A stretch of DNA of 64,000 bases, taken from the IMG/VR virus record IMGVR_UViG_3300042199_000463, positions 11,218 to 75,217 of that record, one strand, 5' to 3'. The stretch is from a virus (taxonomy: Duplodnaviria; Caudoviricetes). The first letter of the stretch is position 1; each line of letters opens with the position of its first letter. Position numbers and translations under genes: made by a program. Under the pieces are notes generated by a model. It searched no databases. It was not told the DNA's origin and saw only the letters and a list, made by a program, of their open reading frames with translations. Positions 1 to 64,000 of this stretch are shown in pieces.

Positions 1-1064
1 TAGGAGTCGTCCACTACACCACCGCCTGAAACAGTTTTGTACTGTGATTTGTATTCATCAAGTATCGGCGTAACTACTTTGGACGGATGACTTGTGCGCA
101 GATTTTTTAACTGCCGGTCAAAGTCTTTGTCTGTTGCATCCTCAAGTTGTTTTAGTGCTCTAGCTGCCCCTGCGCTAGATCCGCGCAAAAGTTTTGATGC
201 CAGTACTTTTGTCCAGCCGCCTTCCGAACCCAAAAGCCCGCCGATAAGTTTTGCATCTGAGTCAGTGATAGCTCCCAGTGCGAACTTGTCTTTTGCGGAA
301 AGCTTTGCTTGCGACATTAGGTTATTGAATAAATCCAAGTCCACGCCACTTGTTGGCAGACCCTTCTGCTCTACGAATTCACGCATAGTTTTTAGGGCAG
401 ATTTGAAATTTATGAATCCCGGTATGGTTTTACCGATGTCTGATTTCGATAAAGAGTCTCTAAGTTTTTGCTGATCGATTTCAAGTTTTGCGTCGTCGCG
501 CTCTTTCTTTTGCTCTTTATTGGCTTGCGCTAAAGTTTTAGCGCTCAACGCCTTAAGCGCTGCCTGCTCTTTCATAGCCGACGCATTGAGTCTCGTTCGC
601 AAAAGATTCATCTCAGATTCGCTTAGAGCGCCGCGTGCTTTGTTAAGACCAGCTTGCAGTTGGCGGATCATCTCCATTCTGGACTGCGGAGTTTCCGAAG
701 GCTGATAGTTTTTAGCCTGATTTGTTCCGTACCAAGCATCAAGCATCGAGGCGATAGGGGATAGATCAGTTTGAATAGGGAGTTGTTTGTAGCCTTCCAA
801 AGCTTTTTGCTGCTGCGTGATGTCCTGCTGAGCAAGACCCATGTTATTTTGCTGCTGCGCCGTTAGTTGGCGGTTGAGCTCCGCTTCCTCGGCTTGTTGT
901 CTGCGGAGTTGCGCAAGGTATTCTTGTGTGGCTTGATCGTTTGGGTCAACAGGCGCAGGAGGAAATCCGCCGCCCGCAGGAGTTGATGCGTTAACGTCCT
1001 CTTGCGTAGGTACTCCCGCAATTGGTGAAAACTGTGGCATGTTATACCAAACTGTCCGAGCCAT
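1..1064 (-). CDS. Internal virion/ejection protein (module A), 3' end outside window
   Basis: Hand-translated open frame from ATG 1064 (MARTVWYNMPQFSP..., GCGGAG RBS) to the window edge; Q/A/K-rich helical; lies after two ejection-like genes. Confidence 0.7.
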   Translation of the reverse strand, partial: MARTVWYNMPQFSPIAGVPTQEDVNASTPAGGGFPPAPVDPNDQATQEYLAQLRRQQAEEAELNRQLTAQQQNNMGLAQQDITQQQKALEGYKQLPIQTDLSPIASMLDAWYGTNQAKNYQPSETPQSRMEMIRQLQAGLNKARGALSESEMNLLRTRLNASAMKEQAALKALSAKTLAQANKEQKKERDDAKLEIDQQKLRDSLSKSDIGKTIPGFINFKSALKTMREFVEQKGLPTSGVDLDLFNNLMSQAKLSAKDKFALGAITDSDAKLIGGLLGSEGGWTKVLASKLLRGSSAGAARALKQLEDATDKDFDRQLKNLRTSHPSKVVTPILDEYKSQYKTVSGGGVVDDS

Positions 1065-1076
1065 GTTCTACTCCGC

Positions 1077-1418
1077 TTAGAATTGTCCGCTAGATTGTGG
1101 AGGCCCTTGTTGCACGTAGGGGTTGCCCATGCTGCTCCAAACAGTCCGCCCACCGTCAGCTCCTCCTTGTGCAAGGAGCTGTTGCATGTAGTTGTTGTAC
1201 GCTTGGCGCTGTTGCTCATCTTGGTACATCTTCGCAGCGGCTAGGCCACCACTTGCTACCGTAGCACCAGTATCAGCCGTCAAAGTATTTGCTGGCTGCA
1301 TGCCTGTCCAAGGAGAGTACTTAGCTTTAGCTACCTCAATGGGAAGCTGCTTTTTTTCTTTCTGCTTTTGCGCTACGGCCTGCACAGCCGCCATCGCAAG
1401 TGGAATCCACGCTGCCAT
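1077..1418 (-). CDS. Small ejection/pilot protein (A)
   Basis: 113 aa, hydrophobic N-terminus MAAWIPLAMAAVQAV, G/Q-rich; AGGAG RBS. Confidence 0.6.
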   Translation of the reverse strand: MAAWIPLAMAAVQAVAQKQKEKKQLPIEVAKAKYSPWTGMQPANTLTADTGATVASGGLAAAKMYQDEQQRQAYNNYMQQLLAQGGADGGRTVWSSMGNPYVQQGPPQSSGQF

Positions 1419-1429
1419 ATTTTTCTCCT

Positions 1430-2353
1430 TTATCCTATGATGCCTGCTGGATCTGCTAGTTTAGACCAAGCTGAACGAGCTCCTGCGTTTTGTAAAGCGT
1501 CAGCAAGTTCTGCCCCTGCTTTTCTCTTCATTCCTTCGCCGTAAATGAACTGCTCGTTGGCGAGTCGCTGCTGCTCTCCGGTAAGTCTATTTCCGATGTT
1601 GAACATCTGACCTTGATTTTGTTGTCCGATGTTGAACTGCTCTAGGCCAGCCTTGTACTGTGCCGCACCGAGCTGCGCTCCGGGAAGTTGAGACAAGAAT
1701 TGATTTTTCTGTTGTTGATCTTGCAGACCGATATCCGCACGAGACAGAGCACCTTGTTGCAGCACACCTTGGCGCGCCAAAGCTTGATTTTGCATGGCCT
1801 GATTTCCAAGACGCATAGCTGCACCGCCGCGTAGACCGCCGCGTGCTGCCATGCTCGCCCTTGCTTGAGCGGCTTGATTTGCGGATAGTTGAGCTGCCGC
1901 ACCTGTGAGTGCGGACTGCTCTAGTCCTTGCTTCTGCAAAGCCATACGAGCCCAAGGACTGTCGCCTTGTTCAAGTGCGCGCGCTTTAATGGCCTCGATG
2001 CCAGACATATCTAAAGCATTTTTTCCGAGGTCAAGCTGACCTGCCGAGTAGATGTTTTGCGCATCTTGGAATGGGTCTTTGTATACTGGAGCTGTAGGCA
2101 TGGGGATGCCGCTTGCTGTATCTACTCTTGGGTCATCTTTTAGTGGCGAAGACGCTCCCGCTCTTTCACCGCCTCCTTGGATATCTCGTGCTGTCTGGCG
2201 GCCCATGTACGTCCCGCCACCTGTGACAACGTCTTCAGCACGGACTTTGTCGCCCGAACCTACTGCGCGGTTTATTCCACCACTTAAAACTGTAGAGGTA
2301 TTTTTACCGAGTGTTTTGTCCGCTTTTTTTGCAAACTTCTGAAGATAGCCCAT
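1430..2353 (-). CDS. Ejection/internal virion protein (A)
   Basis: 307 aa, A/Q/G-rich helical, downstream of the adaptor. Confidence 0.65.
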   Translation of the reverse strand: MGYLQKFAKKADKTLGKNTSTVLSGGINRAVGSGDKVRAEDVVTGGGTYMGRQTARDIQGGGERAGASSPLKDDPRVDTASGIPMPTAPVYKDPFQDAQNIYSAGQLDLGKNALDMSGIEAIKARALEQGDSPWARMALQKQGLEQSALTGAAAQLSANQAAQARASMAARGGLRGGAAMRLGNQAMQNQALARQGVLQQGALSRADIGLQDQQQKNQFLSQLPGAQLGAAQYKAGLEQFNIGQQNQGQMFNIGNRLTGEQQRLANEQFIYGEGMKRKAGAELADALQNAGARSAWSKLADPAGIIG

Positions 2354-2361
2354 GTTTTACC

Positions 2362-3054
2362 TCAGCTCATTTCGTTATAAAGGCGCATATCGGCCTCTAG
2401 TTCATTTTGGGTATCTGGGAATATGTTCGACAGTGTAGCAATCGTGTCCGCTTTTTCCATCTCCAAATCAGCGATAGCTTTTTGAAGGTTCGGATGCCCT
2501 TCCTTTTCGTAGCACCTAACCTTGGCATACTGGATCACGTAGTTCACGGCCTCAGGTATATCCATGACATCAGTTTCAGCAGAAAGGCGGTTTGCATTCC
2601 TGAGATACCAAACCTTGAGATATGCGCCGTTTTCCAAAGGAGTAGGAGCTAAAAGAATTTTTGGCGAGCCTGCCGTAGAGTTTACGAGCATGTATCCGTA
2701 CAAAGCGTTGTAGGATGTGCCAGCTTTTAGGAGCTCGTACTCTTCAAATTTTCTCCAATCCTTGACACGCTGAAGCTGATAAACCGTGGTCCCATTTCTG
2801 TATATGATGCCGCGAATTTTCATGGCATACACATCAGTCGGGAAAGAATACTCCTCTTGTCCGCTCACTAGGCTGATCGTTGTGCGAGTGATAAAGTAGT
2901 CTTCGTTCAGAGTGTGAATTTGGCGCTCTACTTCGTCGATAGCTTCGTTGATGTAGGAGTCAAGTTCGGCTTGATTAATGAACGTCTCGCCTTCAAGATC
3001 CAAATCTCTTTGAATCTTGTCTCTAATTTCTAGGAGCGTCCAGTAAGTGCTCAT
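2362..3054 (-). CDS. Head-tail adaptor (P22 gp4/T7 gp11-like), copy A
   Basis: 230 aa; N-terminal helical pattern LLEIRDKIQRDLD...ELDSYINEAIDE...NEDYF; YLRNANRL motif; next to the nozzle. Confidence 0.7.
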   Translation of the reverse strand: MSTYWTLLEIRDKIQRDLDLEGETFINQAELDSYINEAIDEVERQIHTLNEDYFITRTTISLVSGQEEYSFPTDVYAMKIRGIIYRNGTTVYQLQRVKDWRKFEEYELLKAGTSYNALYGYMLVNSTAGSPKILLAPTPLENGAYLKVWYLRNANRLSAETDVMDIPEAVNYVIQYAKVRCYEKEGHPNLQKAIADLEMEKADTIATLSNIFPDTQNELEADMRLYNEMS

Positions 3055-3371
3055 TAGTTTTCCTCGTATCTTCCTACGAATGCACGAATTGTCGTCGCAC
3101 CCGAAGTTGTAAAATCTAGGTTTGTTCTATCAAAATTAGCATAATTCCATGTCAAAGTAACGGCTGGGCTTACGTGCAAAGTGATGATGTCTTTTGGTAC
3201 AAACGAAAGATTGTGTTTGTGTTTGTAGTTTGTAACCGCCCCGTTGACGGAGATCTCAAAAAACTTAAACTGCCCCTTCTCAAAAGGACTCGCGTTGATG
3301 TTATCTTGCAGGCGCTTAAAATTCTCCTGCTCAAACTCCCCTTCAATCTCTTTTCTGAAAAGAGAAATCAT
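3054..3371 (-). CDS. Small tail-associated protein
   Basis: 105 aa, translationally coupled between nozzle and adaptor. Confidence 0.5.
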   Translation of the reverse strand: MISLFRKEIEGEFEQENFKRLQDNINASPFEKGQFKFFEISVNGAVTNYKHKHNLSFVPKDIITLHVSPAVTLTWNYANFDRTNLDFTTSGATTIRAFVGRYEEN

Positions 3372-5650
3372 CCGGCACCTACTTCACCGGTACCGGCGGT
3401 CTTAAACACGTTTTGAGTCTGTCCGTATATTTCATAATCAATCGCGTATGCGATGAGATTCAAGACTTCGTTCTTTGGTATGCCGCGCACTACCCACTTT
3501 TGATCAAGCGCGGATGCGGATGCTCCGGACGGATCATCGTATGTTAGGACATCATTTGTGCGGGCTGTAATCAAGTACTCACGCACGTAGTTGTCGGCCT
3601 CAAATGAGATGTAGTAGTCGACAGCATTGCTTGGCCAATCCTTGGTTGCAGCTTCGTCCAATGTCGCAGTCTTTGCTACGGCGTCGATGTCCACTGTGCC
3701 GAGTAGATCGGAGCTCACTATAGCAACCATCGCATTTGTTAGCCGCACCTGCTTATAATTACACCGCAGGTTTTCAGCAGGGAATCTGCGAAGCTCATCG
3801 ATGAGCCCCTGCTTATTCCACTCAAACGAGATGTCGCCCCAGTAAATGTCGGGGTCTCCCCACGTTAAGTTACCTCTGTAACGAATGGGCAAGAGGTTAG
3901 CTTCTTTTCTGCCGTCGTCGTTGATGGACACGATTTGAAGTGACAGATTTGTACTGTCCTCGGCCACCACTGTTACACGTGGAACAAATTTCCGTACATT
4001 AGTTGTGCCGAAATTATACGCCACCGATTCAATCGTGTAGATGATTGACGTGCGTATCCAGTTTGCCACGGCGGTGCCTGTGTCAATCTTTGGGTCTGAC
4101 TTAGTCAAGGAGTTGTGCTTGAGTACATATCCTCTTCGATCACACCGAATCAAATCGCCATTTGAGTCAAACTCAATAGCAGTAGGGCTGAAAGAATCGC
4201 CGCCAGTAATAGTCGTAAAGGTAGCGTTTTCTTTGACACCATAGTTGAGATCAAGGACGTAGGCTTTGTCCGTATCCGTGATGGACTCGTGCTGCACAAC
4301 CCACCACACACGGCGTTTTCTTCTGTCGTATTTTCCTTGTACACGTCTGCGCTTGGCGGCCTGCAATGCTGCATCGGACGAAGCTGTGACAAAAGCTGCG
4401 TAAGTTTGGTCATAGTCCTCGTTCAGCTTTACGACTTGAAAACCGTTTGTAAAATATGTGCCGTCAACACCCGCCCAAAAAACGCCGTCAAATGTCTGTA
4501 CTTGCGCCTGAGCATTTAAGGCTGTGGACGTGTCCGAGATAGACTCTGCGGTGAAGTCCCCTCGTCCGAGCTCGTCAATTTCTCCGTCTAGCCTAAAACA
4601 CGAGTTTGTGTTCACAAGCACGGGATTACTTTTCGTTGACGACACACCAACGATTGTGTCGTTGATGTCGGTGTAAAAATCAGGCGGCACAGCAAAGAAA
4701 GCACCGGGTACGGATTGAAGGACACGGTTTTTTAAATTCTCCGTTCCATCCAAAATACCTGCGTAGTACGCCTTCTCGTTTGAGATGTGCACAATCGAGC
4801 ACTTTGGCGGCTGTACGAATTCTACAACGTCGCCCGTGGTGTAGAGAGTCTCGTTATTTTGAATTGAGGCGTCGGCGAAGTTGTCGTTATATGATGTGGT
4901 AGCGTTAGAGATTTCGGCGACTTTGAAAAACACTGTGCCATTACTAAGTGTGCGGTACAGAACTTTTTTGATGTTGGTCGTGTCAAAGTTTCTTGTGCCG
5001 CCGTTTGCGAGCACAGGAATAGTTGTGAAGTTAACCGATGTTGCGTTCGTGATTTCATATATGTCCGAAGTCTCGGAGTACTCTTTAAACTCAACTCCAT
5101 CCACATCCACGTAAGTGTGCTCGTGTACCCATTTATAAAGCCAATTATTGCCGCCGCCTAAGACAGGAGTCTTGGTGATCGCCGCCATCGAGATCTGCGG
5201 AAGACCTACTTCCAATATTTGCCAACTTCCACCCGTGAGCTGCACGAGCTTTTGCGGATACCATTGCCCTGAGTGTGCGAAGTAGGCTTGGTTATTCCAA
5301 ATAGAATAACTGAACACAGAGTTCGTATCTGCGGCATTGAATGCAGGATTTCCAGTAGGTCCTGTAACTTCCGGCCAGTTGGATACAGTGCTGTAGCGGT
5401 AAAGCTTGGAGCTCGACTGCACAAAAAGCTGCGTGCCCACGTAAAACGATGTGCTGATACGCTGCGCACCCGGAGGAATCTGTGGATAAGTTGTGTCTAA
5501 GATGTCAGAACCGGGGCGCGTAAACGGCTTAGCCTGACCTTGGTATTGGATGAGCAATACGTTATCAGCCACCTTCATTTTGTTTGGCGGCGCGTTAAGG
5601 TGGTAGTCTGTTACCCCACCAGAGAAATCTGTTACTTCTAAGACTTGCAC
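3368..5650 (-). CDS. Tail nozzle/tail tubular protein B (P22 gp10/T7 gp12-like), copy A
   Basis: 760 aa, beta-rich; starts with the typical DFSGG motif; beta-propeller-like; structural operon. Confidence 0.75.
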   Translation of the reverse strand: MQVLEVTDFSGGVTDYHLNAPPNKMKVADNVLLIQYQGQAKPFTRPGSDILDTTYPQIPPGAQRISTSFYVGTQLFVQSSSKLYRYSTVSNWPEVTGPTGNPAFNAADTNSVFSYSIWNNQAYFAHSGQWYPQKLVQLTGGSWQILEVGLPQISMAAITKTPVLGGGNNWLYKWVHEHTYVDVDGVEFKEYSETSDIYEITNATSVNFTTIPVLANGGTRNFDTTNIKKVLYRTLSNGTVFFKVAEISNATTSYNDNFADASIQNNETLYTTGDVVEFVQPPKCSIVHISNEKAYYAGILDGTENLKNRVLQSVPGAFFAVPPDFYTDINDTIVGVSSTKSNPVLVNTNSCFRLDGEIDELGRGDFTAESISDTSTALNAQAQVQTFDGVFWAGVDGTYFTNGFQVVKLNEDYDQTYAAFVTASSDAALQAAKRRRVQGKYDRRKRRVWWVVQHESITDTDKAYVLDLNYGVKENATFTTITGGDSFSPTAIEFDSNGDLIRCDRRGYVLKHNSLTKSDPKIDTGTAVANWIRTSIIYTIESVAYNFGTTNVRKFVPRVTVVAEDSTNLSLQIVSINDDGRKEANLLPIRYRGNLTWGDPDIYWGDISFEWNKQGLIDELRRFPAENLRCNYKQVRLTNAMVAIVSSDLLGTVDIDAVAKTATLDEAATKDWPSNAVDYYISFEADNYVREYLITARTNDVLTYDDPSGASASALDQKWVVRGIPKNEVLNLIAYAIDYEIYGQTQNVFKTAGTGEVGAG

Positions 5651-5651
5651 G

Positions 5652-6032
5652 TTAGCTCGTATAGTAAAGAGTCAAGTTCAAGGTATTGTCGTTTACATAC
5701 ACGTAAAAAGTCGTTGCTGTGACTTTCTCGATTGTCGGAAAATACTGATGCCCTGTCGTCGTATTTTTCACCTGCACAAAGTAGTCGTTGTACTGCAAAG
5801 ATCCGGGCATAGTTACCGTCTGACGGTATGTGCCGTTTCCTTGGTGTACCCATCCTGCGGCCACAATCGTTGAGGTCGTAGCCGTGACGGATGATGAAGT
5901 GATCTTCGCAGAATTCACTCCGTTGTGCGTGTGGTCGTTAAGCTGCTGGATGTCGTCTTCAAGTGCGACAAAAAATACGTCGCCCTTGTCACCAGTCTGC
6001 GGCTTTTTGAAACCGTATGTTAGTGTCTGCAT
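5652..6032 (-). CDS. Putative tail/fibre attachment protein
   Basis: 126 aa; T-rich, HTHNG motif; structural context. Confidence 0.45.
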   Translation of the reverse strand: MQTLTYGFKKPQTGDKGDVFFVALEDDIQQLNDHTHNGVNSAKITSSSVTATTSTIVAAGWVHQGNGTYRQTVTMPGSLQYNDYFVQVKNTTTGHQYFPTIEKVTATTFYVYVNDNTLNLTLYYTS

Positions 6033-6212
6033 TTACTTCTCCAAAGATACATCCCAAGCTTCCGCAACAGTGGCCACGAGTTTGTCATCAACGTTATTGT
6101 CAGTTTTCTTCGCTGCGGCTTGGCAAATGTAAACTATCATTTTTCCAACAGCCGCTTGTGTCATCAGTTTCCACAAAAGACCTGCAAGCAATTTAAGTAG
6201 AGCATTTGTCAT
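6033..6212 (-). CDS. Holin-like small membrane protein
   Basis: Likely ATG 6212 overlapping the endolysin stop; amphipathic N-terminus plus TDNNVDDKLV motif; directly after the peptidase. Confidence 0.5.
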   Translation of the reverse strand: MTNALLKLLAGLLWKLMTQAAVGKMIVYICQAAAKKTDNNVDDKLVATVAEAWDVSLEK

Positions 6213-6643
6213 TGAAAAACTCCCCATGGATAGTTTGGAAGGATGATTGAGTTTACATCTTTTCGTGAACTAATAGGACGTACTCGGACAAAAGCGTTTT
6301 GCGCTTTAGCTGCGTCTAAGGAGGTGGTTTTGGAATCTCCGCCACCGGCCTCAACCATAAACGTATCATTTAAAGCGATTCCGACATGACTTATGGGACT
6401 CCCAAAAAACACGAGCGCGCCAAACGAGGCTTTGGTTTGAATGACACCCTTCGCTTTGAAGTACTCTTTTAGTCCCGAAGCAGTCGCGTCTTGACCCTTT
6501 GACCACTGTCCGGAAGCCATCAAAAACTCGATAGCTAGTCCTGAACAATCAAAACCATCCATCGCATCATCTCCGCCCCACCTGTAAGGTGTGCCGATAA
6601 GGCGCATGAGGTAATCGTACATAATGCTTTGTGAGCCAAACAT
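6209..6643 (-). CDS. NlpC/P60 cell-wall peptidase (endolysin A)
   Basis: GTPYRWGG, GFDCSGL (catalytic Cys), SHVGI (His). Confidence 0.9.
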   Translation of the reverse strand: MFGSQSIMYDYLMRLIGTPYRWGGDDAMDGFDCSGLAIEFLMASGQWSKGQDATASGLKEYFKAKGVIQTKASFGALVFFGSPISHVGIALNDTFMVEAGGGDSKTTSLDAAKAQNAFVRVRPISSRKDVNSIILPNYPWGVFQ

Positions 6644-7575
6644 TAAAGCTCCATAATCTTAGTTACGAACATCAGGTCAACACCTGAATGAGTTTTATTC
6701 TGCGGGCAAGGTCGCCACTCAAAAAATTCTTTTAAGTGATCCGTGTATTCTAGCTCACCTTCTTGCCAAAGATACGATGCGCAATGGTTTTCTGAAGTCG
6801 GGAGCGCATCATTTGGAAAATGCGACTCATCCATTAGTAGCTTGATCGCTTTTGATTGATCGCCCGTGAACTTTCCTAGCATCGCGTGAAATAGAGCATT
6901 ATTCGGCTCTAGTTCTGTGTACGCTTTTAGTACCGCAAGTTCGTTGTCAGTGATGGCTTTGTTGACAAGGTAGTTTTGCAGGATTGTGATGACGTGAAGG
7001 TGCGCTTCAAAGTTCTGCCTAAGAATCACTAGCCCTTCGTCTGTTGCATCAATCAAAACGCCTGTGAGTTTTGGGTTTAGTGCGTCTATCATAATCTTTA
7101 GGCGGTAAATCATTGTTGGCGCGAATGCTACTCGTGACATAAGTGTCGCAAAATCTATTGCCTCGCCCATGATCCAATCATTAGCGTCACCGTAGTCGTA
7201 AATAGACTGAAGAACGTCTTGCCGCCCGTTTGAAAAAGCCCAGAGCATAAGGCCATTGAACATGTCTTTTGAAATGCTCGACTTTGAGCCATTCGGATAG
7301 CAGGATTTTGTTGGATGACGCAGCCACTTTCCGTCAGATTGTCTTGCAAGAGTTGGGTCAACAGGAAATCCGCTGAATGCTGCAATGCTGTTGAACAAGA
7401 GCGCGTCACATTCAAAATCAAGCCATCCCGATTCATCAGTATGAGATTTTGCTAACTCAACGTAGAGGTCGCGCTTTTTAATCACATCCTCAATTGAATG
7501 AGTTGTGGCTACCGCGACATGCTTAGGCTTCATGTCGCAGGAGGTGATTAGAAATGCGAGAAGAAGGAGGCGCAT
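6643..7575 (-). CDS. Lipoprotein of unknown function, copy A
   Basis: Signal peptide with lipobox LITSC; paralogue at 63162-64000. Confidence 0.7.
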   Translation of the reverse strand: MRLLLLAFLITSCDMKPKHVAVATTHSIEDVIKKRDLYVELAKSHTDESGWLDFECDALLFNSIAAFSGFPVDPTLARQSDGKWLRHPTKSCYPNGSKSSISKDMFNGLMLWAFSNGRQDVLQSIYDYGDANDWIMGEAIDFATLMSRVAFAPTMIYRLKIMIDALNPKLTGVLIDATDEGLVILRQNFEAHLHVITILQNYLVNKAITDNELAVLKAYTELEPNNALFHAMLGKFTGDQSKAIKLLMDESHFPNDALPTSENHCASYLWQEGELEYTDHLKEFFEWRPCPQNKTHSGVDLMFVTKIMEL

Positions 7576-9290
7576 TAGCTATTATTCTCTATATTTGAAA
7601 TCTTGTTTTCGAGGATTTCGACTTTAGTCAGCAGTTCTTTTATTGCTGCGGCGAGTAACGGGGTTAATTTCCCGTAATCAACAGCTAACATTGCATCAGT
7701 ATCTTCGAATTTAGAAACTGCTGACGGCCAAACCTTCAATAGTTCCTGAGCAACAAAGCCAACACCGTTTGACTGGTCTTTCTTCCAAGTCCACGTTCTC
7801 GGCTGTAAACATTTTACTAACTCTGACGCATTGTCTAGGTTATTAATGTTTTCTTTCAATCGTTCATCAGACGATGTTGCGTAATTTACCGCGCTGGTAC
7901 CGTTTCCGTGAATAGCCCCTGTCCGAGTGTTGATTCCATCGCCATCATAAAATCTGATGTATTCCGCCGCAGTAAATGTTCCCGATCCCACTAAGCCAAC
8001 ACTCAGCGCTGTCGTGGAAGTATTATCCGTTGAGTTGGAATTTCTAACATCTAGGATAGCTGTTCCATTTGTATTACTGCTTGCGGAGAATTGATTCCCT
8101 ACAACGGATGACACTAGTGCCGATCCGCTATTAGATAGTCCCGACGTTGAAATTGATGAAGAGAATGTTGCTGCGGAAGAAAATGTTTTTGCTCCAGCGA
8201 AGGTTTGCGTAGTCGTACTAACCAACCCACTCTGCGTACTAGTAGCCATCCCGAACCCGACGGCCTGGCCGCCTAAAGCTGTCTCCGTAGGTACGGCTGC
8301 CCATGTGCCTGCTGTTGTTTGTGTGCTAATCAATTTTCCGAGCAAGCGCATCGGGACGTTGCTTCGCGCTGTCGTTGAGTAAAGAGTTGTCGCACTATCC
8401 GCTGCGCCCGATCCGCCTTCGGCTGTAGTTGTTTTTAATCCAAAAGTTTCGAACAAAGTCGAAGAAACAGCTAGTTCTACAGTTCCGGAGTTATCTATAG
8501 CGTAAACAAAAATGTCAGAGGCGATTCCGCTTGCGTGCCCGAGCGTTGATCCAGACGAAACCACTACAGAGAGAGAACCGGTTACGCTTCTGGTGTTATA
8601 AGTTCCGTTTGTAGCCGTGGCGTTTCTAAATCCAATTTTTACCGGCGATCCTGCGGAAGGATCGCTTCCCGCTTTGTCTTTCAATGCAATAGTAAGCGCA
8701 CTTGATCCGACTGAGCAAGATATCGCTAAGTTCAATTGATCGGCTGACGAATCAAGCGTTGGAGTAACCGCTGCCCACGCAGGCAATCCGCCAGACACCG
8801 ACAACGCTTGCCCGTCTGTACCAATAGGCAAACGAACGTTGTCAGTGCCGTTATGGTAGCTAATGTCGCCTGTTGTCGTAGTTGGCGCAAGCGCATCAAA
8901 CGCTGCGGTTTGTGAAGTATTCCCAGTACCGCCGCGAGAAATTGGAAGCGTTCCAGTTGTGCCGCCATCAATCGGTAAACCAGTAGCGTTCGTCAGTGTT
9001 GCGCTCGAAGGTGTACCAAGCGCCGGAGTAACAAGTGTTGGCGAGGTACTAAGCACCACGTTTCCTGAACCTGTCGATGTTGTTACGCCTGTGCCGCCGT
9101 TTGCGACTGCTAAAGTTCCTGTTACGTTACTGAAATCGGCTGCTAGAAAAGTTTTCCACGCAGATCCGTTGTAGTATTTGGAAATGTTGGATGTGGTGTT
9201 GAAGTACACAAGACCTGATGCAGTGCTAGCTGGGTCAGAAGCTAAGTTTTCAAACTGTGCGGCGATTAGTTGACTGTAGATGTAGGCCAT
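7575..9290 (-). CDS. Tail fibre with C-terminal intramolecular chaperone (peptidase S74)
   Basis: T/S/G-rich repeats; C-terminal SDERLKENI...GFVAQEL...VDYGKL..LLAAAIKEL. Confidence 0.85.
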   Translation of the reverse strand: MAYIYSQLIAAQFENLASDPASTASGLVYFNTTSNISKYYNGSAWKTFLAADFSNVTGTLAVANGGTGVTTSTGSGNVVLSTSPTLVTPALGTPSSATLTNATGLPIDGGTTGTLPISRGGTGNTSQTAAFDALAPTTTTGDISYHNGTDNVRLPIGTDGQALSVSGGLPAWAAVTPTLDSSADQLNLAISCSVGSSALTIALKDKAGSDPSAGSPVKIGFRNATATNGTYNTRSVTGSLSVVVSSGSTLGHASGIASDIFVYAIDNSGTVELAVSSTLFETFGLKTTTAEGGSGAADSATTLYSTTARSNVPMRLLGKLISTQTTAGTWAAVPTETALGGQAVGFGMATSTQSGLVSTTTQTFAGAKTFSSAATFSSSISTSGLSNSGSALVSSVVGNQFSASSNTNGTAILDVRNSNSTDNTSTTALSVGLVGSGTFTAAEYIRFYDGDGINTRTGAIHGNGTSAVNYATSSDERLKENINNLDNASELVKCLQPRTWTWKKDQSNGVGFVAQELLKVWPSAVSKFEDTDAMLAVDYGKLTPLLAAAIKELLTKVEILENKISNIENNS

Positions 9291-11440
9291 TATTCAATCC
9301 CCACTAAACGGTACGAGCCCGCAGGCAATGCCGTACCCAAGGTTATAAACACGTTCGTCGTCGATGTCGCCCTAATCGGCACGTACATTACTTCGTAATC
9401 GTTTGTGTTGCTCTTAAGCTGCCATATGGCCTTGGTTGCGTCCACTCCTGAAACAGTCACGTTCTTTGTCGTGTCCGTTCCATTCCAGACGGTATCCGTC
9501 TCATAACGATTGGCCCCGACCTTTTTGAAAGTCGTGCCAGTGTCCACGTAACAACTCTCGTCGGCCGTATTGTAAACAAGGCGGCCTCTGTTTTGTGTAT
9601 TGGCAGAGGGGTTGACGGCCACATTCTCAAACCGCAAACCAAAGTATTCGCCCTTTGAGTAAACGTGACGAAGATTGTTCGATGAGCCCCCAAGGTCTGT
9701 TCCACTCCAACCTCCCGAATAGCTAGCATCGGTGAAAGGCCGCAATGTATCCTTGAACTGAACAAAACCCTTTGTCGCATGTGCGGTTGATTCTAAATTT
9801 AAATTCTCACTAGCAGCGGTTCCGCCCTGAACACTCTGCCCGCCCGCACGTCCAGTAAGCATTACAAACTGAGTGTGCCCACTATCCCCAGTAGTAAGTC
9901 CACTAAGACCACTATGCGAAATCTCAGTGTCCGGAGCAGAAGCAAGCCACTGGCTACCGTCATAAAATAATGCGTCACCCGACTGCGCAGGAAGAGTCCG
10001 CCCCGCATCCCTATACGGAGCGGACCGTAACGTCAGAAGGTCCGTTATTGTAATTTCAGAAGCACCACCGATAGCTCCGTCAATCCAGAGCTTGTTCCAT
10101 ACGTTGCCCGTCTTTCCGATGTCAAAGCTGGAATCGGTCCCCGGAAATACTCCGGAGTCAAATCGCGAAAGTCCCGTACCATTTGGCGCAAGAATGAGAT
10201 TACCGTTCGCGTCAGTCGTAGAAATCGTGTTGCCATTGAGATTTAAATTATCCACTGAGATTAAAGAGCCCGTACCGGAAACAGTCAACGAGCCGTTCGT
10301 TACCGTTACATTCGCGTCCGAAACTGCAACATCGGCAGTTACAAAATCCGTATCAAAATGATGGCGGATCTTTCCTGTGCCATCTGCGTACAGATTCAAA
10401 TTTCCGTTTACGTCTGTTGCTCGTATTTCGTTGTCCTGAATGCGGACATTGTCGACAAACACCTTGCCGAAAGTGCCTTCTCCGGTTGTCGTTATGTTCA
10501 ACGCATTGAACGACACCGTTGCCGATAAGGACGCAATATTGCCATTTGTAAATGTAAAATCAGCTATAGTCGTACTTGCTGCGAAAGCAGAAGCAGAACC
10601 CGTAGCAGAAACAGAGTTGAATGTACCAACTCCGGTTGTTGTCAAATTTTCGTTGCTGAAGTTTATTGTGCCTGAGCTGTCCGTTATGGAGCCAGAGCCA
10701 AGTACCAACGAGCCGGAAGTTACAGTCCCAGTGGTGCTCAAGTTTTCATTGTCGAAGCTAATTGACCCAGAGCTATCAGTAATAGCACCGCCAACTAAAT
10801 TCAACGTTCCTGACTGATATTCCTGCGACCAAATCTTTTTGAAACGGTTCGCTGTAGTGCCAAGATCAAATGTATTGTGCGATACAGGACGAGAGTTGTC
10901 ACCAAACTGTACGTATCCAGTGCCAGCTCCAACACCGTCTCCACTGTTCGCAAAAAGAGTAAGGTTAGTATTAGCAGAAGCACCACCGTAAATACTCTGG
11001 CCCGCGAGAGTCCCCGTAACAGCCACTCCGGATGCGTCAAGATCATCGTAGCCTCTTTGCTTTACGTAGATATCCTGCGTCTTTAAAAGAAAGCCTTGCA
11101 GAATGGAGTCAGTGCCCCAGTCAAGATCGTAAATCTTGTGCCAACTTGCAGAAGCTTCGCCTTCTCTCTGCTCCCAACGGTACGATGCCGCTTTTCCGTC
11201 GCCGTCATCAGTGACAACACGCATGTCATTAATTGTGTTGCCAACAGCAGGCAACGCTGCTGGAGTTGCTACGGCAGGTAGCGACTGCGGGTAAAGAACA
11301 GCAGTAATATAATCAAGCGCGCCAGAAACGGAACTTATTCCCGGCAACGCAGAATTTATGTACGCAAATTCATCGAGGGTATGGCGAAAAGGATGCTGAT
11401 TTGCATTCCAGATTTGAAAACGAGAATGTTGAAAAATCAT
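9290..11440 (-). CDS. Tail fibre/virion structural protein with internal repeats
   Basis: 716 aa; repeats ITDSSG.I.F.NENL.TTG (x2) and VDN....N.I..TD.NGNL.L...GTG (x2). Confidence 0.7.
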   Translation of the reverse strand: MIFQHSRFQIWNANQHPFRHTLDEFAYINSALPGISSVSGALDYITAVLYPQSLPAVATPAALPAVGNTINDMRVVTDDGDGKAASYRWEQREGEASASWHKIYDLDWGTDSILQGFLLKTQDIYVKQRGYDDLDASGVAVTGTLAGQSIYGGASANTNLTLFANSGDGVGAGTGYVQFGDNSRPVSHNTFDLGTTANRFKKIWSQEYQSGTLNLVGGAITDSSGSISFDNENLSTTGTVTSGSLVLGSGSITDSSGTINFSNENLTTTGVGTFNSVSATGSASAFAASTTIADFTFTNGNIASLSATVSFNALNITTTGEGTFGKVFVDNVRIQDNEIRATDVNGNLNLYADGTGKIRHHFDTDFVTADVAVSDANVTVTNGSLTVSGTGSLISVDNLNLNGNTISTTDANGNLILAPNGTGLSRFDSGVFPGTDSSFDIGKTGNVWNKLWIDGAIGGASEITITDLLTLRSAPYRDAGRTLPAQSGDALFYDGSQWLASAPDTEISHSGLSGLTTGDSGHTQFVMLTGRAGGQSVQGGTAASENLNLESTAHATKGFVQFKDTLRPFTDASYSGGWSGTDLGGSSNNLRHVYSKGEYFGLRFENVAVNPSANTQNRGRLVYNTADESCYVDTGTTFKKVGANRYETDTVWNGTDTTKNVTVSGVDATKAIWQLKSNTNDYEVMYVPIRATSTTNVFITLGTALPAGSYRLVGIE

Positions 11441-11452
11441 CGTTTAGTATCC

Positions 11453-11689
11453 TTAGAAGAGATCCCAAGCACTATTCCAAGTACCAGTATACTCTTTCAT
11501 GAATACAATTCGCGATGTCACGCCGGAAAAAGAGTACCTCACCACTGAGCAAGGAGTGCCGTTTTGAGCGTTGGCAGGAGCCGTGTACACATACTCGGAA
11601 CGATTGTTCACATCGTACTCAATGTGCTGCTTTACGAGCTCGTTAACTTGTGTCTTTAAATGCCCCGTGTCATTAGGTGCTACGGCCAT
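11453..11689 (-). CDS. Small virion protein
   Basis: 78 aa, AGGAG RBS, between the capsid and fibre genes. Confidence 0.5.
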   Translation of the reverse strand: MAVAPNDTGHLKTQVNELVKQHIEYDVNNRSEYVYTAPANAQNGTPCSVVRYSFSGVTSRIVFMKEYTGTWNSAWDLF

Positions 11690-11702
11690 GAAATGCTCCT
11701 AA

Positions 11703-11720
11703 ATGGGGCCGAGGCCCCAT
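11703..11720 (-). terminator. GC-rich hairpin after the capsid-decoration gene
   Basis: Perfect stem ATGGGGC/GCCCCAT with 4-nt loop; only a short T run follows. Confidence 0.45.
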
Positions 11721-11723
11721 CCA

Positions 11724-12194
11724 CTAGAATACGTAAAACACGTAAACGCTCAACTCACCGGCAGTTAATGCTGCTGTGTTGATAGACAAAGACAAAGTCT
11801 TGTCTGCCGTGGTCACAACTGCATCCGCTAGAGTACCGAAATCCGGCACGCCTTGAATCTTCGCTCCAGAGCTGAAACTTGCGACAGCTTCGGCGGCTAG
11901 AAGGTCGTTGGCGGCCTGCGAGTTTAGGTCAATCGTTGCGGAACCGCCTGATGTGAGCGCAGTCGTCACATGTACAAACGCATTCAAGATCACTGCGCCT
12001 GATGGGATAACAAGAGTTGAAACACCGTCTTGATCTTTCAAGTTGATGTCACCAACCGCACCGCCGTCACGAGAAAACTTGTAGCTTCCTTTGACGCAGT
12101 TCATGTTCTTGTGCACCAAGTCGCCAAGCTTATTTTTAGCTGAAACCCAGTCGTTAGACTTGTTTAAGCCGTCTTTTACTGTTTGAGATAGCAT
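11724..12194 (-). CDS. Putative capsid decoration/cement protein
   Basis: 156 aa, beta-rich, immediately after the MCP; IPSGAVIL..FVHVTTA.TSGGSATI motif. Confidence 0.55.
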   Translation of the reverse strand: MLSQTVKDGLNKSNDWVSAKNKLGDLVHKNMNCVKGSYKFSRDGGAVGDINLKDQDGVSTLVIPSGAVILNAFVHVTTALTSGGSATIDLNSQAANDLLAAEAVASFSSGAKIQGVPDFGTLADAVVTTADKTLSLSINTAALTAGELSVYVFYVF

Positions 12195-12216
12195 TTAAGT
12201 CTCCTAAAAGATGTGA

Positions 12217-12252
12217 GGGGACTGACTTGTCATGGACAGAGGTCTAGTCCCC
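12217..12252 (-). promoter_or_regulatory. Long intergenic stem-loop after the MCP gene
   Basis: GGGGACT(12217-23)/AGTCCCC(12246-52) extended by GAC/GTC and TGTC/GACA. Confidence 0.45.
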
Positions 12253-12265
12253 GTTGGGTCAACTA

Positions 12266-13504
12266 TTAGTAGCTGATCGAGTGAATGATACCGTTGTGTC
12301 CGGGTTGCTCGAACGTGGATTCGCCGAACAAACACGCATCAACGATATACTTGAAGCCAGAGGTCGAACGGACTTCAAAGTATTCTTTACCGTCTGGCGA
12401 TGCGCGCTTTTTGAAACCGCCGTTGGTGTTGAATGTCATTGAATTCCAGTCGATGATTGGGATGATATCGTCGTCCATCTCTTGGATGCCGACCAAGGTC
12501 AGCGTACCTTTTACAGATGTGATTTCGATTTCAGTCCAGCCGTACAAAGACGCGCTCGGCGCTTTTGTAACTGCGAATGGCCCCTTTTGCGTTTCGATCA
12601 ACTTCATGATCGAACCAAGGTGCTTGTAGGACATCAGGAATGTGTTCGCCATCCCTTTGGCCTTCTTGCGGACTTCGGTGTATGCATCGAACAACTTATC
12701 AAGGATGTTGGATGCAGTGATCGAAGCACCGGATACGTTGACTGCTTGCAAGTGAGGCCATGCGAGCTTACTTACGTTGTGCAAGTTAGCTGTGCCGCCG
12801 TTTGCCGCAGACAAAAGTGCTTGACGAAGTGATGTGTAACTTCCGCCTGCGGAAGATAGACCATCATGGTAGCACTTCGCACTTTGTGCGGTTGTGTACG
12901 CAGAAACGTTAGCTGCTGCGCCGCCACGTGTCGATGAAACGGTAACTTCGGAAGAGTTAACGTTGATTGCGATGACGTAGTACGCCGCTGCTGCGGTGTT
13001 GCCATCTTCCAAGAACAATTTCTGTCCGATTTGGAAGCGGTCGATCTTGTCAACAGTGATTACGCCACCGGCAGTGCCGTCAGCGGTCAATGTTGCGAAG
13101 TGTGGTCCCGATCCAAGTTGAACCGAAACAACCATCTTCATGTATTCCATCATGCGCTCAATTTCATCCGGAAGGATTTTGAGGAATGTGGATTCTGGAA
13201 TCTTGCCGCTGTGATCCATAAGATCGCGGTGGTTGAATTGCAAGGATGCCCAGCATTCTACGTAGTCTGATACGTAGCCGCGAACAAATTGCGATTCTGC
13301 AATGTCGGTGTCACCAGTTAGGCCACCGAATTTTAAAGAAGACGCGCCCGCACCTTTGAAGGGCACAATCAACTTGCCGCCCTTCCAGTCGTTGCGCTTT
13401 TTGATCTTCTGAAGGATGTAGTCTCGCTTGATGAGCTCTTCAAACAAAAGCTCGTTCGGCAAGTATTCGTTTAGCATATCTTGAAATGTACGATTGGTAC
13501 TCAT
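12266..13504 (-). CDS. Major capsid protein (HK97 fold)
   Basis: 412 aa; follows portal and scaffold; strong AAAGGAG RBS; double stop TAA TAG. Confidence 0.85.
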   Translation of the reverse strand: MSTNRTFQDMLNEYLPNELLFEELIKRDYILQKIKKRNDWKGGKLIVPFKGAGASSLKFGGLTGDTDIAESQFVRGYVSDYVECWASLQFNHRDLMDHSGKIPESTFLKILPDEIERMMEYMKMVVSVQLGSGPHFATLTADGTAGGVITVDKIDRFQIGQKLFLEDGNTAAAAYYVIAINVNSSEVTVSSTRGGAAANVSAYTTAQSAKCYHDGLSSAGGSYTSLRQALLSAANGGTANLHNVSKLAWPHLQAVNVSGASITASNILDKLFDAYTEVRKKAKGMANTFLMSYKHLGSIMKLIETQKGPFAVTKAPSASLYGWTEIEITSVKGTLTLVGIQEMDDDIIPIIDWNSMTFNTNGGFKKRASPDGKEYFEVRSTSGFKYIVDACLFGESTFEQPGHNGIIHSISY

Positions 13505-13518
13505 TTATATAACTCCTT

Positions 13519-14496
13519 TTAAACTCCGGCAGCGGCCTCAGCCATTCTGCGCAGATCGTCTAGTGATTTTGGTGTTTTCTTTACGGCAGAAGCGCCTCGA
13601 CCTTGGATATTAGGAAGCACGGGCTTACTATTCGGCTGCACAACTTTTGTTGTCGCGGCAGCAGAATGTCCATCCATGGACATCGGAGCCTGCATCCCTA
13701 CTATCCTCATGACCTCGCTGACCGCTTGTTCTGCGGAGATGTCTTGTCCGCTCGCTGCGTGCAGTTGACCACGTCGAATTACTTCCATACGAAACGCTCC
13801 CGGTTGACCTAACCGTGAGTCGAACATTTGCGCTACCGATGCAACGTCCGTGCGTGAAAGTTGCTGGTCAAGCTCAAACGTTCTTTGCTGAACGCGCAGT
13901 TGCTCGTTGCTTTGAGCTAGCTGCTGGTATCTTTGCTCCGCCTCTTCTTGCCTTTGCTGGGCCGCCCGCTGCGATGCTAAGTATTCTTGTTGTTCAGGTG
14001 TTCTCTGCGCATATTCTAATGCGAAACGCAGCACCTTTTCAATAGGCAAGTCGAAAGCTTGGAAAAAACCCTCCAAGTCCCCTGCCTGAGCCATTCCTAC
14101 GACTTTGTTAAGTGCCTCTTCGGTCTGCGTGTGTGTTTTCTTTAGTTCTTCGTACTGGGTCTTTATTGCCTGCCTATCGTTTTTCACATGCTCAAGCCCG
14201 TAAGCCTTGGCGTAGAGGTCTCTCGCCTTCTTCTCGGTATCGGCATCCTTGATAGATTTTTTCACCCACTCATCAAACTCAAGCTCTTGATCCATGACCT
14301 TGAATTTGTAGTTTGGAGAGTAGACGCTCTCGGCAGTCCCACCCGCAACCGCACCAGCCTTTGCGCTAGTGTCAGTTCCAGCCGTCTTCTCTGCCGCCGC
14401 CCCAACTTCTACACCCTCCGTAGCCACTGCACTGCCTGCACCAGTGTCCGCCGTTGCAGTCGTCTCATTTCCTTGAGACTTAGAAACATCCGTCAT
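13519..14496 (-). CDS. Scaffolding protein
   Basis: 325 aa; disordered acidic N-terminus, coiled coil, C-terminal KSLDDLRRMAE helix; between portal and MCP. Confidence 0.75.
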   Translation of the reverse strand: MTDVSKSQGNETTATADTGAGSAVATEGVEVGAAAEKTAGTDTSAKAGAVAGGTAESVYSPNYKFKVMDQELEFDEWVKKSIKDADTEKKARDLYAKAYGLEHVKNDRQAIKTQYEELKKTHTQTEEALNKVVGMAQAGDLEGFFQAFDLPIEKVLRFALEYAQRTPEQQEYLASQRAAQQRQEEAEQRYQQLAQSNEQLRVQQRTFELDQQLSRTDVASVAQMFDSRLGQPGAFRMEVIRRGQLHAASGQDISAEQAVSEVMRIVGMQAPMSMDGHSAAATTKVVQPNSKPVLPNIQGRGASAVKKTPKSLDDLRRMAEAAAGV

Positions 14497-14507
14497 GCAA
14501 AACTCCC

Positions 14508-16598
14508 TTATTGCATTTGGGTTTGTAAATCAGGCTGCCCACCACGCTGAGCCATCAGCATGTTGGCAACCTGTGAAAGCTGGTGTTGATTCATCTGCTC
14601 AAGCTTTTCTGCGCTAGATCCCTGCGCATCCAAAGTCTTAATGAGCCAATCCAAAGCCTCGTAAGGCATGCGCACACGTTTTGGAGCCTTGTTCACATCA
14701 TCACTAGGCACGTACATGTCGCAAGCCACCATCGCTCCACCCGTTGGCACACGCTCTTCATCAAGTGCTGCGGCTTTTGCGGCTTCGTCCGCTTGTTTTT
14801 GTAAATGTATCTGCTCGTATTTGCTGTAAAGCTCTTGTACTTCCGGAGAAAGCATCTGAAAGTCGCGTTTTTTCATCCGCGAAGCCACTTTTTGCAGTAC
14901 AAAATTACTATCGTCTTTAGGTGAAATATGGGGGAATTCCCCACGTTCTAAGGCCAAAAAGTCGTTCTGAACGTTGGTTTCGTTCATCGTTAGGTCTTCA
15001 AAATCATCTTTCCAGTTACCAAACGGCAGGTTTTTAACGATTTTTCCGATGTCTTCACGTGAAAGCTGCTGGCCCACGTACTGAAGTATCTGGGTCACAG
15101 TCATTTGACGACCTAGACGACTTTCCAGCGACTCATCACCCTCCTCCACAACGATTTTGTAGCAAAGTGGCGAGCTATTTCTGAACTCCGAGATGTTTGC
15201 GATCTCATCTGTGCCAATCGCCTCGATCAACTCCTCATCGGACATGTACTTTCGTGCAAGCTCAAGTGCTGTGAACGTGGCATCAATCCAAAACTCAGAG
15301 AACTTTTCCTGATAAAAGGAAAAGTATGACTGCTCCTTCATGGAGCGATACAAAAGTGTGTACGGATCAAGATTTGACTGCTTTTCACGGTCAATCTCAT
15401 CGATAAGAAGGGCCGCACCCATCTCAATTACCTGACGGTCAACGTAGCCTTGGTATTGACTGCCGTCACGGCCCGGCAAGATGGTTGGCGGAGCTCCTTG
15501 ATACGTTAGCCCTCGGACTCCGGGTAACAGGGCTCCCGGAGAGACCTTAGTACCGCTCTGGTAAAGCACTTTATCATCTCCCAAGGTAACTTGATGAAGT
15601 GCGGTTTGCGAACTCGCACGATTGATTTCACTTTGCCAAGGACGTGCGACCTTAATAAAACTTGTTGCTCTACATTTCGTTGGATGCTCATCAAATCCCG
15701 CCCATTTAATAGGGAAAATACCGAATGGAAGTGGACCTTCCTCTAAAATACCGGCCTGCGTTGTGAGATAAAAGTAACCGTCGGGATATTCGTGACTCGG
15801 ACGAAAGTAAAACTCCCGCAAACATACTTGGTCTTTTTCTCTTGAGTAACCCATGCGCTCAGAATCAAAAATAATGAAGTCCTCTTTCGACTCCACAAGA
15901 TATTTTTGCTTCTCGTTGTCGCCTTTGTACTTTTCCTTCAGCTTTTTTAGCGGCTCAAGACGCTCAATTCCAATAAACGTAGAGCCCGCCATGGATTTTG
16001 CCGAAGTGTCTCTGAAAATCTGATGACCGAAAATTCTTTCCCACACAATCTCGCCTGTCATCACTGGCTTTGATTCATCTGGGACAGGCTGGCCCATTTC
16101 ATCAAGCACAGGCTCACCGGTTTCAGAAACTTTCCCTTCGTATCCTTTGAGATATCCTTTCATCGGATCGAAGTACATCCTCAGACACACCTCACCAATG
16201 CGGCAGTAGTCATCCGCACTGTATCGCAGCACACTTCGCGTTTTGTTTCTGTGTTTTAAGTAGTCGTTTACTTTTTTATTTAGCTCGGCGGTCTTCTGAT
16301 CTTGGATGTTCGTAGGATTTTGGGGCGCTACGGTTGCGCCCTGTGTTTTAGATAAAATATGATTCACGTAGAGACGCAAATACTTGTGTATCCAGTTTTT
16401 CGTGATGCGAAGCTTTTGCGTGTCGTTACTCGTCTCGACATTAGAACGAACTCTATTCCAACTCGATCCATTTCTTTTGGAGTAATGCTCTCCTGCGGAA
16501 AGCAAAATGTTGCTCCGCATTTCTGCATACGATTCTTTATCCGCTGATTTTCCGTCCGTGTATAATTGATTTAACTCATCAATCTTAAGTGTCGGCAT
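14508..16598 (-). CDS. Portal protein (P22-like), copy A
   Basis: 696 aa between TerL and scaffold; VAPQNP...D.KTAEL, PFGIFPI, RPWQSEINR motifs. Confidence 0.85.
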   Translation of the reverse strand: MPTLKIDELNQLYTDGKSADKESYAEMRSNILLSAGEHYSKRNGSSWNRVRSNVETSNDTQKLRITKNWIHKYLRLYVNHILSKTQGATVAPQNPTNIQDQKTAELNKKVNDYLKHRNKTRSVLRYSADDYCRIGEVCLRMYFDPMKGYLKGYEGKVSETGEPVLDEMGQPVPDESKPVMTGEIVWERIFGHQIFRDTSAKSMAGSTFIGIERLEPLKKLKEKYKGDNEKQKYLVESKEDFIIFDSERMGYSREKDQVCLREFYFRPSHEYPDGYFYLTTQAGILEEGPLPFGIFPIKWAGFDEHPTKCRATSFIKVARPWQSEINRASSQTALHQVTLGDDKVLYQSGTKVSPGALLPGVRGLTYQGAPPTILPGRDGSQYQGYVDRQVIEMGAALLIDEIDREKQSNLDPYTLLYRSMKEQSYFSFYQEKFSEFWIDATFTALELARKYMSDEELIEAIGTDEIANISEFRNSSPLCYKIVVEEGDESLESRLGRQMTVTQILQYVGQQLSREDIGKIVKNLPFGNWKDDFEDLTMNETNVQNDFLALERGEFPHISPKDDSNFVLQKVASRMKKRDFQMLSPEVQELYSKYEQIHLQKQADEAAKAAALDEERVPTGGAMVACDMYVPSDDVNKAPKRVRMPYEALDWLIKTLDAQGSSAEKLEQMNQHQLSQVANMLMAQRGGQPDLQTQMQ

Positions 16599-16929
16599 TT
16601 AGTTGTCTCCTGCTGCCCAAAAATCCATCAATCATCTCCTGCTCAAACGCAACCGGATCATCAACCATTAGTTGAGATACACGTGCGTCCTCAAGAAGTT
16701 GAGATTCCATAATGGAGGCCTTGGGCTCTTGTTTGGTTTCGTTAGGTGCGCCCACGCTTTCCGGCGATGGCAAATCGTACTGGTAAGTTTTTGGCAGGTC
16801 TTCTATGGCCAGACGACCCCGGTCGGCGAACTCCAACTCAACTTCGCCCATCTTAAGGGTCTTGAGATTGAAACGTGCGCCCGCTTCAATGATACGGCAT
16901 AAATCTTTAGCTGACAAATCAGTTACCAT
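16585..16929 (-). CDS. Hypothetical protein between TerL and portal
   Basis: ATG 16929 (MVTDLSAKD) overlaps the TerL stop. Confidence 0.55.
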   Translation of the reverse strand: MVTDLSAKDLCRIIEAGARFNLKTLKMGEVELEFADRGRLAIEDLPKTYQYDLPSPESVGAPNETKQEPKASIMESQLLEDARVSQLMVDDPVAFEQEMIDGFLGSRRQLNADT

Positions 16930-18511
16930 ACATCTCATTCCAAAAAGTTAACTCGTGATCAATATCAATCCAGCCGTCCTCTTCTTTGGGCTCCATCTCG
17001 CCCCTGCGCTCTCTTATCTGCAAGGCAAGTTTTTCCGTGTCCGTCAAAGGACGGTCCACAATGCCCTCTTCCTTCACAGGCAAAAGCTCTTCTTTGGAAA
17101 ACTGAATGGAACCCCAGTCCCACGGCACTTGCAGCACACAGTAACGGAGAGCATCCGTTAAATCGTCCTGTATCTTTCTATTTTTCTCGGCGGGTGCGGT
17201 CATGAGCTCGGCACACATCTTCTCGCCGTCTTCAGTGTCGAAAATATCAAGCATCCCGTGCTTGAAAAGTGCGTTGAGTGTGTTGATGCCGTTAAACTTG
17301 CCTTTGTCGGCTGGGATAAAATTTTCAGATGCTCTCGAAGATATCAAACCAAATTCTTTACTCGCGTAATCGTAACACGCCTGCGTGACACTGATGCCGG
17401 CACGCATTCTTCTGTACTGATCCAAAATATCTCCGGCGGAAGTCTCCATCTCATCTCCGCGCCAGATCTTAAATACCGCTGCTTTGGTGTACTGCGGATT
17501 TACTGCCAAGAAAACAATCGCACCAGCAGATGGATGCGTGTTCAAATACGCTTTTCTACCGCTACCTACGTCGACCGCAGCATACACACGCCAATCCATT
17601 GAAATCGGATAGGGCTCCACAAAATGACGAGCCGCCTGAAAATGCGGGAAACGCAAATCATCATCTTTGACAAAGCGCCCGTACACACGCTTTTGTACTT
17701 CCGCCTCGGAGCTGCACTCACTCTCACGCTTTTTGATGCGCTCAAGCGACCAAGCACCCGGCGTGCCGTCCTCATAAAACTGACAGTCGTATAAAGAAAC
17801 AACTTGCTTGTGCGCGCCCTTGAACGCCTCGTTTTCGTAACCAATGCGCTCCATGGTGCGATACCAAAGCATCTGCCCACGGGTGGCCGTGAACACCATA
17901 CTAAAATATCCGTCAGTACTGGAAAGACGTGCGGCAAGTTCGTCGTAGTAGTCTTCCGGACACTCCTCATCAATGAAACACGCATGCAGCGTTGCGGACT
18001 GAAGATTTTTTACAGCCTGCGAGTAGTACTTAAAGTAAATCGTCACACCACTGTTAAAATGCACGCAATCGATTTCTTTTTTCTTGTACTCAGCCTTCCA
18101 CCCGTAAACATTATGAATCTGCATGTCGCCACGAGGCATGAACTCTGGCACCCACTTTTTTTCAAACTCCGACGTTGCTGTTGCGGCATCGGGATAGAAG
18201 TACCAAAATTGCCTCGGAGGAAGATTTTTCTCCGGCCACAACTCTTTCCATAAAGTCTTGTTCGTTGCGTACTCAATCGCCTTTCTAATGTTAGAAGACG
18301 ATTTTGAAATCTGGTTTCCACCAGTCAAAAATGAAATCTGATTTTTAGTCTCGAAAAATTCTCTGGCCCACTTGTACCACTTGAAACCGTACAAATGCGG
18401 AAGCTCAGCACGCTTTTTTGCACGCGCTGACTCAATCTTCCTTTTTACAACCCGCGCCTCGGCGGAGGTCATGTCAGGCTTGATTACCGCTTTCTGTATC
18501 TTCTGATTCAA
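16919..18511 (-). CDS. terL: Terminase large subunit (start probably ATG 18472)
   Basis: Walker A-like GGNQISKSS, Walker B FIDEE, coupling motif FTAT, RNase H acidic motifs AVDVG and DDLTDALRY. Confidence 0.92.
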   Translation of the reverse strand: MNQKIQKAVIKPDMTSAEARVVKRKIESARAKKRAELPHLYGFKWYKWAREFFETKNQISFLTGGNQISKSSSNIRKAIEYATNKTLWKELWPEKNLPPRQFWYFYPDAATATSEFEKKWVPEFMPRGDMQIHNVYGWKAEYKKKEIDCVHFNSGVTIYFKYYSQAVKNLQSATLHACFIDEECPEDYYDELAARLSSTDGYFSMVFTATRGQMLWYRTMERIGYENEAFKGAHKQVVSLYDCQFYEDGTPGAWSLERIKKRESECSSEAEVQKRVYGRFVKDDDLRFPHFQAARHFVEPYPISMDWRVYAAVDVGSGRKAYLNTHPSAGAIVFLAVNPQYTKAAVFKIWRGDEMETSAGDILDQYRRMRAGISVTQACYDYASKEFGLISSRASENFIPADKGKFNGINTLNALFKHGMLDIFDTEDGEKMCAELMTAPAEKNRKIQDDLTDALRYCVLQVPWDWGSIQFSKEELLPVKEEGIVDRPLTDTEKLALQIRERRGEMEPKEEDGWIDIDHELTFWNEMYGN

Positions 18512-19217
18512 GGGTCAAAACCTCAACTCTTTCCGGAGGTGAAGATAAAGGAAGCTTTTCCGTCTTGTCGGCAGAAATAATTTTTTGCACACGCGTGTCA
18601 ATCGCATCAAGCTCTTGCAACGTAAGACGGTCAAAATCGGAAGGAGTCAAATTCATCGAAGTAGAGTGCTGCTGAATTTGCAGCTTTTGCGTGACCGCAC
18701 CTCGTACTCTGTTGTCAGCTACTTGCTGAATCTTTAAAACCAACGACGCTAATTTGTAGTCGAATTTTCCCTGCGGAGTCTTCAAAGGCATGTTCAAAAT
18801 GTCTTCGATCTTGCGGTTCGCACGATCAAGAATATACCGCATCGTCAATTCGTAACTTCTAGGCGGCAACGTGATAAATGCTACGTTCCAATTGACCTTC
18901 AAAATACGGTCGTAAAAGTGCGCCCTGTCGCAATGACGAGCCACAATATTTTTGATCTGCATCAGCTCACCGGCAAAAACTGCACGGTCGTATTCATCCC
19001 AAAATGAGAGCCTTAAACGGTTCATCAAAGCCGTCGATAAACGCACCTTTTCTAACTTGGGCTCATCCATTTGAAAGAGACTTGGAGCCTGCTCCAAAGC
19101 ACGGCGGATCGCTAATCTGAACTCATCAGATTCAATCAGGTTCACCATGCTGCGAGGATTGTCGAAGTCAAAGCGCGAAAGCTCCGCTCCTTCTTGTAGG
19201 GCAAGTGCCTTACTCAT
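18474..19217 (-). CDS. Putative terminase small subunit (A)
   Basis: 247 aa, helical; first gene of the late operon, directly upstream of TerL (positional call only). Confidence 0.5.
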   Translation of the reverse strand: MSKALALQEGAELSRFDFDNPRSMVNLIESDEFRLAIRRALEQAPSLFQMDEPKLEKVRLSTALMNRLRLSFWDEYDRAVFAGELMQIKNIVARHCDRAHFYDRILKVNWNVAFITLPPRSYELTMRYILDRANRKIEDILNMPLKTPQGKFDYKLASLVLKIQQVADNRVRGAVTQKLQIQQHSTSMNLTPSDFDRLTLQELDAIDTRVQKIISADKTEKLPLSSPPERVEVLTLESEDTESGNQA

Positions 19218-19874
19218 GTAGGATGTACCTTTGGCGGCGGATTTTTGATTTTAATTTACAGTAGAATTTCAGGGTAATTTTAAAGTGTCAAGGGCAATTT
19301 TTAGATGGGTGCGATTTTGTTGGGGATTTTTGTTTTTGTGCGGTTTTCGTGTGGTTTTGTTTTTTAAAAAAAGAGGAGCAGGGGGCCTAGAAAATTAAAT
19401 TTCCATCGTGACCCAGCCCCCCCGTTGATATTACGGGCCAAAATTTCCGAACATCCAAAAGTCCAATGATTACGGTAACTTGATCAACAAAACGCCGCCA
19501 ACGGTCCAAAGATCCTTAAAGGAAAAAGGACAAAAGACTCATAAGAAGCCAATGCATCGCGGCGCGTAAGGCAAATTGGGACGTTTATAAAGGGGTTAAG
19601 GAAGGACCCCAGCGGCGACGGCTCCAGCGTACAGCATGGTAAATAGAACGGACGAAAGGGGCTCGGTATTAGCGCGCAAAATTCATAGTCCGTTAGCTTT
19701 ACATACATTCCAAATGACAGGGGCGCTAAACTCTTAATCCTTTAGGTTGCTCCTTAACCACCAGCGACTAAGCCTTTAAAACCGCTAAAAACCCTTATTC
19801 ATTAAAGCCACCATCACTTAACCCTAAGCTAATCCGCCCATCCAGCCACTTTAGCCTTGACGGAATTGATTCTT

Positions 19875-19898
19875 GATCAAACGATCAAACGATCAAAC
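19875..19898. repeat. Tandem repeat (GATCAAAC)x3
   Basis: Three exact 8-bp copies. Confidence 0.9.
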
Positions 19899-19911
19899 TG
19901 TAAACTAACGC

Positions 19912-19937
19912 AAAAAAAGCGCCCTCCTCGGCGCTTT
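19912..19937 (-). terminator. Rho-independent terminator of the early minus-strand operon
   Basis: Stem AAAGCGCC/GGCGCTTT, 6-nt loop, followed by T7 on the minus strand. Confidence 0.8.
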
Positions 19938-20048
19938 AGTCACTTTATCTTTAGTCTTAACCCTAATCCTCACCAATCGCTGTCGTTTGATGCGTCAACG
20001 AAAGCGCACAGCAAAATCAAGATAGGTAAAGCAAACAGCAAACTCATC

Positions 20049-20294
20049 TCAAACTCCATTAGCGAAATAATAAAGGCAATCGTGACAAACTTCACCTAGG
20101 TTTAAAATCCGATTGCTAGTGAGGTCATAGCCACTGCAATCATAAACGCTCGTGCCGCCTTGACCGCAACAGTTGCACCCATCGTAGCTGAAATAAGAGC
20201 CGCTTTCGCTGTCGATTGCGGAGCAGCATATAACTCCCTCTGACTTCAAAAACTCATCGCAAATTTCAGCACGCGACATTTTAACGTCGTTCAT
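20049..20294 (-). CDS. Cys-rich hypothetical protein
   Basis: 81 aa, CNCC and CHDC motifs, coupled to the upstream gene. Confidence 0.6.
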   Translation of the reverse strand: MNDVKMSRAEICDEFLKSEGVICCSAIDSESGSYFSYDGCNCCGQGGTSVYDCSGYDLTSNRILNLGEVCHDCLYYFANGV

Positions 20295-20818
20295 TTTGTT
20301 ATCCTCACTTTCACAAAATCAGTTTTCGCACCTAAGATTTCTGATTTACCCGAAAAGAAAATCATTTCATCGTCAGCGCTGGCGCCGATTTCGACGTGAA
20401 AGTCTTTGTGGTAAAAAATCTTTTGAAAGTTTACGTCCATAAGGAATTCAGTGTTCCTGCTCACAGGTTTTCTATCTTTTGAAAAAATAAAATCGGTGTT
20501 GGGGAAACTTTCCTGAACGATGGGAAACCTTGAAAGCGCTTTCCCATCAAAAAACTCAATCGTGCTTTCGGTGATGCTTATCTGATTTAAGAGTCTAGCC
20601 TTACTAATCGCTGTTAGTGCCGCATGGCTCAGGCTAACTTCGCTAACCGCCGCGCTAAGATCCGAGGGAATTGCTGTCACCTGCTTGAGCGCACCAAACC
20701 CATTTGTGCTAATCAACGTTAGTTTGCAATCCTTTATTATAAGTCGTGCCACTCTTCTAAAACCCATTCCGTTTTTATCCACGAGTTCTAGTGCTGCTTT
20801 CGCCATTTTGTTAAGCAT
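20291..20818 (-). CDS. Beta-clamp (DnaN)-like single-domain protein
   Basis: 175 aa; LTLISTNG (cf. ATDGHRL) and FPNTDFIF (cf. FPDY..V.P). Confidence 0.4.
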   Translation of the reverse strand: MLNKMAKAALELVDKNGMGFRRVARLIIKDCKLTLISTNGFGALKQVTAIPSDLSAAVSEVSLSHAALTAISKARLLNQISITESTIEFFDGKALSRFPIVQESFPNTDFIFSKDRKPVSRNTEFLMDVNFQKIFYHKDFHVEIGASADDEMIFFSGKSEILGAKTDFVKVRITK

Positions 20819-20830
20819 AGAATTTTGTCC

Positions 20831-21154
20831 TTAGTTGAAAGCATAAAAAGTTTGGCCATCGAATTCTATAAATTTGCCTTCGCTTGTTTCAGCGTCCAGC
20901 CATCTAAGGAATTCTTGACGGTAAGCGATTGTGTCAACCATTTTAAACGTGCTTGACGCATCATAACTAAGCAATCCGACTTTAAAAGGCTCAACTCCGT
21001 CGTCAAGGTGTTCATCGAAAAGGCTTTCTAATTCCCTTTCTGACGGGGGCTCACATTCGGTCATTTCGGAGTCACAGCTAGGGCAAATAAGCGTTATCTC
21101 TTCTTCCCGTTTCTCAAAGTGGGTGCATTCATTGCAGCAATAATAAAAACTCAT
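20831..21154 (-). CDS. Zn-ribbon hypothetical protein
   Basis: CNEC/CPSC pairs, acidic; YDAS..FKMVDTIAYR motif. Confidence 0.6.
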   Translation of the reverse strand: MSFYYCCNECTHFEKREEEITLICPSCDSEMTECEPPSERELESLFDEHLDDGVEPFKVGLLSYDASSTFKMVDTIAYRQEFLRWLDAETSEGKFIEFDGQTFYAFN

Positions 21155-21158
21155 AATT

Positions 21159-21398
21159 TCACCCGACCAATTTGAAAGTTTTGCGAATTTCGATGTGGTA
21201 AGCCTTCACGCCCTCGTTAGCTAACGCTAACAAAGCTTTTGACTTAGTTACTTTGTTTAGGCTTCTAAAACGCGCTAGATAATTTCTATCAGGACAATTA
21301 GTCCATCGCTGATACTGCGCAAAGGTTAGCTTCTCGCTTATCTTAGAATGAATTCGCTCACAGGAATGAAACATAAAGCACCCATTATTTGCGCCCAC
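21159..21398 (-). CDS. Hypothetical protein (start uncertain)
   Basis: 79 aa ORF at the head of the early operon. Confidence 0.4.
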   Translation of the reverse strand: MGANNGCFMFHSCERIHSKISEKLTFAQYQRWTNCPDRNYLARFRSLNKVTKSKALLALANEGVKAYHIEIRKTFKLVG

Positions 21399-21429
21399 TC
21401 CTTAGGCTGATTAGTCCTGCTTTAGTTAT

Positions 21430-21445
21430 TGCACGCCTTGTGCCA
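21430..21445 (-). promoter_or_regulatory. Sigma-54 (-24/-12) promoter-like element
   Basis: Minus strand TGGCACAAGGCGTGCA matches TGGCAC-N5-TTGCA with exact GG...GC spacing; AAGGAG RBS about 25 nt downstream. Confidence 0.55.
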
Positions 21446-21823
21446 CCGATAATTCCTTAGCCTTTTCCGCCAAAAACCTTTGCGCCAGCGACTAGTTTTT
21501 AGTCAAAACATCGGTTTTCCCAGTCTTTTCGCTTTGACGCTTGTCTAATCCTTTGACACCCCGCATCCCATGGTCCACCGAAAAACTCCTCATATCGGCG
21601 CTAGGGGAAAACTTTTTGGGAATCCGAAAATCCAATTTTTGGCCACATCCTCTAAAAACGTCTAAAACAAATCCTGACGAGTTTTGTATAAAAAATGAAT
21701 AAGGCTGATTACGGCAGCATTTGACGCAACAGCGTCAACTTTAGAGCGTTTAAACGGCATCCCATCACCGCACCCACTTTTCCAACCCTCCCCAACGGCG
21801 AGGTAATAGCTTTTCGGGAGTAG

Positions 21824-22139
21824 GTGACAGGAAATCACCTGTCCCTTTTAGTGCCGTCACCTTTAATCGTCACACCGATTTTCTTTTTTAATTTGCGGTA
21901 CTTATTTCTTGAAAGTGACAGGTGACATATAAATTTATATATTATACGGGTGAGAAAGAGATATATGCATAATACGTGTGTGTATGTGTGATATATATAT
22001 TAAGGTATCGAAAATTACCCGTCACCTGTCGCTTTTTGCTCTAACAAAATGATATCGCAGATAAAAACAAGGGTACAGGCATAAATTTTCGCCTGTACCC
22101 GTACCGTCACCCTGTCACTAACCGTCACACCGCCGTGAC
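21824..22139. repeat. Putative replication origin A: GTGAC iterons, AT-rich core, inverted repeats
   Basis: 10 GTGAC/GTCAC copies; GACAGGTGAC (21917-26)/GTCACCTGTC (22021-30) flank an AT-rich core; perfect inverted repeat GGGTACAGGC/GCCTGTACCC (22071-22100); directly 3' of the SF3 helicase. Confidence 0.7.
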
Positions 22140-22152
22140 GAAATCATTGGCT

Positions 22153-23718
22153 TTATTGCAGATGACTTTGCCCGTCCTTACTTGGCACCTCATCGCCCTC
22201 AAATCCCTCAACGACGAGTTCTGGCCGATTATCGAATCCAAAAGTCCGTCTCGCAGAGTTGGTTAAGGTAAGCCCTCTAATGCCTCTGACCTGCTTTTGG
22301 CCCTTGATCTTAATCTTGGTCCTTAGTGAATCTGGCCACTGTTTGGCGATGGCCGCATATATTTTCCTTATAAGCTGGCTTGGCGGGTTGCCTTTCGCAC
22401 TTGGATAATAAGCCTTGACAATCGTCTCAATATCGCACGCGGTGATAAAGCTCTTCTTCCAATCTTTCTCCGGCCTCTCAATGCACGCCGCAATCATCTC
22501 GTCAACCGTATCCTCGCCTTCTTTGTCCTCAAACACAGCTTTTATGCTTTCCGCAGCATAGGGGATTCTCTCGTGATTGGGGCAAAGCTGCATGTATAGC
22601 CGGTAGCATCGTGTAAGAAACGGGGCCGCCTCTTTCAAGAGCTCCGCGTCAAATTGTGCCTCAGAAATTTTTTTCACATCGCTTTCAAGAGGCTTAAACT
22701 CGAAGTACATCGCACGTTTTCTATTGGCCAATGTGTCATCCATTTTCGGGATCTTGTTACTAGAGAAAATAAACTTGCACTTCATCTTCACGCTCATCGC
22801 AGGCATTCCTTTGCCTTCAATGCGCACGTAATCATCTCCTGTTATAGACTTAAATGTGCCCGTGGAGACGAATGCCGGATTATCCTCATCGCCAAAGCAA
22901 ACAAACCGTTTCCCGAAAATTTCGTACGCCCAAAAGTGTTCTCTCATTTTATTTGGTGCCTGTGTGCTGCACGCACTTCGCCCGAAAATGTTGTAAAGAA
23001 AACTAAGAAGCCGCCCTTTGCCATTATCTCCTTCTCCGTAAAGCCAGCAGTACTGTGTCCTTGAGGCTTCTTCATCGAAGAGGCTGCCAATCCACGCCAT
23101 AAGTGGCTCTGGATTATCGCAGCGGCTGAGGATGCTATCAAAATAGGGTGTTTCACCTTCTTGATCTAATGAGAACGGAAGTTTTTCCCATGTCCATCCG
23201 TGGTGCTCGTGCGCCTGTTGTATGGAGTGTATGGAATCAGCCTTAATGGTTCGTGCCATATGCTGCATACAGCGCACAACGTCCTCAACGTTATTTGGTG
23301 CGGGGTTCTGATATTCAAACCCTAAAGATCTTCCGTAGTCGCAAACGGCGCGCCTTAGTCCTGCGATGGAAGTAGGCCGCAATATGTTAGTAAGCCGCCC
23401 TTCCTCATCTTGCAGTACTTCAGCGAACGTGACATTCGCAGTTAAGTCCTCCACGCAAACAAATCTTCTGCCGTGTGGCATATTTTTGGTCGCCGGATTT
23501 TCTATGTAGCCAATTGTCTCTGAGATAAGCTGCCGGTTTTTGACCCATAAAGAATTTTTCTTTTCAGAGGCACTATGCCCGCCTCCGCTTCCTCCGTCCC
23601 CTCCGCCATTTCCTCTTTTGTTCACAACTTTTTTGATGCTCACGACGTTTTCTTTGCTGTCTGCATTTTTGTCTGCATTTTCGTTTGCATCTTTTGCGCC
23701 TTCTAGTTTATCGCTCAC
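22153..23718 (-). CDS. SF3 (D5/P4-alpha-like) replicative helicase
   Basis: GEGDNGKG Walker A, FGDE Walker B, FSSN motif C. Confidence 0.85.
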   Translation of the reverse strand: MSDKLEGAKDANENADKNADSKENVVSIKKVVNKRGNGGGDGGSGGGHSASEKKNSLWVKNRQLISETIGYIENPATKNMPHGRRFVCVEDLTANVTFAEVLQDEEGRLTNILRPTSIAGLRRAVCDYGRSLGFEYQNPAPNNVEDVVRCMQHMARTIKADSIHSIQQAHEHHGWTWEKLPFSLDQEGETPYFDSILSRCDNPEPLMAWIGSLFDEEASRTQYCWLYGEGDNGKGRLLSFLYNIFGRSACSTQAPNKMREHFWAYEIFGKRFVCFGDEDNPAFVSTGTFKSITGDDYVRIEGKGMPAMSVKMKCKFIFSSNKIPKMDDTLANRKRAMYFEFKPLESDVKKISEAQFDAELLKEAAPFLTRCYRLYMQLCPNHERIPYAAESIKAVFEDKEGEDTVDEMIAACIERPEKDWKKSFITACDIETIVKAYYPSAKGNPPSQLIRKIYAAIAKQWPDSLRTKIKIKGQKQVRGIRGLTLTNSARRTFGFDNRPELVVEGFEGDEVPSKDGQSHLQ

Positions 23719-23754
23719 ACAAACCTCTTTACTTTCTGTCTTGTTGATTTTTAG

Positions 23755-24603
23755 TTAATTGTTAGTGTTGCTGCCGTTTTCTTTTACAGCGCCGCTGTCT
23801 CGTTGTCCTTTGCAGTATTCCTCATAATCCGCCGCCGCTGCTCTAAAGCCGTACTCGATTTGCCGACGCACCTCGTCTGCGCCGATGCCCATAAGGCTCA
23901 CAGATCCATTGCACAACTCGAACACTTCCTCTTCTGTGTAGCCGTGCCGAGCCAAAGCAGCACCAATTCTGTAGCAGGCTTTGTGCCTTCCTCCGACTTC
24001 GACTCTGGATGTCAGATAAAACGAGACATCCTTTGGCCAATCGAGCGGAGATTTGGTGCCTCTTCTGTAAAAGAACTTCCGTTCCTCCACAAACTTCGAC
24101 CAATGAAAAAGCCCGCCATCCTCACCAGAAAACACCGCGACATCTCCTACAGAGCGCCAAAAAAAGCGTGCGGCATCGGTGCAGCTATTGTCGCAAGGGA
24201 GCTCCGAGCAGAGGAGTTTCATCGTGTGCACATAATCCAGCATGCTAGTGCACTCGTCCGCGCAAACGATGACCCGAAACCTATCGCACGGAGGACTTTC
24301 GCCCTTTTGCTTTTGGTGGCTCTTAGTTGTGGCGAGGATGAATGGTGCTTTGGTACTGCAAAAATAGGCTTTTGCGTCTTCGAGTGTCCAGATGCCGGAG
24401 TCAAAATCAAAGGCCATGAGTGAAGCACTTACAAAGTTCTTTCCAAACCGCACGCCATTTTCCCATACACACGGGGACCAATTTTCCTTCATGATTACTT
24501 CTGACAGTTCTTTAATTGTGAGTTCTTTGGTGTAGAAATCTTTTTGATGCTTTGGGTTCATTGATTTGTTTAGAGACAGTGATACTACATGCTTTGAGCG
24601 CAT
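23755..24603 (-). CDS. AEP-family primase-polymerase with PriCT-like C-terminus
   Basis: AFDFD, TTKSH, RFRV motifs; C-terminal GGRHKACYRIG. Confidence 0.75.
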   Translation of the reverse strand: MRSKHVVSLSLNKSMNPKHQKDFYTKELTIKELSEVIMKENWSPCVWENGVRFGKNFVSASLMAFDFDSGIWTLEDAKAYFCSTKAPFILATTKSHQKQKGESPPCDRFRVIVCADECTSMLDYVHTMKLLCSELPCDNSCTDAARFFWRSVGDVAVFSGEDGGLFHWSKFVEERKFFYRRGTKSPLDWPKDVSFYLTSRVEVGGRHKACYRIGAALARHGYTEEEVFELCNGSVSLMGIGADEVRRQIEYGFRAAAADYEEYCKGQRDSGAVKENGSNTNN

Positions 24604-24705
24604 TCTTTATTTCCATTGACTACAGTGTAAAAACTAAGTAGGTGTGCACTAAGAAAATTTTTGTGAGAGAACATCTTAGTCAGAATATTTCAGGGAGGGC
24701 AAGCG

Positions 24706-24879
24706 TTGAATTGGGAGGCCGTACTTAGCGACTATGCGCAGAAGCTTCGCGCCGTTGAAATTTATGACAAAAGGTTCGATGATTTGCGTGAAGACGTAAG
24801 AAAAATTTATTTGATCACGAAGGACCCCAAGGTGCGTGAGATGGCGCACCGGATGCTTTCTGAGCTACAAACACCTTGA
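24706..24879 (+). CDS. Hypothetical protein (57 aa, not in ORF track)
   Basis: TTG start after GGGAGG RBS; MNWEAVLSDYAQKLR... Confidence 0.5.
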   Translation: MNWEAVLSDYAQKLRAVEIYDKRFDDLREDVRKIYLITKDPKVREMAHRMLSELQTP

Positions 24880-24913
24880 CAAATTTTTTCAAACACTAGC
24901 TTGGAGGTGCCTT

Positions 24914-25069
24914 ATGCTCTGCCAGCACGAGGGTTTTTATGTGGCGGTGAAGTTACTAGCACTCTTTGGTGTGTTTTCTGTGTTGGCTCTTGTGGGCACA
25001 CTTGCATTTCTAATTTTAACGCAAAAGAAGGTACGTGATGCGGAAAATATTTCTTCTCTTCGCAGTTAG
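24914..25069 (+). CDS. Small single-TM membrane protein
   Basis: GGAGG RBS, ATG 24914, hydrophobic stretch. Confidence 0.55.
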   Translation: MLCQHEGFYVAVKLLALFGVFSVLALVGTLAFLILTQKKVRDAENISSLRS

Positions 25070-25301
25070 TGGTTGTGCGTCCAATGATCCGTGCCTCATG
25101 CAGGAAGAGCTTGATCAGCAAGGTTGTACAACGTGTGAGTTGGCTACCTATATCAGAAGGCTTGAGAACGTAGCGAAGGCAGCTAAGAAAGCGGTGTACG
25201 ACACAGCACACAAACCAGAATGTGTCGGAAAGCGTGGAATATTTTGTAAGTGCTGGCAGAAGGAAGTATTCGAGGCTCTTGTTGAGTTGGGAGATTACTA
25301 A
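25035..25301 (+). CDS. Putative lipoprotein/hypothetical
   Basis: Lipobox-like VSGC; coupled to neighbouring genes. Confidence 0.5.
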   Translation: MMRKIFLLFAVSGCASNDPCLMQEELDQQGCTTCELATYIRRLENVAKAAKKAVYDTAHKPECVGKRGIFCKCWQKEVFEALVELGDY

Positions 25302-25534
25302 TGGACGAACACGATTCAATTTGCAGTACGGCATTGCACCACATGAAGATCAACGATTTGATTCATGAGTATGCTACTTTGAAACTTCAGAACAGAAAGC
25401 TGTTGGCTGTGGTTAATGCGGCGAAGGTTTGGGCTGAGCCAATTAAGGCTAGTTCGGTAATGGAATCGAGCGAGAAGAAGTCAGATAAAGATTCTAGGTT
25501 ATATGCTGCCTTGAAAGAATTGGAGCGAGAATGA
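25301..25534 (+). CDS. Accessory hypothetical protein (MDEHDS / LLAVV.AAK modules)
   Basis: Shares segments with 26664 and 47909. Confidence 0.6.
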   Translation: MDEHDSICSTALHHMKINDLIHEYATLKLQNRKLLAVVNAAKVWAEPIKASSVMESSEKKSDKDSRLYAALKELERE

Positions 25535-25758
25535 CTACATTGGTTCGTCTCAAGGAATTGGCTGCTATGGAATGGCTTTGTGAAGAAAGTGTTGATGAAG
25601 TTTTGGATGCGTTCCCGAAGTAAATGGCCGTGGTTGATGCGGCAAAGAAGCACGCTGCGGCAAGTGTTGACTATCGACTTGGCAAGATCGCGGAAGCGGA
25701 TTTAGCTGGGCACTATAACAAGCTAGTAAACTCGATTAAAGAATTGGAGAAGTCATAA
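25531..25758 (+). pseudogene. Accessory gene interrupted by in-frame TAA (25621-23)
   Basis: AFPK*MAVVDAAK aligns with ALPKLLAVVDAAK of 47909-48268. Confidence 0.6.
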
Positions 25759-25992
25759 ATGGTATTCGGTAGCCATAATGACGATCAAATGTATGGTGAT
25801 CCAATTGATAGTTGGAGAAAGAAGGTTTCTGAACTAGAGCAAAAACTCGCCATCGCTCGGGAGGCGTTGGAGCTAACGATTGATACGTTGGATCATTTTC
25901 AATATTCGGTACACGATTCAGCCGATACGAGATTCATGCAAGCTAGACTCGAAACTGCGCGAGCTGCGCTGGAGAAAATAACTAAGGAGTGA
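25759..25992 (+). CDS. Accessory coiled-coil protein
   Basis: ELEQKLAIAREAL...ARAALEK, shared with 48268. Confidence 0.65.
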   Translation: MVFGSHNDDQMYGDPIDSWRKKVSELEQKLAIAREALELTIDTLDHFQYSVHDSADTRFMQARLETARAALEKITKE

Positions 25993-26201
25993 GAATGGGC
26001 TTCGCAATAGCAAGTAACAAAAAGTACAAGCCGCGAAAGCCTAACCATTTTTCATTAGAGCAACGGGACGCGTTTTTCTGTGCGACGCTTCAGCCGGATG
26101 AAATAGAAGTTAGGCACAGGTACTTAAATTATAAGGAAGCAAGAAAGCTTGCAAAGTGGCTTCTAAAAGCCGCTGATTACTTGGAGAGTAAAGAGAAATG
26201 A
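25989..26201 (+). CDS. Hypothetical protein
   Basis: Coupled starts/stops in the array. Confidence 0.55.
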   Translation: MRMGFAIASNKKYKPRKPNHFSLEQRDAFFCATLQPDEIEVRHRYLNYKEARKLAKWLLKAADYLESKEK

Positions 26202-26443
26202 TCGACATAGAACTCCCAATCCAGCCAATCAACAAAGCTACGTTCTCGCTAGAGGATTTGGCGGAGTATTTGGCTCACGCTGTTGATGAAACGCAGGGAG
26301 CATTTTTCAATGCGTATATGAGCAAACTTATGGATGCGTGTAGTATGAACAACTCGCATTGGCAGATGCAAGCAATCATGCTGAAAAAGTATTTGAACAG
26401 CGATGCGAAAGATTTTTTTAATTTTGTGGGAGTGGATGGATGA
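26198..26443 (+). CDS. Accessory protein, paralogue of 48550-48804
   Basis: 59/81 identical residues by hand alignment. Confidence 0.75.
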   Translation: MIDIELPIQPINKATFSLEDLAEYLAHAVDETQGAFFNAYMSKLMDACSMNNSHWQMQAIMLKKYLNSDAKDFFNFVGVDG

Positions 26444-26664
26444 AACCAACAGTCGGGCGAATTGTGCATTACACGAATCTCGGAGACAAGGATGGGCGCT
26501 TTCCGCCAGAACAACAGGCGGCAATTATTACGCGAGTCATTTCTGATACTAGTGTTTCTTTAAAGATTTTCTACACTAGCGGCATGTTCGATATGGGTGA
26601 TGTACCGTATTCCGAGGCATACGAGCGCGGTCATTGGTCGTGGCCTGTTTTGGAGAAACTATAA
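26440..26664 (+). CDS. Small phage protein (KPTVGRIVHY...WSWP type)
   Basis: Recognisable recurring phage small-protein pattern. Confidence 0.65.
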   Translation: MKPTVGRIVHYTNLGDKDGRFPPEQQAAIITRVISDTSVSLKIFYTSGMFDMGDVPYSEAYERGHWSWPVLEKL

Positions 26665-26906
26665 TGGACGAACACGATAGCCTAGCCAGCCATGCTCTAA
26701 ACAACATGACTCTGAATGAGTTGGCAAATACTTATGCTGATTTGGTTTTGAAATTGCGGACGGCAAAAGAGGCGTTGGAATTCTACGCTGACGGCGCAAA
26801 TTACGCAGGAAAATGCGACGACTACCAAGATCCGAATTGCCCGATATGGTCTGAGACAGACAACGATAGAGGCACCCGCGCCCGCGCTGCATTGGAGAAG
26901 TTGTGA
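26664..26906 (+). CDS. Accessory hypothetical protein
   Basis: ATG 26664 MDEHDSL...; EALEFYA...ARAALEK. Confidence 0.6.
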   Translation: MDEHDSLASHALNNMTLNELANTYADLVLKLRTAKEALEFYADGANYAGKCDDYQDPNCPIWSETDNDRGTRARAALEKL

Positions 26907-27154
26907 GATTGCTTTGTTGGTTTAGTTGTGGTGCAACTAGCGCAGTTGCTACGAAGTTAGCTTTGTCTGACTGGCAAGGTGAGACTGTTGTTGCTTATTG
27001 CGATACTGGCGGCGGCGGATCTCGAAATACAGGAGATTACAGCCGGTGCTGTATGAATAATGCTTATCGCGGATGCCCCTTTCCGCTACCAATATTTGAT
27101 GAAGGAATAGCGAAACAGCGACGAAAAGATGGATTTAGGAGCGTCAGTAAATGA
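26903..27154 (+). pseudogene. 5' fragment of a PAPS-reductase-like (adenine nucleotide alpha hydrolase) gene
   Basis: WFSCGATSAVATKLA...VVAYCDTG, then the family pattern is lost at a GGCGGCGGCGG tract. Confidence 0.6.
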
Positions 27155-27441
27155 CCCGCATTGACGATATTAAAAAGAGGCTGGCATTTGCTACACATGG
27201 CCCTTGGACACCGCAAGGTAAAGACGTTAGGGCGATTTACAGACACTTCGATCACATGGTTTGTTTAGCTTCGACCGAGCTGAATGCTCAACTAATCGCC
27301 CACGCTCCCTCAGATTTGCAGTACCTACTTGACCGGGTTGAGAAGTTGGAGGCGGTGGTTGAGCAAGCAAAGAAAGTTATTGATGACTACGCTGACCCGC
27401 ACGCATTATACGAACTAAAACAACTATTGGAACAACCATGA
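27151..27441 (+). CDS. Accessory protein (AT.GPW...NA.LIAHA type)
   Basis: ATHGPW and NAQLIAHAPSDLQYLL motifs. Confidence 0.65.
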   Translation: MTRIDDIKKRLAFATHGPWTPQGKDVRAIYRHFDHMVCLASTELNAQLIAHAPSDLQYLLDRVEKLEAVVEQAKKVIDDYADPHALYELKQLLEQP

Positions 27442-27632
27442 CCCGTAATCCAAACGATCCATTAACGGCATACAGTCTGAAGCACTACGCAGCTATTTCT
27501 GCGCTAAAAGGAATAATTGCCCATGAAGGCGCGCCAGCAAAAGATAACTTAGATTACAAATCCGTCGTGGAAAACGATGTCGCAAGAGCGATTGATTACG
27601 CAGATAAACTTGTGGAGCGATTGCGTGAATGA
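27438..27632 (+). CDS. Accessory protein, paralogue of 49020-49235
   Basis: 53/64 identical residues. Confidence 0.75.
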   Translation: MTRNPNDPLTAYSLKHYAAISALKGIIAHEGAPAKDNLDYKSVVENDVARAIDYADKLVERLRE

Positions 27633-27813
27633 GTTAGAACGCCTTAAGGTAGAGCACGCAGACAAGGTACTAAATACGCTGCGTGTGGCTGTTGATTTTG
27701 GCTGGGACTTCTGCGAGACACATTCGCACGAAGAAACCTGTACCTGCCATATTGAACATTTAGAGGAATTGCTCTTATCATATGAAGAGGCCCTACGGAG
27801 GCTAAAGCAATGA
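27625..27813 (+). CDS. Hypothetical protein
   Basis: GTG 27625 overlapping the upstream stop. Confidence 0.5.
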   Translation: MNELERLKVEHADKVLNTLRVAVDFGWDFCETHSHEETCTCHIEHLEELLLSYEEALRRLKQ

Positions 27814-27823
27814 GAGGCAACCC

Positions 27824-28039
27824 ATGTCAAAAAATGAGCCAAAGACCTTAGCTGCCATCAAGATCAAGGCCACTCCTTTTTGGAGGGAGCTCATACTTGT
27901 TTCATGCTTACTACTGGCTTTTATAATGGCTATTGCGGGTTTCGCTTTTTTTCAAGTTCTGGTATGTCAGCAAGATTACCCGCACATGGATTGGAGAAAA
28001 TGTCTTGATGGACCAGAGATCAGAGCGAGCCGTATTTAA
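27824..28039 (+). CDS. Small single-TM membrane protein
   Basis: GAGG RBS, long hydrophobic segment. Confidence 0.6.
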   Translation: MSKNEPKTLAAIKIKATPFWRELILVSCLLLAFIMAIAGFAFFQVLVCQQDYPHMDWRKCLDGPEIRASRI

Positions 28040-28232
28040 GAAAAAAGGTAACGGGTCTTGGCGCATCTCCCATGACACAGGATACACAGCAATTTGCGGT
28101 ATCTGTCTAAAAGCTCACGGGGTTGATGAAGGTCTTATTGGTTGTGAACGGGTCTTAGAGTTTCGTCCTTGTCCCACACATGATGGTGTCCCCAACTGGC
28201 GCACCGCACTATCCGAGAACAGAAGAAGGTAG
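28008..28232 (+). CDS. Hypothetical CxxC protein
   Basis: CGIC...C...CPTH. Confidence 0.4.
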   Translation: MDQRSERAVFKKKGNGSWRISHDTGYTAICGICLKAHGVDEGLIGCERVLEFRPCPTHDGVPNWRTALSENRRR

Positions 28233-28277
28233 TGAGTGGATTAACGAGGCGGCCACTCCCGCACCAATGCGCAAGAA

Positions 28278-28328
28278 TTACTTCTTGCCGCCGCCTTTTT
28301 TTGGCTTATTCTTCTTAGCCTTGGTCAT
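28278..28328 (-). CDS. Lys-rich micropeptide MTKAKKNKPKKGGGKK (16 aa)
   Basis: GGGAGG RBS 5 nt before ATG; antisense to the array; counterpart at 49276-49332. Confidence 0.6.
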   Translation of the reverse strand: MTKAKKNKPKKGGGKK

Positions 28329-28391
28329 AAAGTCCTCCCATGACTTAGTGTGTATAAATAGAATGCAAAACTTTTTAGGAGATTGCAACAC

Positions 28392-28622
28392 ATGGATACA
28401 GCGGCGAATGTCAGTGTCTTAATAGCGACCGCCTCGGTGATTGTTTTATTTGCGGGCAATGTGATCAAACACTATTTTGATCGCCATCAGATTCAGCAGG
28501 ACCGCCATCAGACAGAGCTGCAAGAAATCAATAAATCTCTTGCCGTGGTGCTGCACCGTCTCGGCGAGATGGAAAAAGACATCAACGGACTTGGTACGCT
28601 TGTACGAAAAAAGCTCGTCTAG
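28392..28622 (+). CDS. TM plus coiled-coil protein (holin/XhlA-like)
   Basis: N-terminal TM, heptad C-terminus, AGGAG RBS. Confidence 0.5.
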   Translation: MDTAANVSVLIATASVIVLFAGNVIKHYFDRHQIQQDRHQTELQEINKSLAVVLHRLGEMEKDINGLGTLVRKKLV

Positions 28623-28665
28623 CCGCCAATGCAGCTAGACGATACGACAGAAGGGAAGGATTCAA

Positions 28666-30114
28666 ATGGCTACAAATCCTATCGGCAAGACTGAGTTTGA
28701 CTTTAGGGGAACGCCGTGGAAACACCAATTGACCGCTTTGGAAATGTCGAAAGAGCAGCGCGATTTTGCTTTGTTTCAAGAGATGGGGACAGGTAAGTCA
28801 TACACGGCTGTTTTGATTGCGCGGTGGAAGATGCACACGCACGGTGGCGCGATGAAGGTCTTAGTTGTGACTCCGCTTATTACTTTGGATAACTGGGTCC
28901 GTGAGTGGACGGAGCACTCGGCACTGAAGGCTAGGGCTTTGAAAGGCTCTTCGGAGCGTGTGATTGAAGACATCAAAACGGCTAAAGAGAAAGTGCTAGT
29001 AATAAACTACGAAAAGCTTCACGCCAAAAAGGGCGAGCTTTTGGCGGCACTGAAGGAATGGTGCCCTGATATCCTTATCGGGGATGAAATCCATAAGTGT
29101 AAAGATCCAAAGACCTCCCGAAGCAAAGCCATGTTTGAACTTTCTAAGATAGCTAAACATCGCATCATCATGACCGGAACACCTATCCTAAATTCACCTA
29201 TGGATATTTTTGGGCAGTTTAAGATTTTGGATCAAGGTGCGAGTTTTGGTTTAAATTTTTTTACTTTTCGCAACAAATATTTTTTTGATGCAAACCGCTC
29301 AATGCCTACGCATATAAAATTTCCTAATTGGAAACCTTATCCTTCTACAATCGATAAAATTTCAAAGATTATTTCAAAAAAGTCCATTCAGGCGAAAAAG
29401 AAAGATTGCCTTGATCTTCCTCCATTGGTACGAAAGACCATAAGCATCGAACTTTCCGCCGAGCAGAAGAAGGCTTATCTTGAGGTCGAGCGTGACCTCG
29501 TGACGTACATCGGCGGATCGGTTGCGATGGCGAATATTGCGCTTGTTAAGGCGCTGCGTCTTATGCAGATCGCATCTGGGCATCTTTCAGTTGAGGACAT
29601 CGCAGGAAAGGAGAAATCAATTCATGAGTTTTCAGATAATCCTAAAGCCTCTGCTTTGGCCGATATACTTTCTGATGTCGCTCCTCACCATAAGGTTCTC
29701 GTCTGGTGCAATTTCAAGGCAAATTATTCAGCCGTCCGAAGGGTGTGCGAAGGTCTTAAGATTCCGTCAGTCGAGATACACGGCGACGTACCGAACGCTG
29801 AGAAGTTTAAGAACATCGACCGTTTTAATAATGACCCTGCCGTGCGGGTTCTTATTGGCAATCCTCAAGCAGGTGGCATTGGGATTAATTTGGTTGCTGC
29901 TAGTTACTCAGTTAATTTTAGCCGAAATTTTTCGCTTGAGCACGCCCTACAAAGTGAAGCTAGGAACTACCGAGGCGGAAGTGAAATTCACGACAAGATC
30001 ACGCAGATTGATTTGGTAGCCAAGGATACTATTGACGAAGCCGTGGCAAGGGCTTTAGCAAATAAGGAAGAGATTGGTCTCAAAGTTTTAAAGGAGATAG
30101 TTGGTGGACTATAA
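28666..30114 (+). CDS. SNF2-like SF2 helicase
   Basis: EMGTGKS, DEIH, TGTPILNS, QSEARNYR. Confidence 0.9.
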   Translation: MATNPIGKTEFDFRGTPWKHQLTALEMSKEQRDFALFQEMGTGKSYTAVLIARWKMHTHGGAMKVLVVTPLITLDNWVREWTEHSALKARALKGSSERVIEDIKTAKEKVLVINYEKLHAKKGELLAALKEWCPDILIGDEIHKCKDPKTSRSKAMFELSKIAKHRIIMTGTPILNSPMDIFGQFKILDQGASFGLNFFTFRNKYFFDANRSMPTHIKFPNWKPYPSTIDKISKIISKKSIQAKKKDCLDLPPLVRKTISIELSAEQKKAYLEVERDLVTYIGGSVAMANIALVKALRLMQIASGHLSVEDIAGKEKSIHEFSDNPKASALADILSDVAPHHKVLVWCNFKANYSAVRRVCEGLKIPSVEIHGDVPNAEKFKNIDRFNNDPAVRVLIGNPQAGGIGINLVAASYSVNFSRNFSLEHALQSEARNYRGGSEIHDKITQIDLVAKDTIDEAVARALANKEEIGLKVLKEIVGGL

Positions 30115-30538
30115 GGATGTGACGTTATCGGATTTGAAGGGTTTGGTTGCAGAGTTGCGCGATGTTCGCTCGCAAAAGGATGGCCTAAATGCGCAGCTTT
30201 CAGAGCTAGAGAAAAACAAAAAGCGGTTAGAGGATAAGATTATCCCAATTTTAGAGCAGAGTAACTTGACGAGTTTCAATTGCGAGTTTGGTCGCGTAAC
30301 CCGATCAGCAAGGTTTTCCGTCAAGTTTCCAAAGGACGATCAAGAGAAGAAAGCGGCACTTAGGGCTTATCTTGACAGCAAAGGAATTTTTGATGACAGT
30401 TGGACATTCAACCATCAGTCGTTAAATTCTTTTTACAAGGAGGAGCTAGAAGCCGCTGCGGCAAGAGGAGATGAAGATTTCGAGATTCCGGGCCTTGAGG
30501 CCACAACCGACGTAACCTTATCATTTACTAAAGGATGA
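30101..30538 (+). CDS. Coiled-coil replication-module protein
   Basis: 145 aa between helicase and SSB-like gene. Confidence 0.55.
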   Translation: MVDYKDVTLSDLKGLVAELRDVRSQKDGLNAQLSELEKNKKRLEDKIIPILEQSNLTSFNCEFGRVTRSARFSVKFPKDDQEKKAALRAYLDSKGIFDDSWTFNHQSLNSFYKEELEAAAARGDEDFEIPGLEATTDVTLSFTKG

Positions 30539-30541
30539 ACC

Positions 30542-31357
30542 ATGACAACCAAAGCAGTCGCAATACAGGCCACAAACCTTCCGTCAACTTTTTCAGGTGG
30601 CGGGACCATTGATACAAAAGACCTTGTTTTGCCCCGTGTAGTTTTGCGCCAGAACACCTACGAAAAAGAATACATGGCGGATTTCAATGCAGGAGACATC
30701 ATCCTTCGTCCAGACAACATTGTGCTAGGAACGAAGGGCAAGCCCGCGCACTTTGTTCCAATTGGTGTAAGCAAAGTTTGGAGCATCGTTGAGATGACAA
30801 GCGGCAAGGCTAAGACAATCGGCAGCGAGCCTTTCACGCAAGAGAAAAAAGAGCTTCAATGGGAAGTGGACGGCAGGACGTTCCGCCGTGACGTGACATA
30901 TAACGTGCACATGCTATTTTTGCGTGACCTTGAAGCGCAGGTAAAAATGTTTGAGCGTCTTTCAAAGGGCGAATACGTAGATCCTGATGATCTTGTTTTA
31001 CCTGCCCAGATCACACTGAGCCGTTCTGCGCGTAATGCCGGAAAGACCTTGGTCACGCATTTTGAAAAGTGCCGTGTCCTCAATAATCAGAGTCCAGCGG
31101 GCAAGATGTTTCAACTTATGTCCGTGCCGATGAAAAACGACAAAGGCAATTGGTGGGCATTTGAGATTGAAAAAGTAACTGATCCAAAGACCAAATACAC
31201 ACCAGCGAATTTAGTGCCGGTTGCGAACTTTTGGGTAGAGCAAGTCGCTAGAAACAAGTACAAATCAGTAGAAGAAACCGAGACGGTTGCGGAGGAAATA
31301 GCCGTCGAAGGTAATGGCCAAGCGAGTGAAGCTTCTACGGAAGCCATACCATTTTAA
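30542..31357 (+). CDS. Putative single-stranded DNA-binding protein
   Basis: DLVLPRVVLRQ N-terminal motif; acidic tail ending EAIPF; upstream of the polymerase. Confidence 0.65.
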   Translation: MTTKAVAIQATNLPSTFSGGGTIDTKDLVLPRVVLRQNTYEKEYMADFNAGDIILRPDNIVLGTKGKPAHFVPIGVSKVWSIVEMTSGKAKTIGSEPFTQEKKELQWEVDGRTFRRDVTYNVHMLFLRDLEAQVKMFERLSKGEYVDPDDLVLPAQITLSRSARNAGKTLVTHFEKCRVLNNQSPAGKMFQLMSVPMKNDKGNWWAFEIEKVTDPKTKYTPANLVPVANFWVEQVARNKYKSVEETETVAEEIAVEGNGQASEASTEAIPF

Positions 31358-31362
31358 AGGGG

Positions 31363-31719
31363 TTGAGGATGATGACTGAAGTTGCGGAGCAGACGGTGCA
31401 GTTGAATGGTACGATTTTGAAGAAGACAAAACCAAAGACGAAAAAGAAGAAAACGGCTAAAAAGACGACAGAACAAAAGTCTGAAATTTCGGCTGGGGCA
31501 ATTAAAAAGCGTCTTCAACAACGGCCATACAACGTCATTTTAACCGGCGCGAATGACGCTTTTGTCACTAGCCTTTGCAAGAACTCGAACAGAAGCCGTG
31601 CGGCAGTTTTAAACGCTTGCGTAGATTTAGCGCGTGAGCAGGATTTGAAACTGTCGTACTGTATCCCGCCAGTGGTGCAGAAGTGGTTAAAAAAGACGAA
31701 CAAAAAATTAGCGATGTAG
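31363..31719 (+). CDS. Putative ribbon-helix-helix DNA-binding protein
   Basis: PYNVIL strand followed by helices ...RSRAAVLNACV; basic N-terminus. Confidence 0.45.
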   Translation: MRMMTEVAEQTVQLNGTILKKTKPKTKKKKTAKKTTEQKSEISAGAIKKRLQQRPYNVILTGANDAFVTSLCKNSNRSRAAVLNACVDLAREQDLKLSYCIPPVVQKWLKKTNKKLAM

Positions 31720-33524
31720 TTCCAAGTTCTGTTGCTGTGAGTAATGTGGCTGTGGTGATGGAAGGATTGAGGGGGATTTTAGAGTCCCCCTCAATTTCTT
31801 TGGACACAGAAACAACGGGACTGCGGCCCTATCATGGTGCGCGATTTTTCTCGGTAATCATCGCCGATGGAAAGTCTGTTGCGTATTTGAATTTTCATCC
31901 TGAGCACCCCGATGTGTTCGACACAAAAGTGCTTGCAGAGCTTTTGCGTGCCTTCGTGGGCACGATATACATGCACAACGCCAAGTTCGATATGCACATG
32001 CTGAGAGCGTCTGGGATTGAATTAAATCCTTTGGCGCATATCCACTGCACTGCCGCAATTGGTAGGGTGTGTTATTCCGCACTTCCTTCCTACAGCCTAG
32101 AGTACTGCGCCAAGTACTTTTGCGGAGAGGACAAGGACGACAAGGTTAAAGAGTACATTCTTAAAAACGGTCTTTGGGAGTGGGAGACCGTACCCGGAAA
32201 AAAATCACGCAGCAAAAACCTTCATTACGACCGTGTGCCCTATGAGCTCATCCGCCCCTATGCTGAGCAGGATGCGCGTATTACATGGAAGCTAGGTGAG
32301 AAGCAGCGCGCAATTTTAAAGGAGCGGGATGAAAAGCGTGATCCAAAATATCCGTCAATTATGCAGGTGTATGAGAACGAGTGCGCGCTAACGAAAGTGC
32401 TTTTTGAGATGGAATCCCATGGCGTGCTCATTGACCGCACCTTTTGCGAGCGGGCGCTGGAGTATGAGCTAAAACGTATGTCGGATGCAGAAAAACTTTT
32501 TGAAGCTGCGACAGGCAAGACGTTTAAGGCTTCGGGAAAATTATTCGCAGAAATTTTTGACGGCGAAAAATTTGAGTATACCGACAAAGGTAATCCAACC
32601 TTTGAGTCAGACGTATTGAAAAAGTTTTCCTCTCCCGTCGCAGAGACTATTTTAGAGTACCGTGACGCTAAATCAAATTCCAACTACTACGCAGGATTTT
32701 TGTATCAGGCCGATTCTGATGATGTGGTGCATACATCATTTAATCAAAATGGTGCCTCTACGGGGAGATTTTCGAGCCAAAATCCAAACCTCCAAAATTT
32801 GCGAAAAGACGAAGACGACGACTTGAAAGCAGAGTTTGTTCCAAGGCGCGCATTTATTCCTCGTGAAGGGCACTATTTTGCGATGCTTGACTACGATGCG
32901 ATGGAATACCGTCTTATGATGGACTATGCGCAAGCGCACGGATTAATTTCTCAGGTGAAAGACGGCAAAGATGTACACTCTGCGACAGCCGAGCTCGCTG
33001 GAGTAACACGTGCACAAGCGAAGACCATTAACTTCACAACGCTTTACGGTGGTGGTGCTGGCCTTATTGGAGAAAGGCTTGGCATCACAAAATTCGCCGC
33101 GCAAGATTTGATGGATAAAATTTTTTCCGCTTCCCCTGAGATTCCACGATTTATCGCGCAGGTAAAAGCGCGCAGCGAAATTAGAGGCGTGGTTGTAAAT
33201 TGGTTTGGCCGTGTCACGAGCAACAGAGACAAATCCTACGCCGCAGTAAATTATTTAATTCAAGGCGGATGTGCGGATGTGATGAAGCTTGCTATGGTGC
33301 GGATTGCGGAGTTTTTGCAGAGTAAGAAGACGAAAATGGTTTTGACGATTCACGATGAACTTGTGTTTGAGATCCCATATGGCGAGGCCGGTATTGAAAA
33401 TGAGCTTCGGGATATCATGGAAAAAACGTATCCCGCTAGATTGATTTCTCTCACTAGCGGGATAGAGCATTCCACACGCAGCTTGGCTGATAAGATTGAG
33501 GGGCTACTACCTACTCGACAATAA
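31683..33524 (+). CDS. polA: Family A DNA polymerase with 3'-5' exonuclease (start may be slightly downstream)
   Basis: Exo motifs DTETTG, HNAKFD, YAEQDA; pol motif A DYDAMEYR, motif B KTINFTTLYG (Phe at the E. coli 762 position), motif C IHDELVFE. Confidence 0.93.
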   Translation: MVKKDEQKISDVVPSSVAVSNVAVVMEGLRGILESPSISLDTETTGLRPYHGARFFSVIIADGKSVAYLNFHPEHPDVFDTKVLAELLRAFVGTIYMHNAKFDMHMLRASGIELNPLAHIHCTAAIGRVCYSALPSYSLEYCAKYFCGEDKDDKVKEYILKNGLWEWETVPGKKSRSKNLHYDRVPYELIRPYAEQDARITWKLGEKQRAILKERDEKRDPKYPSIMQVYENECALTKVLFEMESHGVLIDRTFCERALEYELKRMSDAEKLFEAATGKTFKASGKLFAEIFDGEKFEYTDKGNPTFESDVLKKFSSPVAETILEYRDAKSNSNYYAGFLYQADSDDVVHTSFNQNGASTGRFSSQNPNLQNLRKDEDDDLKAEFVPRRAFIPREGHYFAMLDYDAMEYRLMMDYAQAHGLISQVKDGKDVHSATAELAGVTRAQAKTINFTTLYGGGAGLIGERLGITKFAAQDLMDKIFSASPEIPRFIAQVKARSEIRGVVVNWFGRVTSNRDKSYAAVNYLIQGGCADVMKLAMVRIAEFLQSKKTKMVLTIHDELVFEIPYGEAGIENELRDIMEKTYPARLISLTSGIEHSTRSLADKIEGLLPTRQ

Positions 33525-33936
33525 ACGACAACGCCGTTAAGTCTTCGGGTGTGAGCCCTACCTTCGCTAAGTCATCGAGGGATAGCTTCCCTGATGGTAG
33601 CACAATTTCAGCCTCGGAATCCATAAATCCGCCCAGTGCGGTTGTCCATGCCGCCAGATTTGCGTCTGGGATCTCAAATGTTCCGACCTGACCGTCTTTT
33701 TCTTTGATGCTTCCGTTTTCATCGAGTAGAGCGTGTTCTCTTACGAGCCCTACAAATTTGTCTTGTGAGAGTTTGAATGTCTCTGCCATGACTTTTGTGA
33801 CTTCAGAAACCCTTTTTACGGTTTTTATATTTGGATAGTTCGATGACTTCTCCAACTTTATCAAGGCTGGGATTACAAACTTGTTTCGTAGGGCCGACTG
33901 TTTGACATGAACCTTGTGCGCTTTGGATTTTAGCAC
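33511..33936 (-). CDS. Hypothetical phage protein
   Basis: GTG start with GGAG RBS 6 nt upstream; LDENG motif. Confidence 0.6.
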   Translation of the reverse strand: MLKSKAHKVHVKQSALRNKFVIPALIKLEKSSNYPNIKTVKRVSEVTKVMAETFKLSQDKFVGLVREHALLDENGSIKEKDGQVGTFEIPDANLAAWTTALGGFMDSEAEIVLPSGKLSLDDLAKVGLTPEDLTALSFIVE

Positions 33937-34234
33937 TCATTTCTCCTTCGATGAAAAGTAATCTATTTTTAGTGTCTTCCCAGTTCTCTGGGCCGACAAT
34001 ACCTGCGACACCGCCATTAGCTAGTATTCTTCTGAGTGTGGCTTCTTGTAGGGCTCTACTGCGCGATTTTGTTTTTACGGAGCGTTTGAGCTCAAGTGCA
34101 ACGAAGATGCCGTGGATGCACCCGATGATGTCTGGAATACCAATGAGTGATCTCTCATTGGTTTTAATAAACCAAGAGTTTGGAAGCGAGCCCAAAAACT
34201 TGAGCACTTTTTTCTGAAAGTCTTTTTCTAGCAT
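33803..34234 (-). CDS. VRR-NUC/PD-(D/E)xK nuclease (A)
   Basis: ATG 34234; GIPDII, ALELK, LQEATL motifs. Confidence 0.8.
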   Translation of the reverse strand: MLEKDFQKKVLKFLGSLPNSWFIKTNERSLIGIPDIIGCIHGIFVALELKRSVKTKSRSRALQEATLRRILANGGVAGIVGPENWEDTKNRLLFIEGEMSAKIQSAQGSCQTVGPTKQVCNPSLDKVGEVIELSKYKNRKKGF

Positions 34235-34248
34235 AGTTGAAAAAGATA

Positions 34249-34503
34249 CTAGCCTATGAAACTGCAAGGCTCAAGCGAAGAAGATTTGTACATGTTTTTG
34301 TAGAGTGTGTACGGTGAAATCATTTCGGAGGGCAGAGGAGAGTAAAAAAACTCTGGTCTTACTTCTTGGATTTTAGGTGCGATTTCAGTGCAGAGGTATG
34401 CTTTATTGCTACCAAATTTTGATCTTGCTGGCATTGGCTGGCCTGTAAGTCGCTGCTTGATGGCGTGATAACCAAATTCTGGCAATAGGCTCCAATCATA
34501 TTC
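34249..34503 (-). pseudogene. 3' fragment of a permuted papain-like (NlpC/P60, YiiX-type) amidase
   Basis: YDWSLL...KAYLCTEIA...ISPYTLY; no good start codon and N-terminal half absent. Confidence 0.45.
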
Positions 34504-34693
34504 TGCGCCACCAAAAATGTCCAGACAAAAGTCAGCCTATAAATGGCACCATAGGATGCGCGTAACTCCATGACAAGATAAGATGACTTATTGTTCCTTC
34601 AGTGCCGCCTTCTGTGTAGGCATACACGTCGTATAGCGCAAGAACAACGATAGTAACCATGACAACGACAGATATAAGTTTTCGAATGTTCAT
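34496..34693 (-). pseudogene. Small membrane protein with in-frame TGA (34532-34)
   Basis: MNIRKLISVVVM...PMVPFIG*LLSGHFWWRRI*; ATG overlaps the upstream stop; the hydrophobic segment continues past the stop. Confidence 0.55.
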
Positions 34694-35196
34694 AAAGTCT
34701 CGCTCAAAGGAAGTCCAAGATAAGTTTCGATTTTATTTACGAATGCTAAGAGCCTATTAGCCGTAACGTATTTTTCGTCATACTCAGAGGTTGGTGTCGC
34801 CCTAATACGAGTGATTGCCTCGTATAGCGAACCCGCCTGCAATGCTAGCTGAACGGAAGCCAGCTTTGTTAATACTTGTCCTGTCTTGCCTTCTGTAGTG
34901 ATACCGAGAAGCACGTTTTCAGCGGCATAGTTGATCAATAGTTGATTGCCGAACTGGATTGCGTTTTTGATAACGCTAGAAACATAGGCATGTGCTGTGT
35001 TTGGGACGTGCGAACTAATGGCGGTTTCTACCGAAGCTTGCTCAAAAAGAGTCAAAGATACTCCAGCATGCACCGTTATATCGGTGCCTGATGTCGAGAC
35101 TCCGGAGATACTCGTAGGATTAACTGCCAGGATTTCCCCAATAAGTTGCTCGGGAAGATACGAAGTGCTCCTAGTGTAAGAGTAATCTGGCATCAA
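34690..35196 (-). CDS. Hypothetical virion-associated protein
   Basis: 168 aa, coupled operon. Confidence 0.55.
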   Translation of the reverse strand: MMPDYSYTRSTSYLPEQLIGEILAVNPTSISGVSTSGTDITVHAGVSLTLFEQASVETAISSHVPNTAHAYVSSVIKNAIQFGNQLLINYAAENVLLGITTEGKTGQVLTKLASVQLALQAGSLYEAITRIRATPTSEYDEKYVTANRLLAFVNKIETYLGLPLSETL

Positions 35197-35687
35197 GCTA
35201 TCCTAACAATGATGATTGACCGCATATTACCAGTCAAAGTTTTCCCGCCAGTGGTGTTCCAGCGGAGAGTTAGCACATCACTAGTTATTAGCGTGGTGAT
35301 AATCCCTTGAGAATACATCATCCCCTGGTTGCCCCCTGTAAAAAAGGAAGCATTGGTGCCTGTTATCAACGTGCCATTTTTATAGAGCCCGATTACTGGC
35401 GTACCATCGCCGCCTGAACTTGACGCAGAAAATGCCAACGTCCCAGTTATAAGGTATGTCCCGCTCAATAAAACGGTTAGAGACATGGAATTGATAGCGA
35501 CTGGGGTGTTGGAAGATGTGGTTGTTGAGGATGTTGCCGCTATTTGTTGATACGACAGCGACCCAGAAAGTATAGATTGTTTAGCTTCCTCGATGGCTGC
35601 CTGAACCGTAGTGGAAGCGAACCCGTTCGTCGAGTTGTCAAATGCCGTGATGCTAGCACTTGCTGTGCGCTTTAAATTAAAGCTCAC
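35193..35687 (-). CDS. Fibre/decoration-like beta protein
   Basis: FDNSTNGFASTTVQAAIEE N-terminal motif; SGTYLITG C-terminal beta domain. Confidence 0.55.
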   Translation of the reverse strand: MSFNLKRTASASITAFDNSTNGFASTTVQAAIEEAKQSILSGSLSYQQIAATSSTTTSSNTPVAINSMSLTVLLSGTYLITGTLAFSASSSGGDGTPVIGLYKNGTLITGTNASFFTGGNQGMMYSQGIITTLITSDVLTLRWNTTGGKTLTGNMRSIIIVRIA

Positions 35688-36006
35688 GATTCACCCACAT
35701 ACTGAATGTCGCTGTAGATGAGTTTGTGCGTAGGAAGATTTGCTGTTTCGATTTGGGGGTAATCTCTAAAGAATCGCCAGGTCCAAGCGAAGTATAGTTT
35801 GTTCCTGCGTTATCCAGAGCCACCCAAATGCGAATGCCCCCTGAAACATCTCTGTCATTTTCTACGACAACGCTTTGGATATTGGTGGTTGCTGTTGTTG
35901 GGTATGCTGTCCAGGTTGTTGTAGCAGTGCCGCGAATGACTGTGGTCGTGCCGTCCGTTGTCAGCACTTCCGAGAACACATCCCCAGCTGAAAATCCGCT
36001 GCCCAT
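35677..36006 (-). CDS. Small beta-sandwich decoration-like protein
   Basis: Paralogous to 37400, 37711 and the C-terminus of 36314. Confidence 0.55.
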   Translation of the reverse strand: MGSGFSAGDVFSEVLTTDGTTTVIRGTATTTWTAYPTTATTNIQSVVVENDRDVSGGIRIWVALDNAGTNYTSLGPGDSLEITPKSKQQIFLRTNSSTATFSMWVNREL

Positions 36007-36329
36007 TATTTCTTCCCTGGCTTACCTGGGTTGTATGCCTTTATCTTAACGTCACCCAAGCCGGGAAGTCCCGGCTCAGATGGTTTAGATTCTACCGGAA
36101 CCGAAGGGGGCACAAGCTCCCCTTCAGGCTTTTCAGAAGGTTTCTGAGAGAAAGCTTTAGCCATATCCTGCACTAAGTTTTGGAGCCAACGAACAGCGTC
36201 ACCGCTTCTCGTCAGATCTTTCCACCCAACCGAACACTGAACCGTGTTCATGAGCGTGCTAAGTTGGTGCATGTGCCGTAAATCTTGCTCTGAAACTTCT
36301 GAAACTTTCATGCTTATGCAAACTCCCAA
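36006..36329 (-). CDS. Hypothetical protein (start probably 36311)
   Basis: 107 aa, Pro-rich tail. Confidence 0.5.
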   Translation of the reverse strand: MGVCISMKVSEVSEQDLRHMHQLSTLMNTVQCSVGWKDLTRSGDAVRWLQNLVQDMAKAFSQKPSEKPEGELVPPSVPVESKPSEPGLPGLGDVKIKAYNPGKPGKK

Positions 36330-37330
36330 ACCATTACGTCTTTGCCAGCGGCGTTAGCAACACCATAAACCAAGTTAGCTGGGCCAACGTCCAAAGAAAC
36401 GAATCCGCCGTCACCAATCCTAAATCCGCGTGTTGAGCCTGAGTTAGTCACTGTAGCAGATCCAAGGTACAACGTTCCACTCGAAAGCATTTGAATCATC
36501 ATGGATGATCGGTTGCTCAATGAAGTAGCTGGAAGTTGTACCGCTGATGTTCCCACGGTTACGATTTGCTGCAAATTAGAAGACGCTGCAACGTCTTTAA
36601 CGTATTGCGCACCTTTGATGTCAACAGCAAAACCGGAGTAATCCCCGTCCGCAGATGTGAACGATGTGGCTTGGTTGTCGTTGCGAACACCGAGCGAGAA
36701 GCTACCCACTGCGCCTGAAGAATGTGCACTGTCTTCAGCATAGTTATCACCGATAGTGATCGACGCTGCGACTTTCAATTCACCGTTTGCATTCACTTGC
36801 AACGGCGAGAAGTCCCCGTCAGCAACACCAGTCAACGGCCCAGAGGCATCTTTACGAACGGCTAGGGCTTCGATACCCATTGAACCAGCGGCCCAAGCGG
36901 AGCCGTCTGCATAGTCCAATCCTTCAAGAACTGCTTGGATCGCGGAAAGCGCTGTATTTGCTCCGGTGTCTTTTACATACAATTCACCAAGGTTGTTACT
37001 CTTGAACGAGCCGTAGTCACCGTCAGCCGATGTGCTCGCAGCAAGTGTGTCTTGACGAACTAGAAGGGCTTGAATCCCCATGTCGCCGGACGTGTGCGCG
37101 CTGTCTTCAGCGAAATCTAACGCCTGAAACAACGACAAAATGGAGGCGAGTGTAGTTTCGGTAGCTGCACCAGTTGGCAACGCCGAAGCTGTTACGTTAA
37201 CGTCTAACGCTGTACCTGTAGCGGTTAACTGCGTACCGTTCGCAATTAAATTAGCACCAATGTTGTCGCTATTCGCAACGTCTGCACTGTCGAAAACGAT
37301 CTTAGTTTTGCCCGCACCTGTCTGACTCAT
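36314..37330 (-). CDS. Fibre/spike-like protein with three ~50-aa repeats
   Basis: AEDSAH.SG..G...L.VR.D.....ADGD....G.L.V x3, plus a C-terminal decoration-like domain. Confidence 0.65.
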   Translation of the reverse strand: MSQTGAGKTKIVFDSADVANSDNIGANLIANGTQLTATGTALDVNVTASALPTGAATETTLASILSLFQALDFAEDSAHTSGDMGIQALLVRQDTLAASTSADGDYGSFKSNNLGELYVKDTGANTALSAIQAVLEGLDYADGSAWAAGSMGIEALAVRKDASGPLTGVADGDFSPLQVNANGELKVAASITIGDNYAEDSAHSSGAVGSFSLGVRNDNQATSFTSADGDYSGFAVDIKGAQYVKDVAASSNLQQIVTVGTSAVQLPATSLSNRSSMMIQMLSSGTLYLGSATVTNSGSTRGFRIGDGGFVSLDVGPANLVYGVANAAGKDVMVWEFA

Positions 37331-37399
37331 GGTGTACCTCGCAATTAAAGTTTATGTACCCTAACAACGTGGCATGTGTCGGATGGCCAACCGAAAAGT

Positions 37400-37714
37400 T
37401 TAGCTCCAGTAAATCAGTTCGACGTACTGAGCAGCAGAAGGCGACTCAAAATAGACAGTTACCACTGCGGATGATTTTATATCATTCACCCAGTTCGTAA
37501 CATACGGATCAAAGGTAAAATAATCCCCACCGGACGTGTGCTTTAGTTTCAGCGTGCCTGAGTTTCTATTTCTAAAACCGAAAGTCTTCGTACCTACTGG
37601 GAATGTGAACGAGTATTCAGTATTCGCCAAAGGCATATTTAATTTATTGATAGTGTAGGCAGATACAGACTCGACTGAGACAGTTGCGATTAGAGCCGAG
37701 TTGACTACGGTCAT
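37400..37714 (-). CDS. Small beta-sandwich decoration-like protein
   Basis: 104 aa, coupled operon. Confidence 0.5.
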   Translation of the reverse strand: MTVVNSALIATVSVESVSAYTINKLNMPLANTEYSFTFPVGTKTFGFRNRNSGTLKLKHTSGGDYFTFDPYVTNWVNDIKSSAVVTVYFESPSAAQYVELIYWS

Positions 37715-38058
37715 GCTAGTTCTTCCGTTTGAATTGTCGGCGTGCCACTTGACGCCTTAGCGTAGATAGGAATGTCGCCCACAAGGTAATGCCGCTCACT
37801 GCCCGATACCACGGTCACGCCAACGTAGCCAACTTCTGTATTGTCGTAGTTGATCTTGATCTCTGTGCCGCTCACGTTTTGAATAGACAGCGAGTTACGG
37901 TTAGCAAGATGCGTTGGCGGTAGTTGTGTCCACGTGGCCGAGTTAAGAGCGACTTGCGTGATCTTTCCGCCAATGCTTAAGCCTGCAGGTCTTGAATCCA
38001 CGGTTCCGGACACCGTAGCGTTTACGTTGCTGCCAAGTGAAGGACGACAAGTCACCAC
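37711..38058 (-). CDS. Small beta-sandwich decoration-like protein
   Basis: LP...LANRNSLSIQN motif shared with the 36314 C-terminus (LP...LSNRSSMMIQ). Confidence 0.55.
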   Translation of the reverse strand: MVTCRPSLGSNVNATVSGTVDSRPAGLSIGGKITQVALNSATWTQLPPTHLANRNSLSIQNVSGTEIKINYDNTEVGYVGVTVVSGSERHYLVGDIPIYAKASSGTPTIQTEELA

Positions 38059-38399
38059 GTAGCTCCATGGGTTACAATCTTGATAGTGCCAGTTGTCACA
38101 GTGTTCTTTGTGTATTTGACGCGCACGTACCGGCTCATGAACTTTTGAAACTCGTAAATCTGATTATCTGCAGCAGGCGTCATCGTAACTTCGACCACGC
38201 CGCCGTAGCAGTTCCAGTTAACGTTATCGTTGCTGACCTCGAGCTCTAGCGTACCGGTCAGCGCGTCGAGACCTGACCAAATGGCCTGTAACGATCCTTG
38301 CCGCAGCGGACGTCCGGGATACGTCGGCATGACTTCCCATGACTCACTCGTGAAGTTGTTGGACGCGTCGTAAATGACATGAAGCTGTTCCGACGGCAT
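38052..38399 (-). CDS. Small beta-sandwich virion protein, paralogue of 51355-51684
   Basis: GTLELEVSND.VNW...Y.RVKY vs GTLTLEASN.NVNY...YYRVKW. Confidence 0.6.
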   Translation of the reverse strand: MPSEQLHVIYDASNNFTSESWEVMPTYPGRPLRQGSLQAIWSGLDALTGTLELEVSNDNVNWNCYGGVVEVTMTPAADNQIYEFQKFMSRYVRVKYTKNTVTTGTIKIVTHGATW

Positions 38400-38771
38400 T
38401 TAGTCCCCTGAAAGTAACTCAACTATTTTGTCTTTGGGAATCAAGTCTAACTGATCGTCCGCTATTGTGCGAGCCTGCAGTTCCAGTTCGTCCTTGACTT
38501 TGCCGATCGAGCGCGTCAGCAAGAAATCAAGGCGAGCATAATCGCCTTCTTTCGCTGCCTTGACCATAATCGACGCGATCATGATCTCAATCATGCTTGA
38601 CTTGGGATCAGTTGCCACGTCTTGCAGTTGATCGCGTGTCATCGTCGCGAACTTGCCAAGAATCGAGCTAACCTTGTCTTTTGTCAGTAATTGCTTGGGC
38701 TTACCATTTGGATTGCCAGAAACACCTTTAGGGAAGTGCTTTAAATGCTTATTTTGTGGACGTTCCGACAT
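38400..38771 (-). CDS. Putative terminase small subunit (DUF5681-like, B)
   Basis: FPKGVSGNPNGKPK N-terminal motif; directly follows the ParB-methyltransferase gene. Confidence 0.7.
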   Translation of the reverse strand: MSERPQNKHLKHFPKGVSGNPNGKPKQLLTKDKVSSILGKFATMTRDQLQDVATDPKSSMIEIMIASIMVKAAKEGDYARLDFLLTRSIGKVKDELELQARTIADDQLDLIPKDKIVELLSGD

Positions 38772-38777
38772 TGAAAC

Positions 38778-39971
38778 CTACACTGATTCTAATGTGGCCT
38801 TATTACCAGTAAAATCTTCCCACCTTTTTAATATAACATCACAATAGTGCGGGTCGATTTCCATGCCGAAGCATTTTCTATTAGTTTTCTCGCAAGCTAT
38901 GAGCGTTGAGCCGGAGCCGAGGAATAGGTCGAGAACATTTTGCCCAATACCAGAACTAAATGCGATTAGTGGCTCAAGTAATTCTATTGGTTTTTGTGTC
39001 GGATGTGATCCATCACTTTTCTTTACAACTTCTCGGCACGATAAAAAGTGTCCTTCATCGGGGAAGTTTACTACTCGCTTTGCTCCGCGAGTACCGTAAA
39101 CACATAATTCTGTATTCCATGTGGGATGACGTTTAGACAAACAGGGCATGGGGTTAGGCTTTGACCAAACGCAATAACTGGTAAAATCACACCATTCGTT
39201 AAGGTGATCCCATATTTTCTGAATAATAAAATGGCTAGTCCAGATATATAAAGTCACTGACTCAGCCGCGACAGCCATCATATTTGAAAGCGCGGGATTT
39301 ATATCGAAATTTTTGTCCCAATCAGCATTAGCCAAATCTTTCATTGCCTTTGACTTGTCTTGAGCATAATTCTTTGAGTCAGAGGCGATATTATACGGCG
39401 GATCAGTAAAAACCATATCCGCCTTCTCACCGCCCATCAGTCTTTCAACGTGCTGAATGTTCGTGCTGTCCCCACAAAGCAAACGGTGATTTCCAAGAGT
39501 CCAAAGATCTCCTGGCTTGCATCGTGTTTCGACTTGTTCCGGCACCGCGTCGGGATCGGTCAATCCTTCTTTGATGACTTCCGGCGTGTGAGATGACATG
39601 AAATCGTCGTCAAAGCCGATCGCACCAAGATCAAAATCTATGTCTTTAAGCGATTGCAGCGTCTTGTTGAGCGGGTCTAAATCCCACTCAGCAAGTTCCG
39701 CCGTCCGGTTGTCAGCAAGAGCAAACGCAATCGCGTCAGGGCCCGTCAGCTCGGTACGAACGACGTTAATATTTTTCCAGCCGAGTGACTTGGCAGCTTC
39801 CATTGTGCCGTTACCGGCCACGACAACACCGTTTTTGTCAACAATAATAGGCTTTTGTTGCCCGAATTTGGCAAGCGAGCCTTTGATTGCATCTAAGTTT
39901 TTTTGATTGTGTTTCCGAGCATTAGCCGGATCAAAAGACAAGGCGTCTATTTTGACTGATTCAATTTGCAA
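38778..39971 (-). CDS. ParB-N domain plus DNA adenine (N6/N4) methyltransferase
   Basis: N-terminal ParB (PANARKH...FGQQKPI...AGNG); DPPY, HPTQKP, DLFLGSGST. Confidence 0.92.
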   Translation of the reverse strand: MQIESVKIDALSFDPANARKHNQKNLDAIKGSLAKFGQQKPIIVDKNGVVVAGNGTMEAAKSLGWKNINVVRTELTGPDAIAFALADNRTAELAEWDLDPLNKTLQSLKDIDFDLGAIGFDDDFMSSHTPEVIKEGLTDPDAVPEQVETRCKPGDLWTLGNHRLLCGDSTNIQHVERLMGGEKADMVFTDPPYNIASDSKNYAQDKSKAMKDLANADWDKNFDINPALSNMMAVAAESVTLYIWTSHFIIQKIWDHLNEWCDFTSYCVWSKPNPMPCLSKRHPTWNTELCVYGTRGAKRVVNFPDEGHFLSCREVVKKSDGSHPTQKPIELLEPLIAFSSGIGQNVLDLFLGSGSTLIACEKTNRKCFGMEIDPHYCDVILKRWEDFTGNKATLESV

Positions 39972-39974
39972 GCG

Positions 39975-40202
39975 TTATTTCCTAGCCTGTTGCATTTGTA
40001 GTCCAGCAACGCGGTCTGAAAGCTCTTGAATTACTTTTGCTTGGGATGACAGAGAGTTTGCCGCAGCTCGCGCCGTTTCGTCAAGTATTTTTTGTGCTGC
40101 CACAAGTTTTTTCTGTGAGAGCCAGCAAACGTAAATGCCGCCGCCGAGTGCTGTAAGCATCGCGCCGTTCACAATTGCCAAGATTAGAATGATTGGTTCC
40201 AT
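39975..40202 (-). CDS. Small TM plus coiled-coil protein
   Basis: 75 aa. Confidence 0.55.
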   Translation of the reverse strand: MEPIILILAIVNGAMLTALGGGIYVCWLSQKKLVAAQKILDETARAAANSLSSQAKVIQELSDRVAGLQMQQARK

Positions 40203-40450
40203 GTCCTGACAATACCTGACGCGCTAAAAATAGACAGCGTAAAATCGCTTATGACGCGTTTTGCTTGCGCGACGTGTCTTGGTCGCTAGTCGCGCTATTT
40301 CGCTAGCCAGCGTCGCGCTCAGCTCTTTTGGCGGCTCAAGTTTGTGGTAATCCATCCGAGAAAGAATGAACCATGAAGAATTCTCCCTCATTTAGCCCTT
40401 ATCCATACGTTGGATAGGGGTTTCCCCTATTATGCGACACGCTATGAACA

Positions 40451-40759
40451 GCGTGACAGCAGCGTGACACGAAAGCGTGACAAGGAAACACAATACATAA
40501 CATACTAATAATATTATATATATCTCTCTATCTCTCTCTCTCTGTCACGCTGGTCACGGTTGTCACGGTAAAAAGGACATACTTAGGGAACGTGTATTTC
40601 AATTTCTGAAATTAGTAATTAGCTTCCTTAAGTGTGTCTAAAATGTTGTGACACGCGTGACAGCGTGACACGAAAAAAAAACGAGGCGTAAAGCCCCGTT
40701 TTAATTGATGGAATTGCATTGTCGTCATGTCACGCTTTGCGTCACGATTTCAGTCACGC
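40451..40759. repeat. Putative replication origin B: 12 GTGAC iterons (core CGTGAC) in two 3-forward/3-reverse blocks
   Basis: Forward at 40451, 40462, 40475; reverse at 40543, 40552, 40561; forward at 40647, 40655, 40663; reverse at 40728, 40740, 40752; AT-rich/(TC)n spacer 40490-40542. Confidence 0.75.
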
Positions 40760-43226
40760 TTTTGCGATTCAGAACTGTACATCTGATTGTTTCTTTATTT
40801 TGTTCAAACCGCCGTGCATTGGCCGGTCTTGCGAAGGGCAGTCTTCTAAGGCTTTTCTTCCAGTCGCGCTCCCAGCGCGTGCCCTTAAAGACTTGGCGAC
40901 GTAATTCAGCGTGGTTATTAGCCACGTAAATATTTACGTCCTCCACGACGATACCATAAGTTCGCAAAGAAGCAAGCCAATCCAAATTATCTGACGCGAT
41001 GATCTGCCCGACGGTCAAATCCGTGTGTCCTGACACTGGCCTTGTCGGGCTTTCCTCGCTGTATGCTTCTTTCGCGCCATCGACTCTGATCTTTGTTGTC
41101 AAGATTTGATCAAGACATTCCTCATGGTCTGTCACAATCTCTTGGTGTTCCGTATCGTCCTCAAAATCCATTCCTTTAATGAAATTCTCAGCTTCCTCTC
41201 TAGTCACAACCGTGTCAGACGTGAGCATCCAGTAGCCGCCAAGTAGCATCCCATATTGATCGCCGAAACGCTGGCCCATGCCAAATGTGTTACTGAGAAC
41301 GGATTTGAACACTGCATGATTTTTAATCACGGTCTGAGTCATCTCAATGGATCTTATGAAAAGACGCATAACCATTTCGTCTGTAATGCTCGCCATAAGC
41401 TCCCTAGTGCGTTTCCAAGCGGCTTCGTCGCCGTTGTGCTGATCTAGTTCGATTACGGTGAACCTGCTTCTGTCGGCGTCATTAGAAAGCGACACGCGTA
41501 TCGAGGCGACTAATGAGCAAAACGCTGTGCGGTAACTCACTGCCGAACCGTCGGCTGATCCCTTAATGATCATGGCGTCCGACTGACTCCAACTCATGCG
41601 GGCAAGCTCAAGGATTTGGTCAATGCGGTTAAGACTAGTCATGGTCGTGGCCTCGAACTCGTCCAAGATGACTGGGATCGAGTCGGCGTTGATCGACTGG
41701 CGAATGCCCGCCTCAGACGAATTTGAGCCTGTGCAGTAAAGCCGCTCTTTTTCGTTGCCTAAAACGACTTTGATGACTCCTTCCAGTAGCGACGACTTAC
41801 CAGTACCAGCTCCGCCTGTTAGCCAGACGTGAGGTCTGATCGGCAGGGCACCGGCCACGCGAGCGATCGCAAGCCATCCGGCAAGATAGACGCTCGATTT
41901 TTTGTTGCGCCACTGGAACATGCCGCAAACGTCAGCGATTAACTTGCCTTCTTCAGCGGTGAGCCTCTCTAGTTTTGGCACACGAACCCTGTTCATGGAG
42001 TCCACATAAACCGCACCGCCTGAAAAGCGCGTGTGCGGAATCTTAGTGTTGTTGACGATTAGCTCTTTTCCGGTGTTAACGACGATGCGACCTTTGTCTT
42101 CCCAGACGCCGCACCCGCGTACTTTCGTGGGATCAAATAATCCGACGGCGTTACACTCTTGCGTCATGTCAGATTTGGCTTGTTCCCAGTTTACGGAGCT
42201 TTCTTTTCCGCGTGGATTTGGAAATCTCGACTCCCAATGTTCGATTGGCGCGAGAGCGTAGAACTGGACGTTTGACCATGTGGTGAACTTGTTAATGTCA
42301 CGGATTTTGTAGTTGTAGTAATAGCACGCAGATTTGCCGCGTCCGAGCGGGCGGTAAAGTATCTCGTTTTCTGAGGCGTCAAGCTGTTTGGATAAGACGT
42401 CGATGCCAAACGTTACGTGTACGTCGTTAAAGTCCGTGCCTTTTTCTGGATGATCCCGAAAGTCAGGAAAAACCGCAGCGCACGCGGCTTTTGTCGCGGC
42501 TTCGTCAGCTTTTGTCCGGCCTGGATTTCCTTCCGTGGCATGGTCGTCATCACCTGCCACGACGATGCGCGCATCTTTGTACATGTCGCGAACGTGAACG
42601 GCGACTTTCGGCAAGTTGTTTGCTGAGAACGAGCAAAACACCGTAGCTTTTGTGGCCATGTGAATCGATGCGCCCGTTGCGTATCCCTCGCAAATGTAAA
42701 TACATTCGTCTGTGCCGTCGATCCGGTGAAACGTCTCAGATATTTTCTGGTCTTTTAAAAATAGCTTTTTGCCGTCAGCGTAAATGCGCTGATATCCCGT
42801 CAGCTCGTTACTAAAGTTAACAGTCGGCACCATGAGGATGCCGTCTTTGAAGAAAACGCCGAAAGCTCCTACGCGCTTTTTTTCAAGATAAGCGTGCTGC
42901 CCTATTGGCGAGGCAAGTGAAAGCTCTTGCCGAGCTTTTTCTGCTGCAGCTTTTTGCGCTTCTTCGCGAATTTTCTTGGCTTGATCCATAGCACTTTTAA
43001 GCTGGATCGCCGCGACTTCTTTTTCTTCTTGTGAGAACCGTTTTTTGTTTGACTTGTATTCGTGACGCTTGTTCGTGCGCCAGTCTCCCGTGATCACGGT
43101 CTTGAAAGGAGCTTCCCATCCGACGTACCACTGGTTATTGTTCTTTCCAAACCTGTGAATGTTGCCGTCAAGGGTAAAGCTTTCCACGGCAAGGCCCAAG
43201 TCCTTTGCCCACTGTTCAAGTTCCAT
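40725..43226 (-). CDS. Toprim primase-helicase fusion
   Basis: CEGYATG, VAGDDD, GTDFND (Toprim); GGAGTGKS, ILDE (P-loop helicase). Confidence 0.88.
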   Translation of the reverse strand: MELEQWAKDLGLAVESFTLDGNIHRFGKNNNQWYVGWEAPFKTVITGDWRTNKRHEYKSNKKRFSQEEKEVAAIQLKSAMDQAKKIREEAQKAAAEKARQELSLASPIGQHAYLEKKRVGAFGVFFKDGILMVPTVNFSNELTGYQRIYADGKKLFLKDQKISETFHRIDGTDECIYICEGYATGASIHMATKATVFCSFSANNLPKVAVHVRDMYKDARIVVAGDDDHATEGNPGRTKADEAATKAACAAVFPDFRDHPEKGTDFNDVHVTFGIDVLSKQLDASENEILYRPLGRGKSACYYYNYKIRDINKFTTWSNVQFYALAPIEHWESRFPNPRGKESSVNWEQAKSDMTQECNAVGLFDPTKVRGCGVWEDKGRIVVNTGKELIVNNTKIPHTRFSGGAVYVDSMNRVRVPKLERLTAEEGKLIADVCGMFQWRNKKSSVYLAGWLAIARVAGALPIRPHVWLTGGAGTGKSSLLEGVIKVVLGNEKERLYCTGSNSSEAGIRQSINADSIPVILDEFEATTMTSLNRIDQILELARMSWSQSDAMIIKGSADGSAVSYRTAFCSLVASIRVSLSNDADRSRFTVIELDQHNGDEAAWKRTRELMASITDEMVMRLFIRSIEMTQTVIKNHAVFKSVLSNTFGMGQRFGDQYGMLLGGYWMLTSDTVVTREEAENFIKGMDFEDDTEHQEIVTDHEECLDQILTTKIRVDGAKEAYSEESPTRPVSGHTDLTVGQIIASDNLDWLASLRTYGIVVEDVNIYVANNHAELRRQVFKGTRWERDWKKSLRRLPFARPANARRFEQNKETIRCTVLNRKSVTEIVTQSVT

Positions 43227-43232
43227 GATGTA

Positions 43233-43544
43233 TTACTCCAGAAGTTTTAGCGCATCTTCGACACTTCGGCACACGGCGTATTTACCGCCGCGCTTTAGGA
43301 TCATTTTCTCAAAATTCTTTTGTTGCAAACTTTGTTTAGCGTTGCCAGTTTTTACTTCGATCGCGATGAATTGTCCATTAGGTTCTGCAATTCCGATAAT
43401 GTCTGACGATCCAACGAGTCCATAGGATATATATCTGTCCCCATTTTGTGCCGTACCTGTATGATTTTTCCACGCTGTACAACGACCGGATTTTGATATG
43501 GCGATAAGAATTTCGTTGACAAGCTTGGAGTGGTGAAATCCCGC
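43233..43544 (-). CDS. VRR-NUC nuclease (B) with no in-frame start codon
   Basis: Hand-translated: HSKLVNEIL...GLVGSSDIIG...FIAIEVKT...QSLQQKNFE...CRSVEDAL; lies in the -1 frame of the helicase tail. Confidence 0.7.
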   Translation of the reverse strand, partial: AGFHHSKLVNEILIAISKSGRCTAWKNHTGTAQNGDRYISYGLVGSSDIIGIAEPNGQFIAIEVKTGNAKQSLQQKNFEKMILKRGGKYAVCRSVEDALKLLE

Positions 43545-44887
43545 ATGAACTCTTTCATGAACTTGTTCGCCGTCGCTTCGCCGAATTTTTCTTTCATCTG
43601 GTAAAATACATAGCCCTTTTTATAGCCTTTATTTAAGGCTTTTTTCTTGATGCTATTTCCTACGACGATCCAGCGTTCGTAGGGCTTGATTTCTTTGAGC
43701 TTGCCATCAACAATACTCGGCCCTGTTTTCTTAGCAACTTCAAACTCGTTTCCACAATGGCATGTGGCCTGTGCTGCGTGGACAACGGCGTAGCATATTT
43801 TACAAGTCTTTACTGGAGCTTCCATCTTAATAGAGCTTTTCTTTTTATCTAAAACTGGCGCAAAATTATCGGTAACAAATCCGTGCATAGCCGTGCAGTC
43901 GCCGTGATCGAACACAAGAAAATCTTTTTTGTTTGGAAAGATGCGCGATCCACGCCCAACTTGTTGAATGTACAAGTTTAATGACCTTGTTGGTCGATAC
44001 AAAACGATGCAAGACGTCTCAGGAAGATCGACGCCCGTAGTTAAGATTCCCACGTTACACAGAATACGCGTCTTTTTGTCGGTGTAATCGCGCAAAATTT
44101 CTTTTCGATCTTTGTCCGGCGTGTCCGCGTCAATGTGTACTGCAGCAACGCCACGTGAAGAAAACTCTGATGCTAAAAGTTTACTGACGGCAACAGTTGG
44201 AGCGAACAAAATGGTTTGACGGTCCTCGCCGTGTTCAAGCCAGTTGTCGAGAGCGCGTCCGACGATTAGAGACTTTGACATTTCACGGCTGAGGTCGTTT
44301 TCGTCGAACTCGCCATTTGACTTGATCTTGACTTTGGACAAATCAGGCTTGGCCGGAGCGTAGTAACGCGGCGGCGAGAGATATCCTTGTTCGATTAGCT
44401 CAGTCATCGTTATGGGGCAAATGACGTCATCAGCTAAATGCCTTAACCCTGCCTTAGTGTATGGCGTGGCCGTAACAGACAGAATGAATGCCTTCGGGTA
44501 ATGTTCTAAAAACTCTTTGTATTTAGGCGAAGTCGCAAGATGCGCCTCGTCGATAACGATCAAGTGAGCGTCAGGGAAATGATTTCTGGATATGAGCGTA
44601 TCAATCGAGCAAATCTGTATGTTGTTACTTATGTTATCACGTCCAGACATGATGACACCCGCACCGTCAAGACGCTTTGCCGCTTGATCGACTAGTTCAC
44701 GTCCGCGCACGACCATGATGCCGCGACGCCCTTTTTCGGCTAGTGATTTTAGAATGTAACTGAACACGGTCGTCTTCCCAGATCCGGTTGCAAGATGCAG
44801 CAATACGCGACGATTTCCGCGTGCGAATGACTGCCTGATCATATTCACAGCTTTTTCTTGATATGGCCGAAGTTCCATGTTAAACAA
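43352..44887 (-). CDS. SF2 (RadD/YejH-like) helicase with C-terminal Zn finger
   Basis: ATGSGKT, DEAH, TATP, QQVGRGSR, CKIC..CHC. Confidence 0.9.
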   Translation of the reverse strand: MFNMELRPYQEKAVNMIRQSFARGNRRVLLHLATGSGKTTVFSYILKSLAEKGRRGIMVVRGRELVDQAAKRLDGAGVIMSGRDNISNNIQICSIDTLISRNHFPDAHLIVIDEAHLATSPKYKEFLEHYPKAFILSVTATPYTKAGLRHLADDVICPITMTELIEQGYLSPPRYYAPAKPDLSKVKIKSNGEFDENDLSREMSKSLIVGRALDNWLEHGEDRQTILFAPTVAVSKLLASEFSSRGVAAVHIDADTPDKDRKEILRDYTDKKTRILCNVGILTTGVDLPETSCIVLYRPTRSLNLYIQQVGRGSRIFPNKKDFLVFDHGDCTAMHGFVTDNFAPVLDKKKSSIKMEAPVKTCKICYAVVHAAQATCHCGNEFEVAKKTGPSIVDGKLKEIKPYERWIVVGNSIKKKALNKGYKKGYVFYQMKEKFGEATANKFMKEFMRDFTTPSLSTKFLSPYQNPVVVQRGKIIQVRHKMGTDIYPMDSLDRQTLSELQNLMDNSSRSK

Positions 44888-44916
44888 AGTCCACTAATTT
44901 ATGGGAGCATGTGTAT

Positions 44917-45063
44917 ATGGCAAAGAAAGCGAAAAGAGAAAAGGTATTCGGTATCCGTCTGACGAAAAAAGAGTTTGAACAGATTTGTAAAGAAGCTGAA
45001 AAAGAAATGATCACTCCCGCGACGTGGGCACGCATTGCTTTGATCAAGGAACTCGCCGCATGA
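44917..45063 (+). CDS. Ribbon-helix-helix (CopG/MobC-like) regulator, 48 aa, not in ORF track
   Basis: MAKKAKREKVFGIRLTKKEFEQICKEAEKEMITPATWARIALIKELAA; GGGAG RBS. Confidence 0.65.
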   Translation: MAKKAKREKVFGIRLTKKEFEQICKEAEKEMITPATWARIALIKELAA

Positions 45064-45392
45064 GCTGCCAGCACGAAAAACAGACAAAAGTAAAAACAAA
45101 CGACGGCAATCTGATCGTTTGCAAAGACTGCCTGACGAACTTGGAATTTCAAGCTGCAGCTCCGATTAAGTCTGATCTTAATCCCACGGACAGAATACCA
45201 GTTACGGAGCTTGTTAAAACGGCTAAGGGTCTAGCTCTTAATGATTTTGAAAAGAGCTTTATTGACTCGTTTTCTGAGCGCATTGCTAAATACGGCGACA
45301 AAGTTATCGTTTCAGAAAAGCAGCAAGCCATCTTGGACAAGATTCAAAAGACCTACAACATCACATATATAAATACAGACATTGCGTTCTAA
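45060..45392 (+). CDS. Hypothetical protein with Zn-binding motif
   Basis: ATG 45060 overlaps the RHH stop; CQH...CKDC. Confidence 0.6.
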   Translation: MSCQHEKQTKVKTNDGNLIVCKDCLTNLEFQAAAPIKSDLNPTDRIPVTELVKTAKGLALNDFEKSFIDSFSERIAKYGDKVIVSEKQQAILDKIQKTYNITYINTDIAF

Positions 45393-45787
45393 CTTAACGG
45401 CATAGCTGGCTTGACTCTGAACACCCTAAGACCACTTGGCGGCGGCACGATTTGGCAGTGTAGCCATGTCGGCGTGTCTTCGGGATGTTCGATCCATACA
45501 CCGAAATCTCGCAACCGGTTTGGCTCGGCCATGAGCCAGTTAATAAGAGCGTGTTCTGGATCGTGAATGTCTGCAGCTTGGCAAGTCATGTGCTTTGAGC
45601 GAACCGCACCTTTTGCGAGCGTGTTGAAAATCCCTGGACGATAGCCAGACGTAATCTTCATGGGTTTGCCCCATGCCGATCGTATCGTGTTCAGTCTGAT
45701 AAGAAGTTCTAACAGATTACTTTCCAGCTCAGGCGTGAGCGGATACTGCTTTTCGCGCCCCATCAAAATCTCGGCTTTAGTAATCAC
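45389..45787 (-). CDS. Peptidase M15 family endolysin (B)
   Basis: ITSGYR, SKHMTCQAAD (H..D), WLHCQ. Confidence 0.85.
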   Translation of the reverse strand: MITKAEILMGREKQYPLTPELESNLLELLIRLNTIRSAWGKPMKITSGYRPGIFNTLAKGAVRSKHMTCQAADIHDPEHALINWLMAEPNRLRDFGVWIEHPEDTPTWLHCQIVPPPSGLRVFRVKPAMPLS

Positions 45788-45846
45788 GCTTGACCTTCAG
45801 CGAACAAAGTTTTACAAACACGAACCACTTCACAGGAGATTATATC

Positions 45847-46410
45847 ATGAGTGATACGGACGTACAGAAGCAAAAGACACCTTTGCATCAAGCGGTACTT
45901 GACCTTGCTGCAGTTTGTCAGCAAATCGACGAATCCGCCGATATTACAGACGTCTTGATCAAAACACTTGGCGAGTTGAAACAGGGGCTAGTGACTGCAG
46001 TTGACAGAAACATTTTGTTTGAAAAGTCGCTAAAAGCGCAAATTGCGACGGCCAAGGAAATGAAAGACAGTTGGACGCACAGGCAAAAAGTTTTGGAGTC
46101 CGTAAAAGAAAGCCATTCAGGTTATATGCTCGCCGCAATTGCAAGCTCAGGCGGTTTGCCGTTTAAGGGAACACAAGGCGAGATTCGCGCTCAGGCGTCG
46201 CCGCCAAGTATGGAGCTAACGATCAAAACTGATCGCCGCTCGTTTGAGACAATTACGGCTCAGGACGCTGAAACGATTCCGCTAAAATACATTACCGAGA
46301 CGACGCTACTAAGTTTGAACAAAGACGCTATTCGAGAAGATTTGCAGAATGGCGTTGAGTTGTCGTTTGCGAAATTAACACGTGGTCGCCACATAAGAAT
46401 CTATATTTAA
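45847..46410 (+). CDS. Gp157-like protein
   Basis: ATG 45847 with CAGGAG RBS; coiled coil, ASPPS, LNKDAIREDLQNG.E..FAKL; upstream of the SSAP-like gene. Confidence 0.6.
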   Translation: MSDTDVQKQKTPLHQAVLDLAAVCQQIDESADITDVLIKTLGELKQGLVTAVDRNILFEKSLKAQIATAKEMKDSWTHRQKVLESVKESHSGYMLAAIASSGGLPFKGTQGEIRAQASPPSMELTIKTDRRSFETITAQDAETIPLKYITETTLLSLNKDAIREDLQNGVELSFAKLTRGRHIRIYI

Positions 46411-46421
46411 AGGAGTTTGAA

Positions 46422-47057
46422 ATGGAAACAGGCGTAACAGTAGTGGAAACATCATCGGCACGTCCCATGTTGGATTTGCCATATCATGAAAAGATCGCCG
46501 CAGCTTCGGGAATGGCAAATCTTTTGAATACGATCATTAGAAAGCAGAAGTTCTTTCAAGTGATCCAAGGCAAAGAATTTGTCAAAGTAGAAGGTTGGAT
46601 CACGCTTGGCAGTTTGCTTGGCATTACGCCGCGAGAAAAGTCTGTGACAGAACTTCCTGACGGTAGTTACATTGCAGAAATTGAACTTGTTCGCGTTGAT
46701 ACAGGTAGAATCATCGGCGGCGCATCGGCTCTTTGTTCAGTCGATGAAAAGCGTTGGGGTAATGCAGACAAATATGCTAGAAGATCAATGTCGGTAACGA
46801 GAGCAACAGGCAAAGCGTACCGCATATCATTTGGCTGGATTATTGGGCTCGCCGGTTTTGAGACTTGTAATGCCGAGGAAATGCCAGAATCCCCAACCCA
46901 AGAAGACGTCTATACAGGCACGCCAGAACAAAAGTCAAAACTCACAGCATATCTAAAAACTGCAGGATTTGACGACGAAAAGACGCAATCTGTTTTGACG
47001 AAAATGGTCGGAAAAACAAAAGACAAACTACCAGAGGTAATGCGTGATTTGCAGTAA
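46422..47057 (+). CDS. Putative single-strand annealing/recombination protein
   Basis: FVKVEGW, C..DEKRW, YARRSM..TRA.GKA.R, AEEM motifs. Confidence 0.6.
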   Translation: METGVTVVETSSARPMLDLPYHEKIAAASGMANLLNTIIRKQKFFQVIQGKEFVKVEGWITLGSLLGITPREKSVTELPDGSYIAEIELVRVDTGRIIGGASALCSVDEKRWGNADKYARRSMSVTRATGKAYRISFGWIIGLAGFETCNAEEMPESPTQEDVYTGTPEQKSKLTAYLKTAGFDDEKTQSVLTKMVGKTKDKLPEVMRDLQ

Positions 47058-47164
47058 CGAGACACTTTACTTGTCTGTTAAGCTGCTGGCTGTGATCGGA
47101 GCTTTTTCTCTGATCGCCGCTTGTGGCGTTTTTATGTTTTGTCTTTTTTCTAGGAGACTTAAAA

Positions 47165-47332
47165 ATGAGATTTCTAATTCTCATATTTCTAGCTAGTTGC
47201 GCTCACAATGAGTCGGTTACAAAAGAAGAATACGAACTTTTTCAGGCGCGTTTTAGCGGCATTTATTCCAGACTTGATCAATGTGAATTTGAAATCAGAG
47301 AGCTGAAAAATATTATTGCGGAGCATGACTGA
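47165..47332 (+). CDS. Small lipoprotein
   Basis: MRFLILIFLASC lipobox, AGGAG RBS. Confidence 0.6.
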   Translation: MRFLILIFLASCAHNESVTKEEYELFQARFSGIYSRLDQCEFEIRELKNIIAEHD

Positions 47333-47465
47333 TGAATGGAAAGCAATCCAAATGGCTAAGAAAAAACTGCAAAAAACTAGGCTCAAATTACAAGAATGCT
47401 AAAAAGCAATTTAAGACTTTGACGCATATTCAAAAGGGAAAGCTTAAAAAGGAAATGGAGAGATA

Positions 47466-47621
47466 ATGGCTTGGCGTCGCATAACCACTAAGGTTATTGA
47501 ACTTGTCCGTGAAAACACGGATTTACTTATTACAACTTTTTCAGATTCAAACTTGATTAAGATAGAATTTGTACCGCATCAAGAATTTCAGTGGTCATTT
47601 ATTACTGAGATACGAGAATGA
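47466..47621 (+). CDS. Hypothetical protein (51 aa)
   Basis: Hand-translated, GGAG RBS. Confidence 0.45.
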   Translation: MAWRRITTKVIELVRENTDLLITTFSDSNLIKIEFVPHQEFQWSFITEIRE

Positions 47622-47693
47622 ACATAGCTGAACTAAAACAAATCGCTGAAAGCTGCTTCGCCAATCCGTCCGATAACAACCGGATGTCTTGAG

Positions 47694-47912
47694 ATGAGTG
47701 ACGAATACTGCACAAGATGTGAGCGACCATTTTCAGTCACAGAAGTTAATATGTTGCGCGATTACGAAAAGCAGAAAAAGGAAACTATGCGATTTCAAGC
47801 CGCAGTTTCAGCAATGTCCGCGTTGATTTCCGCTGGTGCGACTAATTTTGAAAAGTGCGCGAGTGATGCAGTGCTTCACGGAGATGCACTTTTAGCGGAG
47901 CTAGAGAAATGA
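47694..47912 (+). CDS. Hypothetical protein
   Basis: CTRC; AAVSAMSALI...DALLAELEK phage motif. Confidence 0.6.
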   Translation: MSDEYCTRCERPFSVTEVNMLRDYEKQKKETMRFQAAVSAMSALISAGATNFEKCASDAVLHGDALLAELEK

Positions 47913-48268
47913 GCACGATTGAGCGATTGAAAGATTTGTACAGCAAGTCCACTCAGGGGAAGTGGTTTGTTTCGCATGATTATTCTTCAGAAGAACCGAT
48001 TGTGAAAACAGATTCGTATTCTGGAGAATGGTATCGTGGAAACATCGCTATGATTGTTTATGATGGATTGTCTGATTGGGAGAGGCCAAGCGCAAGTGCG
48101 GATGCGGAGTTGATTGCTGAAATGCGTAACGCCTTACCGAAACTACTGGCCGTGGTTGATGCGGCGAAAGAATTCAATCTGGCGATAATAGACGGAGCTG
48201 ATGGATTATATGTCGGTCATGAGGAAGTTCTTACGTTGATAGCAGCGTTGAGAGAATTGGAGCGTTAA
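47909..48268 (+). CDS. Accessory protein (ST.GKW...DAELIA type)
   Basis: Related to 27151 and 25531. Confidence 0.65.
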   Translation: MSTIERLKDLYSKSTQGKWFVSHDYSSEEPIVKTDSYSGEWYRGNIAMIVYDGLSDWERPSASADAELIAEMRNALPKLLAVVDAAKEFNLAIIDGADGLYVGHEEVLTLIAALRELER

Positions 48269-48456
48269 TGGCTGAATCATCGCAACAGCGTTACGAACGA
48301 AGTAAAGAACTAGATAACCGCATTTCTGAGCTGGAGCAAAAACTCGCCATCGCTCGTGAGGCTTTGAAAAAAATAGGCGAGTTGAGTGTCGATAGAGTAG
48401 ATCGACTTTATGCAAATGACGTTGCGCGAGCTGCGCTGGAGAAATTGAATGATTGA
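48268..48456 (+). CDS. Accessory coiled-coil protein
   Basis: Paralogous ends with 25759. Confidence 0.65.
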   Translation: MAESSQQRYERSKELDNRISELEQKLAIAREALKKIGELSVDRVDRLYANDVARAALEKLND

Positions 48457-48549
48457 TTGGTTACTACGCCATTACCGCCCGATTACTGTAACAACGTGGA
48501 TTGTGTTGGTGGTTTATTTTTTAGTTTTCGGGGGCAAACTGATTTTTGG

Positions 48550-48804
48550 ATGGCCAAATTGATCAACATCGAACTCCCAATTCAGCCGATCGACAAAGCT
48601 ACATTCTCTCTTGAGGATTTGGCGGAGTATTTGGCTCACGCTGTCGATGAAACGCAAGGTCAGTTTTTCAATGAGTTTGTTCAGCGGTTAAGAATGTGCT
48701 GTCAACCGCACATGGGCTGGCAGATGCAAGGGTTAATGCTTAAGAAGTATCTGAACGATGATGCGAAAGACTTTTTTAATTTTGTGGGAGTGGATGATGT
48801 TTGA
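48550..48804 (+). CDS. Accessory protein, paralogue of 26198-26443
   Basis: Likely ATG 48550. Confidence 0.7.
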   Translation: MAKLINIELPIQPIDKATFSLEDLAEYLAHAVDETQGQFFNEFVQRLRMCCQPHMGWQMQGLMLKKYLNDDAKDFFNFVGVDDV

Positions 48805-48910
48805 CTGGCTAGTTCATCTTTATCGACCGAAAAATGTAATAGAATGGATTGCGCTGGTTATTTATTTTCTGCTTATAGGTTCTACACTTATTTTTAGGTG
48901 GGAAAAGTGA
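48797..48910 (+). CDS. 37-aa single-TM peptide
   Basis: MFDWLVHLYRPKNVIEWIALVIYFLLIGSTLIFRWEK; coupled overlaps. Confidence 0.5.
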   Translation: MFDWLVHLYRPKNVIEWIALVIYFLLIGSTLIFRWEK

Positions 48911-49023
48911 TTGTCTCAATACTAGACTGGCTTATAGGCAGACTTCCCGCATGGTCTGCTACTTTGGTAGTTTTCTCATTGATATATGCACTCATTCACC
49001 TTTTATATTGGATTCTTAAATGA
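48907..49023 (+). CDS. 38-aa membrane peptide
   Basis: MIVSILDWLIGRLPAWSATLVVFSLIYALIHLLYWILK; GTGA/ATGA overlaps. Confidence 0.5.
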   Translation: MIVSILDWLIGRLPAWSATLVVFSLIYALIHLLYWILK

Positions 49024-49235
49024 CCACTAACCCCAACGATCCATTAACCGCGCACAATCTAAAGCACTTCGCAGCGATTGCGGCACTAAACGGCATAATC
49101 TCTCATGAAGGCGCACCCGCGAAAGACAATTTAGATTACAAATCAGTCGTCGAAAATGACGTCGTTCGCGCCATCGACTATGCAGATAAACTTGTGGAAT
49201 TGTTGCACGTGGAACAAGAGGTTAGTGAGCGGTAA
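49020..49235 (+). CDS. Accessory protein, paralogue of 27438-27632
   Basis: 83% identity over 64 aa. Confidence 0.75.
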   Translation: MTTNPNDPLTAHNLKHFAAIAALNGIISHEGAPAKDNLDYKSVVENDVVRAIDYADKLVELLHVEQEVSER

Positions 49236-49275
49236 CCAAGCTGCCGCCCTCAGCTCTAACAAAAGAGCTAGTGAA

Positions 49276-49332
49276 TTAACACTTAGCTTTCTTCTTGCCG
49301 GTTTTTTTAACCGATTTCTTTGGCTTCGCCAT
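49276..49332 (-). CDS. Lys-rich micropeptide MAKPKKSVKKTGKKKAKC (18 aa)
   Basis: TAAGGAG RBS; upstream extended -10 TGCTACAAT; downstream AGCTCT/AGAGCT hairpin. Confidence 0.65.
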   Translation of the reverse strand: MAKPKKSVKKTGKKKAKC

Positions 49333-49689
49333 GAGCGACTCCTTATTAAATTGTAGCATGATTGCTCTAATTACATTGAAGGTTGTTTTTATGTTCAAGT
49401 CAATAAAAAGATTCATAGGAAAGTTCAGACTTCCTATCGTTGTCAAGAGAACGGAAAACTACATTCAGATTTGTTTGTTTCGCAGCATGTTTACAAGCTA
49501 CAAGAAAAGAAAAAAGAGAATACGGTGAAGTCATCGTATTCTCTCTAGGACATGAATTGGTCGCACAGTTATTCTACTTTAACAGCGAGCGATTCTGCAA
49601 CGGCTGCGACAAGTTTGTCGTCGAGAGCGTTTGATGTTTCTTTCGCCAAGGCGTGCAATCCATAAACAATCACTTTCGAGAAGAAGGCT

Positions 49690-49905
49690 TCAGAAGCCAG
49701 TTTCCATAGAAGACCCATCATAAGCTTTGCAAGAGCTTGTGCCATCATTTTTTGTCTCCAAATTCCTGATTTTGTAAAATGCCGCGTCGATGTCTTTTCG
49801 CATTTTGAAAATTGCTTTTATGGCCCATAGCGCGCCTGAACCCATCGCTCCTAAAAGCATCAAAAGTGCGCCTGTTACGATGTCTTTTAGTTCAATGACG
49901 TCCAC
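49690..49905 (-). CDS. Holin-like TM plus coiled-coil protein
   Basis: 71 aa at the end of late operon B. Confidence 0.5.
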   Translation of the reverse strand: MDVIELKDIVTGALLMLLGAMGSGALWAIKAIFKMRKDIDAAFYKIRNLETKNDGTSSCKAYDGSSMETGF

Positions 49906-50282
49906 AAAATCCCTACCAGCAAGCCCAAAATTGCAAACATTACATAGTAAAGTTTCGCAGGGATTTTGATCGTTGTAAATACAGTGACAGGTTTTGCGTC
50001 AGGAACTTTGACCATGATCTCAGGTTGCCGCACTTCGATTTTGAAGTCTTTCGACGCAATCTTTTCCAGAGTGGTGCGAATTAAGGCTAATTCGTCCGCG
50101 AAAACTTGGAATTTGTCGTCGTCTTGTAGCGTTTTGGCGAGCTGTTTTAGTTCTTCGCTCATTTCGTGAACGGCGGCGAGCATGTGCGGCTCGCCTTCAA
50201 GTTGCACGCGCACGCGGTCGATAGTCGCGGAAATGCTGGCTTCCGTGGTGCCGCCTTTGCCGACGTCTGAAAAACTAGCCAA
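49887..50282 (-). CDS. Coiled-coil protein with C-terminal TM anchor
   Basis: 131 aa. Confidence 0.55.
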   Translation of the reverse strand: MASFSDVGKGGTTEASISATIDRVRVQLEGEPHMLAAVHEMSEELKQLAKTLQDDDKFQVFADELALIRTTLEKIASKDFKIEVRQPEIMVKVPDAKPVTVFTTIKIPAKLYYVMFAILGLLVGILWTSLN

Positions 50283-51342
50283 TGCGCACCGCCCAGATTT
50301 CGCCCTTATGACGTGGCGTGCCTGACGTGTAGTCGAATTTGCTGTTTAGGTAATAGGTCGTCGTGCTAGATAGCGTTACGAGCTTAGGCGGAGCTGAAAA
50401 CTGTGGATTTTCGCCTGAAATCATCTGATAGGCGTGACGTGAAAAGTCAAATGTGCCCACGTTTGAGCCGTTCGATGTGTCAGATAGTCCTGCGGAAACG
50501 CCTTGGGTTAAAACCGCACCGTTTTCCTCAAAAGCTAGTACGCCGTAAATGATCCATAGGCCCGCTGTGACAGATAAGGACGTGACCGAACCATACGAGC
50601 CAGACGCCGCGACTCCGGTTGCTGTAAACGTCGCCTGAGATGCTTGCAGCTTTTCGCCAATCTTACCTGTACTTGGCGAAAGTCCGTCTGTACGTGCCGT
50701 TAATGCGTCTGTATTGAGTGTTTGAAACGACTTGTCGCCACGCCAAAACTGCGACGTGGTTCCAGACGTGATAGCTGGTTCTTTGCTGTTAAACGTAGTC
50801 CAGTCTGCAGAATCGAGGAACCCGTCAGTCGAGCCGTTCGCTTGCGGTATGGCAATCGTGCGGTCAGCGGACAAATCGCCGCCGCCTGTGATCGGAGCTG
50901 TCGTATTGATAGCCCGTGACGTCGAAACTTTATTGTTAAACGTAGTCCAGTCAGCGGATTTTAGGACACCGGTTTGTGAGCCAGATGCTTCCTCGATAAC
51001 GGTACGTATCCCGTCCGCCTGAATGGAATTTGTGGCCTTGAAAAATCCTGCACCCGCCGCCGCTGCAGATAGCTTTAGGTCAGCAGTTAAAACGCCGCCC
51101 GTTACGGTCAAATCGACCGAATTTGTGTCGTTTACCGCGACACTTGCAAGCTCAGTGTCGATCGGATCCCAGACGTCGGACGTAACCGTGTAAACGACAC
51201 CTGTATCAAGTGTGAGTCTGATCGTTCCGTCAGGATCTCCGCTCGGTAAAGCAGCAAAGTTTGCTACGGGATCACCGAAATACGCCGATCCACCGCCGCC
51301 GGAAGTCAGACAACAGGAAATTTCTAAATATGTGCCAGCCAT
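50275..51342 (-). CDS. Fibre-like virion protein
   Basis: SADWTTFN.K repeat x2; beta-rich C-terminal domain. Confidence 0.65.
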   Translation of the reverse strand: MAGTYLEISCCLTSGGGGSAYFGDPVANFAALPSGDPDGTIRLTLDTGVVYTVTSDVWDPIDTELASVAVNDTNSVDLTVTGGVLTADLKLSAAAAGAGFFKATNSIQADGIRTVIEEASGSQTGVLKSADWTTFNNKVSTSRAINTTAPITGGGDLSADRTIAIPQANGSTDGFLDSADWTTFNSKEPAITSGTTSQFWRGDKSFQTLNTDALTARTDGLSPSTGKIGEKLQASQATFTATGVAASGSYGSVTSLSVTAGLWIIYGVLAFEENGAVLTQGVSAGLSDTSNGSNVGTFDFSRHAYQMISGENPQFSAPPKLVTLSSTTTYYLNSKFDYTSGTPRHKGEIWAVRIG

Positions 51343-51354
51343 ATCGTAACTCTC

Positions 51355-51684
51355 TTAGAAGCGGTTTGTTGGCTCTTTCAAAACTGCAGTAGCGGTCATC
51401 GTGCCAGTTCCAGAGCTTGGAACCCACTTAACACGGTAGTACATATAGTTACCGCCGCTCACGTTATAAACGTGGGATGCGCCAGATGCGATCGACTGCG
51501 ACGTGCCAGAAATGGTCACATAGTTCACGTTCGTGTTCGACGCCTCAAGTGTGAGCGTGCCGTTCAGTGTTCCAGAGCTGAAATCAATCTGTACGCTGTA
51601 TTCACGCTGATCGCCGATGTTTACACCGATTGACGTTTGTGTTACGGCGGCATTTGCGGCACTTAGTAGTTGGTCGATTTTCAT
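51355..51684 (-). CDS. Small beta-sandwich virion protein, paralogue of 38052-38399
   Basis: Shared GTL.LE.SN motif. Confidence 0.6.
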   Translation of the reverse strand: MKIDQLLSAANAAVTQTSIGVNIGDQREYSVQIDFSSGTLNGTLTLEASNTNVNYVTISGTSQSIASGASHVYNVSGGNYMYYRVKWVPSSGTGTMTATAVLKEPTNRF

Positions 51685-53735
51685 TTGTTCTCCTTATTGA
51701 GATATTTTTGAGCGAGCATTTTTGCTTCGTCAAATTTGTCGCTGTGAATCAATTCTTGAAACATTCTATATTGTTCCGTGGGCATTGCATTATAAAGAAA
51801 GTCGTCAAGTTTGCGGTACGCCGAGGATGTGGCCTTGTTATTCATTGTTGGGTCTTTTTTTAGCATACCGGCAAGATTGTCGAATTCGTCGATTTTGGGC
51901 ACGTCATCAGCCTGATTTTTGATGAAATCTAGCTTTCTGGAAATGGCCTGGCTTTTCGGATCGTATTTTTCACGAATCTGATTAGCCGCTTTCATGAGCG
52001 TTTCTTCACTTTCTTCAGGATTCAGCTTTCTAAGGGCGTTATAGGCTTCTTTTAAATTTCCTTTTTGAAACATTCTGATGACGACAAGAGGGATAGCGAT
52101 TCCGGCCATGCCCACTTGCGCAAGTCCTGACGCGTCAAGCGCATCGGCTGCGTACTTGTATGGGCCTTCTTTTGGTGTCATCGTGCTTTCTGCGACGGCT
52201 TTTGCGTACTCTGGATCGGAATTCATCAAAAGATGATGTTGCACGACTAGACTTTCATATCCTGACGCGCCCGCTGCGGACAAAATTTGTCCCCATTTTT
52301 GAAACTTTTCAGGATTTTTCGTAAGCATATTTTTAACAGCATTTGCCGATCTTGCCGCGAATGCCGAACCGCGCTCACGAATCAGCTTGTGACCTGCGCC
52401 AGCGGCACCGGCCATTAGCATCTTGTCAACAGTATCTCCGCCCGATCCTAGTCCGCCCATCGTCGCCGCGATGTAGTCTGTTGGCGAAATCTGACGATTG
52501 CTTGCGTCTTTTAGAGCGCGCTCAGTCGATGCCGCTGCTAAGTTTTTATACTGGCCGTACTGCTTTTTCATGGGTATGAATTGTTCAAGAGCTGATTTTG
52601 CTTCTTCTGGAATCCATGAAGCACGTGACGCGGCGTCAACGGCGTCGTCAATCGCTTTGGTGTGAATTCCATAAAGCTTGTTCGTTACGTCTTTGTTGCT
52701 GACAAGCATATCTGGAGTTTGTGGCTCGAACTTGAACATGTTCTTGCGTTTCAAAGCTTCTTCAAACGTGAGCGAACGTCCTGCAACTATTTCCGCTTCT
52801 TTTGCGATTCTTTCTTTGAGAGCGTTGCCGCCCACGGTGTCCGGAATCGTTTCAGCGTAGGCGAGCATTTTTTGTGCGATGTCATCGCCAGATACCGATC
52901 CTTGTGGCGCGATTTGATCGACGATTTTTCCGATCTCGCCCAAAACTTCGCCAGTTTTTTCTGTTTTGGCTTGAAGTCTTGGAGCTATGTCCGCTGGTTT
53001 TCCAAACCAAGGAATGTCTTGGTTTTCTAGCATCAACTCGCCAGCTTCTTTTCTTTTTGCTGCCATTTTTTCAAAATTGATGCTTCCTTTCGGAAGTCCA
53101 GCAAGCCTTCTTTCTTGTGCGATGCTTTGCCCGATCGCCGCTTTTACTGCACGATCCGCTGCAAATTCGCCAATTTTTGGTGCGACTTTTCCTGCTACTT
53201 TTTCTAAGCCTGTACCTATGGCTTTACCAACTTTCCCGACGCTACCAATCGGAGCGTAAGTGAGTGGATCGGTCATGAAATCAAAACCAGCTCCAGCAAT
53301 ATCGGCAGGCGACATTTTAACGTCAGGGAATGGCCCCATCGGTTTGAGATGTATTCTTTTTTCTGTCGGCACGCCGTAACCGGCCATGACTTCGGAAGCT
53401 GGCGGAGCTTTTTCGCCAAATCCAGACGTGTACGCGCTAACAGCTTCTGAAAATGGTTTTCCTTGCTGGCGCGCTAAAAGATATGCGCGTAGCGGTGATC
53501 CAAGTGGATTGTACTTGTCCACGCCTTCGATCGCTTCGCCGACACGCTGCTGCATGAATTTTCCAATATCGCGCACGCCTTCTGGCGGCCCGTATTGTGG
53601 ATTTTTTAAACGATTTACACGCGATTCAAGTTCAGACATTTGCTCGTCAGAAATAAAACCAGAATTCTGATTTTCTTCTAACGCTTTCATCTGTTCGTCT
53701 GTAAGGAATTTAGGCATTAAGGTATCTCCTGCCAT
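51681..53735 (-). CDS. Large ejection/internal virion protein (B)
   Basis: 684 aa, A/K/G-rich helical, last of four ejection-like genes. Confidence 0.65.
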   Translation of the reverse strand: MAGDTLMPKFLTDEQMKALEENQNSGFISDEQMSELESRVNRLKNPQYGPPEGVRDIGKFMQQRVGEAIEGVDKYNPLGSPLRAYLLARQQGKPFSEAVSAYTSGFGEKAPPASEVMAGYGVPTEKRIHLKPMGPFPDVKMSPADIAGAGFDFMTDPLTYAPIGSVGKVGKAIGTGLEKVAGKVAPKIGEFAADRAVKAAIGQSIAQERRLAGLPKGSINFEKMAAKRKEAGELMLENQDIPWFGKPADIAPRLQAKTEKTGEVLGEIGKIVDQIAPQGSVSGDDIAQKMLAYAETIPDTVGGNALKERIAKEAEIVAGRSLTFEEALKRKNMFKFEPQTPDMLVSNKDVTNKLYGIHTKAIDDAVDAASRASWIPEEAKSALEQFIPMKKQYGQYKNLAAASTERALKDASNRQISPTDYIAATMGGLGSGGDTVDKMLMAGAAGAGHKLIRERGSAFAARSANAVKNMLTKNPEKFQKWGQILSAAGASGYESLVVQHHLLMNSDPEYAKAVAESTMTPKEGPYKYAADALDASGLAQVGMAGIAIPLVVIRMFQKGNLKEAYNALRKLNPEESEETLMKAANQIREKYDPKSQAISRKLDFIKNQADDVPKIDEFDNLAGMLKKDPTMNNKATSSAYRKLDDFLYNAMPTEQYRMFQELIHSDKFDEAKMLAQKYLNKENK

Positions 53736-54580
53736 CCGCCTTGAACTTTTTTGTATTTTTTACCGCCGATTATTTTTTCATCCGACTCAGGCTCAGTCTT
53801 AACTGTTGGTGCGATCATTTCTGGATTCAGTTTGTACTGACTTCCCATGGTTCTGTACTTGTTAGCGGCTTCGCCGTAGGCTTTCTGTCTTGTGACGTAA
53901 AGTTGCTTTGCCTGATTTTTGAAATCTGCTCTTTGAGCGTCGTTTAGACGCTCGCCGCTTATAATTTTATTGTACATGTTGTAAATTCTGTCAGGGACGC
54001 TACCAGCATTTTGCGCGTTAGCGAATTCGCCTTCACGGACAGTCGATCCAGGGTCAAGCATTTTCATGTACGAGAATATGAGCGACAAGTCACCGGCTGG
54101 CGACGGCTCAATGCTACTAATTACTTTGTAACTGTCTTCTACGGTCTTAAACTGTTTTGCTTCTGGCGATCCTTCAAACTCTTTTCTTAATGTCGTTTCT
54201 TGTCTAAAAGTATCAGGCGGCTTTGGCAATGCCGCTGGTTTTGGCGTAGCCTTATCCGACGCGGCACGTTTTGTTTCAAAAAATTTTCCCATCAAATAGT
54301 CACGAACTTTTTGTTTTCTTTCCACGTCCGCCATTTGCGGCGCGCCAATAGGAGCGAAATCAGATTCCTGTCTTTCAGGCATTTTTCCGCTAATCGAACC
54401 AAATCCGCGAGCCGCACCCATGAGCTTATTGCTTAATGCGCGACTTCTCATTTGCTCAGATTGCGCTGATCCAATATCAAAACGCTGTTGATCAAGATCG
54501 GAGCTGTCAACGGCTTCTACGGGAACTTCGTCGCCATATTTTTCAAAAAGACGTCTATATAATTCTAGTTTTGGATCCAT
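53717..54580 (-). CDS. Ejection/internal virion protein (B)
   Basis: GDLSLIFSYMKMLDPGSTVREGEF motif typical of internal virion proteins. Confidence 0.7.
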   Translation of the reverse strand: MDPKLELYRRLFEKYGDEVPVEAVDSSDLDQQRFDIGSAQSEQMRSRALSNKLMGAARGFGSISGKMPERQESDFAPIGAPQMADVERKQKVRDYLMGKFFETKRAASDKATPKPAALPKPPDTFRQETTLRKEFEGSPEAKQFKTVEDSYKVISSIEPSPAGDLSLIFSYMKMLDPGSTVREGEFANAQNAGSVPDRIYNMYNKIISGERLNDAQRADFKNQAKQLYVTRQKAYGEAANKYRTMGSQYKLNPEMIAPTVKTEPESDEKIIGGKKYKKVQGGWQEIP

Positions 54581-54588
54581 GTTTTACC

Positions 54589-55578
54589 TCAATATCCGTA
54601 TTTTGCGCGCAATTCGTTTTCTTTTTCTTGTTCGCTCTTACCCTGCTGATATTCCATTCCTGCTTCGCCGAGTCCCTGAATGGCTTGCGAGCGGTCGCGA
54701 CTTGATCCGATAACGTCGGCAATCTGTTCTCTTGCAAGCCCCGCGCGGTCTCCTGTGATTCCACGCTCATTAACAAATTTTTGTTGCGCGACTTCATTTC
54801 GTCTGTCGATCACACCTTGATTATACTTGTTTCTCATGTCGATGTTAGCTTCGCCGACTCGCTGTTTCAAATTGGCTTGACGCAAGTTCGCTTCGTTAAG
54901 CATGTTCGCACGCTGATTTGCCCATTGCTGCTGAGCTGATGTCGATCGTTGATTAAACGCGTTTATAATGTCTGCATTTCTACTTTGCAGCTCAGACTGC
55001 TGACCGTAGATGTTTCCTGCCATGTTTCCAGATTCGCGAACGGCTTGCTGCCTGTTGCGGAATGCTTCGATCGCTGCAGCGCGTCCTAATTCCGCGCCAC
55101 GCGCCATGGCTTGACCAACTCCCGCCATCTGCGAAGCTAGTTCCATGCCTGAGCCAAGTTGACCACGACGTTGCATCTGAGCTAGTACGGCTTGACGCTG
55201 CTGTTCCGCGTTTGCTGCCGCTGATGCGTCCGCTTGTTCTAGCATCGCCATCAAAGCAGGGTCGCGTTCCATTTGTGCGGATTGACGCATTTGCGTGAGC
55301 GCGTCAAGTTGCGCTTTTCGCGACTCTTGCATCGGCGCATTTTCTTGCACAAGCGTCGGAGCGATTTCAGCGATATACGGAGCAGCTTCTGGTACAAATG
55401 TACCGATGATTTGATATTCTTCTGGCTTGATCATCGTAGGATCAAGGTCAGGCATTTGAAGCTTGTTATACAGAGCTTCGATTTTTCGACGCTGTGCCGC
55501 CGTGTCTTTTCTAGCCTGCTCTGAGTTTAAATACTGAGCTAGTGCTGTTACTGCAGCTACTGCGATCATTCCCCACAT
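54589..55578 (-). CDS. Ejection/pilot protein (B)
   Basis: Hydrophobic N-terminus, Q/A-rich. Confidence 0.65.
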   Translation of the reverse strand: MWGMIAVAAVTALAQYLNSEQARKDTAAQRRKIEALYNKLQMPDLDPTMIKPEEYQIIGTFVPEAAPYIAEIAPTLVQENAPMQESRKAQLDALTQMRQSAQMERDPALMAMLEQADASAAANAEQQRQAVLAQMQRRGQLGSGMELASQMAGVGQAMARGAELGRAAAIEAFRNRQQAVRESGNMAGNIYGQQSELQSRNADIINAFNQRSTSAQQQWANQRANMLNEANLRQANLKQRVGEANIDMRNKYNQGVIDRRNEVAQQKFVNERGITGDRAGLAREQIADVIGSSRDRSQAIQGLGEAGMEYQQGKSEQEKENELRAKYGY

Positions 55579-55580
55579 AG

Positions 55581-56966
55581 CTATCTCCTTTTAAGTACGT
55601 TCTTAACGACGGTTTTCGCGCTCTTTTTCGTGGGCTTTACAGCAAGTTCCTCAGCCAATTTCGAGTATGGAACTTTCACCGGCTCACCGCGACTGCGCGT
55701 TGCTTTTTCAGTTTCTTTTGTGGGCTTTTCGACAAGATTTTTTTCAATTTGCCTTGGCAAACTTTCTTGATTTGATTTTGTTACGTTCGGTTCAATTTGA
55801 CCGAATTCGCCAACGGGCTGTACAGGCCCTTTCGCCGCTAACGCATCGGCCATGCCTTGCTTAATGCGAGCAAGATCGTATCCACCGCCGACCGTAGGCT
55901 GACGTCCTGCAACCGCCGTGTCGGTCAATCCCAAAAGTCCCGCCAAGTTATTGTAATACGATGCCTCGCCCTCATCCATGAAGGCCATGGGATCGTCCAT
56001 TGATCCAGAGACAGTCGGAGTGTAATACTGATTAACGTCGAAACGACTACGAAGCGCGTTTCTATCAAACATCTTTCCTTCTGCAGCAAGTTCATTCGCG
56101 GCCATTTCGTAAGCTTGCGCTGCTTCTTCTTCTGTTCCGCGATGTTTTGGATAGCTTTCTTTGAATGCCGCCATTTCAGGATTTTGTGCTGCTATCAAGT
56201 TTTCGCGCATTTTGGTTAGTGCGTCGCGAACTTGTTTTTGTTTTGTCTCGTAAGCAGTTTTAGCTTCGCCGCGCTCTTGTCCGGTCAAAGACGCTTCCTG
56301 TTGTGCGCGCTGCGCTTCTACCGCACCTTTTTGAGCTTGCAAACTTTCTTGCTGCTGCTTAAACGCGCCGCTTTTGCCGAGTAACGCCGCGTCAAGTCGG
56401 CTCATGCCCTTGGAATACTCAGGGCCACGACGCTCTTGCAAATACGATGCAAGTTGCTCTTGAGATTTTGGAATCGCAATATCAGACGTCGAAACGCCCG
56501 ATTGATATTCTTCGATGTCCGACAAATACGGCGTTTGCAAAAGCTTTTGAATGTCGCCTGTTTTTCCAGCTCTGACGTTCGACTCCAAATCTTTCAAATA
56601 GTCAGGCGTTTTAGCTGCAGCTTGCGCGCCTTTTTGACCGTAGCTTTCCGCTTCTTTTTGGAGCGCGTCTTGCTTTTGACTAATCGCCGATCCAATGTCA
56701 GAGAATACATTTGCAGCTCCTGCTGTCGGCTGATTCATCGCAGCTTGTGACTGCCCTGCTGCAGCTTGCGTCAATCCAAGACTTTTCTGACTGCCAGTAT
56801 CCGATACAGGAGGCGCACCCACGGAACCACCGTCACCTGTAAGTTTTAATCCAGCGGATTTTTGTGCCCCACCGCCTTGCTCTTGCGGTTGCCCGCCGCC
56901 GAAGATGTTTTGCTTGTCATCTTGTTGGCCCATTTGTGATGCGAGCTTAGAAAAAACATAAGGCAT
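55581..56966 (-). CDS. Internal virion protein (B)
   Basis: 461 aa, Q/G/A-rich, directly after portal B. Confidence 0.6.
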   Translation of the reverse strand: MPYVFSKLASQMGQQDDKQNIFGGGQPQEQGGGAQKSAGLKLTGDGGSVGAPPVSDTGSQKSLGLTQAAAGQSQAAMNQPTAGAANVFSDIGSAISQKQDALQKEAESYGQKGAQAAAKTPDYLKDLESNVRAGKTGDIQKLLQTPYLSDIEEYQSGVSTSDIAIPKSQEQLASYLQERRGPEYSKGMSRLDAALLGKSGAFKQQQESLQAQKGAVEAQRAQQEASLTGQERGEAKTAYETKQKQVRDALTKMRENLIAAQNPEMAAFKESYPKHRGTEEEAAQAYEMAANELAAEGKMFDRNALRSRFDVNQYYTPTVSGSMDDPMAFMDEGEASYYNNLAGLLGLTDTAVAGRQPTVGGGYDLARIKQGMADALAAKGPVQPVGEFGQIEPNVTKSNQESLPRQIEKNLVEKPTKETEKATRSRGEPVKVPYSKLAEELAVKPTKKSAKTVVKNVLKRR

Positions 56967-58927
56967 TATAGTTGTCTCCCTAAATTGTCTTCAGCAGTCG
57001 GAGCTGGCTCGGCTGGCTGTTCGGCTGGCCCTTGTTCCGGCATGACTGGCCCCGTAGGTAAAGATTGCTGCGGAGCCATTTGCGGAAGTTTGCCTGTACG
57101 AACCATCGCCATAAGATTTGGGTCTGTAGTTTGTGCGAGGTTGTTGTGTTCCTCGATATGCTGCAAAATTGCTCCCACCATTTGACCATTTTTTCTAATC
57201 TCAGGATTGTTCAAAAGCATATTGTGGTATTGGATATGAGAAGGATGATCATCTGTAGCAAGTACCAGAACATCCTCACCACGCATAAGAGCTTCGTTCT
57301 CAGAAACTTGCAAATCCGTTTCGGAAAGCTCTTGTCTGTAAAGTTCTTCAGTTGGTGCGCCCTCAATGATTCTGAAATACTGTTGAGGTGATTTGATCAA
57401 CCCTGTTTGCAAAAGTTTTTCTGCAATATCCGAACGTCCTGCGATTGTTCCCATGAGTGGATTTGAGCGGTTGATCTTAACTTTTTTAATTGCCTTTAAA
57501 TCTTTGCCGGTAAACTCGTAACCGTAAGCCATGTTGTTTTTGCCAGTTACAAGAATCGAGCGCGGAACGTCTGCAAATTCCATGTATGTCTTTAGAGCAA
57601 GCGTGATCGCTCCTTCTAGTGCCATGTCCACGGATTTTTGCAGCGATGACATAAACTCAAGTGAGTTTGCCGTGAGTGTCGCGATCGCTGTTCCTGATGT
57701 GACCCCAGGAGGTGGGGCACCGCGTACCGCTGAGTTGATGCCGGAAATCTCTAGCATGTAGCCCTTAAGAACTTCGGCGAACTTAAACGTCTCAGGAGCC
57801 GACTGCGTAAGCTGCATTGGTTCAGGCTTTCCGCCGCCATCGACGTTTTGCGGCGTAAAAAATACGAAGTTCAATCCGCCCACGTCTTGCGAGCTAATAT
57901 CTGCCCCACGTGGGCACAAAATCTGCTGTACTGCAGTCGCCGATTGATTCGTCGCAATTGCCGACAAGCTGTGATCGTACATTTCTTGGCAAGGCAAAAG
58001 ATTCGACAAGATCGGATAGCCGTAACCAGACTTGTGAATCGGCTCAGGACGTATCGGAATGAGTGGAATGCACCCGTAACGGTTTTGTCCGTCGAAATAA
58101 ATTGTGCGGTCATCCGAGTACATGATCATGCGTCCTGCAGGTAACGCAGGGCATGGCTTATGATACGCTTCATAAACGTAAATCATGTCGTCAGATTCAA
58201 GGTCTGTGCTGTGATCTCTCACACCGGACTCACGCACAATAATGCGTGGAATCGCCATGATTTCGTCTTCTAGTTCAGGAAACTGCGCGATCATGTCCCA
58301 TCGGTTTTTGATCGTGCGCACAACGGCCCATGGCACGTTGTCAAAATCGTCGATACGCGAATCAAAATATACATCAAAAACAGTAGGCACAGAAATTTCA
58401 ACGTCGCCGTCATAAACGGCTTGCGGCATCGCCATGTCTTCGACAACTTGCTCACTTGCAGCATACGGCGTGCCCTTGTCTGTTCGCCATCCCACTTTTA
58501 AAAATGAAAGTCCCCAGATGCAAGCTTGCTCTGTAATCAACTCCGACTTTTTATCAAGCTTCTGTTCTTGAATTAGTTCTTCTGTGAGAGCTGACGCAAT
58601 TTTTACGGCTTGCATCACGTCCGAGCCAGATGCTTCGGCGATTGACGTAAAAGCAAGACGCTGCTTTGTTACGAGTGTAACAATCTGACGAATAAGTGAG
58701 CGCGCCTGTGGCACCGCCATCTTAACTAGCTCGCCCTGCTCTCCAACGTAACCTAGCGCGCTTTGCCAGTCGTTTGCTTCCAAGATTGCCGAGTAATACG
58801 CGATTGAATTCCTGATCCAAGACTCTGCAATCGGATTAGACGAATACGTGAGCCATGTTTCTTGCTTTCCACATAGCTTTTTCGCGATTTTGTCAGCTTC
58901 TTCAGAAAACCAATAAGCTCTTTTCAT
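56966..58927 (-). CDS. Portal protein (P22-like), copy B
   Basis: 653 aa; GLSFLKVGW, IPLIPIRP, GVTSGTAIATL, ENEALMRGE...DDHPSHIQYH motifs; Pro/Gln tail. Confidence 0.8.
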   Translation of the reverse strand: MKRAYWFSEEADKIAKKLCGKQETWLTYSSNPIAESWIRNSIAYYSAILEANDWQSALGYVGEQGELVKMAVPQARSLIRQIVTLVTKQRLAFTSIAEASGSDVMQAVKIASALTEELIQEQKLDKKSELITEQACIWGLSFLKVGWRTDKGTPYAASEQVVEDMAMPQAVYDGDVEISVPTVFDVYFDSRIDDFDNVPWAVVRTIKNRWDMIAQFPELEDEIMAIPRIIVRESGVRDHSTDLESDDMIYVYEAYHKPCPALPAGRMIMYSDDRTIYFDGQNRYGCIPLIPIRPEPIHKSGYGYPILSNLLPCQEMYDHSLSAIATNQSATAVQQILCPRGADISSQDVGGLNFVFFTPQNVDGGGKPEPMQLTQSAPETFKFAEVLKGYMLEISGINSAVRGAPPPGVTSGTAIATLTANSLEFMSSLQKSVDMALEGAITLALKTYMEFADVPRSILVTGKNNMAYGYEFTGKDLKAIKKVKINRSNPLMGTIAGRSDIAEKLLQTGLIKSPQQYFRIIEGAPTEELYRQELSETDLQVSENEALMRGEDVLVLATDDHPSHIQYHNMLLNNPEIRKNGQMVGAILQHIEEHNNLAQTTDPNLMAMVRTGKLPQMAPQQSLPTGPVMPEQGPAEQPAEPAPTAEDNLGRQL

Positions 58928-61900
58928 CGACTAACCCGCTCTTGATAAGCGCGAAGCTGATAACCAATTGCTTGGATATTCATCGGCTCGGCACCCATAG
59001 TGTGTGAAAGTATTGCTTGAATATATGTACCACGTGCCGCAAATCTTGGGACGTAAATTCGTATCGCCGGAGCTGGTTGTGTGCCGTAACTGAGATTGAT
59101 TCCGTCTTCTAGTCCCCACGGGAAAAAGCCCCATGGTTCGTTGCCCCATCCCGATGACGACGCGACTTCTGAAAGTCTCCATGTCGTAGCTTCGGACGAT
59201 CCAAACGACTCGTTTGCAAAAGTCATTTCAATGACCGAAATGCTCCGGTCTTTTGTGTGTACTTGAAACTGAGCAAAATGCTTTTCACGGTTTGTAAGTC
59301 CGCCGTGAAATGGAGCCGTTTTGATCTCGGCTGTATATCCCTTGTAGATAGTATTAGCTCCAGTCTGAAGGTTTCCAGCTTGCTCAAACTGAATCGAGTA
59401 CGCACCCGCGCCCAAGGAAGTAACCAACTTGATCCGCGAAATGACGTTTGACTGTACAATTACGTCTCCCGATGCCGGAATGGATAATGACGACGTAATA
59501 TTAGCAGTCGCACCGCTGTTTGTGACGGAATTGACCGTGATTGCAAAACTTTCATCTGTGTAGTCGAGCTTATTCTGGTTTTTTCGCTCTTTTTTCACAG
59601 TATTTGACATGGAAATATAAAAAAGCTTGTCATTTGGGCCGACAATCGCTTGTTTAAATAGCGTATCCCATGTTGTCCACGCCTGAGTGAGAAAATTGTA
59701 GCAATAAACACGCGTCGCAGTCGTTTCTTGTGGCGCGATTGTAGTAAGAAGATAAAGACGCTGCGACTCATACGCTACGGCGGACGATGCCGTCGCGATA
59801 TTTGAGTTGCCGATCACGGCTTGTAGCGGAAGTTCAATGCCCATGCGCGAAATTACTTCAACAGACGTCGCTGTCGCAGTCGAGACGCCTTGATCCGCTA
59901 AGAAAACTACCGTGTTGTTACTCAAAACGGCGGTACTTGGCGCGATCGGCACGACTGTATTGTCCAAAATAGTCGCAACTAAGTTCGACGGTCTGTCGCC
60001 ATCGACACGGAACACGCCATCGTCTTTCAAAACTAAAACTGAATCACGGAGCGCGAAAATACGCTGACCGTGTTTGTTTCTTGCCCCAATAACGATGCGG
60101 CTTGTACGCGGGACAGCTTCTGGCTCGCCCACTTTTGCGACGGCTGCAGTGTTTGGATCAACGGATTGATCTGATTCTGTGTCCGAAAAACTTGTAGTCA
60201 GGACAGGCGAAAACGCGGAACCAGGCGTGGTCGCCGCTGCAGTTACCGCACGAAGTTGAATCGGATTGGTGTTGAATGTCTTGGATTCTAAAAAGAACTT
60301 CCCAGGAAGATCGTCAACGCCGGAAACGTAGCGAGCATAAACAGGCGACGTCGTATCGCGGTTAATCGCCTTAACAAGTCCGATTGCCGTGTCACGAATG
60401 CCGATCGACAAGTTCGTGGCCGAGTCACTTAACTGGAATATCGGATATGTGCCGTTTGTCACGCCTTCAAAATCAAGATCGGTCAGTGTCGTTGGAGCTG
60501 ACGCTGCGACGAATGTAAAAGAGTTTGCTGCATGAGAAGCTAACGTGTAGCTGCCAGCCGGTAAAGTGCCTGTGCCAATGGCAGAATGGACAAAAATAGT
60601 GTCACCAGTAACAAGTCCATGAGCCGTGTAATTAACCGTGATAGTAGTCGATACAAAACTTGCACTCTCAGATGTTACTGTTGCATTTCCCACGCCTGTG
60701 CGCGCTACGTAACGTCGTGTCGTGGCGTCCTGTTTTACTTCGACGTAATCCGCGTTTCCGATTACGCTATTTGTAACATCTGAAGACACAAGTTGCATAT
60801 TGATCAAATGACGTTCTGTGCAATTCAGATAGAACATCATGTCTTTGAAAAGTGCTATGTCTTCGCAAAGTGGCGGTCGTGAGTTTTCTTGCAACTCGCC
60901 TTCGCCGCTGTTTTCGTTTGTGTAAAGCGGAGTAGCACCTAAAAGGAAAATATCGTCAATGTCGTCATCAAATACGACTATCCGATTAGCAAGCTCCGAC
61001 GCCGTGGGCTTTGCTTCCTTGAGTAGTGCGAAATTTGTGTCGGGGACAGCGGTAGCTGCAGCACTTTGGGTAGTTCGGTAGATTTGGTAAAAGAAATCTG
61101 TACTATCTGTGGCGTCTTTGATTTCAGTCGGGATAGTAAACTCAAGACGCGGTTTTCTGTTGTATTCATAACTAAGAGTACCGTTAGTCGGAGCCGTACC
61201 AGTAAAGATAAAACTAAACTGAGAAGATGAAATAAAAGTGATCGTGTAAGTTCCATTGATTTGTGAGGAAGTCGCGTCAGTGACCGTAATTGTGTTTCCA
61301 GTGATAAGCCCATGACCTGCCTCTGTTACTGTGATCGTGTATGGCGAGCCGCCGCCTGAATGCACGTAATCTGCCGCCACTTTTGTGTTCGCCAAAATCG
61401 CAATGTCTGACGGCGCACCAAGCAAAAGATTTTTGTTCGCGTCTTTTTTGCCAAACAAAATGCGGTAAGCGACTTGTACGTCACCTTCAATCGGCCCCAT
61501 GCTCGCTGCTGCAACGTTTGCTTGCTCGATAAAACGCGCGCGCAAATCAAGAGCTGGCGGAATGCCCACTTTTGTGACTTGAGACGACGTTGACGTGATT
61601 TTCATCACGCCGTTATCGGACGTGACGTAAAAGTTGTCTTTAGCAAGCTCAGAACGTGGGACACGGTTGCCAGTTACCGAGAATGTTTCTCCCGATAAAT
61701 CCGTACCAGTTCCGCCGCTATCAATATGCTGAAGTTTGGTTCCATAGGATGCGATGATCTCACTTTCAAAATTGTGTAAATTCTTTAGCGTGCCTGAACT
61801 TGGCGTGTGAAACGTCGGGAACCCTGGTCGCTTTCTGATTATGAAGTCTTCAGAAATGACGATGTTATTCGCCACTTCAAGCGCGCCGTCAGGTACGGTC

Positions 61901-61962
61901 AAAGTGTTCGGCTGTAGGTGAAGTCCTACAAATTTTTTGATTTCAAGATGCGTGTAAGCCAT
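58924..61962 (-). CDS. Tail nozzle/tail tubular protein B, copy B
   Basis: 1012 aa; KFVGL...DGALEVANNIVI....IRKRPGF N-terminus; GWGNEPWG near the C-terminus. Confidence 0.75.
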   Translation of the reverse strand: MAYTHLEIKKFVGLHLQPNTLTVPDGALEVANNIVISEDFIIRKRPGFPTFHTPSSGTLKNLHNFESEIIASYGTKLQHIDSGGTGTDLSGETFSVTGNRVPRSELAKDNFYVTSDNGVMKITSTSSQVTKVGIPPALDLRARFIEQANVAAASMGPIEGDVQVAYRILFGKKDANKNLLLGAPSDIAILANTKVAADYVHSGGGSPYTITVTEAGHGLITGNTITVTDATSSQINGTYTITFISSSQFSFIFTGTAPTNGTLSYEYNRKPRLEFTIPTEIKDATDSTDFFYQIYRTTQSAAATAVPDTNFALLKEAKPTASELANRIVVFDDDIDDIFLLGATPLYTNENSGEGELQENSRPPLCEDIALFKDMMFYLNCTERHLINMQLVSSDVTNSVIGNADYVEVKQDATTRRYVARTGVGNATVTSESASFVSTTITVNYTAHGLVTGDTIFVHSAIGTGTLPAGSYTLASHAANSFTFVAASAPTTLTDLDFEGVTNGTYPIFQLSDSATNLSIGIRDTAIGLVKAINRDTTSPVYARYVSGVDDLPGKFFLESKTFNTNPIQLRAVTAAATTPGSAFSPVLTTSFSDTESDQSVDPNTAAVAKVGEPEAVPRTSRIVIGARNKHGQRIFALRDSVLVLKDDGVFRVDGDRPSNLVATILDNTVVPIAPSTAVLSNNTVVFLADQGVSTATATSVEVISRMGIELPLQAVIGNSNIATASSAVAYESQRLYLLTTIAPQETTATRVYCYNFLTQAWTTWDTLFKQAIVGPNDKLFYISMSNTVKKERKNQNKLDYTDESFAITVNSVTNSGATANITSSLSIPASGDVIVQSNVISRIKLVTSLGAGAYSIQFEQAGNLQTGANTIYKGYTAEIKTAPFHGGLTNREKHFAQFQVHTKDRSISVIEMTFANESFGSSEATTWRLSEVASSSGWGNEPWGFFPWGLEDGINLSYGTQPAPAIRIYVPRFAARGTYIQAILSHTMGAEPMNIQAIGYQLRAYQERVSR

Positions 61963-62873
61963 TAAAAGAATCCACGTGTTCGCCTTGAGCGGTTGCCTCT
62001 TAACAAGCCAAAACGCTGCAAAATCTTCGTGGATTCGCCCTCGATACGAGGAGCGAGAAGGTATTCACAGTTTTTCTTTCTGATCTGTATCTCTTTTTCC
62101 AGTGCGTTCGATCCCTCGTAATCACCTAACGCTTCCAAGCATCTTTTCGATGTTAAAAACGTCAGATACGGAAAGATTTCGTCAGGAAGTTGAATCACAG
62201 GCGATTCACAAGAAATCCCCACGTAATCCCCAATGACCGTACCAGTTGGAACCGTTGCAACAGTAATTTGAGAGCCTGATACGTTTGTAATCGTCTGATC
62301 CATGGCTCGCAAGCGGTTGCCTTGTTTGCCTTGTATAATATCGACTGTCGCCGACGCCACAAACGCCGACGGCACGTTATCAAGCGTGAGCGTGTTGCCA
62401 GATACTGCAGTAACTTTTCCTGCTTTGTTAAGCTGCACGACTGCGTTTGGCTTAAGAAGATAAAATTTCTGCAGTGTCCATTGCGTGTCGATCGGAGTCG
62501 GCACCATTACGATTTGATCGCCCTTGAAATAGAAGCTCAAAGGCAAAGACTGATGTGACGAAAGGTGAGCGTCTTCTAACGCTACTTTTGCGACGTCGCG
62601 AACAGAGTTTGCCGAGTCACGTACTTTCAAATCGCGTAGCGTCCTGCCCACGGCGCGGTAAGGAATGTCGTATTCAGCAGTATTTGCGACCATGGCTTCT
62701 TCTTCCATGGTTACAAAGTAATCCTGATTCAGAGCGCACATCATGGGCACGACTTTTGAGTCAATTTCCTCATTAGCCAAAGCTAATAGGCGATCTTCGG
62801 TCAGCAGCGTCTGATTATTCGGAGCTGTGATCGTAGTTCTAACTGACTCAATTAAGTCTGCAGATGTTTTCAT
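61962..62873 (-). CDS. Head-tail adaptor, copy B
   Basis: 303 aa; LLALANEEI...LNQDYF parallels NEDYF of adaptor A. Confidence 0.7.
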   Translation of the reverse strand: MKTSADLIESVRTTITAPNNQTLLTEDRLLALANEEIDSKVVPMMCALNQDYFVTMEEEAMVANTAEYDIPYRAVGRTLRDLKVRDSANSVRDVAKVALEDAHLSSHQSLPLSFYFKGDQIVMVPTPIDTQWTLQKFYLLKPNAVVQLNKAGKVTAVSGNTLTLDNVPSAFVASATVDIIQGKQGNRLRAMDQTITNVSGSQITVATVPTGTVIGDYVGISCESPVIQLPDEIFPYLTFLTSKRCLEALGDYEGSNALEKEIQIRKKNCEYLLAPRIEGESTKILQRFGLLRGNRSRRTRGFF

Positions 62874-63160
62874 CGCTTACCAAACTTTCCCATTTTAGGA
62901 GCTGCTGCTTTTATGGAAACGGCGAGCATTGAGCTTTTCGGTGCTTTGATCTTTCCGCCTTTTTTCATCTCTGATTTTACCATTTCCGATAGGTCGGAAT
63001 CCATTTCTGGTTCTTTTTCTTCAAGCATTTCTTGCTCAGGCGATTCTTCTTCCTTTTCCTCGCCCATGTCCATGCCGACCATCATGTCTTGCATCATTTT
63101 GATAAGCTCTTGTAAGGCTTCTTTTTTCGCGGCTAGTTTTGAATCTTCCATTTCCATCAT
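62870..63160 (-). CDS. Low-complexity acidic/basic small protein
   Basis: M/E/K-rich, 96 aa. Confidence 0.55.
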   Translation of the reverse strand: MMEMEDSKLAAKKEALQELIKMMQDMMVGMDMGEEKEEESPEQEMLEEKEPEMDSDLSEMVKSEMKKGGKIKAPKSSMLAVSIKAAAPKMGKFGKR

Positions 63161-63161
63161 G

Positions 63162-64000
63162 TTAAAGCTCCATAATTTTAGTTACGAACATGAGATCAAC
63201 ACCTGAATGAGTTTTATTTTGTGGGCAAGGTCGCCACTCGAAAAATTCTTTGAAGTGGTCTGTGTATTCTAACTCGCCTTCTTGCCATAGGTAGCTCGCA
63301 CAGTGATTTGCTGAAGTTGGAAGCGCGTCATTTGGAAAATGGCTTTCATCCATGAGTAGCTTAATCGCTTTGGATTGGTCGCCTGTGAACTTTCCGTACA
63401 TTGCGTGAAACAGTGCGTTGTTTGGTTCTAGTTCTGTGTACGCTTTTAGTACCGCTAGCTCGCCGTCAGTGATGGCTTTGTTGATAAGGTAGTTTTGCAA
63501 GATTGTGACGATATGCAGATGAGCTTCAAAGTTTTGTCTGAGGATGATTAATCCTTCATCTGTAGAGTCAATTACAACACCCATTAGGCTTGGATTCAAA
63601 GCATCAATCATGACTTTGAGTCTGTAAACCATCGTTGGCGCAAACGCTACTCGTGACATAAGTGTGGCAAAATCTACTGCCTCGCCCATGATCCAATCAT
63701 TTGCGTCACCGTAATCATATACTTGCTGAAGAACGTCAGCGCGTCCGTTTGCAAATGCCCAGAGCATGAGTCCGTTGAACATATCTTTTGAGATGCTAGA
63801 TTTTGAACCTTCTGGGTAGCACGAGCGTTTTGGATGCCTGAGCCATTTTCCATCAGCTTGACGTGCAAGTGTTGGGTCAACGGGAAATCCACTGAATGCT
63901 GCAATCGAGTTGAATAGAAGTGCATCACATTCGAAATCAAGCCAGCCAGATTCATCTGTGTGCTGTTTTGCAAGTTCAATGTAGAGGTCGCGCTTTTTTT
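63162..64000 (-). CDS. Lipoprotein paralogue, copy B (5' end outside window)
   Basis: Frame open to the window edge (KKRDLYIELAKQHTDESGW...); 19 differences in the C-terminal 206 aa versus copy A. Confidence 0.85.
   Translation of the reverse strand, partial: KKRDLYIELAKQHTDESGWLDFECDALLFNSIAAFSGFPVDPTLARQADGKWLRHPKRSCYPEGSKSSISKDMFNGLMLWAFANGRADVLQQVYDYGDANDWIMGEAVDFATLMSRVAFAPTMVYRLKVMIDALNPSLMGVVIDSTDEGLIILRQNFEAHLHIVTILQNYLINKAITDGELAVLKAYTELEPNNALFHAMYGKFTGDQSKAIKLLMDESHFPNDALPTSANHCASYLWQEGELEYTDHFKEFFEWRPCPQNKTHSGVDLMFVTKIMEL

Follow-up and report, generated by a model that had tools for sequence, protein, structure and literature searches.

In a case of 2017 (PMC5610896), distinct viral genomes were joined at an identical stretch longer than reads or inserts, the components were recovered separately elsewhere, and the breaks lay at graph edges with k-mer-sized overlaps; the virus record analyzed here resembles that case in these respects. 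It also recalls the mosaic exchange of modules among unrelated tailed phages of one host, since the two otherwise dissimilar phages described below have in common a cassette, a section of a fibre with the 310-aa gene downstream of it, and a handful of small early genes. Record IMGVR_UViG_3300042199_000463 comprises 75,217 bp, and the window, the whole stretch of 64,000 nucleotides that was analyzed, corresponds to record bases 11218–75217. We consider it highly probable that the record is a chimeric contig of two independent, complete podovirus-like phage genomes, A (40,719 bp) and B (about 37,113 bp), which co-occur in the same freshwater samples. Positions below are those of the window unless given as record positions.

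Layout of the record and its repeat

The order of parts along the record is X–R–Y–R–Z, in which R includes an exact direct repeat of 1,900 bp. Self-BLAST and a 100-nt identity profile revealed that the direct repeat pairs record 4999–8506 with window 34501–38008, and that the two copies agree at 100% over the left 1.9 kb and at 77–99% over the right 1.6 kb. The second copy of the 1,900-bp repeat (R-left; 34504–36403) is identical to record 5002–6901 and contains minus-strand ORFs of 53, 168, 164, 109 and 107 aa; the repeat spacing within the record is 40,719. The sequence-only reading had correctly pointed to 34.2–34.7 kb as a junction region. The right part of the cassette occurs as an A-type version, R1-right (record 6902–8506), and as a B-type version, R2-right (36404–38008; 77–99% identical to the former), which holds the gene of a 338-aa protein resembling a fibre or spike, as well as ORFs of 104 and 115 aa. 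Both A/B switches of the record fall inside the 1,900-bp stretch at 100% identity, and this stretch was also recovered as a contig by itself in 8 + 3 samples (L049 and L050). CheckV labels the 75-kb record as 100% complete.

Gene sets and maps of the two genomes

The unique part of phage A covers 1–34503 and reaches upstream to record base 6902, R1-right included. Encoded here are TerS, TerL, portal, scaffold, major capsid protein (MCP), fibre, an SU10-type adaptor and ejection-type proteins, accompanied by an NlpC/P60 protein, an AEP primase and helicase, an SF2 helicase, DNA polymerase A and VRR-NUC. TerL (530 aa; 16919–18511, minus strand) matched Terminase_6N at 6e-5, over the cut-off, and the position of the TerS candidate (18474–19217) upstream of TerL is kept in every A relative. 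The portal (14508–16598) is kept as portal in A-type relatives and is followed by a scaffold candidate (13519–14496) and the MCP (412 aa; 12266–13504, minus strand), which matched the phrog_14242 major head protein at 5.8e-5 and shows 51–59% identity in five full A-type genomes, with values reaching 67% at other A-type loci. The adaptor (230 aa; 2362–3054) matched SU10_adaptor (PF24175) at 2e-19. The AEP-type primase and helicase occupy 22153–24603, the SF2 helicase is at 28666 and the NlpC/P60 endolysin at 6209. A host-range module (6643–9290, minus strand) consists of the A copy of the 310-aa gene (6643–7575, minus strand) and a 571-aa fibre with a Peptidase_S74 chaperone end; such a module of 310-aa gene and fibre is common to A and B-type phages.

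The order TerS–TerL–portal–scaffold–MCP was conserved in 25/25 IMG/VR relatives, whose TerL is 37–47% identical to that of A. In five IMG/VR relatives of 39–45 kb, the structural and replication genes are those of A, and B genes are absent (0/5); CheckV estimates them to be 90–100% complete, and one of them has terminal repeats. In relative G004, the late operon abuts VRR-NUC. The sibling JGI contig Ga0485323_000169 (39,073 bp) corresponds to record 6775–45847, with 100% identity over the 21.9 kb compared (two ends), and shares exactly 127 nt with the 1,900-bp repeat at both ends. Since 39,073 + 1,900 − 254 = 40,719, which equals the spacing of the repeat copies, phage A would be a circle of 40,719 bp; graph topology and synteny in relatives suggest that it closes on itself through the repeat. 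A contig with the A-closing pairing, joining VRR-NUC, R-left and R1-right, was not seen among the contigs compared. In the GenBank phage collection, neither A TerL nor A MCP found any match by tblastn, and megablast of window 1–25000 and 39001–64000 against GenBank phages likewise gave none.

Part Z of phage B (38009–64000) is collinear in gene order with B relatives L056 (89–94% nucleotide identity) and L057. Encoded in it are a DUF5681 TerS candidate, a ParB-methyltransferase, a Toprim primase-helicase, an SF2 helicase, an M15 endolysin, a Gam-like protein and early genes, together with ejection-type proteins, a P22-like portal, proteins of 1012 aa and 303 aa (the latter adaptor-like) and a 310-aa gene in truncated form. 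The sequence-only reading had counted only one TerL, scaffold and capsid gene, which proved to be an effect of the window edge, as the 11.2 kb upstream contain a TerL, a scaffold candidate and an MCP. It had held that a second TerL and MCP outside the window would speak against a single composite virion; both are present, but upstream (record 1–11217) and not beyond 64 kb.

B TerL (482 aa; record 3491–4939, minus strand) matched phrog_2 at 1.9e-25 and Terminase_6N (PF03237) at 1.6e-8, with 34.9–37.1 bits against a cut-off of 22; in total, the record has two Terminase_6N matches over the cut-off. The 440-aa protein at record 299–1621 (minus strand) is an HK97-fold major capsid protein, on the combined basis of a family match of its homologues, a fold match and its conserved position. 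The protein itself matched no family, and PF17236 (SU10_MCP) was found via its homologues, 9/26 of which match it (best E 5.6e-7). About 600 homologues are conserved over the full length, and many of them sit on 34–39-kb contigs. Foldseek with the capsid model (pLDDT 69, pTM 0.72) yielded phage capsid entries for 10/10 matches at E ≤ 1e-3, with SU10 at the top (E 4.9e-5, prob 0.99, TM 0.28–0.37); phage HK97-fold capsids make up almost the whole set of fold matches. The only relative among GenBank phages is MWH-Nonnen-W8red 1 (CP017838.1), with 45% identity over the full length. A 307-aa scaffold candidate (record 2165–3088, minus strand) was named from its position and a weak Atlas lead, a score of 0.88 to P22-type scaffold clusters that lies under the trust level.

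Within the window, the B portal (653 aa; 56966–58927, minus strand) matched PF16510 P22_portal at 1.2e-8 and phrog_156 at 1.8e-20, and it weakly matches the orthologous portal gene of relative G001. The adaptor-like protein (303 aa; 61962–62873) is 25% identical to the A adaptor (E 9e-5). The DUF5681 TerS candidate (123 aa; 38400–38771, minus strand) matched PF18932 at 3e-9, and the R cassette stands between it and B TerL. In relative L057, with the order TerS–TerL–127–scaffold–166–MCP–fibre, the DUF5681 gene immediately precedes TerL; one small opposite-strand ORF separates the two, and the cassette is absent there. The Toprim fusion primase occupies 40725–43226, and the SF2 helicase and the Peptidase_M15 endolysin are at 43352 and 45389, respectively. 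The B copy of the 310-aa gene (63162–64000, minus strand), which is cut at the record end, is 81% identical in nucleotides and 91% in amino acids to the A copy.

Contig L058 follows the record from 6307 down to 1 at 100% identity, continues through 2,615 new bases, and then enters the last 127 record bases at 100% identity; the same B-closing order was found in relatives L056 and L002. This implies that phage B is a circle of about 37,113 bp, closed across the record ends. Closure of the record itself as a circle was rejected, as its end-to-start join gives no continuous frame for the 310-aa gene and 2,615 bases are missing.

The window contains two non-orthologous sets of phage genes, and the duplication of nearly every module claimed from the letters alone is mostly real: it holds for portals, adaptors, TerS candidates, primases, SF2 helicases and endolysins and was not confirmed for VRR-NUC, whose supposed second copy at 43233 is only a 31-aa ORF in a 125-nt gap. 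The labels SSB/SSAP, nozzle, ejection protein and origin found no family match in their support.

Cassette contexts and origin of the join

In independent data, the flanks were also found paired in another way, which concerns the B side: Z-start continues through R2-right and R-left into X. This order is present in L043 (6.7 kb, 99.98% identity), which contains ParB-MTase, DUF5681, R2-right, R-left and TerL2 (the TerL of B), with phage A absent, and partly in L044, L046 and L047, which link R2-right, R-left and TerL2; these four contigs were from two JGI and two Logan assemblies. Of the ten contexts listed, eight have TerL2 and none has VRR-NUC after the last gene of R-left (53 aa), and the remaining two (L045 and L047) stop at or just beyond the repeat edge; L045 runs through R2-right and R-left and then 9 nt into the VRR-NUC side. 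L042, the only contig found in a single metagenome scan with a repeat-internal 24-mer, connects TerL2 with a right part that is R1-like at 13/17 diagnostic sites; right-part variants are therefore not strictly lineage-bound. Contigs of runs X15/X16 exit at window 34504 into sequence identical to record 4972–5001. Word depth in the Logan contigs of these runs, which are not the source and whose depths cannot rank the parts, was ~4 for the A part and ~5–19 for the B part. For runs X18/X19, window 24001–34005 was nearly without contig cover and 34504–44000 was covered, where missing cover counts as no evidence. No match was obtained in IMG/VR for the B portal, the 338-aa protein of the cassette or the 25/26-mers of either junction. 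A 50–200-kb contig with these genes was present in three index blocks, which suggests that the same join was made in several sibling assemblies; these probably hold the same chimera. Such a repeated join is expected from a deterministic assembler and equally from a real molecule.

The join can be explained by the accessory cassette R of about 3.5 kb, which is present in both phages with an identical left part of 1,900 bp. In a de Bruijn graph of k=127, of which exact 127-nt overlaps at contig ends are a signature, the identical 1,900 bp would collapse into one edge. The A genome would be attached to this edge as a loop, giving a figure-8 graph, and B would pass through it as a line because it is broken in its variable fibre gene. 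A path entering from B (X) and taking the repeat, the A loop once, the repeat again and the exit into B (Z) would produce the order X–R–Y–R–Z. We infer that the join was made by this loop traversal in the assembler. The components were found separately: the A edge with 127-nt overlaps at both ends, the 1,900-bp repeat as a contig by itself, and L058 with a 127-nt overlap at the record end. Misassembly, one of the options listed in the sequence-only reading, is favoured by the repeat, the separate A edge, the B contigs in which the repeat is traversed with no A sequence, the closure of B and the second TerL and capsid gene.

A real molecule could share this layout, since one crossover between A and B in the 1.9-kb identical stretch, an ample substrate for recombination by its perfect homology, would yield the order X–R–Y–R–Z as a circle of ~77.8 kb or a concatemer in a co-infected cell, and the long contig type seems present in about three sibling assemblies. 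Nevertheless, both parents were recovered as separate closed maps at 99.98–100% identity, and the record breaks and 127-nt overlaps coincide with de Bruijn graph edges. In addition, A-type genomes measure 39–45 kb and B-type contigs 34–39 kb, so that a 77.8-kb molecule could presumably not be packaged whole by a capsid of either type. We regard a real cointegrate as unlikely. That A::B cointegrates of this size arise by recombination across the 1.9-kb cassette often enough to be assembled repeatedly also seems improbable to us; if this were true, the cassette would be a portable recombination hotspot, at which unrelated phages fuse, resolve and swap fibre and early modules.

Two further readings were weighed. 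One composite phage of about 75–78 kb, whose virion, packaging and replication genes would really come in two sets, has the contig itself and the CheckV "100% complete" label in its favour and nothing else. Each module set is complete alone and is found separately in other assemblies and relatives; TerL, capsid gene and portal each occur twice, so that only the accessory cassette is shared. Perfect direct repeats of 1.9 kb placed 40.7 kb apart would, moreover, be expected to recombine away soon. This reading, which the sequence-only reading had offered as an option, is very improbable, as each half stands alone on other contigs. A helper–satellite pair, in which B (or A) relies on the packaging or capsid genes of its partner, was suggested by the window, inside which B seemed to lack a TerL and a capsid gene and to possess only a TerS candidate (DUF5681). 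However, the TerL, capsid gene and scaffold candidate of B lie together at record 299–4939, and B has its own TerS candidate, portal, adaptor-like, fibre and endolysin genes. The about 600 homologues of its capsid protein, many of them on 34–39-kb contigs, and the full head-gene order in L057 also speak against dependence. The satellite reading is refuted if the first 11 kb of the record belong to B, as L043, L044, L058 and L056 show. We give it almost no credence; the idea does not hold for a phage encoding TerL, capsid, portal, adaptor and fibre of its own.

The chimeric contig thus stands as the preferred reading, and the 75-kb record called "100% complete" should become two genomes of 40.7 kb and 37.1 kb. 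Left unsplit, it would bias genome-size statistics upwards, mislead clustering as well as host prediction, and encourage mistaken notions of a two-vertex or helper–satellite phage. Most likely, the apparent double phage is an artefact of assembly, and the sharing of the cassette is the more modest, sound biology.

Cassette exchange and comparison with known systems

The data argue that two unrelated freshwater podophages recently exchanged the cassette of about 3.5 kb. The letter-perfect 1.9 kb, together with the shared fibre and early genes, argues for a common host and a very recent event. The donor was probably the B lineage, in which the cassette is widespread, and the recipient A, from whose relatives it is absent. 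The middle part of the A fibre is 82% identical in amino acids to the fibre of B relative L056. The model of the 338-aa cassette protein is poor (pLDDT 60.5) and confident only in a C-terminal jelly-roll (residues 248–338), whose best match, among many cupins, was the receptor-binding domain of the phage PM2 spike P1 (Z 9.6, rmsd 2.2, 85 aligned); this predicted likeness is a lead and not an assignment.

Comparison with mosaic exchange among phages of one host showed a difference in the sites of the cassette, which stands between TerS and TerL in B, whereas in A it closes the late operon, ahead of VRR-NUC. With regard to SU10/Kuravirus-type podophages, the 230-aa protein of A resembles SU10_adaptor and the B capsid model is closest to the SU10 capsid; however, about 10% of residues are identical to those of the solved SU10 proteins, the genomes (37–41 kb) differ in size and gene order, and membership in the genus is not claimed. 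The SU10 genome is much larger than 37–41 kb. The Proteobacteria phage MWH-Nonnen-W8red 1 (host Silvanigrella aquatica; 43.3 kb), whose record is without annotation, is a distant capsid relative of B. In contrast to the case in PMC5610896, A and B are not strain variants and represent unrelated phage types that share an accessory cassette, and the product is a nested genome (B–A–B) rather than a simple end-to-end join.

Layout of the record and its two gene sets

The 75,217-bp record, which IMG/VR classes as linear and CheckV rates as 100% complete, extends a further 11.2 kb upstream of the window, which spans its bases 11218–75217. Self-comparison of the record revealed a direct repeat, R (record 4999–8506 and window 34501–38008), and the record therefore reads as X (1–5001), R1, Y (8507–45717), R2 and Z (49226–75217). 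The left portion of R, 1,900 bp, is 100% identical between the copies (record 5002–6901 and window 34504–36403), and the right portion, 1.6 kb, is just 77–99% identical. A second similarity (81% nt, 91% aa) connects window 6643–7479 with window 63162–63998 and reaches the record end. The genes of one phage, A, lie on Y, and those of another, B, on X and Z.

Gene set A, in window 1–34.5 kb, comprises a TerS candidate (247 aa), TerL (530 aa, with a Terminase_6N match over the cut-off), portal (696 aa), a scaffold candidate and the capsid protein (412 aa), and this order recurs in 25 IMG/VR relatives. The set also includes an SU10-type adaptor (2e-19), an NlpC/P60 endolysin and a 571-aa fibre (window 7575–9290) with a C-terminal Peptidase_S74 intramolecular-chaperone domain (8e-13); its replication genes encode an AEP-type primase and separate helicase, an SF2 helicase, DNA polymerase A and a VRR-NUC-type nuclease. 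A 78-aa ORF (window 34249–34485) is sited between the R cassette and VRR-NUC; its homologue, 48% identical, is found directly upstream of TerL in the B relative L002.

Gene set B, in window 38–64 kb, contains a TerS candidate (DUF5681), a P22-like portal (1.2e-8), a 303-aa protein weakly resembling the A adaptor, a ParB-methyltransferase, a Toprim primase-helicase, an SF2 helicase, an M15 endolysin and a Gam-like protein. Upstream of the window, on the minus strand, are its large terminase TerL2 (482 aa, record 3491–4939; phrog_2, 1.9e-25; Terminase_6N, 1.6e-8), which provides one of the two Terminase_6N matches over the cut-off in the whole record, a 440-aa capsid protein (record 299–1621) and a 307-aa scaffold candidate (record 2165–3088), proposed from position and a weak Atlas lead. 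The capsid protein has about 600 full-length homologues (62–97% identity), PF17236 SU10_MCP was matched by 9 of 26 of these, and phage capsid entries, with SU10 first, account for every one of its 10 fold matches at E ≤ 1e-3.

The sequence-only reading had described nearly every module as duplicated, with a sole TerL, scaffold and capsid gene. Most of the duplications are real and reflect two gene sets in the window, but several labels lacked support: the VRR-NUC placed at 43233 is a 31-aa ORF within a 125-nt gap, and the SSB/SSAP, nozzle, ejection and origin labels had no family match. The single copies turned out to be a window-edge effect, as record 1–11217 holds a second TerL, capsid gene and scaffold candidate.

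Several variants were seen among B-type sequences. TerL2 alleles in other samples (L061:1278–3242 and L042/L060) are interrupted after about residue 54 (record 4776/4777, upstream of the window) by an in-frame insertion of roughly 1,048 bp, whose Hint_2 and LAGLIDADG_3 matches identify it as an intein carrying a homing endonuclease; this record has an allele free of the intein. Between its capsid and fibre genes, the close B relative L056, with an MCP 97% identical, has an inserted 234-aa gene for a GIY-YIG homing endonuclease (L056:3658–4362), which this record lacks. A B-type contig of run X19 omits 1,587 bases within window 38400–39988, including the ParB-methyltransferase gene, and has 450 other letters there; thus the methyltransferase is a replaceable island among B strains.

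Phages A and B on separate contigs

A JGI contig from a sibling sample, Ga0485323_000169, is 39,073 bp long, and its two ends, the parts compared, equal record 6775–17828 and 35020–45847 at 100% identity. Since the span from 6775 to 45847 is likewise 39,073 (45847 − 6775 + 1), the contig covers the A-specific stretch and, at either end, exactly 127 nt of the repeat; overlaps of just this length arise when an assembler uses a k=127 de Bruijn graph. The sum 39,073 + 1,900 − 254 gives 40,719 bp, the exact spacing of the two repeat copies. The A structural and replication genes occur in five IMG/VR relatives of 39–45 kb (CheckV 90–100% complete; terminal repeats in one), and B genes in none of the five. 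In one of these, G004, the late operon continues into VRR-NUC, so that the two ends of Y adjoin there. We infer that the A circle closes through the repeat, a closure that no single contig displays.

For B, a 6.7-kb JGI contig, L043, is 99.98% identical to window 39838 down to 34501 before it continues into record 4998–3626, giving the order ParB-methyltransferase, DUF5681, B-type right part, repeat and TerL2, with the A loop absent. The B-type right part is also joined via the repeat to TerL2 in L044 (JGI) and in L046 and L047 (Logan). Another JGI contig, L058 (9,049 bp), reproduces the record from base 6307 back to base 1 with 100% identity; beyond base 1 it contains 2,615 bases missing from the record, which complete a 905-aa fibre gene and supply the 310-aa gene with its 5' end, and then the final 127 bases of the record at 100%. 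The crossing in L043 and the bridging of the record ends by L058 thus make B a closed map of 5,001 + 1,900 + 27,597 + 2,615 = 37,113 bp. B-type capsid homologues were found on 34–39-kb contigs, and the gene order TerL, 127, 307, 166, MCP, fibre, 303, 1012, portal is also present in the relatives L056, L002 and L057; L056 is 89–94% identical to B in nucleotides and is the only one of the three with the 310-aa gene after the fibre. The last gene of the cassette was followed by TerL2 in 8 of 10 listed contexts, the other two contigs stopping at or just beyond the repeat edge, and VRR-NUC was present in none of the 10. One of the contigs with this last gene, L061, is identical in length to the X19 contig crossing 34504, and contigs of runs X15 and X16 diverge from the window at 34504 into sequence equal to record 4972–5001.

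Origin of the joined record

Among the four readings offered from sequence, misassembly was the one supported, borne out by the separate finding of A and B and by their common 1,900-bp repeat, which is a contig of its own in 8 + 3 samples. In a figure-8 assembly graph this repeat would be one 1,900-bp edge, entered from X or from the end of Y and left through either the A-type or the B-type right part. Because B is broken in the fibre gene, it would form a line through this edge, with A as a loop on it, and a path entering from X, passing once round the A loop and leaving to Z would reproduce the record exactly, including its ends in the fibre/310-aa region. Short-read assemblers traverse loops in such graphs. 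A physical cointegrate, arising from a single crossover within the 1.9-kb homology, is unlikely: it would measure about 77.8 kb, larger than the genome of either phage type, and both of its supposed parents exist at 99.98–100% identity. The composite A and B molecule is most probably not a real feature.

The contig L045 contains the B-type right part, the repeat and then 9 nt into the VRR-NUC side. In L042, the right part coupled to TerL2 is A-like, with 13 of 17 diagnostic sites agreeing; recombination between the two cassette variants does take place in nature.

Cassette and modules common to A and B

The R cassette is absent from all five A-type relatives fetched in full (G001–G005) and from the B relative L057 (35.9 kb), in which the DUF5681 TerS is directly upstream of TerL. 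The cassette (window 34504–38008) is thus an accessory insertion, placed at different sites in A and B. Its position beside TerL2 is widespread across many samples, whereas that beside VRR-NUC is confined to the sibling sample series, which suggests that A acquired the cassette from B recently.

Besides the cassette, A and B have the 310-aa gene in common, along with a portion of the fibre and a few small early genes, which fits a common host. The middle of the 571-aa A fibre is 82% aa identical to the L056 fibre and the N-termini are unrelated, which looks like a swapped receptor-binding part. The small plus-strand early ORFs (window 26198–26443 and 48457–48804, 27438–27632 and 49020–49235, 25759–25992 and 48268–48456; 43–84% aa identity) are a further exchanged set.

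The cassette encodes a 338-aa protein (window 36314–37330; other copy, record 6812–7828) with internal repeats of the type DGDY..VD..G.L.V. Its homologues, more than 750 and many on 35–63-kb phage contigs, have no Pfam family. The model of this protein has a confident C-terminal jelly-roll whose nearest match is the receptor-binding domain of the phage PM2 spike P1 (Z 9.6), a weak lead towards a role in adsorption, possibly as a fibre- or spike-like protein.
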